Shown: piece after piece, positions 1 to 35,405 of the stretch | How the letters are laid out: each line of letters begins with the position of its first letter | Position numbering within the stretch: position 1 is the first letter of the stretch | Assembly (NCBI GenBank): GCA_038061835.1 | Contig: JBBTYJ010000017.1 | Coordinates: 12,442-47,846 of the forward strand | Direction of reading: 5' to 3' | Length of the DNA stretch: 35,405 nucleotides | DNA from: Patescibacteria group bacterium | Lineage (GTDB): Bacteria; Patescibacteriota; Minisyncoccia; Phycocordibacterales; Zambryskibacteraceae | Translations under genes and position numbers: made by a program | Notes under the pieces: model-generated | Seen by the model: the letters and a program-made list of their open reading frames with translations, nothing else | Told to the model about the DNA's origin: nothing | Database searches by the model: none

Positions 1-361
1 CGAACATAAAGATAGTTGACTCGGCCGGCAATGTCGGAAGCCATAGCTCCATTGCTGTTTCTGGATCGAACGTGTACATAAGCTATCGCGACTCTACCAG
101 AACAAATCTTAAGTTCGCCAAATCCACCGATGGCGGCGCCACCTGGTCTCCGGCGAACATAAAGATAGTTGACTCGGCCGGCAATGTCGGAAGCCATAGC
201 TCCATTGCTGTTTCTGGATCGAACGTGTACATAAGCTATCGCGACTCTACCAGAACAAATCTTAAGTTCGCCAAATCCACCGATGGCGGCGCCACCTGGT
301 CTCCGGCGAACATAAAGATAGTTGACTCGGCCGGCAATGTCGGAAGCCATAGCTCCATTGC
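1..361 (+). repeat. Identical 153-bp (51-codon) tandem repeat, about 2.4 copies visible
   Basis: The unit beginning cgaacataaagatag recurs at 1, 154 and 307 with no mismatch seen up to 361. Confidence 0.95.
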
Positions 362-1112
362 CGCTCCCGACGCCAATAATATTTTTATAAGCTATAAAAA
401 TAGCACTAATGGCGACCTTAAGTTTATTAAATCAAATAACGGCGGGGCAACTTGGGTTTTTTACCCAAGCAACGGGCATGAGATAGCGTCCGGCTCTTTT
501 TCAACGCCAAGTTGCGCGTTATTTGATTATGGACTTTCAAACTCTGGCACCTCACATGTTACCAAAACGTCGGGAAATGCCTTTACTCAAAATACTATTA
601 CTAAGACGCTGATTTCTTCCAGCATGACAGAGCCAGTCACGCTGTCTCTCTCTGGCGTGCCGAATGGAACTTCATACTCAATTTCAAACTCAATATGTTC
701 ACCAACATGTAATTCCGTCATCACCTTTACCGTTTCCCCAAGTACTTCCGCAGGTACTTATCTAATTACTGTTACCGGTTCTCCGCTCAACAAACAAACA
801 AGTTTCAATCTGGTCGTATCAGGTAATCCAATGACGGTCACCTGTTCGGCTTTCCCAAGAACGGCGCTTTTAGGGCAAACTGTGACTTGGACCGCTAACG
901 TATCGGGAGGTACTCCGCCCCTCACTTACTCGTGGAGCGGTACTAATTTCCCGACCACTCCCTCTCCCAGCACCAATCCGTTCAGTATCAGTTATAGTAC
1001 TATTGGGCAAAAAACCGCAACGGTAACGGTAACCGACGTGGATTCAGTTACAGCTACTTGTCCGGCTGGTGTGGTTCGGATTAATTTCGACCCAAGTCTC
1101 GAAGAGTTTTAG
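1..1112 (+). CDS. 5'-truncated surface/secreted protein: BNR/Asp-box repeats plus C-terminal Ig/PKD-like domains
   Basis: Repeated Asp-box S-x-D-G-G-x-T-W (STDGGATW, SNNGGATW); Ser/Thr-rich beta-sandwich C-terminus (GGTPPLTYSW); the repeat unit runs off the window edge. Confidence 0.75.
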   Translation, partial: NIKIVDSAGNVGSHSSIAVSGSNVYISYRDSTRTNLKFAKSTDGGATWSPANIKIVDSAGNVGSHSSIAVSGSNVYISYRDSTRTNLKFAKSTDGGATWSPANIKIVDSAGNVGSHSSIAAPDANNIFISYKNSTNGDLKFIKSNNGGATWVFYPSNGHEIASGSFSTPSCALFDYGLSNSGTSHVTKTSGNAFTQNTITKTLISSSMTEPVTLSLSGVPNGTSYSISNSICSPTCNSVITFTVSPSTSAGTYLITVTGSPLNKQTSFNLVVSGNPMTVTCSAFPRTALLGQTVTWTANVSGGTPPLTYSWSGTNFPTTPSPSTNPFSISYSTIGQKTATVTVTDVDSVTATCPAGVVRINFDPSLEEF

Positions 1113-1135
1113 CGCCTATTCACTTAAAGTGAATT

Positions 1136-2890
1136 ATGCATATTAACGACGACAAGCTTGAAGATTTCATGATTGACTCCGGTTTAGTCTCGAAGTCGGA
1201 GATTGAGCTTGCCAAAAGCGAAGTCAAGAAAAAAAATATCACCATCGGCGAAGCGCTTGTAAACCAAGGCGTCTTAACCGAAGACGATTTGCGCAAGACG
1301 CAAGCCTACATTCTTGGAATTCCCTTTGTCGACCTTAAAAACCAAAAACTCGATTTTTCCGTACTTTCTCTTATCCCCGAACCAATCGCCAGAAACCACA
1401 ACATTGTCGCCTTTGGGAAAATTAACGACAGTTTGGAAGTGGCCATGCTTGATACGGAAGATTTAACGGCTATCGATTTTGTCAAGAAAAAAGTTGGACT
1501 CAAGATCTTGCCCCGTCTGACCGACGGAGAATCCATGAAGTGGGCGTTGTTATCTTATCAAAAAACGCTTAAGGCCGAATTTGGAGATATTATTCAAAAA
1601 GAAGCGAGTTCGCTTAAAACCATCAGCGACAGAGTAAGCGGTGAAGACATTACAGAGGATGATCTTAAAAAATTGTCGAAGGATATTCCGGTGGTTCGTA
1701 TTGTTGATACTCTTTTGAAACACGCAATCATTCAAGACGCTTCCGATATCCATATTGAACCGGAAGAAGACAAAGTGCTAGTGCGCTATCGCATAGACGG
1801 TATCTTGCGCGATGCTATGGTTCTGCCGAAAAATACTGCTTCTGGAATTACCGCTCGTATTAAAGTGCTTTCCAGTCTGAAACTCGATGAAAAACGGATT
1901 CCTCAAGACGGTCGTTTCAAAATTGACGCAGGGGGAGAAAAAGTTTCCTTTCGAGTGTCAACTCTGCCGGTCTATTATGGCGAGAAGACGGTCATGCGAC
2001 TTTTACGTGAATCTGTTTCTGGATTCACTTTAGAGAGTCTTGGATTTCACGCTCGAGGTCTTGATGATTTGCACAAGGCGCTGAAAGTTACTACTGGCAT
2101 GATTCTGGCGACTGGCCCGACCGGTTCGGGCAAAACGACGACCCTCTACACCATGCTTGATATTGTCAATACTCCAAACGTCAATATTTCCACGATTGAA
2201 GATCCGGTGGAATATCAAATGACCCGCATCAATCAGACGCAGGTTCGTCCGGAAATCGGACTTACCTTTGCGAACGGTTTGCGCACTCTGGTGCGTCAAG
2301 ATCCGGATATTATTATGGTAGGAGAGATTCGTGATAACGAGACAGCCGCACTTGCCATCAATGCCGCATTAACCGGTCACTTGGTGCTCTCGACGCTTCA
2401 TACTAATTCTGCCGCCGGAGCCATACCAAGACTTTTGGATATGAAAGTGGAGCCATTTTTGCTTGTATCTACCCTCGATATCGTTATTGCTCAGCGTTTG
2501 GTCAGAAGACTTTCTTCCTCGAAGACAAAATATTTTCTAAACAAAGAAGAACTGACTTCTCTCGGCAATATCATATCGCTTGATAGGATGCTGACTCTTC
2601 TCAGAGATGAGAAAATTATTGGGAATAAAGATAGTTTTAACAAGATTCCGTTTTGGAAACCCGCTCCGGGGAAAAATTCCGAAGACGGATATTCAAGTCG
2701 TATCGGCATACACGAAGTGCTTAGAATCACGCCCACTATCAAAAGTCTTATCATGAAAGGAGCGACAGCCGGAGAGATAGAGGAACAGGCCAAATCGGAA
2801 GGAATGATGACCATGATTGAAGATGGCATTTTCAAGGCCGCGCAGGGCATTACCACCATAGAAGAAGTTTTGAGGGTAGTCTCGGAATAA
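1136..2890 (+). CDS. pilB: Type IV pilus assembly ATPase, PilB/GspE family
   Basis: Walker A GPTGSGKTTT, TIEDPVE, RQDPDIIMVGEIRD, GHLVLSTLHTN, ASDIHIEP. Confidence 0.93.
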   Translation: MHINDDKLEDFMIDSGLVSKSEIELAKSEVKKKNITIGEALVNQGVLTEDDLRKTQAYILGIPFVDLKNQKLDFSVLSLIPEPIARNHNIVAFGKINDSLEVAMLDTEDLTAIDFVKKKVGLKILPRLTDGESMKWALLSYQKTLKAEFGDIIQKEASSLKTISDRVSGEDITEDDLKKLSKDIPVVRIVDTLLKHAIIQDASDIHIEPEEDKVLVRYRIDGILRDAMVLPKNTASGITARIKVLSSLKLDEKRIPQDGRFKIDAGGEKVSFRVSTLPVYYGEKTVMRLLRESVSGFTLESLGFHARGLDDLHKALKVTTGMILATGPTGSGKTTTLYTMLDIVNTPNVNISTIEDPVEYQMTRINQTQVRPEIGLTFANGLRTLVRQDPDIIMVGEIRDNETAALAINAALTGHLVLSTLHTNSAAGAIPRLLDMKVEPFLLVSTLDIVIAQRLVRRLSSSKTKYFLNKEELTSLGNIISLDRMLTLLRDEKIIGNKDSFNKIPFWKPAPGKNSEDGYSSRIGIHEVLRITPTIKSLIMKGATAGEIEEQAKSEGMMTMIEDGIFKAAQGITTIEEVLRVVSE

Positions 2891-2891
2891 T

Positions 2892-4103
2892 ATGGCTCTC
2901 TATAAATACAAAGCCAAAAATAAGGAAGGCAAAATATACGAACGCACCATTGAGCTAAAGGATCGTTTGGATATCTACCGCGTTATTCGGGAGGAAGGGG
3001 GTAGTGTAATTTCTATCCAGGAAGCCGGAGGATATTCCGTGTTGACTTTGCTCGATCATATTTTGGGTAGTATCAATATGCATCAAAAAATCATCTTTGC
3101 CAAAAATCTTGGTTTGATGATGAAGGCCGGTCTGCCGGTTACTCGCGCACTTTCCGTAATGGAAAAACAGTCCAAAAGCAAACCGTTTAAAAAGTTACTC
3201 TCTGAACTTGAAGCGGACGTTAGTCACGGTAAAACTCTCTCCGAATCTTTGAAAAGATGGCCTAAAATCTTTTCTCCTCTATTTGTATCCATGATCAAGG
3301 CGGGAGAAGAATCCGGCAATGTTTCAGGTTCGCTCAATATCGTTTCTAATCAAATGGAGAAAACGTATTTATTGACCAAGAAAGTGCGTGGTGCGCTTAT
3401 ATATCCGGCAGTAATTATCTCGGTTATGATTATTATCACGATTTTGCTTCTGATTTTCATGGTACCAACTTTGACCGCAACGTTCGAGGGTCTCGGTGTC
3501 GAATTGCCTTTGTCGACTCGAGTGCTTATTTATCTAAGTAATTTTTTGGTCGAGAATACTCTGGCGGTTTTGACCAGTGTTTTACTGCTCGCGATATTTT
3601 CGGTGATTTTCTTACGGACGAGAATAGGACGCAGTCTTTCTGATGTTGTTTTCATGCATCTTCCCGTTATTGGAGAAATGATCAAGGAGTTTGAATCTGC
3701 TCGAACTACCCGCACTCTCTCTTCGCTACTTTCCAGCGGGGTGGAAATTGTGGTGGCGCTTGATGTTACTATCGATGTTTTACAAAATCATCTGTATAAA
3801 AATGCCTTAACGCGCGCGCGCGTCGCTATCGAGAAGGGAGAACCGATGTCGGCTGTGTTTATCGGACACGATAAACTTTACCCTCTCTTTGTCGGAGAAA
3901 TGGTTGCTGTCGGGGAAGAAACCGGCAAAATTTCGGAGATGCTCATGGGAGTAGCAGATTATTACGAAGAAGAGGTGGATCAAAAAACCAAAGATCTTTC
4001 AACCATTATTGAGCCGATATTAATGGTTATTATTGGTATCGGAGTTGGTATCTTTGCCATCTCAATGCTTGCTCCCACTTATTCTCTGGTGGACTATATA
4101 TGA
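2892..4103 (+). CDS. pilC: Type IV pilus inner-membrane platform protein, PilC/GspF family
   Basis: Two T2SSF-like repeats (MIKAGEESG, MVAVGEETG), ALIYP and IIEP motifs, TM segments; follows pilB. Confidence 0.92.
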   Translation: MALYKYKAKNKEGKIYERTIELKDRLDIYRVIREEGGSVISIQEAGGYSVLTLLDHILGSINMHQKIIFAKNLGLMMKAGLPVTRALSVMEKQSKSKPFKKLLSELEADVSHGKTLSESLKRWPKIFSPLFVSMIKAGEESGNVSGSLNIVSNQMEKTYLLTKKVRGALIYPAVIISVMIIITILLLIFMVPTLTATFEGLGVELPLSTRVLIYLSNFLVENTLAVLTSVLLLAIFSVIFLRTRIGRSLSDVVFMHLPVIGEMIKEFESARTTRTLSSLLSSGVEIVVALDVTIDVLQNHLYKNALTRARVAIEKGEPMSAVFIGHDKLYPLFVGEMVAVGEETGKISEMLMGVADYYEEEVDQKTKDLSTIIEPILMVIIGIGVGIFAISMLAPTYSLVDYI

Positions 4104-4573
4104 GAATGACAACAAGAAAGATGGGAGGGTTTACTATTCTCGAGATTCTACTTGCTTTGCTTCTGATCACACTCGCCGTTTCCATTATCACGGTGTCATT
4201 CTCCAAACTCAACTCTTCCCAAGTTCTTGATAAGAGCACTGACTTAATTATCTCTATTATGGATGAGGCACGATCACTCACTCTTTCTTCAAAAGACGAT
4301 ACCCAATACGGTGTTTATTTGGGGGAATCACAAATAGTTTTATTCAAAGGGAGTATGTATTCTGCACTTGAGCCATCAAACGTGACTACTGATATTAATC
4401 ATCTGGTCGGTATGCGTAATATTGTTTTGTCTGGCGGGGGCGCGAGCGTTGTCTTCAAGCGTTTAACCGGTAATACAGATGAGGCGGGGGTATTTGAGGT
4501 TTTTCTTAGATCTTCTCCGACGACCTTTCGTACTATTACCATAAGAGCTACCGGAGTAGTAGAATCGAACTGA
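4100..4573 (+). CDS. Pilin/pseudopilin (FimT/GspH-like)
   Basis: Class III signal G|FTILEILLAL with Glu5 and a hydrophobic helix. Confidence 0.85.
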   Translation: MRMTTRKMGGFTILEILLALLLITLAVSIITVSFSKLNSSQVLDKSTDLIISIMDEARSLTLSSKDDTQYGVYLGESQIVLFKGSMYSALEPSNVTTDINHLVGMRNIVLSGGGASVVFKRLTGNTDEAGVFEVFLRSSPTTFRTITIRATGVVESN

Positions 4574-4581
4574 AGACTTCT

Positions 4582-5076
4582 ATGCAAATTTCTGCAACAA
4601 AAAATTTAAAATATGGTCTGACATTGGTAGAAGTGATTATGGCTACCTCCATTATTCTGGTTTTTCTTCTGGCACTTTTTGGCACCCATAATCTTTATCT
4701 AAAAACAGCTTTTTCCAACGGCGAAGTTGTCAAAGCGACAGCGTTGGCTGAAGAAGGTTTGGAGGCCGTACGATTTTTGCGGGATTCTTCTTGGAACACC
4801 AATATTGAACCACTGTTCATAAACACGGATTATTATTTGGTTTTTGACGGAGACGGCTGGCAAATAACCACTGCGCATGCGTTTATAGATAATCGTTTTG
4901 AGAGGAAAATAATGTTTTCTTCTGTTTATCGGGATGTATCTGGTGGTATTGTTGCGTCGGGAGGAACACTCGATCCGGATACCAGGATGGTTGTTTCTAG
5001 CGTTTCTTGGCTCCAAGCCAATGCGACTACGACAAAATCTATTTCTACTTATATCGCCAATATTTTTGATAACTAA
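4582..5076 (+). CDS. Minor pilin (PilV-like)
   Basis: G|LTLVEVIMA prepilin motif; ALAEEGLEAVR. Confidence 0.82.
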   Translation: MQISATKNLKYGLTLVEVIMATSIILVFLLALFGTHNLYLKTAFSNGEVVKATALAEEGLEAVRFLRDSSWNTNIEPLFINTDYYLVFDGDGWQITTAHAFIDNRFERKIMFSSVYRDVSGGIVASGGTLDPDTRMVVSSVSWLQANATTTKSISTYIANIFDN

Positions 5077-5077
5077 A

Positions 5078-5587
5078 ATGCCTACTTACACCAAGTTTCA
5101 ACGAGGTTTCTCTTTAGTAGAAATGATTAGTTACATTGCCATCCTAGTACTTATGCTCGGAATTATTACTAATACTATTATTGCTGTGGTGCATTCTGGA
5201 CGCGCTATTAAGTCATTAAAAAATGTTGAAACCTCGGCCATTATCAGTATGGAGCGATTGACGAGAGAATTAAGACAGGCAGAAAGTGTCAACGTTAGCT
5301 CAAGCGTTTTAGATTCCAATCCTGGCCGGCTCATACTGGAGGGAAAAGATGATGCCGGAGCTCCAAGGACCGTGGAATTTTATCTTCTTGATAATCAACT
5401 TTTTTATAAGGAAAATGGGATTGATATTGGTACTCTGTCCCAATCTGACACCCGAGTCACAAATCTAGTTTTCCGTCTCTTTCCTGGTTTGGATTCGATG
5501 GGCGTGAGAACCGAGATGACTATTGAAAGCGGTACAAGTACCCATTACCGCTCGGAAAATTATTATCTTTCAGCACTTATCCGATGA
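5078..5587 (+). CDS. Minor pilin (PilW/GspJ-like)
   Basis: QRG|FSLVEMI prepilin motif; start moved to ATG 5078, just after the upstream stop. Confidence 0.82.
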   Translation: MPTYTKFQRGFSLVEMISYIAILVLMLGIITNTIIAVVHSGRAIKSLKNVETSAIISMERLTRELRQAESVNVSSSVLDSNPGRLILEGKDDAGAPRTVEFYLLDNQLFYKENGIDIGTLSQSDTRVTNLVFRLFPGLDSMGVRTEMTIESGTSTHYRSENYYLSALIR

Positions 5588-6879
5588 TTGACAAACGAAC
5601 ACGATTGGATTCGGGACAAGCGATGATGGTGGCAACCATCCTATTTTTAGCGGTATCGGTTACAATACTTTTTGGTTTGGTTGGTCCCATTATCAAACAG
5701 CAGAGGATAACGTCGCAAATGTTGTTGTCGCGTCAGAGTTATTTCTTGGCTGAAGCCGGTGTAGAAGACGTAGTTTACAGATTAAAAACTGGTAGATCAG
5801 TCATGCCAACAGAGTTTTTGAGCTTGGATGGTCATACTGTGACTGTAACCACCGCCGATACTCTTGAGGGAAAACAGATTGTCTCTGTTGCAGATGTCGA
5901 AAATGCAGTACGTAAGCTGAGAACTGACGTGGCGCTTGGTTCGGGAGTATCATTCCACTTTGGCATACAGGCAGGAACAGGCGGATTAATTATGGAAAAC
6001 ACCTCTTCCATTTCAGGTAATGTGTTCTCAAATGGAGCTGTAAGGGGGTCTGGACCTACAAACAATATTATTCGTGGCGATGTAGTATCTACCGGATCTG
6101 GCGGGCTTGTCGATAACGTGCACGCTACTAGTTCGGTCTACGCGCATACTATTCGTAATGCCGAAATAAATGGCAACACTTATTATCAAACTATCTCCAA
6201 CACGACAGTATTTGGCACGATGTATCCCGGGAGTGTGGATCAGGTGGCAGCCCCCCTTCCGATTCCCGATGAACAGATAGAAGAATGGAAACAGGTGGCT
6301 TTGAGTGGCGGGGTCATTTCATCTCCGTGTCCGTATCAAATTACTAATACTGTTACACTTGGACCCGTCAAAATTAACTGTGATCTGGAAATCAAAGGTA
6401 CCGGATACACGGTAACCCTGGGTGGCAACATCTGGGTAGAGGGAAATATTGAGATTGAAAACTCACCTACGATCAAAGTAGCTTCTAGTATGGGTAGTAA
6501 GGGGGTGGTGGTAATTGCAGATAGACCCTCCGCTCAGACTACAAGCGGTAAAATTTCGCTTGCAAATTCGGTAGTGTTTGAGGGTTCAGGCTCGCCCGGT
6601 TCACATGCTATGTTTATTTCTCAGAATCGGAGCGCTGAATCCGGCGGAGATTTAGTTGCCATAGATGTAAAAAATACCGTATCCGGCGCTCTTTTAGTAT
6701 ATGCGGCACATGGCGAAATACTTTTACAAAACAACATTAATCTTAAGGAAGTGTCGGCTTATAGAATACGGCTTAAGAATACAGCTAAGGTGATCTACGA
6801 AACTGGCATTGTCAATCTCCTTTTTGATTCCGGGCCAAGTGGTGGCTACGAAATTTTAAGCTGGAAAGAAATAGAGTAG
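5584..6879 (+). CDS. PilX-like minor pilin with a large C-terminal beta-rich domain
   Basis: G|QAMM N-terminus lacking Glu5, SYFLAEAGVE motif, last gene of the pilin cluster. Confidence 0.72.
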   Translation: MIDKRTRLDSGQAMMVATILFLAVSVTILFGLVGPIIKQQRITSQMLLSRQSYFLAEAGVEDVVYRLKTGRSVMPTEFLSLDGHTVTVTTADTLEGKQIVSVADVENAVRKLRTDVALGSGVSFHFGIQAGTGGLIMENTSSISGNVFSNGAVRGSGPTNNIIRGDVVSTGSGGLVDNVHATSSVYAHTIRNAEINGNTYYQTISNTTVFGTMYPGSVDQVAAPLPIPDEQIEEWKQVALSGGVISSPCPYQITNTVTLGPVKINCDLEIKGTGYTVTLGGNIWVEGNIEIENSPTIKVASSMGSKGVVVIADRPSAQTTSGKISLANSVVFEGSGSPGSHAMFISQNRSAESGGDLVAIDVKNTVSGALLVYAAHGEILLQNNINLKEVSAYRIRLKNTAKVIYETGIVNLLFDSGPSGGYEILSWKEIE

Positions 6880-6889
6880 AATTGAATTT

Positions 6890-7657
6890 ATGGCAAAATC
6901 CATTCTGGTTGCAAATTGGAAGAATCACCCCGGTTCGCTTGCAGAGACAAAGACACTTCTAGCTCAATTAGCCAGAAGCGCTTCAATTTACAAAAAGCTC
7001 GCTTGTTTCATTGCTCCGCCACTAACTTATTTTGGTGTATGTTCCGAGCGTTCCAGAAATTTTGCTCATCTGGCTTCTCAAGATATTTCCTCTCAACCTG
7101 TCGGAACTTATACCGGACAAATCACTACGGATATTTTAAAAAGTTTTGGAACAAAGCTTGCCATTATCGGCCATAGTGAACAACGGGCGATGGGTGAGAC
7201 GAACGAATCTGTTTCACAGAAGGTTAAAGTAGCTCTTCGCGCCGGCATCATGCCACTCGTTTGTATTGGCGAAACATTTAGAGATCAGGACGGTGAACAT
7301 TTCGAATTCTTGCGCAATGAACTCCAATCATCACTTGCCGGCTTAAATCGGAAGTCTGACATCTCCGGTTTAGTGCTTGCTTACGAGCCGGTCTGGGCCA
7401 TAGGTAAACATGCTCAAGACGCCATAACACCGACAGATCTCTCGCAATCAATAATTTTTCTCAAGAAGATTTTGACGGACATGTTCGGTCGTGCGATAGC
7501 AGAACGAGTTCCTATCCTCTATGGGGGTTCTGTTGAGCCGGATAATGCCGGAGTACTTTTTAAGGAAACGGGGATCAAGGGATTTTTGGTTGGTCACGCC
7601 TCTCTTAACGCTCAAAGTTTCAAAACCATAGCCGTTTCAATTATTTCAAAACAATGA
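6890..7657 (+). CDS. tpiA: Triosephosphate isomerase
   Basis: ANWK, IIGHSE, AYEPVWAIG, ILYGGSV motifs. Confidence 0.96.
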   Translation: MAKSILVANWKNHPGSLAETKTLLAQLARSASIYKKLACFIAPPLTYFGVCSERSRNFAHLASQDISSQPVGTYTGQITTDILKSFGTKLAIIGHSEQRAMGETNESVSQKVKVALRAGIMPLVCIGETFRDQDGEHFEFLRNELQSSLAGLNRKSDISGLVLAYEPVWAIGKHAQDAITPTDLSQSIIFLKKILTDMFGRAIAERVPILYGGSVEPDNAGVLFKETGIKGFLVGHASLNAQSFKTIAVSIISKQ

Positions 7658-8679
7658 AATCGATTCTTGAGGCGGGTAATTTGGGTGGCAAGAAAGTATT
7701 GGTACGAGTGGACTGGAGCGTACCCACTGACAGCGGCAAGGTGATAAATGATTACCAAATAAGAAAATCGCTTCCAACTATAGAGTATTTACAAAAAGCC
7801 GGAGCTCGAATCACTCTTTTGAGTCATGCAGAGAAAAATGAAGACTCCCTATTATCCATATATAAACACGCAAAAGAGTTTCTTCCGCGGCTTACATTTG
7901 TTGAGCCCAGTGATCTGACGCTTCTTGAAAATCTTCGTCAGAATGCAGGTGAAAGAGAAAACTCTACAAAGTTTGCCAAGGAACTTGCCGAGTTGGGAGA
8001 CATTTTTGTCAATGAAGCTTTCCCCGTTTCTCATCGAGAACATGCTTCTATAGTAGGGTTACCTCGGCTTCTGCCGAGTTTTTTCGGTTTGCAGTTTGCT
8101 GACGAAATCAAGGAGTTGTCTCGCGCCTTTTATCCCAAGAGACCCTTTCTTTTTATCTTAGGTGGGGCAAAATTTGATACTAAACTACCACTTTTGGGAA
8201 AGTTCATAAATATTGCCGACGAAATCTTTGTGGGTGGCGCCTTGGCCAACAACTTTCTTAAATTTCAAGGTATGGATGTCGGCAATTCTCTGGTGGATGA
8301 TAGAGACTTCGGATTATCTAAATTGTTGGAAACAAAAAAGATTATTCTACCCGAAGACACCATTGTGGTCGATCGCAAAATTATGGATGCAGGGCCCATT
8401 ACGATGGAACATTTAAAATCAAAAATTGAGGCCGCAAAATTGATCTTATGGAACGGGCCTCTAGGTTTTTATGAGCTTGGTTATAAAACGGCGACTCTGC
8501 AATTGGCGAAGATGATTGTCGAACTCGGGCGCGACTCTATTGTTGGTGGCGGAGACACTTTGGCTGCCATACGGGAATTGGATGTTTGGGACAAGTTTTC
8601 TTTTGTTTCAACGGGCGGAGGAGCAATGCTTGATTTTCTAGCCACGGGCACGCTACCGGGCATCGAAGCTTTAAAATAA
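7654..8679 (+). CDS. pgk: Phosphoglycerate kinase (compact)
   Basis: KKVLVRVD, LLENLR, LGGAK, WNGPLG, GGGDT, STGGGA motifs. Confidence 0.95.
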   Translation: MKSILEAGNLGGKKVLVRVDWSVPTDSGKVINDYQIRKSLPTIEYLQKAGARITLLSHAEKNEDSLLSIYKHAKEFLPRLTFVEPSDLTLLENLRQNAGERENSTKFAKELAELGDIFVNEAFPVSHREHASIVGLPRLLPSFFGLQFADEIKELSRAFYPKRPFLFILGGAKFDTKLPLLGKFINIADEIFVGGALANNFLKFQGMDVGNSLVDDRDFGLSKLLETKKIILPEDTIVVDRKIMDAGPITMEHLKSKIEAAKLILWNGPLGFYELGYKTATLQLAKMIVELGRDSIVGGGDTLAAIRELDVWDKFSFVSTGGGAMLDFLATGTLPGIEALK

Positions 8680-8715
8680 CAGTATAAATGATGTTAGTAT
8701 CAATAAATATACTTG

Positions 8716-8751
8716 TACGTTATAATTATGCTATAGCATTAAAGTAACGTA
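8716..8751. promoter_or_regulatory. 36-bp palindromic site A1 (operator- or recombination-site-like); contains TATAAT and ends on the A of the ATG
   Basis: TACGTTA-TAATT-ATGCTATAGCAT-TAAAG-TAACGTA. Confidence 0.75.
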
Positions 8752-9317
8752 TGGGAAAACTTGAAGAAAAGGGCGGAAAAAGATCGAGACGTAAACATTT
8801 GCAATACGCAATCCTTCAAACAGTCGCTGCTGTGGGAGTATTGAGTATTGGTCTCGTAGCTCCTAATGTATTAGGGGCTCTTATCAAATTAGGTATCATT
8901 CCAAATAAAAGACAAAAGGAATATATAAGTTCTTCCGCAAGCAAATTAACCAAGCGAGGACTGCTCTCTTATGATGGTAGGCAGTACTGTCTGACTCCAG
9001 ACGGAGAGAAGATTTTACGCCGTTGGCAATTTGCTGACTTTAGATTGCAGAAACCGAAGAAGTGGGACAAGAAATGGAGAGTGATCATCTTCGATATTCC
9101 AGAGAAAAAGAAACATATTCGAAATCAAATCACGATGTTCTTTCGACAAGCCGAGTTTCTACGTCTTCAAGATAGTGTTTGGATTTATCCTTATGATTGT
9201 GAAGACATTGTAACATTACTGAAGATTGATTTCAGAATTGGTAAATATCTACTGTATTTAATTGTGGATGAGTTGGAAAATGATAAACATTTACGTGAAG
9301 ATTTCGGCCTGATCTAA
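8751..9317 (+). CDS. wHTH + PaaX/Cas2-like domain protein (paralogue A)
   Basis: wHTH-like SSSASKLTKRGLL...YCLTPDG, then KWDKKWRVIIFDIPE...LQDSVW, typical of the PaaX central/Cas2-like ferredoxin fold. Confidence 0.8.
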   Translation: MGKLEEKGGKRSRRKHLQYAILQTVAAVGVLSIGLVAPNVLGALIKLGIIPNKRQKEYISSSASKLTKRGLLSYDGRQYCLTPDGEKILRRWQFADFRLQKPKKWDKKWRVIIFDIPEKKKHIRNQITMFFRQAEFLRLQDSVWIYPYDCEDIVTLLKIDFRIGKYLLYLIVDELENDKHLREDFGLI

Positions 9318-9343
9318 TCTAATTTTATCTATAATTTATTCGA

Positions 9344-9379
9344 TACGTTAATAAAATGCTATAGCATTAAAGTAACGTA
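9344..9379. repeat. 36-bp palindromic site A2, direct repeat of A1 (32/36)
   Basis: TACGTTA-ATAAA-ATGCTATAGCAT-TAAAG-TAACGTA, 26 nt after the stop. Confidence 0.85.
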
Positions 9380-9428
9380 TACATATAGCAACATTGGCAA
9401 AGACATTGTTCTTGAATTTTTGAAAAAA

Positions 9429-9455
9429 GAAAGGGCCGAGATTGCTCGCCCTTTC
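9429..9455 (-). terminator. Intrinsic terminator for the minus-strand small ORF
   Basis: GAAAGGGC...GCCCTTTC stem; the A-run on its left reads as a U-tract on the minus strand. Confidence 0.6.
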
Positions 9456-9476
9456 AAGTTCGTGGTAGTGTCACAG

Positions 9477-9614
9477 CTAGGTAGTCTTTTTGGTTAGTAC
9501 TATTGCTATTACAGCCGTCAACGCGTAGGAAGACAAGTGTAGGTTAGTATAGTAATCCAAAAGGAGTCCCGCAAAGATACTAATGCTCAACACTCCAAGA
9601 TGTACAGATGGCAT
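9477..9614 (-). CDS. Small hydrophobic protein, 45 aa (not in ORF track)
   Basis: MPSVHLGVLSISIFAGLLLDYYTNLHLSSYALTAVIAIVLTKKTT; SD GGAGG 8 nt upstream of the ATG; downstream terminator. Confidence 0.6.
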   Translation of the reverse strand: MPSVHLGVLSISIFAGLLLDYYTNLHLSSYALTAVIAIVLTKKTT

Positions 9615-9683
9615 ATTTTAGTCCTCCCCCTGATTTCCAACTGCAACATAGCATATCTAATTTAATCTGTCTAGGGGTAGATT

Positions 9684-10058
9684 CTAATTTAATGTAATAG
9701 CCTCTCTGATTTTTTGGGCGTTGTTTTCGAAGTCAGTTTTATTGTCGATTACTTTTGAATTCGGAAATACCCAAATATGCGCGTGTTCCACCTCATCGCC
9801 TATTATTCTTGAAAGTATGAAGTCTGTTCCAAATGCTTTTTGTTGAGCTTTGGCAATTTTTTGAACTACTTCAAAATATTTTCCGGCGTTGGGAGTATCC
9901 CAAACCCATCTGTAGTGTTTTTTTGTAATAATCTGAGTATGCCCCGGAGATTGTGGGTTGATATCCAGAAACGCTAAAAAATTTTCATCCTCGTACACTT
10001 TGTATGATGGAATTTCTCCCTTAACGATTTTACAAAAGATACAGTGAGAATCTTTCAT
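9684..10058 (-). CDS. HIT family nucleotide hydrolase
   Basis: CIFCKIVKGEIP, FLDINP..PGHT, HAHIW (variant histidine triad). Confidence 0.9.
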   Translation of the reverse strand: MKDSHCIFCKIVKGEIPSYKVYEDENFLAFLDINPQSPGHTQIITKKHYRWVWDTPNAGKYFEVVQKIAKAQQKAFGTDFILSRIIGDEVEHAHIWVFPNSKVIDNKTDFENNAQKIREAITLN

Positions 10059-10060
10059 TT

Positions 10061-10999
10061 TTAATAGGTCTTTTCTACCACAAGTCGACCAAATTGATCT
10101 AATAGAGAGACAGTCTCATATTTGTTTGCCCACATTTCCCAACCTTTGCCGAGAAAGATTCGCCATGTGCGATCGGCAAAATCTTTGTCACCAACATGAT
10201 AGGCAATGCAGGAGCCGTAATTAAAACGATTCTTTATAAAGGCGACGCAGGAACTCGAGAGCGGTTTGTCGTCGACACAATTGGAGCAAATACCCCCATC
10301 CTTATCTAAGGTATTAAACTTTGGCGTGTAACAGGACGCCAAACGTTCAATAAATTTTCGACATTCTGTGTCGAGATTGTTTACCCCCGATTCATTTGCC
10401 GGTCTGGGACAGTTGCGCGTAAGCGACGGAGTGAAAGTATATTCGGGTAGATCTTCCAAATAGCCGGAACAAATATTTTCTTTGAAACTCACAATCTTGT
10501 ATGGTGACTGTGAGCCGACCGAACCGGTCGTGATAACGGCGGTTTCGCCAGGCTTGAGCACTATATTTTGTAGTGTGTTGAGACTGTTAGGAGAGATAAA
10601 GAGCGCTGCCTGTCCGATAATTGCAATATCTGAAGGGAAATATCGCAGAGTTCCGCCAAAATCGTATGCGCGCTTACTTTTACTATTTTTTAGTTGCCAG
10701 TTGGTAATACTAATGGGTTCTCTACTTTTATTATATATAGAAATGTATTCCTCGTATGGTTGATAGGCAGATCTCGCATTGCCTGTATTCAGAGAGATAG
10801 ATTTTGCGTAGGATGAGTTGTTTACGGCAAGATTTTCTGTTTTGGAACTTGTGTTTCCAGTAGCGGAATCAGATGTATTGGACGGTTTGGCTGTTGAGTT
10901 AGGAGTTCCTTTAAACGTAGCCAACATAATAACAGCAATAATAGCTAGAATCGCGATACCTTCGGCAGTGCTATTGCCCGCTTTGAGCGATTTATTCAT
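10061..10999 (-). CDS. Membrane-anchored extracellular protein, lamin-tail-domain-like, Cys-rich
   Basis: N-terminal TM; EEYISIYN...ISITNWQL and a C-terminal W...ETVSLLDQFG pattern. Confidence 0.6.
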   Translation of the reverse strand: MNKSLKAGNSTAEGIAILAIIAVIMLATFKGTPNSTAKPSNTSDSATGNTSSKTENLAVNNSSYAKSISLNTGNARSAYQPYEEYISIYNKSREPISITNWQLKNSKSKRAYDFGGTLRYFPSDIAIIGQAALFISPNSLNTLQNIVLKPGETAVITTGSVGSQSPYKIVSFKENICSGYLEDLPEYTFTPSLTRNCPRPANESGVNNLDTECRKFIERLASCYTPKFNTLDKDGGICSNCVDDKPLSSSCVAFIKNRFNYGSCIAYHVGDKDFADRTWRIFLGKGWEMWANKYETVSLLDQFGRLVVEKTY

Positions 11000-11065
11000 A
11001 AGTTCATCTTAATACGTCTGCTCTTCAACGCCAAGCATGACAGGCAGGCGTGTTAGAATAGCCCC

Positions 11066-12718
11066 ATGCAACATTTCCCAGAACTATTTGAAGCCATGCT
11101 TAGGGAACGTGGCATCACTCCTGAAGAACAAGAGGGTTTTCTAAATCCCGATTATGAGAAACTTCATAATCCGCTCGCATTACCCGATATGGAGAAGGCT
11201 CGCGACAGAGTAATTAAGGCGGTAAAAGACAATGAACATGTTGTTGTCTTTTCCGATTATGACTGCGATGGTTTACCGGGAGCAGTAGTACTTTCTGATT
11301 TTTTTGCCCGGATAGGGTACAACAATATTTCCTTCTATGTTCCGCATAGGCATGATGAAGGTTTTGGTCTCAATCAAGATGCTATAAAAGAAATTATCAC
11401 ACGCGGCACAAAACTCCTTATCACAATTGACTGTGGTATTGCAGATGCGAAAGAAGTAGCGCTTGCCAATGAAAATGGTGTCGATGTCATTGTCACCGAT
11501 CATCACAAACCCAATCCTCTGTCAGCGGGCGGACTGCCGAATGCTTACGCTATTGTTAATCAAAACAGAGATGACTCGGATTACCCGTTCAAAGGACTCT
11601 GCGGGGCGGCATTAGCATTCAAATTGGTACAGGCCGTTGTTTTACAAGAGACATTCGGCGTTAAGCCCGGTATGGAGAAATGGTCTCTGGATATGGTAGC
11701 CATTGCTACCCTGTCGGATATGGTGCCTCTTCTTGATGAGAATAGAATTTTTGCGCGCTTCGGACTCTCGGTATTGCGCAAGTCTCCCAGACCGGGACTT
11801 GCCGCACTTTTCAAAAAAATGAATCTTGATCAAAGTACCGTCTCAGAAGACGATGTTACTTTTATGATTACTCCGCGTATTAACGCCGCTTCACGCATGG
11901 GCGTGCCGAAGGATGCCTTCCAACTTTTAAGTACAAAAGATTACAGTGAAGCCGAAAGGCTCGCTCTCTACTTGGAACAAATAAACAATGAGAGAAAGGG
12001 CGTGGTGGCAAGTATTGTGAAGGAAGCAAAATTTCGGCTCGCAGGTCGAGAAGATTTGCCCGATGTTATTGTTATTGGCAATCCAGAGTGGCGCCCGGCT
12101 CTTCTTGGCCTGGTCGCCAATTCACTTGTTGAAGAATACGAAAGACCGGTTTTTATTTGGGGTAGAAGCGGAGATGGAACGCTTAAGGGATCTTGTCGTT
12201 CGTACAATGGTTATGATCTTTTTGCTTTGATGAATATTGCGAGTGGCGCGTTTATAGAATTCGGTGGACACACTGGGGCTGGCGGATTTTCCGTTACTCT
12301 CGAAAGTCTCACTACTCTCGAAGAGAAATTATCTCAGGCCTTATCGAACCTGGAGGCGGGGTCTTCAAGTGGCGATCTCTCTTTATTTGACATAAACTTG
12401 GATGATATTGGGGAAAATCTCTGGAATTTGGTCTCAAGTTTTGCGCCATTCGGTATGGGGAACAAGAAGCCGATTTTTAAAATTCCCAAAGCAGAAATAA
12501 AGTCAGTCAGAAAATTTGGTAAAGAAAGCAATCATCTCGAAGTTACATTTAACAGTGGAAAGAATGAAATCAAGGCCATTTCTTTTTTCTCGAGCCCGGA
12601 TTCTTATCCTACCCCTCTTACTCCCGGTACACGTGTCTCTCTACTTGCTAATCTCGAAAAATCATATTTCAGAAATTATCCAGAGTTACGCTTAAGGATT
12701 GTTGATATAGAACCATAA
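11066..12718 (+). CDS. recJ: ssDNA-specific exonuclease RecJ
   Basis: DYDCDG, TIDCG, TDHH, PRINAASR, GGH, APFGMGN motifs. Confidence 0.96.
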   Translation: MQHFPELFEAMLRERGITPEEQEGFLNPDYEKLHNPLALPDMEKARDRVIKAVKDNEHVVVFSDYDCDGLPGAVVLSDFFARIGYNNISFYVPHRHDEGFGLNQDAIKEIITRGTKLLITIDCGIADAKEVALANENGVDVIVTDHHKPNPLSAGGLPNAYAIVNQNRDDSDYPFKGLCGAALAFKLVQAVVLQETFGVKPGMEKWSLDMVAIATLSDMVPLLDENRIFARFGLSVLRKSPRPGLAALFKKMNLDQSTVSEDDVTFMITPRINAASRMGVPKDAFQLLSTKDYSEAERLALYLEQINNERKGVVASIVKEAKFRLAGREDLPDVIVIGNPEWRPALLGLVANSLVEEYERPVFIWGRSGDGTLKGSCRSYNGYDLFALMNIASGAFIEFGGHTGAGGFSVTLESLTTLEEKLSQALSNLEAGSSSGDLSLFDINLDDIGENLWNLVSSFAPFGMGNKKPIFKIPKAEIKSVRKFGKESNHLEVTFNSGKNEIKAISFFSSPDSYPTPLTPGTRVSLLANLEKSYFRNYPELRLRIVDIEP

Positions 12719-12831
12719 ATCAGGATAAAGTCATCCATACTGCATGTGGATATCATTAAAAATACCAGAAATGAATTATGTTAGAATAAGGGGGAGGATT
12801 TTTTAATTTATATAAACTTAAAAGTATTATT

Positions 12832-13191
12832 ATGAATTTGCCACTTTGGTACAAAATTGTCTCTATAATTTTCTTGATCTTGCTTTTACCCTCTCTTTTA
12901 TTAATGGCCATGACCATAACAGGTTTTGTTGAGGGAGATAGCACAATTTTTACCATAGGAATACTGCCTTCATTTGTGGGCATTCTTTACGAAATAATGA
13001 TTATCCTAACTGCACTTTTCAAAAAATCGTGGAAATTCTTTTTGTTGACCCAAAGTGTGTTTTTGATTGCATGGCTATTTCTTTGGTTACTTTTGGATGG
13101 TAGAAATAAACTTATGGGTGTTGGTTTGGTAGTCATCCTGTCTTTGATAACCATTGTATTTAATAAAAAATTACTTGGAAGCAATTCGTAA
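12832..13191 (+). CDS. Four-TM membrane protein (cargo between recJ 3'-end duplicates)
   Basis: 119 aa, very hydrophobic, AT-rich. Confidence 0.7.
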   Translation: MNLPLWYKIVSIIFLILLLPSLLLMAMTITGFVEGDSTIFTIGILPSFVGILYEIMIILTALFKKSWKFFLLTQSVFLIAWLFLWLLLDGRNKLMGVGLVVILSLITIVFNKKLLGSNS

Positions 13192-13210
13192 TAAAAGATT
13201 AAGAGGAATG

Positions 13211-13280
13211 TAATCTAGAAAAATTCTATTTCAGAAATTATCCAGAGTTACGCTTAAGAATTGTTGGCATAGAGCCTTAG
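13211..13280 (+). repeat. Orphan duplicate of the recJ 3' end (copy of 12649-12718)
   Basis: 61/70 identical with a 32-bp exact core; encodes NLEKFYFRNYPELRLRIVGIEP*. Confidence 0.92.
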
Positions 13281-13407
13281 ATGTCAGACACTATTTATGA
13301 GGTAGACAACAACAAATACTGTGTGTTGGCTATGTTTTTGAAAAAGTGTATAGTGGGGCAAGATTGCTCAAATTGTTCAGCCTATGCTTAATTAGGAGGA
13401 TCGAAAT

Positions 13408-13608
13408 ATGTTAGGTTTATTCATTCTTATCGGTAGATTGCTCGTTGGTCAGACGATAGAGGTGAAAATCACAATCGATAAAAGTCCAGATTTATCAAAC
13501 AAAACATGGAGGTGGTCTCAGCTTAATGGTTTCGGTACGGAAGAGCATTTCGAGGGTAAGGGAACCAGCCCGTACCACAAGTTTCTTGGATACTGGCGCC
13601 ATCGTTAG
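13408..13608 (+). CDS. Small hypothetical protein, 66 aa
   Basis: AGGAGG SD 8 nt upstream, hydrophobic N-terminus, followed by a terminator hairpin. Confidence 0.5.
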   Translation: MLGLFILIGRLLVGQTIEVKITIDKSPDLSNKTWRWSQLNGFGTEEHFEGKGTSPYHKFLGYWRHR

Positions 13609-13638
13609 AATTGGGAGGTGTGCGAATGAAAGGTCAGC

Positions 13639-13668
13639 AAACCCCATCTACAAAATAGATGGGGTTTT
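13639..13668 (+). terminator. Intrinsic terminator
   Basis: AAACCCCATCTA-caaaa-TAGATGGGGTTTT. Confidence 0.7.
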
Positions 13669-13737
13669 ACAAAAATATATAAGAATAATTCTCGAAGATA
13701 GTAAACTGTGGAAAATTATAAATGATATAATTCCAAA

Positions 13738-14232
13738 ATGATTACGATCTATACAGACGGAGCGTCGCGAGGGAATCCGGGACCGGGAGGGTGGGGCGCA
13801 ATCATTTTAAATGACGATAGGGTCGTAGAAATTGGAGGACGAGAAAACCACACGACAAACAATAGAATGGAACTGACGGGAGCTATCAAAGCCTTGGAGT
13901 TTGTCCCGGTATCATTTGCCGATGATTGTGTGCTTTTTACTGATTCTGAATATGTGATGAAGGGTATAACGGCATGGATACACCGGTGGCAGAAGAAAGG
14001 TTGGAAGACCGCGAATAAAAAACCGGTCTTAAACCAGGATTTGTGGCAAGAACTTCTGAATGTGACCAAAAATGTGGAAAAACACCTGCCTGCCGGTAGG
14101 CAGGTTGAATGGAAATATGTGGCTGGACATTCCGGTAATCGTTTGAATGACAGATGTGATGAAATCGCCACCAATTTTGCGGATAATATTCCACTCGTTC
14201 TCTATAATGGATCAAAAGACAAATACAAATAG
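13738..14232 (+). CDS. rnhA: Ribonuclease HI
   Basis: IYTDGASRGNPGPGGWG, TTNNRMEL, TDSEYV, GHSG..NDRCD. Confidence 0.96.
   Translation: MITIYTDGASRGNPGPGGWGAIILNDDRVVEIGGRENHTTNNRMELTGAIKALEFVPVSFADDCVLFTDSEYVMKGITAWIHRWQKKGWKTANKKPVLNQDLWQELLNVTKNVEKHLPAGRQVEWKYVAGHSGNRLNDRCDEIATNFADNIPLVLYNGSKDKYK
14084..14105. repeat. Small palindromic element inside rnhA (encodes LPAGRQ)
   Basis: ACCTGCCT-GCCGGT-AGGCAGGT. Confidence 0.7.
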
Positions 14233-15637
14233 CATATTCATTTTTATTTTCGGTTTTATTCTGGGCATTTTGTTTTCTTCTTTTGTTTTTATTGCACCAT
14301 TGGTGAGTGTTTTGGTAGTCGTTATTAGCATGGCTCTATTCATTGTAGAGAAAATTTGGAGTAAAGAAATAAACAAGGAAGTTTTGTTTCTTGCTCTTGC
14401 GCTCTTGTCATTTGGTTTAGGCGCTCTACGTTATTCTGTGAAAGATTTTCATGAGGCATCCATCCCATTGTCGATCGGTGTTGTAATCAGTGAACCGGAA
14501 CAGAAAGAAAGCGTCACTCGCTTTGTTTTTCAAGCAAATAATGGAGAAAAAGTTTTGGTAAGCACTGATTTGTATAATCCTGTTCAATATGGAGATAAGG
14601 TTGAAATTAAGGGGAAACTTCAAAAGCCGGGTGTTATAGATGACGGCGCGAGCCGACCGTTTGATTATGGCAAATATCTTTCCAAGGATAATATTTATTT
14701 CACTATGAGTTTCGCCAAAGTTGAAATACTTTCGCATGGTCATGGCAATTTTCTCAAACAAGCGCTTTTTAAAATAAAAGGGAATTTTATCGGGAAAACC
14801 AAAGAAATCTTGGCAGAACCGTATGCCGGTCTTCTCTCCGGACTCATTATTGCCGGTAAGGAAGCAATGCCGAAAGATATTCTTGAGGAATTCAAACGCG
14901 CCGGAGTGATACATATCGTAGTGCTTTCTGGTTACAATATTACAATCATTGCCGAGTTTATGAAAACGATATTTAGAAGCATAAAGTTTTCCGTTGTCGG
15001 TATTATCTTGTTTGTCATCATGACAGGGGGCGAGGCCACGGTGGTTCGCGCGGCGCTTATGGTTCTGACTGTCATTCTAGCGAAAGGGTTAGGAAGAAAT
15101 TTCTCGGCGCCACGGGCGCTGCTTGTCGTCGCTTTCCTGATGCTTCTTCATAATCCTAAAATTTTGGTATTCGATCCATCCTTTCAGCTTTCTTTTCTTG
15201 CCACTTGCGGACTTATATTTGTCACTCCGATAGTTGAAAGGTATTTGACTCGAGTACCGGATAAGTGGGGATTGCGCGCCATAATTTCTGTTACCCTCGC
15301 GACTCAAATTACGGTCCTACCCTTTCTTATTTATTCCACTGGTAATATCTCTCTAGTTTCTCTCCCGGCCAATATTCTTATTCTGCTTTTTATCCCCTAT
15401 ACGATGCTTATAGGTTTTATCGCTGTTCTAGTCGCCCATCTTTCGTTAGTCATTGCTCTGCCATTCTCGTATATAGCTCATATTCTTCTCGCTTGGATTC
15501 TCGGCGTTTCGCACTCTTTAGGGAATCTTTCTTTTGCATCTATCGCTGTTTCATCCCCCTCACCCTTATTGGTTGTGATAATTTATCTCGTCATTATTAC
15601 TTTTGTATGGCGTTCGCAACCCCGAAGGACAGCATAG
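14207..15637 (+). CDS. comEC: ComEC competence channel, N-terminal part (DUF4131/OB + competence domain)
   Basis: FDYGKYL, GVIHIVVLSGYNI, VVRAALM, DPSFQLSFLAT; many TMs; start placed at ATG 14207. Confidence 0.9.
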   Translation: MDQKTNTNSIFIFIFGFILGILFSSFVFIAPLVSVLVVVISMALFIVEKIWSKEINKEVLFLALALLSFGLGALRYSVKDFHEASIPLSIGVVISEPEQKESVTRFVFQANNGEKVLVSTDLYNPVQYGDKVEIKGKLQKPGVIDDGASRPFDYGKYLSKDNIYFTMSFAKVEILSHGHGNFLKQALFKIKGNFIGKTKEILAEPYAGLLSGLIIAGKEAMPKDILEEFKRAGVIHIVVLSGYNITIIAEFMKTIFRSIKFSVVGIILFVIMTGGEATVVRAALMVLTVILAKGLGRNFSAPRALLVVAFLMLLHNPKILVFDPSFQLSFLATCGLIFVTPIVERYLTRVPDKWGLRAIISVTLATQITVLPFLIYSTGNISLVSLPANILILLFIPYTMLIGFIAVLVAHLSLVIALPFSYIAHILLAWILGVSHSLGNLSFASIAVSSPSPLLVVIIYLVIITFVWRSQPRRTA

Positions 15638-15662
15638 CTGTCTACGGGGCAAGAATTCTTTT

Positions 15663-16193
15663 TTACTGTTGTGCTTTTGTAAAATTTTGTTCGACGTTGC
15701 TCCAATTTAAGTTTTCGAAAAAAGCTTCAATATAATTCTTTTTTTCTGCTGGCGTGTAGTCAATAAAATATGCATGTTCCCACATATCGAGCGCTAGAAT
15801 TGGGGAAAGACCAACAAGCTGTCCGAGATGGTGCTCGTCAACCCAACTATGTAGAAGCTGTTTGGAAATCGGGTCGTAATACACAATCGCCCAGCCTACT
15901 CCGCGTGTTAGGGCCAATACTTTAAATTTTTCTAAGTCAAATCCAGATTTGGTAAATCCGCTATCGTTTGAGAGTGGTTGTGGACCACCTTCGAAATGTG
16001 AGAAATAGTATTCATGGTTTCTCATACCATTGAACTCGAATGGGAATCGGCGATTATAATCTTTCTCAGCCAATAAATCGTTCGTATTTTTGACATAACC
16101 TGCATAAAGTTTGAGGTGTTCTGAAATGGCTTTTTCCGAGATACCTTTGAGTTTCGGAATATTAAATTTTTTCTCTTCGAAATTTTTTATCAT
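15663..16193 (-). CDS. Fe/Mn superoxide dismutase family protein (short)
   Basis: EHLKLYAGYV, NHEYYF, DMWEHAYFIDY motifs. Confidence 0.88.
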   Translation of the reverse strand: MIKNFEEKKFNIPKLKGISEKAISEHLKLYAGYVKNTNDLLAEKDYNRRFPFEFNGMRNHEYYFSHFEGGPQPLSNDSGFTKSGFDLEKFKVLALTRGVGWAIVYYDPISKQLLHSWVDEHHLGQLVGLSPILALDMWEHAYFIDYTPAEKKNYIEAFFENLNWSNVEQNFTKAQQ

Positions 16194-16221
16194 AATAACA
16201 TTATACTATAGTTATACACCG

Positions 16222-17079
16222 ATGAGTTTTATAATAAAATATCCTAGAGCAGTGGTGGTTGGCGTTCTTATTCTTTTTAATCTTCTTGTTTGGGCGGCAA
16301 TTTATCAGAGACAACCAAGTGATATTTTGACTGTTTATTTTCTTGATATAGGCCAGGGCGATGCTATTTTTATAGATTCTCCCGGGCATGGTAGAGCTCT
16401 TATTGATGGCGGAGCTAATAGAAAGATTTTGAGTGAACTTGGGAAGATTTTACCATTTGCCGATAAACGTATAGATGTAATGATAGAAACTCATCCCGAC
16501 AAGGATCATATTGGCGGATTACCGGAAGTGGCAAGTCGTTATGAAATCGGAATGTTTCTCGAACCAGGAGTAGAATCAGACAACAACATTGATGATGAAT
16601 TAAAAAAAAGAATAGTAGAGACTAATGTTCCAAGTTTATTGGCAAGAAGAGGAATGGTCATTAATTTTGGCGATGGGGTGAAATTTCAAATACTTTTTCC
16701 AAACCAAGATGTTTCAAGATGGGAAACAAACGATGCTTCTATTGTGGCGAGATTGGTTTATGGAAACAAATCCTTACTTTTGACCGGTGATTCTCCTATT
16801 AAGACGGAAAATATTTTACTAAAACTTGATTCTATCAGTTTGGATTCCGATGTGCTTAAGGCCGGACACCATGGTTCGCGCACTTCCACTTCTCTCGCAT
16901 ACGCGCAGACGGTTTCTCCGGAATATGCTGTAATCTCTGCTGGTAAAAATAATTCCTACGGTCATCCGCACCAGGAAGTGCTCAACATTTTGGCAAGTGT
17001 TGGTGCTAAGATTGTTAGCACCGTCGAATTGGGGACTATCAAATTTGAAACAGATGGTAAAACTCTAGAACTTAAATAA
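16222..17079 (+). CDS. ComEC/Rec2-type metallo-beta-lactamase-fold protein (stand-alone)
   Basis: FLDIGQGDA, THPDKDHIGG, LTGD, GHHGS, NSYGHPH; N-terminal TM; start ATG 16222. Confidence 0.88.
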   Translation: MSFIIKYPRAVVVGVLILFNLLVWAAIYQRQPSDILTVYFLDIGQGDAIFIDSPGHGRALIDGGANRKILSELGKILPFADKRIDVMIETHPDKDHIGGLPEVASRYEIGMFLEPGVESDNNIDDELKKRIVETNVPSLLARRGMVINFGDGVKFQILFPNQDVSRWETNDASIVARLVYGNKSLLLTGDSPIKTENILLKLDSISLDSDVLKAGHHGSRTSTSLAYAQTVSPEYAVISAGKNNSYGHPHQEVLNILASVGAKIVSTVELGTIKFETDGKTLELK

Positions 17080-17084
17080 TTGTC

Positions 17085-17981
17085 ATGCTAAATCTCAAAA
17101 ATCTACAAAAAAATATTGTACTCGCGCCTTATACTACCTATAAAATAGGCGGAAAGGCAGATTACTTTTTCACGGCTAATAATAAGAGTGATTTGGTCGA
17201 AGCGCTTTCATGTGTCAAGACAGAAAACATACCCTTTTTTGTATTAGGGGGCGGATCAAATATTCTCGTGGGAGATAAAGGATTCAGAGGATTAGTAATA
17301 CACAATCAAGCCCAAAATTTTAAATTTGAAGATAATTTACTGATATCCGAAAGTGGTGCCATCATTTCTGATCTCATTGATATCTCTTTGAAACATTGTC
17401 TTTCTGGTTTAGAACGTTTTGCCGGAATACCCGGCACTGTTGGCGGAGCTATTTATCAAAATATACATTTTTTATCGCCCGATAGGACAAGTACTTTTTA
17501 TATAGAATCAATCGTCAAGAGCGGTTTGGTTTTAGAGGATGGAATAGAAAGGGAAGTGGATAAAAATTATTTCGCATTCGGATACGACGACAGTATTTTA
17601 CACCACAACAAAAACATTTTTGTGTTAGAAATCACTTTCACATTGAAAAATGGAGACCCCGATCTTATTCAATCCTGGATTACCAATAATCTGGAATGGA
17701 GAAAACAAAAACAGGAGAGATTGGAAAAATTTCCCTCCTGCGGTTCAGTGTTTAAGAAAATAAAAGGAATCGGTGCCGGACGTTTGATAGAACAATGTGG
17801 TCTGAAGGGAAAACGAATTGGCGGAGCGCTCATTTCTGAAAAGCATGCAAATTATATTGTGAACACAGGGAATGCAACGGCAAGAGATGTCCGCGAAATG
17901 ATAGCGTTCATTCAAGAAGAAGTTTTCAAAAAGACAGGATATAAACTCGAATCTGAAGTGGGGTTTATTGGGGAATTTTAA
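17085..17981 (+). CDS. murB: UDP-N-acetylenolpyruvoylglucosamine reductase
   Basis: TTYKIGG, LGGGSNIL, GIPGTVGGA, SCGSVFK, SEKHANYIVN, LESEV. Confidence 0.95.
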   Translation: MLNLKNLQKNIVLAPYTTYKIGGKADYFFTANNKSDLVEALSCVKTENIPFFVLGGGSNILVGDKGFRGLVIHNQAQNFKFEDNLLISESGAIISDLIDISLKHCLSGLERFAGIPGTVGGAIYQNIHFLSPDRTSTFYIESIVKSGLVLEDGIEREVDKNYFAFGYDDSILHHNKNIFVLEITFTLKNGDPDLIQSWITNNLEWRKQKQERLEKFPSCGSVFKKIKGIGAGRLIEQCGLKGKRIGGALISEKHANYIVNTGNATARDVREMIAFIQEEVFKKTGYKLESEVGFIGEF

Positions 17982-18011
17982 ATCACTCCGGCTTTTTTGA
18001 GAGTACTGTGG
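17978..18011 (-). repeat. Orphan duplicate of the rpmB 3' end (copy of 19035-19068)
   Basis: 30/34 identical; reads HSTLKKAGVI* versus HSVLKKAGVI*; its stop overlaps the murB stop (TTAA). Confidence 0.88.
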
Positions 18012-18028
18012 ACAATCAAATTTTCTTA

Positions 18029-18064
18029 TACGTTATAATATCACTACCGTGAATGACTAACGTA
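18029..18064. promoter_or_regulatory. 36-bp palindromic site B1; contains TATAAT and ends on the A of the ATG
   Basis: TACGTTA-TAATA-TCACTACCGTGA-ATGAC-TAACGTA. Confidence 0.75.
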
Positions 18065-18630
18065 TGGGCAAGATTGAAGAAAAAAGTCAAAAGAAAGGTA
18101 ATAGAGAACATTTACAGAAACTGATTCTTCAGACAGTAGCAGATGTCGGCATGTTAAGTATTGCACTAGTGGCGCCCAATGTGTCCAGGGCTATGTATAA
18201 ACTTGGGTTAGTTCCCAAATGGAGACAAAATGAATACGTCAATTCTTCTGCTAGCAAGCTAGTTAAACGAGGGCTACTCTTTTATGACGGTAAGAAATAT
18301 TGCATGACTTCTAAGGGGGAAGACCTTCTTTGTCAGTGGCAATTTGCTGATTTTAAACTGGAAAGACCCAAGAAATGGGACAGAAAATGGAGAGTAATTA
18401 TTTTTGATATCCCGGAGAAGAAAAGAAAGATACGGGATCAGGTTAGAACTCTATTTAAATCAGCTGGCTTCTATCTTTTGCAAGACAGTGTCTGGGTTTA
18501 TCCGTATGATTGTGAAGATCTTCTAACTCTTCTTAAGTCTAATCTTGGGGTAGGTAAGAATGTTTTATATCTCATCGTTGATGAAATTGAAAATGATAAA
18601 CATCTCCGCGAATCTTTCAATTTGATCTAA
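18064..18630 (+). CDS. wHTH + PaaX/Cas2-like domain protein (paralogue B)
   Basis: Same 188-aa length and colinear with 8751..9317 (about 125/188 identical by manual count). Confidence 0.8.
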   Translation: MGKIEEKSQKKGNREHLQKLILQTVADVGMLSIALVAPNVSRAMYKLGLVPKWRQNEYVNSSASKLVKRGLLFYDGKKYCMTSKGEDLLCQWQFADFKLERPKKWDRKWRVIIFDIPEKKRKIRDQVRTLFKSAGFYLLQDSVWVYPYDCEDLLTLLKSNLGVGKNVLYLIVDEIENDKHLRESFNLI

Positions 18631-18665
18631 TTGCGCATTCTGTTTAAATTGTATTAATTCTACTC

Positions 18666-18701
18666 TACGTTAATAACTCACGGTCGTGAATTAATAACGT
18701 A
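18666..18701. repeat. 36-bp palindromic site B2
   Basis: TACGTTA-ATAAC-TCACGGTCGTGA-ATTAA-TAACGTA, 35 nt after the stop. Confidence 0.85.
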
Positions 18702-18776
18702 AGTTGGATTTTAAAGAAAATGAAAGCCGCCACACCGAGAGTATCCAGTGTGGCGAACTCTCTTGCACGGCGGCCA

Positions 18777-18944
18777 TCAGTCTTCCGAAGGCTCTTCGAT
18801 GAGTAGTCCGGTAGTCTTATCGACGATGAGAAATCTCCCTTCGTCGTCCACGATACTGTATACTCGTATCTTCGGTAACGGGGACGCAAATGAACCATCA
18901 TCTTCCAGTTCGGGTGGTCTTTGGCCGATCTCATAACTTTCCAT
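18777..18944 (-). CDS. Small acidic protein, 55 aa (not in ORF track)
   Basis: MESYEIGQRPPELEDDGSFASPLPKIRVYSIVDDEGRFLIVDKTTGLLIEEPSED; TAAGGAGGT 7 nt upstream; hairpin 18728-18755 downstream. Confidence 0.65.
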   Translation of the reverse strand: MESYEIGQRPPELEDDGSFASPLPKIRVYSIVDDEGRFLIVDKTTGLLIEEPSED

Positions 18945-19034
18945 TACTTGTACCTCCTTAACCTACCAAAACGTTACTTCCTCTTATCATATTACTATAT
19001 GGACTGACAATTATCCAGCGTTATTGATACAGTA

Positions 19035-19277
19035 TTAAATCACCCCGGCTTTTTTGAGGACACTGTGGGCGCCATGTCTGTTTATGGTCTTGATAGCGCG
19101 CGTAGAGATAGTGAGAGTAATTGTCTTTTTGAGTTCGGGCACGTAAATGCGTTTTTTCTGAAGATTGGGATACTTGCGAACCATTCCCGTGGGGTTAAAT
19201 TGAGTCGCGCGAGTTCTGTTGGAGTATCCTCCGCCCTTTTTTGAACCCTTTTTACTTATGGGACAAATTCTTGCCAT
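19035..19277 (-). CDS. rpmB: 50S ribosomal protein L28
   Basis: MARICPISKK...RKYPNLQKKR...ISTRAIKTI. Confidence 0.9.
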   Translation of the reverse strand: MARICPISKKGSKKGGGYSNRTRATQFNPTGMVRKYPNLQKKRIYVPELKKTITLTISTRAIKTINRHGAHSVLKKAGVI

Positions 19278-19309
19278 GTGAGAGATAACTTACATGATAT
19301 AATCGATAA

Positions 19310-19927
19310 ATGCAAATAGATCTCGTATTTCAAATCGCGATTTTAATCATGTCCGTGGTCATTCACGAAGTGTCGCATGGTTACGCGGCAAGTTTCTTAG
19401 GCGATCAAACGGCAAGATATCAGGGTCGTCTGACGCTTAATCCTCTCAAGCATCTCGATTTTGTCGGTTCATTTTTGGTGCCAATTCTTCTTTATGTATC
19501 CAAAGTCGGCATAATTTTCGGCTGGGCGAAGCCGGTACCTTACAATCCTTACAATCTCAAATCCGGAAGATGGTCCGAAGTGATTGTGGCTTTCGCCGGA
19601 CCGGCTGCCAATCTTTCTCTTGCGATTTTGTTTGGTCTATTTTTGCGTATTGGCTCTGCAAACTTGGCTAGTCCCGCTTTTATTGAAATTGTATCTCTTA
19701 TAGTTTTTATCAATATTCTTCTGGCCGTTTTCAATCTTGTGCCCATACCTCCTCTTGATGGCTCTAAGTTGATCTTTGCCTTTTTTCCAGACAAATCCTA
19801 CCAAATAAGAGGATTTTTTGAGAGCTACGGTTTGATACTTGGTCTCTTTTTTATTTTCTTTCTATGGCAGTTTATCTTCCCGGTTATCACCTGGCTTTTT
19901 AGTCTGATTACCGGCATTGCATTTTAG
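19310..19927 (+). CDS. Site-2 protease, M50 family
   Basis: HEVSH, GRLTLNPL, AGPAAN, FNLVPIPPLDG. Confidence 0.92.
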   Translation: MQIDLVFQIAILIMSVVIHEVSHGYAASFLGDQTARYQGRLTLNPLKHLDFVGSFLVPILLYVSKVGIIFGWAKPVPYNPYNLKSGRWSEVIVAFAGPAANLSLAILFGLFLRIGSANLASPAFIEIVSLIVFINILLAVFNLVPIPPLDGSKLIFAFFPDKSYQIRGFFESYGLILGLFFIFFLWQFIFPVITWLFSLITGIAF

Positions 19928-20003
19928 CATTCACTTTAGTACAGTATTGGTCTCCCGTTGAGGGATTTTTTATCGCCTACGCTTTAGCTTCGACGAATCA
20001 AGT

Positions 20004-20414
20004 ATGTCCACAATTAATCAACTTATCAGACACAAAAGGAAAAAAATTACTCGCAAGACCAAGGCGATTGCTTTAACGCGCAGCTTCAACAACATCAAGA
20101 ATCGTCCGGTATTTTTAAATGCTCCATTCAAGCGGGGAGTAGCTATTAAAGTGACGACCAAAACTCCCAAAAAACCCAACTCCGCTATTAGGAAAATTGC
20201 CAGAGTTCGTCTAACTAATGGTATGGAAGTGACAGCTTATATCCCTGGTATTGGCCACAATCTTCAAGAGCACTCGGTAGTTTTACTTAGAGGCGGGCGT
20301 GTTAAGGATGTTGGCTTGCGTTACACTGTTGTGCGTGGAGTGCTTGATGCTACCGGCGTTGAAAATAGGAAACAGAGCAGAAGTCAGTACGGAGCAAAGA
20401 GACCGAAAAAATAG
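20004..20414 (+). CDS. rpsL: 30S ribosomal protein S12
   Basis: [24 protein letters not shown]. Confidence 0.97.
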
Positions 20415-20431
20415 AATCAAGAATTAAGAAA

Positions 20432-20902
20432 ATGCGAAGAAAAATAAAAAATAAACCCAAAATCCAGCCTGACTACGCCTACGATTCAGAAAAGGTCACC
20501 AAATTTATCAATTATTGTATGGAGCGCGGCAAGAAGGCTACCGCGAGGAAAATTGTTTATGAGTCTCTCGAAGACATTAAGGAAAAAACTAAAAATCCGA
20601 ATCCTCTGGAGGTTTTTGAATCGGCTCTCAAGAACACCGGCCCCACCATGGAAGTTCGTTCCAGACGCGTCGGCGGAGCCAACTATCAGATTCCCAGAGA
20701 AGTGCGTCCGGAACGTCGCCAATTTCTCTCAATGAAATGGATTATTGATGCCGCGCGCGCCAAGAAAGGCAAACCTATGCATGAAAAACTGGCTGAAGAA
20801 ATTATTGCCGCTTCCAAAAACGAAGGTGATGCTGTCAAAAAACGCGAGAACACCCATAAGATGGCCGAAGCCAACAAGGCCTTCGCCCACTTTGCTTGGT
20901 AA
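20432..20902 (+). CDS. rpsG: 30S ribosomal protein S7
   Basis: EVRSRRVGGANYQIP, HKMAEANKAFAH. Confidence 0.97.
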   Translation: MRRKIKNKPKIQPDYAYDSEKVTKFINYCMERGKKATARKIVYESLEDIKEKTKNPNPLEVFESALKNTGPTMEVRSRRVGGANYQIPREVRPERRQFLSMKWIIDAARAKKGKPMHEKLAEEIIAASKNEGDAVKKRENTHKMAEANKAFAHFAW

Positions 20903-20907
20903 TTTTT

Positions 20908-23088
20908 ATGGAACGAGATTATCCTCTAGAACGAGTGCGTAATTTTGGAATTATTGCTCACATTGACGCCGGCAAGACCACCACTTCCGAGAGAGTACTT
21001 TTTTACACCGGTTCACAGCATAATATCGGTGAAGTTCATGAAGGAGACACCACCACTGACTGGATGGAACAAGAACGTGAGCGCGGTATTACAATCACTG
21101 CCGCAGCTATTACTTGTTTCTGGGCACCGACGTACTTGCCCGATGCCGAGAGACAGAAGAAAGAAAAAAAATTTCGTTTCAATATTATTGATACCCCCGG
21201 GCATATTGATTTTACCGTAGAAGTGAAACGTTCTCTGCGGGTTCTGGACGGCGCAGTAGTTGTGTTCGACGGTGTAGCTGGCGTCGAACCGCAATCCGAA
21301 ACCAACTGGCGTTATGCTGAAGAAGCTCAGGTGCCTCGTATTTGTTTTGTTAACAAACTGGATCGGACTGGCGCTTCATTTGAGCGCTCATACAAATCCA
21401 TTCTTGATCGGCTTTCGAAAAAGGCTGTTCGCATGCAAATTCCTATTGGCGAAGAGGCTAAACACGAAGGAGTCATAGATTTACTCAGAATGAAAGCTTA
21501 TTACTTCGAAGGCAATATGGGTAATTTAGTGGTGGAAAAGGACCTGACTACGCAGGCAGGAATTTCAGAAAATCTTCAAGTTAGTGCGAAGAAATATCGC
21601 GCTGAATTGGTGGAAAAAATTGCAGAAAGCGACGATACCTTGATTAACGATTATCTCGAAGGCAAAGAGATTGCTCTCGATGTATTGAAGTCCGCATTAC
21701 GCAAAGCAGTAATTGCCAATAAAATTTTCCCAGTTTTTGCCGGCTCAGCTCTCAAGAATAAGGGTGTCCAGCTTGTGCTTGACGCGGTTGTTGATCTTCT
21801 ACCATCACCTCTTGATATTCCCTCCACTAAGGGTATTGATCCAAGGACCGGAGAAGAAATAGAGCGTCATGCTTCAGACACGGAGCCTTTTTCGGCGCTT
21901 GCCTTTAAACTTCAGTCCGATCCGTTTGTCGGGCAGCTAACATTTTTCCGTGTTTACTCTGGCACGGTAGAATCAGGCACTTATTTATACAATGCTACCA
22001 CTGATGAGAAAGAACGCTTGGGCCGTATTGTGCGTCTCCAAGCAAATCAGAGAGAAGAAGTGAAAAAGGTTTTTGCCGGAGAAATAGCCGCCGCCGTTGG
22101 TCTTAAAAATGCCAAAACCTCGCACACTTTTTCGGACGAGTCGAATCCCATTGTGCTTGATCGGATTACTTTCCCTGAACCGGTTATTTCTCTCCGTATT
22201 GAGCCGAAGACCAAGGCTGACCAAGAGAAGATGGGCATGGCTCTCAAGCGTCTTTCAGATGAAGACCCGACTTTCAAAATTAAATCAGACCAAGAAACAG
22301 GCGAGACGGTTATCATGGGTATGGGTGAATTGCATTTAGAAATTATTGTCGATCGCATGAAGCGAGAATTTTCTGTCGAAGCCAATGTTGGTAAACCTCA
22401 AGTGGCATACAAAGAAACTATTACTGGCGAAGCAGAAGTGGAAAATAAATATATTAAACAGACTGGAGGCAAGGGTCAGTACGGACACGTCAAGATTAAA
22501 ATTAAGCCTCTTCCTAAATATGATCCGGACGAAAAGGTGCCAAGAAATGCTCATCGTGAGCCGGGATTTGAATTTATCGATGCTATTAAAGGAGGAGTAA
22601 TCCCGCAAGAATTTATTCCGGCCGTGGAGAAGGGGATTAAGGAAGCAATGGATAGAGGTATTGTTGCCGGATATAAGATGACTGATATTTCTGCCGAACT
22701 GAATTATGGTTCGTATCACGATGTTGACTCTTCAGAGATTGCTTACAAAATTGCCGCCTCACAGGCATTTCAAGAAGCGGCCAAACGCGCCAAACCAGTA
22801 ATTCTCGAACCTATTATGAAAGTTGAAGTAGTTATTCCAGAAAAGTTCATGGGTGATATTACCGGTAATCTCTCTGGCAAACGCGGGCAGATTGAAGCGA
22901 TGGAAGACCGTGATGCTCTCAAGGTGATACGAGCCAAGGTTCCCTTATCTGAAATGTTTGGATACGTTACTTCTCTCCGCTCTATGACCGAAGGTCGCGG
23001 CTCTTCCACTATGGAATTCGACCACTATGCCATCGTGCCGACTAATGTCGCTCAAGGTATCATCGAAGCTCGTACAGGAGGGAAGTAG
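20908..23088 (+). CDS. fusA: Elongation factor G
   Basis: AHIDAGKTT, ERGITI, DTPGH, NKLD, GMGELHLE; start ATG 20908. Confidence 0.98.
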   Translation: MERDYPLERVRNFGIIAHIDAGKTTTSERVLFYTGSQHNIGEVHEGDTTTDWMEQERERGITITAAAITCFWAPTYLPDAERQKKEKKFRFNIIDTPGHIDFTVEVKRSLRVLDGAVVVFDGVAGVEPQSETNWRYAEEAQVPRICFVNKLDRTGASFERSYKSILDRLSKKAVRMQIPIGEEAKHEGVIDLLRMKAYYFEGNMGNLVVEKDLTTQAGISENLQVSAKKYRAELVEKIAESDDTLINDYLEGKEIALDVLKSALRKAVIANKIFPVFAGSALKNKGVQLVLDAVVDLLPSPLDIPSTKGIDPRTGEEIERHASDTEPFSALAFKLQSDPFVGQLTFFRVYSGTVESGTYLYNATTDEKERLGRIVRLQANQREEVKKVFAGEIAAAVGLKNAKTSHTFSDESNPIVLDRITFPEPVISLRIEPKTKADQEKMGMALKRLSDEDPTFKIKSDQETGETVIMGMGELHLEIIVDRMKREFSVEANVGKPQVAYKETITGEAEVENKYIKQTGGKGQYGHVKIKIKPLPKYDPDEKVPRNAHREPGFEFIDAIKGGVIPQEFIPAVEKGIKEAMDRGIVAGYKMTDISAELNYGSYHDVDSSEIAYKIAASQAFQEAAKRAKPVILEPIMKVEVVIPEKFMGDITGNLSGKRGQIEAMEDRDALKVIRAKVPLSEMFGYVTSLRSMTEGRGSSTMEFDHYAIVPTNVAQGIIEARTGGK

Positions 23089-23132
23089 CAGAAGGGTTGG
23101 AAAATCATGGTACTCTCGTATATAATACCCCC

Positions 23133-23339
23133 ATGAGTAATTTAGCTATAAAAATTGGTCCGAGTTCTAAAGGCAAGAAATTGCTGGTGGAAATCGATGC
23201 CAACAAATTAGAACGTTTAGCTTCAAATCTAGGCCTCTTTAGTCCAAACTTTATTAAAAGTATTGAAGTAGCAGAACGCGATTTCCGCGCCGGTAGAACT
23301 AGAACTCTTACTTCTCTACGAAAATTGAGGTTGACTTAA
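23133..23339 (+). CDS. Putative antitoxin of a type II TA pair
   Basis: Small gene directly upstream of a RelE-like toxin; C-terminal SIEVAERDFRAGRT; TATAAT at 23121-23126. Confidence 0.65.
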   Translation: MSNLAIKIGPSSKGKKLLVEIDANKLERLASNLGLFSPNFIKSIEVAERDFRAGRTRTLTSLRKLRLT

Positions 23340-23344
23340 GTTTG

Positions 23345-23614
23345 ATGAGGGTAATTGTTACAGCCGAGTTCGAGAAAAGATATAAAGATTTGACGATTTC
23401 AATTCAGAAAAAATCAGAAAAACAAGAAAAAATTTTTCGTAGCAATCCATTTCATCCATCTCTTCATACTGAAAAATTAGAACCAAGAAACAAGGAGCTT
23501 TGGAGCATTCGCGTTGATAAAAGTTATCGCATCATTTTCAGATTCATTAATGGCAACACGGTTTTGTTTCTGACTATTGGTCCTCACGATTGGATATATA
23601 AGTTAAAGTTCTAA
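23345..23614 (+). CDS. RelE/ParE-superfamily toxin
   Basis: FEKRYK, NPFHPSLHTEKL, WSIRVDKSYRIIF, IGPHD. Confidence 0.85.
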   Translation: MRVIVTAEFEKRYKDLTISIQKKSEKQEKIFRSNPFHPSLHTEKLEPRNKELWSIRVDKSYRIIFRFINGNTVLFLTIGPHDWIYKLKF

Positions 23615-23620
23615 TTTTTA

Positions 23621-23722
23621 ACCGAAGATCGCGGTTCTTCCACTATGGAATTCGACCACTACGCCATCGTGCCGACTAATGTCGCCCAAGGCATCATCGA
23701 AGCTCGTACGGGTTCCAAATAA
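23621..23722 (+). repeat. Orphan duplicate of the fusA 3' end (copy of 22987-23088)
   Basis: 90/102 identical, mostly third-position changes; ends with its own stop. Confidence 0.95.
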
Positions 23723-23730
23723 TACAAAAG

Positions 23731-24435
23731 CTAGATCCTTGTAAGCTGTTCTAAACATGAGATAAGAATCTCTGGATTTTCAAGAGATTCAATTGCAGCA
23801 TCGGCACCCGCATCCAAGAGCTCTTTAACAGAGTAATTCCCGGCACCGATTCCAATTGCGGGAAGATTAGCTTCATGCGCGGCGTGTACATCTCTTGGAG
23901 AGTCGCCTATGATTATCAGTTTCGGTTTTACACCTGAAGGAAAATATTCAGGCACTTTTTCTTTAGCCAATTCAGACAATTCTGTTCTTCTTTCTACTTG
24001 ATCACCAAATAATCCGAAATTGCAATAAGAATCAAGTCTTGCTGCCTTGAGTTTGTAATGAGATATTTTTTCTGTGTTTCCAGTCAAGATGCCTATTAGG
24101 TAATTGTTCTGGACAAGATATTGGAGAGCTTTTTCGGCACCAGACATTGGTTCATATAAGAGCTTATTAACACCGTCGGCAAAGAAATGATTCTCCATCT
24201 CACGCAAATAGGCCTCTCTTTTTTGTTTAGTAATATCGATGTTATCGTGTCCATGATATTTCAGGAGTTCCGTCATAATCTCTGGGTCAATCATGCCATG
24301 TGTAGAAAAATTATCCGCAGAGACTTCTATCCCGAAAACTTTCTTTATGGCGTGTTCAAAAGACTTACCTCTAGTGCCCCTGTTATTTATTAGCGTCTGA
24401 TCAATATCAAATAAGGGTACTGTGGTTTTATACAT
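23731..24435 (-). CDS. HAD-superfamily hydrolase (phosphoglycolate phosphatase-like)
   Basis: LFDIDQTL, LTGN, IIGDSPRD; start placed at MYKTT. Confidence 0.88.
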   Translation of the reverse strand: MYKTTVPLFDIDQTLINNRGTRGKSFEHAIKKVFGIEVSADNFSTHGMIDPEIMTELLKYHGHDNIDITKQKREAYLREMENHFFADGVNKLLYEPMSGAEKALQYLVQNNYLIGILTGNTEKISHYKLKAARLDSYCNFGLFGDQVERRTELSELAKEKVPEYFPSGVKPKLIIIGDSPRDVHAAHEANLPAIGIGAGNYSVKELLDAGADAAIESLENPEILISCLEQLTRI

Positions 24436-24608
24436 TTGTAATAATCCTATAGTAAAACGATTGGCACACAATGTAGCATATTATTCAAGAATTACAACCC
24501 CAGTGGTGCCATAAGTAGTGGACGGATACAGACAGTTGACAGAGTATCTTTTAAGGTATATAATTAAGGTAGAAATTAAAGGTTAAGAGAAGAAGGAGGA
24601 GGTGATAT

Positions 24609-24839
24609 ATGTTCAGATATATGTTCAATGAATTCAGGTTTAGCCAGGAGACCTGGTTCATCATTGCCTTATGCTCAATGTCGTGGGGTATGGGGTTGTG
24701 CTTTTGGGGGTTGCTACTTATGGGAACGCCTGGCAACACAACACCCTTGTTGAGTTGGTGTCTGGTGGGTGTGGGCGCCATTAGTTTGTGTCTCACTTAC
24801 TATTGTTGGAAGAGGACAGGGAATTCGAACCTCGTTTGA
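24609..24839 (+). CDS. Small two-TM hypothetical protein
   Basis: Strong SD AGGAGGAGGTGA upstream, two hydrophobic segments, hairpin downstream. Confidence 0.6.
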   Translation: MFRYMFNEFRFSQETWFIIALCSMSWGMGLCFWGLLLMGTPGNTTPLLSWCLVGVGAISLCLTYYCWKRTGNSNLV

Positions 24840-24871
24840 CAGACGAACCGAAGAGCGTGTTGACGAAGATG

Positions 24872-24907
24872 GGGCTGCGATTTCCTCCGGGAAATCGTAG
24901 CCCTTTA
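24872..24907 (+). terminator. Hairpin terminator
   Basis: GGGCTGCGATTTCC-TCCG-GGAAATCGTAGCCC followed by TTT. Confidence 0.6.
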
Positions 24908-25087
24908 CATTTTATGTGGTTTTATATACTATGCCTCTTACGCGTTATACGCCGTTCTGGCTTGATCTTTGAGATTTTCTCAATAGGGTTAGCTAAGCGG
25001 CTTAGTATTGCGTTTCAAAAAACTTATTAACCCGCCTGCCGTGTCGGGCAGGACTTAGCAACTTATCTAACTTATAAATTAATTATT

Positions 25088-26281
25088 ATGGCAGCAGAAT
25101 TTGATCGTTCCAAACCACACATCAACGTAGGTACTATCGGTCACGTTGACCACGGTAAGACAACTCTCACCGCCGCAATTTTGAATGTGCTTCATCGCGC
25201 AGGCAAGAAAGCGACAGTCAAAAATGTCGACCAAATCGACAATTCTCCGGAAGAAAAAGCTCGAGGCATTACCATTGCTCTCTCTCATTCTGAATACGAA
25301 ACTGACGCGCGTCACTACGCGCACGTCGATGCGCCCGGACATGCCGACTATATCAAAAACATGATTACTGGCGCTGCTCAAATGGACGGCGCTATTCTCG
25401 TAGTAGCGGCCAATGACGGCGTAATGCCTCAAACTCGCGAACACATTCTTCTTGCCAAGCAAGTCGGTGTGCCCAAGATTGTTGTTTTTCTTAATAAATG
25501 CGACATGGTTCCCGACAAAGAACTCATCGATCTTGTTGAAGAAGAAGTTCGGGATCTTCTCAAGAAATATGAATTTGACGGCGCCAATGCCCCTGTAATC
25601 AGAGGTTCAGCTCTCAAGGCTCTCGAGGCATTGGGTGTAGATGATGAATGGTCCAAGCAAGTTCTGGCTCTCACAGACGCTCTTGATACTTACTTCCCAA
25701 TTCCTGTTCGCGAAACCGATAAACCGTTTCTCATGCCTATCGAAGACATCTTCTCAATTGAAGGTCGCGGTACGGTAGTTACCGGTCGTATAGAAAGAGG
25801 TAAGGTCAAACTAAGTGAGGAAGTCGAAATTGTAGGCATCAAAGATACTTCCAAAACGACTGTTACTGGTATAGAGATGTTTAACAAATCTCTTCAAGAA
25901 GGTATAGCCGGAGACAATGCTGGTCTTCTTCTCCGTGGTGTCAAAAAAGAGGATCTTCACAGAGGTCAAGTTTTGGCAAAGCCGGGTTCTGTCACCCCTC
26001 ACACCAACTTCACTGCGGAGGTTTACATCCTCAAGAAGGAAGAGGGTGGCCGACATACCCCATTTTTCACTGGCTACAAACCGCAGTTCTATATTCGCAC
26101 GACTGACGTCACAGGTGAGGTAACTTTGGCCGAGGGCGTAGAGATGGTGATGCCAGGTGATACTACAACCTTTACGGTCAAGTTGGTGGCCCCGGTTGCT
26201 CTCGAGAATGAACAGCGTTTTGCTATCCGAGAGGGTGGCAAAACCGTCGGAGCCGGTGTTGTTACTAAAGTTATAGCGTAA
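25088..26281 (+). CDS. tuf: Elongation factor Tu
   Basis: [36 protein letters not shown]. Confidence 0.98.
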
Positions 26282-26290
26282 TAAATTAAA

Positions 26291-26716
26291 GTGCCTAAAG
26301 CACCTGCAAAAAAGAAACCAACTGTCAAAAAGTCGGTTAAAAAAGAGAGGGTTTCCAAACCCAAAACTCCGGGTCTCAACGAACCCAAGCGAGCTAAGGT
26401 TGAGGAAGTAACTTCCCGATTGCGTATTCGGGTCAGGGCTTACGAGTCCAAGATCTTGGACATGTCGGTGAAACAGATCATAGACACTGCGCTTCGCTAT
26501 GATGCTAAAATACAGGGTCCGATTCCTCTGCCAACAGAAATAAAAAAGTACACTGTCAATCGTGCCGCGTTTATCTACAAAAATGCGCGAGAACAATTCG
26601 AGATGCGAGTTCACAAACGATTAATTGACATCTTGAATCCAACTCCTAAGATTATCGAATCACTGACCAATTTGAGTTTACCAAGCGGGGTGAATATCGA
26701 TGTGAAATTAATCTAA
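26291..26716 (+). CDS. rpsJ: 30S ribosomal protein S10 with Lys-rich N-terminal extension
   Basis: LRIRVRAY, GPIPLPT, REQFEMRVHKRLIDI. Confidence 0.93.
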   Translation: MPKAPAKKKPTVKKSVKKERVSKPKTPGLNEPKRAKVEEVTSRLRIRVRAYESKILDMSVKQIIDTALRYDAKIQGPIPLPTEIKKYTVNRAAFIYKNAREQFEMRVHKRLIDILNPTPKIIESLTNLSLPSGVNIDVKLI

Positions 26717-26740
26717 TTCTTCGGTCAAGATAAGGATAAA

Positions 26741-27229
26741 ATGAACAAGATTATTGCCAAAAAAGTGAATATGACCCAAATTTTCTCAGAAGCAGGGGAA
26801 GTTTTTCCCGTAACACTTGTTGTGGAGGATAGCAAAGGTCTCGCGAAAAAAGGTCAGACCTTAAATACGAATTCTAAAGGTCTGACCTTGGGGAGCGAAA
26901 CCTTGGAACTCAAAGAGGGAGATATCGTCACTGTCTCCGGCGTCTCGAAAGGTAAGGGATTTCAAGGGGTGGTCAAGAGACATAAATTTCAAGGCGGTCG
27001 TCGCACCCATGGTCAAAAGCATTCTGAACGCGAGGCGGGTTCGATCGGTGGTGGAGGTCGAGCAGGTGGGCGAGTTGTCAAAGGGATGCGTATGGCAGGT
27101 CGAATGGGTGGTGAACGAGTAACTGTCAAGAATCTCAAAATTATAAAAATATTGCCGGAAACCAAAGAAATCTTTATTGGTGGAGCAATACCGGGACGTC
27201 GGGGTAGCAAGGTTGAAATCAGGACATAA
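26741..27229 (+). CDS. rplC: 50S ribosomal protein L3 (internally shortened)
   Basis: KKVNMTQIF, SKGKGFQGVVKRH, MAGRMG, GAIPG. Confidence 0.93.
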   Translation: MNKIIAKKVNMTQIFSEAGEVFPVTLVVEDSKGLAKKGQTLNTNSKGLTLGSETLELKEGDIVTVSGVSKGKGFQGVVKRHKFQGGRRTHGQKHSEREAGSIGGGGRAGGRVVKGMRMAGRMGGERVTVKNLKIIKILPETKEIFIGGAIPGRRGSKVEIRT

Positions 27230-27245
27230 TGATTGATTAGCAAAT

Positions 27246-27917
27246 ATGGAATCACCGGTCTACAACATGGAAGGAAAGAAAACTGGGGACATAACTTTAC
27301 CCAAAAGTGTTTTTGATGTCCGTTGGAATGCTGACTTGGTCAAACAGGTTGCGGACTCGCTCCTTTTGGCTAAGCGCAAGAATGTGGCACACACTAAAGA
27401 CAGAAGCGAAGTGCGTGGTGGCGGTAAGAAACCATGGCAACAGAAAGGTACCGGCCGCGCCAGACATGGTTCCATCCGTTCTCCCCTTTGGGTGGGTGGC
27501 GGGGTGACTGGTGGACCAAGAAATGAAAAAAATTTTTACCGTAAGGTTTCAAAGAAGATGCGAATCAAGGCGCTATATACCATTCTTTCTCAAAAAATAA
27601 GAGATAAAGAAATCCTTTTTGTAGATTCGATCACGCTTTCTGAACCAAAGACGAAGATTGCCGTAAAGACGCTCAAGTCTCTCTCTCTAATCAAAGGAGT
27701 GGGCGACATGTTTGCTAAGAGAAATAATGCGATGGTTATTGCGCTGTTTTCCAAGAGGAAAGAGACTGAGCGCGCCTTTGATAATCTAGGTAATGTGCAA
27801 GTGCTGGAGGCCAGAAATCTCGATCCTCTTTCACTTCTAGAGTATAAATATCTTGTCATAGAAAATCCCCAGAAATCGCTTGGTGTATTGCCGGGTGTGA
27901 GTAAAACAAAATCATGA
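27246..27917 (+). CDS. rplD: 50S ribosomal protein L4
   Basis: TKDRSEVRGGGKKPWQQKGTGRARHGSIRSP. Confidence 0.96.
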   Translation: MESPVYNMEGKKTGDITLPKSVFDVRWNADLVKQVADSLLLAKRKNVAHTKDRSEVRGGGKKPWQQKGTGRARHGSIRSPLWVGGGVTGGPRNEKNFYRKVSKKMRIKALYTILSQKIRDKEILFVDSITLSEPKTKIAVKTLKSLSLIKGVGDMFAKRNNAMVIALFSKRKETERAFDNLGNVQVLEARNLDPLSLLEYKYLVIENPQKSLGVLPGVSKTKS

Positions 27918-28207
27918 TCAATCTTAATCTCACGGCGCGCAACGTCTTGCTTCGTCCTCGTATTACCGAGAAGGCTGCTCTTGGGGCAGATAAGCTAAAT
28001 GTTTACGTTTTTGAAGTGATGCTAAACGCCACTAAAAAATCTATAAGTGCCTCCGTGCGTGATGTTTACGGAGTGAAACCGGAAAAAATAAGGGTTGTAA
28101 CCATGCCTGCCAAAACCGTCTTTGTGCGAGGAAAGAAAGGAGTCAAAAGCGGAGGCAAAAAAGCGTATGTATATTTGAAGAAGGGGGACAAGATAGAAAT
28201 TGTATAA
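27914..28207 (+). CDS. rplW: 50S ribosomal protein L23
   Basis: RPRITEKA, YVFEV, KKAYVYL. Confidence 0.93.
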   Translation: MINLNLTARNVLLRPRITEKAALGADKLNVYVFEVMLNATKKSISASVRDVYGVKPEKIRVVTMPAKTVFVRGKKGVKSGGKKAYVYLKKGDKIEIV

Positions 28208-28215
28208 CTTAACAA

Positions 28216-29058
28216 ATGATGAAAAACTATAAACCCACAACCGATTCACGACGCCAAATGCTCGGAATAGATTTCCGGAAAGTTCTAACTTCGAGTAAAC
28301 CGGAAAAATCTCTGACGAGCGGTTTCAAGCGCGGTCATGGTCGCAACAATCGCGGTCGTATTACCACTCGGCACAAGGGGGGCGGTCATAAACGCCTGTT
28401 TCGAGAAGTGGATTTTTCATACGACAAATATAATATTCCTTTTGCCGTGAAAACAGTTGAATATGATCCTAACCGATCCGGTTTTATCGGACTTGTAGTC
28501 TATCGCGATGGGGAAAAAAGGTATGTACTTCTGCATAACAGCGCGCGGGTAGGAGATACTTACATCGTGTCTGAAAAGGCACCTGTCACGCCCGGAAATC
28601 GACTTCCTTTGAGCCACGTTACAATTGGCACTTTTGTCTATAATGTTGAACTTAAACATAAGGGTGGCGCTAAGATGGCTCGTTCCGGTGGCAATTATGC
28701 CGAAGTTTTGGCCAAGGATGGCGATTATGTGAATCTTAAAATACCTTCGAGCGAGGTACGCAAGGTTCCGGCTAATGCCTGGGCCACCGTCGGTGAAGTT
28801 TCAAATAATGAAAATCGTTTAGTCAATTTGGGAAAGGCCGGTCGTTCTCGTTGGCTTGGTATTCGCCCGACTGTTCGCGGTACTGCTATGAATCCAGTTG
28901 ATCATCCACACGGTGGAGGTGAAGGCAGGCAAGGTCGTGGACGCAGACGCGCTATTTCTTATTACGGCAAACCGACAGGTAAGGGTCAGAAATCCCGTCG
29001 CGCCAGAAAATATTCAAACAAATTTATTGTCAGCCGCCGCAAAGTCGGGAAGAGGTAA
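28216..29058 (+). CDS. rplB: 50S ribosomal protein L2
   Basis: GRNNRGRIT, EYDPNRS, RGTAMNPVDHPHGGGEG. Confidence 0.97.
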   Translation: MMKNYKPTTDSRRQMLGIDFRKVLTSSKPEKSLTSGFKRGHGRNNRGRITTRHKGGGHKRLFREVDFSYDKYNIPFAVKTVEYDPNRSGFIGLVVYRDGEKRYVLLHNSARVGDTYIVSEKAPVTPGNRLPLSHVTIGTFVYNVELKHKGGAKMARSGGNYAEVLAKDGDYVNLKIPSSEVRKVPANAWATVGEVSNNENRLVNLGKAGRSRWLGIRPTVRGTAMNPVDHPHGGGEGRQGRGRRRAISYYGKPTGKGQKSRRARKYSNKFIVSRRKVGKR

Positions 29059-29162
29059 TACCTCGTTTAAGTAAGAGCCATTCTTGCTTAGTTGTATTTA
29101 GTTGGAGATTTTTGATATATTTAACGTAGACTAAAGGATAGTGGACAGAATGGAGGTGACTT

Positions 29163-29490
29163 ATGTTATGTATGTAAAAAGTTTGAAAAAGTAATCGTAA
29201 CGGATCTAGGCGGTGCACTTAAACTGTTGGCTTGGCATAGCGACAAGGTGGATGGCATTTTACACACGGATGGCGGGGGAGCACCATTTATCGCTGAACG
29301 GATTAATCATGAACGTGACTCGGGTGGTGATTACACTCGCACCGGACGATTGTTTCGAGTGTCCCCACAGATCGTAGCTGAACTGAAGAAAAGAAAAATG
29401 GTTGAACCCATGATGCTGATGGGGCCAGTACGCAACAGGCTAGAGATTTCTGAGACTGGTCGCGCATGGCTTATGCGTCGAGTTAAGTAG
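29163..29490 (+). pseudogene. Small hypothetical gene, apparently frameshifted by a 4-bp duplication (cargo between rplB duplicates)
   Basis: SD GGAGGTG precedes ATG 29163; removing one ATGT copy (29172-29175) joins it to the 29227..29490 ORF. Confidence 0.5.
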
Positions 29491-29514
29491 CGATTAACCC
29501 TTAAACATAAAATA

Positions 29515-29558
29515 AAGGGGCGGAAGTTGAAATAGTTCAACCTGCCCCTTCGTTTTTT
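29515..29558 (+). terminator. Intrinsic terminator
   Basis: AAGGGGCGG..GTTGAA/TTCAAC..CTGCCCCTT then a T-run. Confidence 0.65.
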
Positions 29559-29626
29559 ATTCAAGAATTTTAATATAAAACTTGTTAATCTCGAAAACTC
29601 GTCAACCTCGCAGGTCGACAAAAAAG

Positions 29627-29675
29627 ATATTCAAACAAATTTATTGTTAGTCGCCGCAAGGTCGGGAAGAGATAA
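29627..29675 (+). repeat. Orphan duplicate of the rplB 3' end (copy of 29010-29058)
   Basis: 45/49 identical; all four differences are synonymous (YSNKFIVSRRKVGKR*). Confidence 0.93.
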
Positions 29676-29703
29676 TTGACTTTCTTTTTTGTTTCTGTAC
29701 ACT
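29676..29703 (+). promoter_or_regulatory. Putative sigma70 promoter for rplJ
   Basis: TTGACT-16 nt-TACACT. Confidence 0.5.
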
Positions 29704-29712
29704 GGTGTTTCA

Positions 29713-29786
29713 TAAGGTCAAAGACAAGAGGTTAACCCCGCCACGGCGGGGCAAGTAAATCCTCTCGAGACTAAGACTTGGCCTTA
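29713..29786 (+). ncRNA. Candidate L10 leader (rplJ autoregulatory RNA)
   Basis: TAAGGTCAA/TTGGCCTTA outer stem and AAGAC-AAGAGG...CCTCT-CGAG resembling the L10-leader pattern; directly 5' of rplJ. Confidence 0.55.
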
Positions 29787-29795
29787 TCCAGTTAA

Positions 29796-30284
29796 ATGGC
29801 CGTCTCAAAAGTTAAAAAAGGAGAAATTGTCGAAAAACTCAAGAAAGCGTTAAAAAATGCCAAGTCTTTGGTGTTCGTCAATTTCCATGGTTTAAATGTT
29901 TCTAATGCGACTCAGATGCGCCAGGCTCTAAAGAGCGAAGGCGTTTCGTACACAGTCGCTAAGAAAACTTTAACTAATCTGGCGCTCAAGGGAGAGAAAT
30001 TTGAGGGCGCACAACCGTCACTTGAAGGCGAATTAGCTCTTGCTTGGGGAGATGATCTGGTGGCTCCGGCTCGTGGAATCTACACTTTCCATAAAAAATG
30101 GCCGGAGAGTCTAAAGATCACGGGCGGTATATTCGAGGGTCGCTTTATGACCGCTTTTGAAATGGAAGAAATTGCCCAAATTCCTGCTCTCGAAGTTCTG
30201 CGTGGCAAGTTTGTAAACATTATCAATTCACCGATTCAGCGTTGGGTTGTTGCGTTGGGTCAGATAGCGGAGAAGAGGGCCTAA
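29796..30284 (+). CDS. rplJ: 50S ribosomal protein L10
   Basis: FVNFHGLNV, VAKKTL, ITGGIFEG, IAQIP; precedes rplL. Confidence 0.93.
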   Translation: MAVSKVKKGEIVEKLKKALKNAKSLVFVNFHGLNVSNATQMRQALKSEGVSYTVAKKTLTNLALKGEKFEGAQPSLEGELALAWGDDLVAPARGIYTFHKKWPESLKITGGIFEGRFMTAFEMEEIAQIPALEVLRGKFVNIINSPIQRWVVALGQIAEKRA

Positions 30285-30302
30285 TAATTAATATTAACTA
30301 AT

Positions 30303-30710
30303 ATGGAAGAAAACACAAAAAATACGGAAGAAGTAGTAATTCCTGCCAAATTCCAGAAGATCGTTTCTGAGATTGAAAATATGTCCGTTCTGGAACTTAA
30401 CGAATTAGTAAAAGTTTTTGAGAAGAAATTTGGAGTTTCAGCCACGATGGTTGCGGTAGCTGCCTCTACTCAAGGCGCGGGCGAAGCTGTCGAAGAGAAA
30501 TCAACGGCGTCTGTTGAACTTACCGATAGCGGAGCAAATAAAATTGCCATTATCAAGGTAGTTAAGGAAGTTCTCGGTCTCGGTCTCAAGGAAGCTAAAG
30601 ATTTAGTGGATGCCGCTCCTTCGATGATTAAGGCTGATATGAAAAAGGAGGATGCACAGGCATTGAAGAAACAAATAGAAAATGCTGGCGGCAAGGTAGC
30701 ACTCAAGTAA
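30303..30710 (+). CDS. rplL: 50S ribosomal protein L7/L12
   Basis: MSVLELNELVKVFEKKFGVSA, GLGLKEAKDLVD. Confidence 0.96.
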   Translation: MEENTKNTEEVVIPAKFQKIVSEIENMSVLELNELVKVFEKKFGVSATMVAVAASTQGAGEAVEEKSTASVELTDSGANKIAIIKVVKEVLGLGLKEAKDLVDAAPSMIKADMKKEDAQALKKQIENAGGKVALK

Positions 30711-30753
30711 GTAGAAAAATTCAATGTAGCGGGGTAGAATACGCCCATGCAAT

Positions 30754-30829
30754 CCCGTTAGAAGCCTACAAATTTTACGGGAATGGTATAAATTAATTAT
30801 GACAAGTCTATTAGTTAGCTTCTAACGGG
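30754..30829. mobile_element. 76-bp MITE-like element
   Basis: Perfect terminal inverted repeats CCCGTTAGAAGC/GCTTCTAACGGG, flanked by direct repeat ATGCAAT (30747-30753, 30830-30836). Confidence 0.75.
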
Positions 30830-31387
30830 ATGCAATCTATTTCTCACATTTTCGGCGGTGAGGCCAAGGTTAAAATTATGCGCCTATTTATTTTTAATTC
30901 CGGTATAATCTTTACTCCGGCCGAAATTTCCAGTCGTACCAAAGAAAAGCACAATATTGTTCGTCGAGAACTCGGTATTCTTACTAAAGCAGGTCTCATT
31001 AAACGACGAACTAAGAATTTTATGCTCGATACCACTTACCCATATCTGTCGGCAATTGAAAATTTTCTCATAGACGCTACTCCTATTACCAGTAAGGAAA
31101 TAATTAAGAAAATATCCCGCGCTGGCAATATTAAACTCATTTTAATTTCGGGTGTTTTTCTACATGATCGAGATTCGCGAGTCGATATCTTGGTAGTGGG
31201 GGAGCATCTAAAGCAGGCCAAGTTACTGTCGATTATTTCATCTATTGAGGCCTTACTTGGCAAGGAACTGCGTTATGCCGCCTTTGATACTGTTGATTTT
31301 CGGTATCGTTTGAGTATTTACGACAAACTTATTAAGGATATCTTTGATTACCAACACGAAAAGATTTTTAATAAATTGGGTATATAG
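30830..31387 (+). CDS. wHTH + degenerate nucleotidyltransferase-fold protein
   Basis: N-terminal FGGEAKVKIMRLF...RRELGILTKAGLI (HTH-like); SGVF...RVDILVVG (pol-beta-like). Confidence 0.6.
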   Translation: MQSISHIFGGEAKVKIMRLFIFNSGIIFTPAEISSRTKEKHNIVRRELGILTKAGLIKRRTKNFMLDTTYPYLSAIENFLIDATPITSKEIIKKISRAGNIKLILISGVFLHDRDSRVDILVVGEHLKQAKLLSIISSIEALLGKELRYAAFDTVDFRYRLSIYDKLIKDIFDYQHEKIFNKLGI

Positions 31388-31549
31388 ATATCCACAACCT
31401 ATTTAAATTGCCCTACTTCCTTTTGTTTTTTTAGTGTATAATAAGCGACATACCCCTTTAAGAGTGGTAAAAATTAGAAGCTAAGTACATTTGCACAGTC
31501 CTGCCTCCGCCAGTTGGCGGATGGCGGATCAAGCCTTAGGAATAAATAT

Positions 31550-32245
31550 ATGTTATTAAACACATGGGGAGAAGTTTTAACCCTTTCTTTCCGGAATCTC
31601 TGGATAGGAGTGGTCGAATTTGTTCCGAACCTTGTCATTGCTATTATCATCCTCATTCTTGGATGGTTAGTTGGAGCGCTTTTTGATCGAGCGATTTGGC
31701 AGGTGTTCAAGTCTCTGAAGATTGATGATGCTCTTCGTCGAGCAGGATTCGACACGTTTTTGCGTCGTGGCGGTATTGATCTTGACTCGGGAGCGTTCAT
31801 TGGAGGTCTAGTAAAGTGGTTTGTGATAGTCATGTTTTTGATTGCATCTCTGGATGTTCTGGGTCTTTCACAAGTCAACTTTTTCCTTCAGGAAGTAGTA
31901 CTGGGTTATTTGCCTCAGGTACTTGTCGCCGCCCTAGTTCTTTTGGTAGCGGGTGTTATTGGTGATGTTACCGGACGTGTGGTTATAACAGCAGCTAGAA
32001 CAGCAGGCATCGGTTCGGCGCATTTTGTCGGCGCTGTTGCCAAATGGGCCGTGTGGGTTTTTGCCATTCTTGTGGCTCTTTCCCAGCTTGGTATTGCTGT
32101 CGCATTCAGTCAAACTCTCTTTACCGGCATTGTTATTGCCATCTCTCTTGCTCTCGGTCTCTCATTTGGTCTCGGCGGACAGGAAGCAGCCTCTCGCTTT
32201 ATAGAAAAGATTCGCGGAGAAATAAGCGGAAAAAGTCACAACTGA
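31550..32245 (+). CDS. TM-helix-repeat membrane protein (MscS-associated/CmpX-like)
   Basis: Two repeats F/Y-V/L-P-N/Q-L/V...; ALGLSFGLGG motif; start ATG 31550. Confidence 0.78.
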   Translation: MLLNTWGEVLTLSFRNLWIGVVEFVPNLVIAIIILILGWLVGALFDRAIWQVFKSLKIDDALRRAGFDTFLRRGGIDLDSGAFIGGLVKWFVIVMFLIASLDVLGLSQVNFFLQEVVLGYLPQVLVAALVLLVAGVIGDVTGRVVITAARTAGIGSAHFVGAVAKWAVWVFAILVALSQLGIAVAFSQTLFTGIVIAISLALGLSFGLGGQEAASRFIEKIRGEISGKSHN

Positions 32246-32316
32246 TTACGGATATTATTGGCTAGATAATATCTCTTTCAACCTGTATTGTGGCTGGTTG
32301 CGGTTAGGTGATTTTT

Positions 32317-32346
32317 CACAAAGCCCCCTCATGAGGGGGCTTTGTG
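32317..32346. terminator. Perfect 30-bp palindrome, likely bidirectional terminator
   Basis: CACAAAGCCCCCTCA|TGAGGGGGCTTTGTG. Confidence 0.65.
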
Positions 32347-32375
32347 TTGACTTTAAGTCTTGATTTATATAACAT
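32347..32375 (+). promoter_or_regulatory. Putative promoter for rpsS
   Basis: TTGACT-17 nt-TAACAT. Confidence 0.5.
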
Positions 32376-32414
32376 GACTCGCATGTCCCGCCACGGCGGG
32401 ATTATTTAACTAAC

Positions 32415-32756
32415 ATGACCAGATCGTCTAAAAAAGGTCCATATGTCGACCCTCGAGTATTGAAAAAAATAGAGGGCAAGAATCCCACAACGACAGGTGT
32501 CATTAAGACATGGTCACGGGCCTGTCAAATTGCGCCGGAAATGGTCGGTTTTACCTTCGGAGTGCATAATGGCAAGGATCATGTAGAGGTATTTGTCACC
32601 GAAGATATGGTCGGTCACCGTCTGGGTGAGTTTGCTCTGACGCGTAAATTTGTCAGACACGGCGGTAAAATGCAAAAAGAGCTCGAACAGAAACAAAAAG
32701 AAACTGAAATTGCTGCTGTCAAGGCGGTGAAAAGCGCGGCAGATTCAAAGAAATAG
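32415..32756 (+). CDS. rpsS: 30S ribosomal protein S19
   Basis: [29 protein letters not shown]. Confidence 0.96.
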
Positions 32757-32767
32757 AATCAAAGATT

Positions 32768-33112
32768 ATGAGCGAAGTAAAAGCTAAATTATCAAACTAT
32801 CGACAATCTCCACGCAAGGTACGCTTGGTGGCTGATACTGTGCGCGGCAGGTCAGTAGGAGAAGCTATCACAATGTTATCGTTTATTCCAAAACGCTCCG
32901 CTCTACCTCTTCAAAAACTTTTAAGTTCGGCATTAGCAAGTGCGAAGAATTTGTCTCTGCCTACTGAAAATCTGATTATTAAGGAAATTAGGGTTGATGC
33001 GGGCGCCACTCTTTATCGTCGTAGACCCCGCTCGAAGGGCATGGCTAACCCGATTCGCAAGAGAACGTCTCATATTAGTGTTATCTTGACTAACTCTGGC
33101 GCCAAAAGTTAA
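32768..33112 (+). CDS. rplV: 50S ribosomal protein L22
   Basis: RQSPRKVRLVAD, IRKRTSHI. Confidence 0.96.
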   Translation: MSEVKAKLSNYRQSPRKVRLVADTVRGRSVGEAITMLSFIPKRSALPLQKLLSSALASAKNLSLPTENLIIKEIRVDAGATLYRRRPRSKGMANPIRKRTSHISVILTNSGAKS

Positions 33113-33116
33113 TTTT

Positions 33117-33773
33117 ATGACTCATACCGTACATCCATATTCGCATCGTCTAGGTATCCTCCGAGATTGGAAATCACGCTGGTTTGCTACTAGAGCCGGC
33201 TATAAACTTGCCTTGCGAGGAGATGTTTTGATTCGTGAGTATTTGGAAAAAAAGTTAAAAGGATTTTTTGTCGCAGACATAGAGATAGAAAGAAGTGAGA
33301 AAGCGTTGCGTGTGATCATCAGCTCTTCTCGTCCGGGTATGATCATTGGTCGACAGGGCGATGGAGCAGAGATACTTAGAAAAGAAATCAGATCGTTGTT
33401 GTTGAAACATAAATTACTCGGAGAAAAAGTAAATGTCAAACTTGATATCAAAGAAATCAAATCAGCAGAAACCAATGCGGCTGTCGTATCGCAAATGATA
33501 GTCGAAGGGCTTGAGAAACGTTTACCTTTTAGAAGAGTAATGAAACAGATGCTTGAGAAGGTGATGGCCAATCGCGATGTGCTTGGAGTACGCATCTTTT
33601 TAGCCGGTCGTCTTGGTGGGGCCACTATGAGTCGCACGGAGGATCGAAAACTTGGCCGTATTCCTCTCCAAACTCTGCGCGCCGACGTTGATTATGCTGT
33701 TACTAAAGCAGTGATGCCATACGGCACCATTGGTGTTAAGGTTTGGATCTATAAGGGTGATATCTTCAAATAA
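33117..33773 (+). CDS. rpsC: 30S ribosomal protein S3
   Basis: HPYSHRLG, RPGMIIG, GRLGGA, PLQTLRADVDY, YGTIGVKVWI. Confidence 0.96.
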   Translation: MTHTVHPYSHRLGILRDWKSRWFATRAGYKLALRGDVLIREYLEKKLKGFFVADIEIERSEKALRVIISSSRPGMIIGRQGDGAEILRKEIRSLLLKHKLLGEKVNVKLDIKEIKSAETNAAVVSQMIVEGLEKRLPFRRVMKQMLEKVMANRDVLGVRIFLAGRLGGATMSRTEDRKLGRIPLQTLRADVDYAVTKAVMPYGTIGVKVWIYKGDIFK

Positions 33774-33774
33774 T

Positions 33775-34194
33775 ATGTTATTTCCTAAGAAAGTTAAATA
33801 TCGCAAATGGCATACCATGCGGAGAAATCCTCTAAGAGTGGGTGTGGCTACGCGCGGAGTTACTCTGGCTTTCGGCGCTTACGGACTCAAAGCGCTTGGC
33901 GCCGCTCGTATCCGTTCCAACCAGATCGAATCGGCTAGAAAAGTTTTATCTCGTTCGATTGGTAAAACTGGTCGTCTTTGGATTCGTATTTTCCCGGATA
34001 TGCCATATACTACTAAGCCGGCCGAAGTGAAGCTTGGTAAAGGTAAGGGAGATCTTGCGGGTTATGTGGCGCCTGTTTTGGCCGGTCGGATTATCTTTGA
34101 AATAGATGGAATTAATGAAACGGAGGCTCGAGAGGCGCTTCGCAAAGCGGGCACCAAACTGCCAGTGAAAACCAGAGTGGTGGCGAGAGAATAA
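33775..34194 (+). CDS. rplP: 50S ribosomal protein L16
   Basis: MLFPKKVKYRK, WIRIFPD, GKGKG, KLP; start ATG 33775. Confidence 0.96.
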   Translation: MLFPKKVKYRKWHTMRRNPLRVGVATRGVTLAFGAYGLKALGAARIRSNQIESARKVLSRSIGKTGRLWIRIFPDMPYTTKPAEVKLGKGKGDLAGYVAPVLAGRIIFEIDGINETEAREALRKAGTKLPVKTRVVARE

Positions 34195-34206
34195 ATTGCA
34201 AATAGT

Positions 34207-34422
34207 ATGAAGAAGACAAACTATACAGATAAGCCGAGACAGGATTTGTTGAAGACTCTTATGGAAAAGAGAGAAATCTTGCGCAAATTAAGATTTGAAT
34301 CTGCTGGATCCAAAACTCGCAATGTGAAGAGTCGGGTAAACACTAGGAAAGATATTGCTCGCATTATGACAGAATTGAATAAGAATGATTCGAGAAAACT
34401 CACTACAAGCAAAAAATCATGA
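34207..34422 (+). CDS. rpmC: 50S ribosomal protein L29
   Basis: LRF...RKDIARIMT; operon position. Confidence 0.88.
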
Positions 34423-34670
34423 GTCAAGAATCAAAAATAACAAAACCAAAAGTTCTCTCTGGCGTTGTCGTGTCGGATAAGATGAAAGACACGGTGGTTG
34501 TGATGGTGGAACGTTATAAGAAACACCCACGATATTTCAAGTTTATAAAGCGACGTAAAAAATTTAAGGCGCATGACGCAGGCAACACTGCTAAGATCGG
34601 TGATCAGGTGCGAATCATAGAAACTCGGCCCATATCAAAAGATAAAAACTTTAAGCTTTTACTTTCTTAA
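34419..34670 (+). CDS. rpsQ: 30S ribosomal protein S17
   Basis: [25 protein letters not shown]. Confidence 0.96.
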
Positions 34671-34674
34671 AATT

Positions 34675-35046
34675 ATGATTCAACCGCAAACTATCGTTCA
34701 GATTGCAGATAACTCCGGAGCAAAGATCGGGCGTGTTTTCAAGGTGCTCGGTGGTTCTAAAAAGCGTGTAGCATGCATCGGTGAGATTGTGGTGCTTTCG
34801 GTTCAGAAAGCAGAGCCCAGAAAACAGGTTAAAAAGAAAGATATTCTTTATGGAATAATCGTTCGACAAAGAGCTCCATTTCGACGTAAAGACGGTACAT
34901 ATGTACGGTTTGATGAAAATGCGGTAGTGATTCTCGACACAACTCACAAAGAACCATTGGCTGGGCGCGTCTTCGGTCCTATCCCCAGAGAAATTGGCGA
35001 GCTGGGATTTCAGAAGATAATCTCTCTTGCTCCAGAGGTAGTATAA
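34675..35046 (+). CDS. rplN: 50S ribosomal protein L14
   Basis: MIQ...ADNSGA, RFDENA, FGPIPRE, ISLAPEV. Confidence 0.96.
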   Translation: MIQPQTIVQIADNSGAKIGRVFKVLGGSKKRVACIGEIVVLSVQKAEPRKQVKKKDILYGIIVRQRAPFRRKDGTYVRFDENAVVILDTTHKEPLAGRVFGPIPREIGELGFQKIISLAPEVV

Positions 35047-35051
35047 AAATT

Positions 35052-35270
35052 ATGCACGTAAAAAAAGGAGACAATGTCATAGTGTTGGCAGGCAAAGACA
35101 AGGGTAAGACGGGGAAAATCCTCAAGGCCTTTCCTCGTGAGAACCAAGTCCTGATAGAAGGAGTTAATGTCAAAAAGGTTCATGAGCGGGCGAGGAAGAG
35201 CGGCGCCAAGGGAACTATTATAGAAAAAAACTTTCCCATTCATGTGTCTAATGTGAAGATACAAAAATGA
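35052..35270 (+). CDS. rplX: 50S ribosomal protein L24 (short)
   Basis: KKGDNVIVLAGKDKGK, EGVN, PIHVSNV. Confidence 0.94.
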   Translation: MHVKKGDNVIVLAGKDKGKTGKILKAFPRENQVLIEGVNVKKVHERARKSGAKGTIIEKNFPIHVSNVKIQK

Positions 35271-35405
35271 TCAAGGAAAAATCAAAAGTCGTGCCAGGGT
35301 ACAAGAATCCTATGCAGACGCCTAGAATATTGAAGGCGGTTGTTTCTTCCGGTGTCGGTTCATTTAAGGATAAGACAAAATTCAAAGTAGTTGAAGATCG
35401 TCTCA
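35267..35405 (+). CDS. rplE: 50S ribosomal protein L5, 3'-truncated by the window edge
   Basis: Manual translation MIKEKSKVVPGYKNPMQTPRILKAVVSSGVG; follows rplX. Confidence 0.85.
   Translation, partial: MIKEKSKVVPGYKNPMQTPRILKAVVSSGVGSFKDKTKFKVVEDRL

Follow-up and report, generated by a model that had tools for sequence, protein, structure and literature searches.

Two genes in the window (the whole 35,405-nucleotide stretch analysed) are each bracketed by a pair of wide palindromes of matching sequence, and relatives across a bacterial class show the same layout, suggesting a large family of cassette-like repressors that regulate themselves. Taken as a whole, the unit is read here as a minimal PaaX-type autorepressor with a cognate operator on each side, carried in a cassette that was inserted at gene tails; we give this reading about an even chance. 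Very little is known of how gene expression is controlled in Patescibacteria, and a literature search found no paper describing a gene placed between its own palindromes.

Gene A (8751–9317, plus strand) is preceded by site A1 (8716–8751) and followed, 26 nt past its stop codon, by site A2 (9344–9379). Gene B (18064–18630, plus strand) lies in the same way between B1 (18029–18064) and B2 (18666–18701, 35 nt past the stop). The sites are 36-bp composite palindromes with the arms TACGTTA and TAACGTA. The core is ATGCTATAGCAT in both A1 and A2, which agree at 32 of 36 positions in direct orientation, TCACTACCGTGA in B1 and TCACGGTCGTGA in B2, the reverse complement of the B2 core matching the B1 core at 11 of 12 positions. 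The last base of each upstream site is the A of the ATG start codon, and the left arm holds TATAAT on the plus strand (8721–8726 in A1, 18034–18039 in B1), a –10-like hexamer with a predicted promoter role. A terminator-like hairpin lies on the minus strand just past B2 (18727–18756). All four sites match TACGTTA-N22-TAACGTA exactly, and a scan of the window allowing up to two mismatches returned exactly these four; the chance expectation is 0.13 (shuffle mean), and none of 100 shuffles reached four. The coordinates and sequences given in the sequence-only reading that preceded this analysis were all reproduced, as were its remarks on TATAAT, on the overlap with the start codon and on the inverted B2 core.

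Both genes encode 188-aa proteins composed of a winged helix and a Cas2-like PaaX_M domain, identical at 125 of 188 positions (66%, as had been estimated by hand). The PaaX_M matches in Pfam (PF20803) are strong, with E-values of 6e-18 and 3e-21 (65.1 and 75.8 bits against a cut-off of 24), and those to HTH_45 and Cas2 are weak. For A and B respectively, Pfam CRISPR_Cas2 gives 15.2 and 18.5 bits (cut-off 23.8), and the Cas2 model TIGR01573 (cut-off 24.5) gives 16.9, below the cut-off, and 27.9, above it. PaaX_C is absent from the Pfam matches, the protein ending about 12 residues past the PaaX_M match. When an AlphaFold model (pLDDT 78.6) was searched with Foldseek, E. coli PaaX (8a39, E 3e-5) was the sole match under E 0.001, followed by chains with winged-helix and Cas2 folds. 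With Cas2 and VapD the domain shares a ferredoxin-like fold and a YDI-type beta-1 motif with a conserved Asp, at weak to borderline profile scores; it differs from them in its fusion to a winged helix and in the far stronger Pfam assignment to PaaX_M. An Asp of the Cas2 type (D115) and a cluster of acidic residues show no variation in an alignment of 80 sequences. Searches of defence and toxin-antitoxin profiles with PADLOC gave weak Cas2 and winged-helix matches only, and PHROGs profiles gave nothing under E 0.09.

PaaX is a repressor that responds to phenylacetyl-CoA in E. coli and Pseudomonas. According to a review, the E. coli protein recognises TGATTC-N27-GAATCA and acts as a repressor of the promoter from which it is itself transcribed, its middle domain being a dimerisation motif. 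As in PaaX, a winged helix at the N terminus precedes a Cas2-like middle domain in the family proteins, and their sites share the wide inverted-repeat layout that the review gives for PaaX, with 7-bp arms 22 bp apart and a predicted operator role. Unlike PaaX, they have no C-terminal effector (phenylacetyl-CoA-binding) domain (they are 188 aa long, whereas the 8a39 chain has 305 residues), and their scores with the PaaX equivalog TIGR02277 (23.2 and 28.1 bits) are far from its cut-off of 264.55. Further differences are that paa genes are absent from the neighbourhood, that copies reach 13 per genome, and that there is an extra central palindrome within the site and a second cognate site past the stop codon.

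The product would accordingly be classed as a minimal PaaX-type DNA-binding protein, a winged helix joined to a Cas2-like dimerisation module, whose dimer is predicted to bind double-stranded DNA at a private composite palindrome of 34–36 bp, made of outer arms of 7–8 bp, an asymmetric spacer of ~6 bp and a central palindrome of ~8 bp. Since the gene's own –10 falls within the upstream site, which adjoins the start codon, occupancy of that site would shut off transcription of the gene (negative autoregulation). Perfect TATAAT at site positions 6–11 is found in 25 of 45 upstream sites versus 7 of 45 downstream ones (near-perfect in 30 and 17, respectively). A sigma-70 scan called no full promoter at A1 or B1, since neither has a –35 match. 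The earlier proposal that the sites are operators for autoregulation or looping fits best, given the –10 inside the upstream site, the DNA-like symmetry and the likeness to the PaaX operator.

Downstream sites start 0–50 nt past the stop codon. Such a copy, in direct orientation, may be an auxiliary operator that loops to the upstream site ~630 bp away and raises local occupancy, or that blocks RNA polymerase arriving from a convergent neighbour, or both; either way, expression could become independent of where the unit lies. The distance between the two sites (median 628 bp, range 602–732) shows no helical phasing (Rayleigh p >= 0.17 for periods of 9–12.5 bp), so looping receives no positive support from it. 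An ordinary autorepressor needs no downstream site, which counts against the autorepressor reading. In the immunity region of lambdoid phages a repressor gene stands between OL and OR, both of which control outward promoters, and LacI, DeoR and GalR use looping to auxiliary operators. The family resembles these systems in that a repressor-like gene is bracketed by operator-like sites of its own specificity, as in heteroimmune modules, which differ in specificity, and as with distant operators that cooperate by looping. It differs in that most of its downstream sites do not act as promoters and in that no phage context surrounds the modules. We know of no tetramerisation domain in the family protein.

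Protein and site co-vary. Residue 58, at the start of the predicted recognition helix, tracks arm base 4: where it is Y or F, arm position 4 is G in 28 loci, in all four half-sites, and where it is I, S, V or T, arm position 4 is A in 31 loci, the rule being broken in 4 of 63. Within the palindromes, G:T mismatches are no commoner than A:C (58 vs 48 upstream, 55 vs 46 downstream), with no strand bias; therefore there is no sign of selection on a plus-strand RNA. Together with the likeness to the PaaX operator, these patterns are evidence that the sites are probably double-stranded DNA targets.

The host is a tiny groundwater bacterium. Its genome (G000; 457 kb, 96.8% complete) holds two further paralogues (C24:10103-10669 and C22:472-1038) with the same layout and different arms (TACAYNNAT...ATAGATGTA); in paralogue C the downstream core differs from the upstream one. 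All four host paralogues have an identical SSASKL helix. The earlier statement that the helix and the outer arms are nearly invariant thus stands for A and B and fails for the family, in which arms differ and residue 58 varies. A genome-wide scan for TACGTTA-N22-TAACGTA found a single exact match outside the window (C23:916-951), with an A-type core and no adjoining family gene, so that the motif is not common away from family genes. The absence of cas1 noted in the window extends to the whole genome, where Cas1 (PF01867) was not found with a search whose positive control matched 7 of 14 control genomes; the sequence-only reading saw no CRISPR array in the window.

Homologues likewise carry flanking sites. 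Among 81 loci (relatives from other genomes and the four host copies), 65 have a matching pair, defined by agreement of the upstream and downstream 36-mers at >=24 of 36 positions, and 16 have no clear pair; at locus L023 the downstream core is unlike the upstream one. An upstream site finds its best counterpart in its cognate downstream site at 44 of 82 loci; in G048, a distant complete genome, this holds for 9 of 10 modules. These figures strongly support the core proposal of the sequence-only reading, a self-contained gene-plus-site module, and the paralogues would have diverged into protein/site pairs that do not cross-react. Of 121 genomes sampled from the class, 68 carry the family, with 1–13 copies each in genomes of 0.5–1 Mb, and it comprises >1,800 sequence clusters, mostly labelled hypothetical and otherwise variously PaaX or Cas2.

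The units are discrete insertions at gene tails, each gene and its two sites probably forming one cassette of ~0.75 kb. At gene B, a 24-bp direct repeat (score 21.5, the 99.9th percentile of non-cognate flank pairs) brackets an inserted segment (18002–19034) at the tail-to-tail junction of murB and rpmB, which abut without an insert at another locus (L011). The right copy (19035–19058, plus strand) is the true last seven codons and stop of rpmB, itself on the minus strand; the left copy (17978–18001, plus strand), identical to it at 23 of 24 positions, duplicates that 3′ end and gives murB its stop codon. In 11 of 80 loci, direct repeats outside the sites score above the 99th percentile of non-cognate pairs, examples being the repeat around the B insert and an exact 18-bp repeat at paralogue D; the repeats are duplicated 3′ ends of target genes. 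Modules sit at operon tails (pgk|HIT, murB|rpmB, x|cca, rplE|rpsN). Among genomes of the same genus, 4 have a filled pgk|HIT slot, 7 have the two genes abutting and 3 have gaps of 88–224 nt; one further gap, of 52 nt, was seen in a genome from a different family, and 3 loci allowed no judgement. Of the gapped slots, L147 holds a solo site and L150 a duplicated pgk end. For the most part slot follows lineage, a sign of long vertical residence. L025 lies in pgk|HIT and its four nearest relatives in MBL|rpmB.

Target duplications and slot polymorphism also fit a mobile element, and the earlier option of recombination or integration ends draws some support from them. The palindromes would then serve as the working ends of a small cassette that can move or be excised. 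The protein would bind both ends and carry out or direct cutting and joining, perhaps with its Cas2-like domain or by means of a host recombinase; a solo site would remain after excision, gene tails would be the places of integration, and the left end would be used only secondarily for autoregulation. The excess of direct over inverted pairs (49 against 12 loci, with 4 ties) speaks for this, and D115 with its acidic cluster could reflect catalysis rather than mere dimerisation. However, no recombinase or transposase fold or motif was found in the protein, no His occupies an invariant or near-invariant column of the 80-sequence alignment, so that an HUH motif is lacking, and Cas1 was not found in the genome. 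Moreover, the B insert extends 333 nt past B2, the repeats range in length from 14 to about 35 bp, which is not what a fixed staggered cut would give, the core centre has no consistent asymmetry, and a HigB-like toxin-antitoxin pair in the rplE|rpsN slot of another genome (G011) carries the same duplicated rplE end, which means that the duplication is not specific to the module. We consider this explanation unlikely. REPtrons, in which a RAYT gene is flanked by cognate REP palindromes, IS200/IS605 and pdif/Xer modules share with the family a single small gene flanked by cognate, paralogue-specific palindromes and solo copies elsewhere. The family differs from this group in having no HUH or Tyr motif in the 80-sequence consensus, in having few solo copies (3 in the host) rather than hundreds, and in that variation in its sites follows the protein encoded between them and not a single host recombinase. 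More doubtful still is the stronger version, a minimal selfish or mobile one-gene cassette of a new kind in ultra-small CPR bacteria, whose product would recognise the bracketing direct-repeat palindromes, excise the unit and re-insert it at gene tails by a Cas2-type acidic site or a host enzyme, and leave a long target duplication. If true, the private site specificities would resemble incompatibility or immunity groups, and a Cas2-fold protein would have a Cas1-independent role in DNA mobility.

Somewhat less probable again is that bound sites serve mainly as roadblocks or insulators against read-through from the upstream operon and from a convergent downstream gene, a self-limiting operon boundary in a genome seemingly lacking Rho. 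The location at operon tails, the position and mostly non-promoter character of the downstream sites, and the failure to find Rho in the 96.8% complete host genome agree with such a function. Against it, neighbour orientations are mixed (in a crude ORF-based count), terminator-like hairpins are present next to B2, and the same junctions are empty in many relatives, with genes abutting, so a boundary element is unneeded there. The last proposal, that the palindromes are transcript-end RNA hairpins which the Cas2-like domain reads or cuts in order to process or stabilise the transcript or to control its translation, is very improbable: the sites fold as RNA at –8.4 to –10.8 kcal/mol (z-scores –2.7 to –3.4) and the Cas2 scores, at best 27.9 bits for B, lean its way, but any palindrome folds well, so folding energy does not discriminate, no site matched an Rfam family, the mismatch counts disfavour it, and the –10 inside the upstream left arm would leave the gene's own mRNA with half a hairpin only.

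Under the preferred autorepressor reading, each member's likely binding site occurs twice beside its gene, giving a ready-made protein/operator table that could be used for reading the recognition code (residue 58 against arm base 4, for example), for predicting small regulons in uncultured organisms, and, in engineering, as a source of orthogonal repressor/operator pairs. Both the insertion footprints and the conservation of the downstream site pose the question of whether regulation is the only function or a Cas2-fold protein lies at the centre of a new minimal mobile cassette. A few putative solo operators lie elsewhere (3 in the host, about 16 places in G048), and some paralogues may therefore have small regulons; in L091 and L092, a solo site adjoins a TTGACA-N17-TATAAT promoter.

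A sequence-only reading had placed four 36-bp palindromes around two paralogous genes, and re-reading of the window DNA bore out both their positions and their sequences: A1 (8716-8751) and A2 (9344-9379) lie upstream and downstream of gene A (8751-9317), and B1 (18029-18064) and B2 (18666-18701) similarly bracket gene B (18064-18630). We refer to a gene with both of its sites as a module. A scan of the window for TACGTTA-N22-TAACGTA with up to two mismatches returned these four sites and nothing else, while the chance expectation for this pattern is 0.13 (shuffle mean) and none of 100 shuffles reached four. The TATAAT noticed earlier in A1 and B1 occupies site positions 6-11, and the last base of both sites is the A of the ATG; A2 starts 26 nt past the stop codon of gene A, and B2 35 nt past that of gene B. 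A sigma-70 promoter scan made no full call at A1 or B1, and no tRNA or Rfam family was matched within the window. The two 188-aa products, previously put at about 66% alike by hand, are indeed 66% identical.

Both proteins match the Pfam profile PaaX_M, the Cas2-like middle domain of PaaX, over residues 103-176 (E 6e-18 and 3e-21), and their Pfam matches to winged-helix and Cas2 profiles are weak. They score well under the cut-off of the NCBIfam PaaX equivalog; the Cas2 equivalog is borderline for protein B only. Public annotation labels the relatives as hypothetical, PaaX or Cas2. Searches of PHROGs and PADLOC gave nothing useful, and a phage search gave no match. A structure model built from a four-sequence alignment was not usable (pLDDT 47) and was replaced by one from 80 sequences (pLDDT 78.6), which shows a predicted fold where a long basic helix at the N-terminus is followed by a winged helix and then a beta-alpha-beta-beta-alpha-beta domain. 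With this model, E. coli PaaX (8a39, E 3e-5) was the sole Foldseek match under E 0.001, followed in rank by winged-helix domains, Rv0674 and Cas2 chains; a sequence search of the PDB returned Rv0674 alone (3kfw, E 0.022). Unlike PaaX, the family proteins are without a C-terminal effector domain. Homodimer prediction gave a score of 0.18 against a mark of 0.42, which weighs neither for nor against binding.

Scanning species-representative genomes revealed 532 relatives, of which the best 80 loci, mostly from Zambryskibacteria and other Parcubacteria MAGs, were used. Sites on both sides of homologues, an arrangement the first reading had proposed to look for, were found as a matched pair (upstream and downstream 36-mers, each at least 11/18 palindromic and agreeing at 24/36 positions or more) in 65 of the 81 assessable loci among these relatives and the four copies of the genome containing the window. 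The cognate downstream region, i.e. that of the same module, was the best or tied-best partner of the upstream region in 44/82 loci, a count whose non-cognate background is raised by orthologues. The upstream site directly adjoins the ATG in 45 loci from close relatives and lies 3-40 nt farther upstream in 20 loci from more distant ones; a -10-like hexamer ends 5-10 nt ahead of the ATG in 11 of these 20, which suggests that their mRNA may be leaderless. At E ≤1e-10 the family is present in 68 of 121 sampled genomes of the class, each having between one and 13 copies. G048, which belongs to another family of the class, is a complete genome on a single contig (651,549 bp); here site-like palindromes flank both sides of all ten family genes, with the cognate downstream site being the best match for nine of them, and the arms have nothing in common with TACGTTA. 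Two of the fetched loci are unusual: in L041 a direct repeat of at least 117 bp (2795-2932 and 3602-3739) includes a full downstream-type site, resulting in three sites around one gene, and L050, with an identical family-gene match on both strands and a long perfect palindrome past the gene, is probably an inverted-duplication assembly artefact.

The genome to which the window belongs (457 kb, 24 contigs, 96.8% complete) contains two extra paralogues of about 60% identity, revealed by tblastn on contigs 24 and 22 (C24:10103-10669 and C22:472-1038; paralogues C and D). Each of them has one palindrome whose last base is the A of the ATG and a second one soon after the stop codon. Their arms are unlike those of A and B (TACAYNNAT...ATAGATGTA); one paralogue has the core AACTATAGTT at both sites, the other CGCTATAGCG upstream and ACGATCGT downstream.

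Judging by their flanks, the modules are insertions. A-type genes occupy a slot flanked by pgk and, in convergent orientation, a HIT gene, and B-type genes one flanked by MBL/murB and a convergent rpmB; the third paralogue is located ahead of a convergent cca gene, and the fourth between rplE and rpsN. Among 18 pgk|HIT loci surveyed (16 of the genus, three not assessable), the slot is filled in four, pgk and HIT abut in seven, gaps of 88-224 nt occur in three, and one genome of another family has a 52-nt gap. One of the gapped slots holds a solo site (a family-type palindrome with no family gene beside it), another a duplicated pgk end. At the B-type slot, murB abuts rpmB in L011. In 11/80 loci, direct repeats located outside the sites score above the 99th percentile of non-cognate pairs; the flanking repeats are ~730-780 bp apart and represent duplications of the target gene's 3′-end. 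An exact 18-bp repeat of the rplE end lies on either side of paralogue D, and the insert holding module B (18002-19034) has at its two borders a 23/24 repeat corresponding to the final seven codons and stop of rpmB; no significant repeat flanks module A (score 8). Beyond B2, the B insert also contains an 89-aa ORF on the minus strand (18665-18934) with no Pfam match and a 58% identical counterpart in L009. Slot and lineage, the latter taken from a FastTree tree without support values and from nearest-neighbour identities, are mostly concordant (exceptions include L025), which indicates a long vertical residence of the modules. All four combinations of neighbour orientation were seen in a crude count.

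Recombination ends of a mobile cassette are a serious rival explanation of the sites. The rplE|rpsN junction, compared in 30 relatives (L084-L113), is a hot spot where the inserts vary: four genomes have 24-27 nt there and no insert, two carry a small membrane ORF, G003 and G015 have a solo family-type site followed by an unknown 142-aa gene, and G011 has a HigB-like toxin-antitoxin pair. The last insert has the same duplicated rplE end, which speaks against self-mobility of the modules, as do the 333 nt by which the B insert runs past B2, the variable lengths of flanking repeats, the failure to find Cas1 in the 96.8% complete genome and the presence there of a lone tyrosine recombinase (C24:2108-2587). 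Loss or circle forms, also raised earlier as a check, gave no joint for module A or B in the contigs of four sequencing runs aligned to 8000-19500; these come from eight rows of two studies, all DNA contigs, and represent at most two samples of one study, possibly the source of the assembly, so that rare forms are not visible. Extra contig depth over 9152-9535 and 18368-18751 was discarded, since it arises from many family genes contributing their conserved part.

The best-supported reading is an autorepressing mini-PaaX: a dimer would bind its own private duplex operator and, once bound, repress its own promoter. A review (PMC9493321) gives TGATTC-N27-GAATCA as the sequence bound by E. coli PaaX and describes the protein as a repressor of its own promoter with a dimerisation motif in the middle; the geometry of that operator is the same as that of the family sites. 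The sites are highly symmetric at outer positions 1-8 and at the four central pairs, and little so in the spacer. The top protein/site association links arm base 4 with residue 58, where the predicted recognition helix begins: Y or F is paired with G, found in all four half-sites (28 loci), and I, S, V or T with A (31 loci), the rule being broken in 4/63 loci. Kinship among loci inflates such associations, so this one is supportive of the putative binding rather than proof. At site positions 6-11, 25/45 upstream and 7/45 downstream sites have a perfect TATAAT, which points to the upstream site serving also as a predicted promoter, a role the downstream site mostly does not share.

Being conserved and cognate, the downstream site is, on comparative grounds, under selection. 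We favor its interpretation as a putative auxiliary operator, acting by looping or as a roadblock, which would make a cassette, once inserted, insensitive to its surroundings. The spacing between upstream and downstream sites revealed no helical phasing, and looping is therefore without positive support; a roadblock role is conceivable, since Rho (TIGR00767) was not found in the 96.8% complete genome. The weakest alternative, a plus-strand RNA hairpin, draws on good predicted folding of the sites as RNA, which carries little weight because any palindrome folds well, and selection for a hairpin would favor G:U, yet G:T and A:C mismatched pairs are similar in number (58 vs 48 in upstream and 55 vs 46 in downstream sites), a balance that speaks for symmetric duplex DNA.

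Both the domain family and operators of the PaaX type are already known. In a literature search covering few subscription journals, no paper joined PaaX with Cas2, Cas2-like or Patescibacteria, and nothing in print was found on a form without the effector domain, on its expansion in Patescibacteria, on each gene lying as a rule between a pair of its own sites, on rapid protein/site co-diversification or on insertion footprints.

A search for solo sites across the window's genome, another check suggested at the outset, revealed three of family type, all intergenic: an A-type site at C23:916 and a C-type site at C7:37323, each just beyond a gene 3′-end, and a C-type site at C15:12819. Strong sites in 647 kb of fetched loci comprise 96 adjoining family genes and four solo. 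At L039:148-183, ~1.5 kb upstream of the intact module, an upstream-type solo site precedes the decayed start of a family gene and looks like a degraded second copy. G048 has ~16 extra places matching the site of one module or another; at ~315-323 kb and ~415.1 kb (L163-L195) two or three sites of different specificity share an intergenic region, one cluster being located before a DUF5680 gene that adjoins a TraG/VirD4-like gene, and another upstream of greA. In two relatives a solo site adjoins the TTGACA-N17-TATAAT promoter of an unrelated gene. Judging by such sites, the family proteins probably control small regulons; some of the solo sites may be scars instead.

Two other kinds of palindrome were observed in the same genome as the window. 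One (...ACATACGATATATCGTATGT...), unrelated to the module sites, has four copies (C4:5011-5044, C7:40709-40742, C14:3370-3403 and C16:23213-23246) and could serve another regulator as its operator. Palindromes of the form GGTCAGACCTT...AAGGTCTGACC repeat at C3:5908, C4:14, C19:11215, C21:10047 and C7:36710, and may cause assembly breaks, since two of them are located at contig ends.

Follow-up and report, generated by a model that had tools for sequence, protein, structure and literature searches.

Organization of the locus

The window, by which we mean the whole stretch of 35,405 nucleotides that was analyzed, comes from a tiny groundwater bacterium with an ultra-small, Patescibacteria-type genome of 457 kb (labeled G000). 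Within it, the ends of four essential genes, namely, recJ, rpmB, fusA, and rplB, are occupied by cassettes, which are small foreign gene sets, often toxin–antitoxin pairs, and beyond each cassette lies an orphan copy of the last codons of the gene (Table 1). All four tail duplicates were found at the positions given in the initial annotation, inside 17 kb. The orphan tails are in frame up to their stop codons, and in all four cases a direct duplication of a homologous segment flanks the insert on both sides. Both tails of a pair encode housekeeping residues that are identical in kind, and the tails hold no toxin tip. By score alone the rpmB pair is weak; its support comes from the exact register at the stop codon, together with a parallel orphan in a related species (G016), and the orphan match reaches z = 16 against shuffles. 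In the 457-kb genome, on which a whole-genome self-BLAST was run and for which a genome-wide check had been proposed at the outset, one more tail duplicate of this type turned up, at recG on contig C10 (24 nt, 100% identical), such that four of the five in this genome fall within one 17-kb stretch. As initially noted, the four repeats have no sequence in common, and no shared motif was found among the repeats or their junctions.

Table 1. Genes, cassettes, and tail duplicates of the window, with positions counted from its first nucleotide
Feature	Position	Strand	Description
Type IV pilus genes	1136–5587	+	PilB-like ATPase, PilC-like platform protein, prepilin-like ORFs; T2SSE, T2SSF, N_methyl
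recJ (550 aa)	11066–12718	+	Pfam DHH, DHHA1, RecJ_OB; working tail is the last 70 nt, from 12649
recJ cargo	12721–13210	+	490 bp between tail copies; hydrophobic 119-aa ORF 12832–13191, no known family
Orphan recJ tail	13211–13282	+	22 codons and stop TAG; 72 nt at 88% identity to 12649–12720, 61/70 up to the stop; self-BLAST E = 2e-17
Extra 455 bp, orphan recJ tail to rnhA	13283–13737	+	Small ORFs of 36 and 66/71 aa; absent from most relatives
comEC	14147–15637	+	DNA-uptake channel; Competence, DUF4131
murB	17085–17981	+	Stop codon overlaps that of the orphan rpmB tail (TTAA)
Orphan rpmB tail	17978–18011	-	10 codons and stop; 30/34 to the working tail; self-BLAST E = 8e-4
rpmB cargo	18012–19034	+	1,023 bp between tail copies; 188-aa wHTH + PaaX_M/Cas2-like gene 18064–18630
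rpmB (L28, 80 aa)	19035–19277	-	Ribosomal_L28; working tail 19035–19068
fusA (EF-G, 730 aa)	20896–23088	+	Working tail 22987–23088
fusA cargo	23097–23614	+	532 bp between tail copies; 80-aa putative antitoxin 23097–23339; 90-aa RelE/ParE/HigB-like toxin 23342–23614
Orphan fusA tail	23621–23722	+	33 codons and stop; 90/102 to the working tail; self-BLAST E = 1e-32; bridged by contigs of two samples
rplB (L2, 280 aa)	28216–29058	+	Working tail 29007–29059
rplB cargo	29060–29623	+	564 bp between tail copies; single ORF 29227–29490, 87 aa from a TTG start; database form 107 aa
Orphan rplB tail	29624–29676	+	16 codons and stop, then native rplB–rplJ spacer and rplJ; 48/53, 47/52 up to the stop; self-BLAST E = 2e-12; spanned by contigs from two samples

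Genes in the cargo stand on their own, apart from the exchanged tails. A domain scan of 10 cargo ORFs assigned a family above cut-off to two of them, the PaaX_M/Cas2-like protein in the rpmB cargo and the RelE/ParE/HigB-like toxin in the fusA cargo, the latter matching HigB-like_toxin with 34.9 bits (cut-off 27) and ParE_toxin with 23.3 (cut-off 23). The putative antitoxin ORF, itself devoid of a family match, ends 2 nt upstream of the toxin ORF, and the pair recurs between fusA and tuf in another species (G019) at ~80% amino acid identity. Judged by sequence, the fusA cargo qualifies as a putative type II toxin–antitoxin module. The PaaX_M/Cas2-like gene is bracketed by 36-bp palindromes (18029–18064 and 18666–18701) and followed by ~330 bp without a clear gene. 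The ORF in the rplB cargo belongs to an orphan family of two proteins in the database, the window's own cluster and another at 64% identity. Immediately after the stop of the orphan recJ tail stands an ATG, and the 455-bp piece that begins there is probably an older insertion.

Assembly support and allelic nature of the tails

The structures were compared with Logan contigs showing 0 differences, from two samples (X1 and X2) assembled independently. Contigs of both bridge the fusA structure (22876–25113 in X1, 22600–25113 in X2), the rplB structure (26543–29900 and 28067–29900, respectively), and the junction of murB, orphan rpmB tail, and cargo (14235–18321 and 16321–18606). At the recJ repeat, the contigs listed all end inside the repeat and none bridges it; likewise, none of those listed bridges 18607–19037, from the rpmB cargo to the working tail. 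Three of the four structures are thus independently bridged, at least on one side, and the tail duplicates are confirmed as an observation.

Tail against tail, the 81 pooled codons differ by 19.3 synonymous changes on 54.7 sites and by 8.7 non-synonymous ones on 188.3 (pS 0.35, dN/dS ~0.10; Fisher p = 3e-8), which bears out the initial impression of mainly synonymous differences between two tails that were both once under coding selection. Because the differences are mostly synonymous, the tails are best understood as alleles that each evolved as a working gene end; a duplicate made in place is disfavored, since its non-coding copy would have drifted neutrally.

The rpmB sites further indicate which tail is the resident one. 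In G000 the orphan overlaps the murB stop in the same manner as the working rpmB tail of a sister species (G011), and in G016 it is the mbl stop with which the orphan overlaps, matching the arrangement of G007, G009, and G010, where the site is empty. Given that the orphan retains the ancestral stop-to-stop overlap, the rpmB arrangement shows it to be the displaced resident end, the working end having arrived with the cargo. At fusA of G007, a 13-codon orphan carries the genus-typical residues and the working tail deviates. The two tails within a genome are 88–93% identical, compared to ~75–87% for working tails across species; were the tails to stem from displacement, so close a likeness would call for gene conversion or for crossing over within the tail. 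Set against the sister species, neither tail of G000 is clearly closer, and no donor was found that is close enough for the junction microhomology or the crossover point to be read; fusA windows of different species representatives are only 79–88% identical, and the fusA product is 92% or less identical to its orthologues in the genus.

Distribution across the genus

Empty sites, which the initial annotation had suggested looking for in relatives, exist for all four genes in a comparison of the syntenic block across 20 species. Of 17 species, 4 have a fusA–tuf spacer of <200 bp, and of 16, 7 have an rplB–rplJ spacer of ≤161 bp; rnhA lies within ~10 nt after recJ in 11 of the 14 species where both genes were seen; and rpmB is abutted by mbl in G007, G009, and G010 and by murB in G011. 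Sites that are empty in some of the 20 species hold other cargo in others. Occupied sites extend up to 2 kb in the block, and >4.4 kb downstream of fusA in G018, while the "cargo" of G007 consists of only a 38-nt hairpin.

Eleven orphan tails were counted, in 8 of the 20 species: three of fusA (G000, G007, G018), three of rplB (G000, G006, G011), two of rpmB (G000, G016), two of mbl (G003, G015), and one of recJ (G000). Among 25 long spacers in relatives, 21 contain cargo but no orphan of the gene upstream that could be detected. As such, tail duplication is a frequent by-product and no requirement; either most insertions at these sites leave no tail scar, or the scars decay.

The orphans vary in length among independent events, measuring 102, ~39, and ~27 nt at fusA (the shortest accompanied by 65 nt of spacer) and, at rplB, 52 nt in G000 versus ~59–63 nt in G011 and G006, which argues against a fixed att site. 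Three pairs of non-sister species have junctions in common, at rpmB (G000 and G016), rplB (G011 and G006), and mbl (G003 and G015). Their orphan boundaries agree within ~1–3 nt (at rpmB, 34 nt for G000 and 33 nt for G016), and the paired species also have common sequence beside the junction. The four cassettes are not to be taken for as many fresh captures; G000 and G016 have the rpmB junction in common, and the sites recur across the genus.

Recombinases and DNA uptake genes

The cassettes had been described as free of recombinase genes, and indeed no recombinase domain is present among the 10 cargo ORFs scanned, nor is there a recombinase gene in the syntenic block of any of the 20 species examined. 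The G000 genome has one tyrosine recombinase, an Xer-sized protein of 325 aa encoded on another contig, and a search for serine recombinases in it found none. Among 37 genus genomes, there are just three species with a tyrosine recombinase on the contig of the block, in every case 27 kb or more away from fusA; serine recombinases occur on no block contig, and large ones are found elsewhere in 20 of the 37. Genes for uptake and recombination are present, including comEC, pilB, pilC, prepilins, dprA, and recA; the Pfam matches uphold the initial assignment of comEC and type IV pilus genes in the window. From these genes, the host may be competent.

Origin of the cassettes

The best explanation, and in our judgment a probable one, is that the duplicates are scars of homology-anchored 3′-end displacement after DNA uptake. 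DNA of a diverged relative of the same genus would be taken up, probably by way of ComEC and the type IV pilus, and handled by DprA and RecA. On one side it would pair with a well-conserved core gene, bringing its own gene tail and the donor's downstream DNA, be it a toxin–antitoxin pair, a PaaX/Cas2-like regulator gene, or a small orphan gene. The far end would then join inside the recipient's gene tail without a dedicated recombinase, either illegitimately, as in homology-facilitated illegitimate recombination (HFIR), or through a single crossover of a circularized fragment (Campbell type). This would leave the gene intact with a donor tail, and the resident tail moved behind the cargo with its old contact to the next gene kept. 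In so packed a genome the neighbor often starts or ends within 0–10 nt, and the scar would take the form of a tail duplicate because only joins sparing both genes survive. Afterwards, the gene body and the orphan tail (or the downstream gene) could serve as homology arms by which the cassette is passed on, exchanged, or lost; such spread and loss by ordinary homologous recombination would produce the patchy distribution in the genus. The initial proposal, that a relative's DNA carrying its own tail and cargo displaced the resident tail, is supported in its core by the dN/dS, the empty sites, the rpmB overlap, the lack of recombinase genes in the cassettes and the block, and the presence of the uptake and recombination genes. 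An HFIR join, as opposed to a single crossover of a circle, goes beyond these; how the DNA entered, how its distal end was joined, and that cassettes later spread through homologous recombination are inferred. Several observations weigh against this reading: of the 25 long spacers in relatives, 21 show no orphan; non-sister species have junctions in common, which a site-specific process could also produce; the two tails within a genome are more alike than working tails across species; and the large serine recombinases of 20 of the 37 genus genomes may act in trans in other lineages.

Unlikely, but the strongest of the alternatives, is a trans-acting recombinase, be it site-specific or guided, with its gene located elsewhere or in another lineage, which would insert the cassettes at 3′ ends by means of an attP-like tail mimic, in the manner of CIME-like, integrase-less mobilizable elements. 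A trans-acting capture mechanism had been put forward from the start, and it would account for the near-coincident orphan boundaries of non-sister species and the reuse of sites throughout a genus in which large serine recombinases are common to 20 of 37 genomes. However, the boundaries differ where the cargo differs, and where species have a boundary in common, the sequence beside the junction is common to them too, as expected if the entire structure was inherited from a common ancestor or transferred. No motif is common to the junctions or the repeats, G000 encodes no serine recombinase and a single, Xer-sized tyrosine recombinase, and repeats of up to 102 nt that are 7–12% diverged do not resemble a short, identical crossover core. 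Considerably less probable still is that larger islands or prophages with an integrase once sat in these 3′ ends and decayed to the present cassettes, with the tail copies as old attL and attR. Toxin–antitoxin pairs are common island cargo, and insertion into a 3′ end with a diverged end duplicate is a classic element scar, as exemplified by e14 in icd. Yet the many occupied sites in the 20-species block, where integrase-bearing islands were to be sought, lack tyrosine and serine recombinase genes; within 17 kb, each of four independent islands would need to have been reduced to 0.5–1 kb; and a mere hairpin fills the site in G007. Lastly, duplication of the tail in place with later insertion of cargo between the copies, or a strain-chimera assembly artefact, which had been named as a possible objection, is scarcely credible: metagenome-assembled genomes can contain chimeric joins, and in this one, scaffold gaps of 100 N are surrounded by perfect repeats of 55 nt, but the difference-free contigs of two samples bridge fusA, rplB, and murB/orphan-rpmB/cargo, the same architecture recurs in 7 other species whose genomes were assembled separately, and a dN/dS of 0.10 at a pS of 0.35 is unexpected had one copy long been non-coding.

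Comparison with known systems

Homology-anchored displacement has partial counterparts among described systems. In Campbell-type insertion-duplication, a circular DNA with a short homologous segment integrates by a single crossover and yields the same layout of gene tail, insert, and second tail copy in direct repeat; it requires a circular donor molecule, and would make the two copies reciprocal chimeras of donor and recipient alleles. When an integrase or a CIME inserts at the 3′ end of a gene, the element-borne end keeps the gene intact and a diverged duplicate marks the far side. In contrast, here there is no integrase in the cassettes, the genome region, or the block of 20 relatives, repeat lengths vary among events, and independent insertions at a site have no fixed crossover core in common, boundaries coinciding only where the flanking junction sequence does as well. 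The minimal mobile elements of Neisseria are varied whole-gene cassettes between the same conserved flanking genes, without mobility genes, which are exchanged in a competent host by flanking homologous recombination; duplicated gene tails are not known to be part of their definition, whereas here the duplicated tail would mark the first entry of the cassette. HFIR reportedly takes place during natural transformation, as de Vries and Wackernagel and Prudhomme and colleagues, in 2002, and Meier and Wackernagel, in 2003, are said to have described. Its classic outcome is an insertion with deletion of recipient DNA past the anchor; here, by contrast, joining would have taken place within the tail of the anchor itself, with a duplication as the result. 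As in HFIR, one homologous anchor would import foreign DNA without an enzyme of a mobile element, and the process is reported to need uptake and RecA-type functions, the genes for which are present here (PMC5361080; PMC3240628).

A further counterpart is the displacement known from rhs, CDI, and T6SS loci (Jackson et al., 2009, PMC2935791; Kirchberger et al., 2017, PMC5361080). There, a conserved gene gains a new 3′ end and linked genes by horizontal transfer, and the old end, moved downstream, retains some homology to the conserved part. Repeated events build arrays, and no integrase is known from these accounts; HFIR was proposed for the T6SS effector–immunity module and rhs tip displacement (Kirchberger et al., 2017), and a circular intermediate with homologous recombination for rhs C-terminal displacement (Jackson et al., 2009). 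The locus described here likewise has a new 3′ end with the displaced old end downstream, diverged alleles, and recurrence with different cargo, and lacks a variable toxin tip with a linked immunity gene. At those loci, the exchanged tip, a polymorphic toxin domain, is itself the payload, and immunity comes from the gene linked to it. Here, in contrast, what is exchanged is the end of a housekeeping gene (recJ, rpmB, fusA, or rplB, and recG elsewhere) in a near-synonymous allele without new function, a cassette of its own serves as the payload, and the host has an ultra-small, Patescibacteria-type genome. The displacement would resemble the rhs/T6SS C-terminal kind, yet act on housekeeping genes.

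Tail duplicates and their cargo

The four tail duplicates reported in the initial annotation, at recJ, rpmB, fusA, and rplB, are all present, each pairing the working tail of an intact gene with an orphan copy of the same 3′ end beyond the cargo, and every orphan runs in frame to a stop codon without forming part of a longer gene. Self-comparison of the entire source genome (G000; 457 kb, 24 contigs, 96.8% complete), which has matches in groundwater metagenomes in a search of sequencing runs, recovered these pairs and a single further such duplicate, at recG; a 17-kb stretch of the window holds four of the five. The window, a stretch of contig C17, reads, in order, pilus genes, tpiA, pgk, recJ, rnhA, comEC, sod, mbl (an MBL-fold gene), murB, rpmB (minus strand), an M50 peptidase gene, rpsL, rpsG, fusA, tuf, rpsJ, rplC, rplD, rplW, rplB, rplJ, rplL, two more genes, and rpsS onward.

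Coordinates of tail duplicates, bridging contigs, and other features (window numbering unless a contig or genome is named; E values from whole-genome self-comparison)
Feature	Location	Coordinates	Description
recJ tails, working and orphan	window	12649-12720; 13211-13282	61/70 to stop; E = 2e-17; cargo, 119-aa hydrophobic ORF, no family
rpmB tails, working and orphan	window, minus strand	19035-19068; 17978-18011	30/34; E = 8e-4; cargo, 188-aa protein, PaaX_M/Cas2-like domain and weak, sub-threshold winged-helix match
fusA tails, working and orphan	window	22987-23088; 23621-23722	90/102; E = 1e-32; cargo, 80-aa ORF and 90-aa RelE/ParE/HigB-like toxin
rplB tails, working and orphan	window	29007-29059; 29624-29676	47/52 to stop; E = 2e-12; cargo, one ORF, two database relatives only
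recG tails	C10	2091-2114; 2883-2906	last 24 nt of recG (702 aa), perfect, 792 bp downstream; encloses 202-aa minus-strand ORF without family
PaaX-like genes	window	8716-9379; 18029-18701	
PaaX-like gene	C22	439-1093	
PaaX-like gene	C24	~10083-10669	
PaaX-like orphan site	C23	916-951	
Bridging contigs, fusA tail to next gene	window	22876-25113 (X1); 22600-25113 (X2)	0 differences
Bridging contigs, rplB to orphan	window	26543-29900 (X1); 28067-29900 (X2)	0 differences
Bridging contigs, murB to rpmB cargo gene	window	14235-18321 (X1); 16321-18606 (X2)	0 differences
murB	window	17085-17981	
Genes between rplB and rpsS	window	29796-32245	rplJ, rplL, 185-aa ORF without family, mechanosensitive-channel-domain gene
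rplC	window	26741-27229	162 aa; Pfam match covers part of L3 model
Tandem repeat	C17	12032-12896 (window 1-455)	~153-bp unit, copies 80-100% identical, in BNR/Asp-box repeat protein gene
Repeat array	C22	11047-13276 (locus L072 1048-3277)	three copies of ~100-146 bp noncoding repeat
Hairpin repeats	C21	5879-6630	perfect, 27 nt, flanking 220-aa ORF
Two-spacer operon repeat	G006	3549-3599; 9467-9517	
Two-spacer operon repeat	G011	5023-5057; 9557-9591	

None of the 10 cargo ORFs scanned matches a recombinase, transposase, or nuclease family, in agreement with the original description of the cassettes as lacking a recombinase gene. For the rplB cargo ORF, no function can be proposed from the two proteins found by homology. 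The PaaX-like gene that forms the rpmB cargo exists in four copies in G000, ~66–70% identical. The three inspected (two in the window, one on C22) each have their own 33–36-bp palindrome on either side, TACGTTA-N22-TAACGTA in the window and a TACAT...ATGTA variant on C22, with a centre that varies from copy to copy; the upstream palindrome includes TATAAT and ends at the start codon. Genus-wide, this gene has two hot spots: it follows pgk in 3 of 20 species and lies between mbl or murB and rpmB in 6 of 20. With its cognate palindromes, it looks like a self-contained and possibly mobile unit.

A separate repeat array on C22 brackets two cargo sets, namely, a 122-aa membrane ORF, and a GNAT acetyltransferase with a cyclodipeptide-synthase-like gene. 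This organization resembles a small array of cassettes, and an Rfam search of the repeat region gave no match.

Support for the assembled structures

Could the duplicates be assembly artefacts? Logan contigs, the product of another assembler, were compared with the window for two sequencing runs, X1, which may be the source sample of the genome, and X2, a different sample from the same study. Contigs of both runs bridge the working tail, cargo, orphan, and next gene at fusA, the gene, cargo, and orphan at rplB, and murB, the orphan rpmB tail, and the cargo gene. At recJ, the listed contigs break inside the repeat, in its 32-nt identical core, leaving the junctions unbridged, and none of them spans 18607-19037 on the cargo side of rpmB, which provides no evidence either way. 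Because contigs bridge with 0 differences and the same architecture occurs in separate assemblies of seven other species, the tail duplicates are real structures and not artefacts.

In one X1 contig of low depth (2.8), only 14 letters, different from those of the window, separate 29053 from 29675; an excision product was considered and set aside in favor of a related population with an empty rplB–rplJ site. Perfect 55-nt repeats, 155 nt apart, in G000 (contig C3) and in the same-genus genomes G001, G020, and G024 are scaffold gaps of 100 N rather than biology.

Allelic tails and the resident copy

The tail pairs differ mainly at synonymous positions, as had been noted from the window itself. 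Across the 81 aligned codons of the four pairs there are 19.3 synonymous versus 8.7 non-synonymous differences (pS 0.35, pN 0.046; Fisher p = 3e-8), and given the resulting dN/dS of 0.10, most of the divergence dates from a time when each copy still served as a functional gene end in a lineage of its own. Amino-acid changes are few, and several of them fall in the orphan at residues conserved in relatives, for example fusA TEGRG to TEDRG, which fits later orphan decay. Orphans overall are also slightly less similar to relatives than working tails are, again fitting some decay. Identity to the orthologous tails of relatives gave no decision as to which tail is ancestral, species being ~75–87% identical in their tails; the two tails within one genome are 88–93% identical.

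At rpmB, the G000 orphan and the murB stop overlap (TTAA) in precisely the arrangement seen for the working tail in the sister species G011, and the overlap between the G016 orphan and the mbl stop is identical to that of the working tail in empty-site species. Because the orphan retains the ancestral neighbour, it is the resident end, with the working tail and cargo as newcomers. At fusA in G007, the 13-codon orphan carries genus-typical residues and the deviant copy is the working tail; the sole "cargo" between this new tail and the orphan is a 38-nt GC-rich hairpin. The presence of murB between mbl and rpmB is itself variable: it is full length in G000, G002, G003, and G011, reduced to a C-terminal fragment in G001, and missing at this position in the remaining species seen.

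Occupied and empty sites across the genus

Approximately 24 kb around fusA was compared in 20 species of the genus, in which gene order is conserved, rplB followed by rplJ included. Spacing ranges from ~160 bp to 2 kb between fusA and tuf (<200 bp in 4 of 17 species) and up to 2 kb between rplB and rplJ (113–161 bp in 7 of 16), and is ~10 nt or less between recJ and rnhA in 11 of 14 species, the others being G006 (50), G003 (475), and G000 (1020). Stop to stop, rpmB adjoins mbl in G007, G009, and G010, and murB in G011. The compact arrangements at fusA, rplB, recJ, and rpmB are empty sites of the kind that a comparison with relatives was expected to reveal.

Occupied sites differ in cargo, which in relatives comprises MazE with MazF/PemK at rplB (G011, G006), a nucleotidyltransferase with HepT in the fusA–tuf spacer of G011 and, by ORFs alone, a comparable pair in G008, a DUF2283 pair (G003), a RelE-type pair as in G000 at ~80% identity (G019), a YkuD transpeptidase (G002), and several ORFs that match no family (4 of the 10 scanned). 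Orphan tails total 11 in 8 of the 20 species: at fusA in G000, G007, and G018, at rplB in G000, G006, and G011, at rpmB in G000 and G016, at mbl in G003 and G015, and at recJ in G000. The G018 repeat, made up of ~27 nt from the fusA 3′ end and ~65 nt of spacer with a different gene after each copy, is a small array. Two extra rpmB orphans were too weak to be counted, one of 21 nt in G003 (z = 4.8) and one in G001 visible by eye only (z = 0.9 versus its own tail), and a "second tail" of G012 on contig C68 was excluded as most simply two overlapping contig ends; the G012 and G020 contigs stop within the fusA tail. Of the 25 spacers of at least 200 bp in the downstream half of the compared region, 21 have no orphan of the upstream gene; therefore, cargo can enter, or persist, without a tail scar.

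Other features recur across these loci. In at least five species, repeats of 35–50 bp are common to two ribosomal-operon spacers, near rplD/rplW/rplB and rpsS/rplV/rpsC/rplP. The four genes between rplB and rpsS break the usual S10 operon order in every genus member with the stretch seen, and the rplC product, being of the same length across the genus, looks like a shortened L3.

Orphan boundaries and the lack of a nearby recombinase

The pattern is akin to integrase att scars, from which it departs in that the defining recombinase is missing. The only tyrosine recombinase of G000 (325 aa) lies on a different contig, and its genome has no serine recombinase. Most of 37 genus genomes have one tyrosine recombinase and 20 have large serine recombinases; none of these genes lies in the syntenic block, and on the contigs that carry the block no tyrosine recombinase comes within 27 kb of fusA. 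No motif or inverted repeat common to cassette ends or junctions was seen by eye, the TACGTTA-N22-TAACGTA palindromes surrounding PaaX-like genes only and not other cassettes.

Orphan boundaries differ between clearly independent events. The fusA orphans are 102, ~39, and ~27 nt long; at rplB, where the G000 cargo is unrelated to that of G011 and G006, the orphan measures 52 nt in G000 versus ~59–63 nt in the other two. Three pairs of genomes have coinciding boundaries, G000/G016 (rpmB), G011/G006 (rplB), and G003/G015 (mbl). Since the cargo is homologous in each pair, and either the junction-adjacent bases align as well (rpmB) or the same cargo element stops just before the orphan (rplB, mbl), the comparison points to one event per pair, later inherited or passed on. 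In a quick IQ-TREE tree of 14 of the 20 species, the six with too little data omitted, these pairs are not sisters, and G011 and G006 fall in different main clades; thus, many losses or transfer of the whole structure are needed.

Proposed homology-anchored displacement of gene ends

The data fit a homology-anchored displacement of gene 3′ ends. DNA from a relative would pair with a conserved gene, bringing its own tail together with whatever came next in the donor, and its far end would be joined inside the resident tail. The initial annotation had proposed that an incoming tail and cargo displaced the resident tail, and the core of this proposal is supported by the ancestral neighbour of the rpmB orphan, the allelic nature of the tails, and the empty sites. 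Displacement could proceed from a single homologous anchor with an illegitimate join, as proposed for T6SS modules and rhs tips (PMC5361080), or through a single crossover of a circular fragment, as proposed for rhs (PMC2935791). Either route would give the observed product; no sufficiently close donor was found by which to separate them. A sliding-window comparison of fusA with 18 relatives gave no clear breakpoint for an upstream crossover, the nearest relative shifting by window and identities being 0.79–0.88.

The join would fall in the tail because the neighbouring gene is 0–10 nt away or overlapping, such that a join further on would damage it, and would be harmless there because the incoming DNA replaces the tail. 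Given how tightly the genes are packed, the duplicated tail would be the surviving outcome. The comEC and type IV pilus genes first noted in the window belong to a larger set of uptake and recombination genes in G000 (comEC, pilB, pilC, prepilins, dprA, and recA), from which the host is putatively competent; Ku was looked for in this genome and is absent.

An established cassette would have homology on both sides, in the gene body and in the orphan tail (or next gene), and ordinary recombination may then spread, swap, or delete it. Such recombination would explain how the same junction came to lie beside different neighbours, murB in G000 and mbl in G016, and why tails are more alike within a genome than between species.

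Relation to known systems and significance

Among described processes, C-terminal displacement at rhs, CDI, and T6SS loci comes closest. In contrast to these systems, what is displaced here is the nearly synonymous tail of a housekeeping gene, and the payload forms a cassette of its own, in many cases a toxin–antitoxin pair. In a literature search of incomplete coverage, without supplements, displacement was described for rhs, CDI, and T6SS loci, and none was found for CPR/Patescibacteria or for housekeeping gene tails. The pattern is also similar to that of competent Neisseria, in which variable cassettes lie between conserved genes.

Patescibacteria (CPR) genomes are tiny and have few classical mobile elements, yet they exchange many genes. 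To our knowledge, the chromosomal movement of toxin–antitoxin modules is poorly explained. A groundwater study counts ribosomal protein genes and tuf among those transferred (PMC12455944). The scars described here provide a sequence-level record of small accessory genes, toxin–antitoxin modules especially, entering CPR genomes without an integrase, a record that across 20 species has conserved-gene ends reused and the resident tail as the displaced one. By its recurrence across the genus, housekeeping-tail displacement is well documented.

It is possible, though on balance doubtful, that tail-flanked cassettes in ultra-small, naturally competent bacteria are a class of mobile element without a recombinase, with the gene body and orphan tail of one conserved gene serving as portable homology arms. 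If so, selfish cargo such as a toxin–antitoxin pair or the palindrome-bracketed PaaX/Cas2-like gene would "home" to the same gene end in any relative, requiring only host uptake and RecA, and could exit through recombination between the two tails. This route would then account for much of the accessory-gene turnover in streamlined genomes nearly devoid of transposases and integrases.
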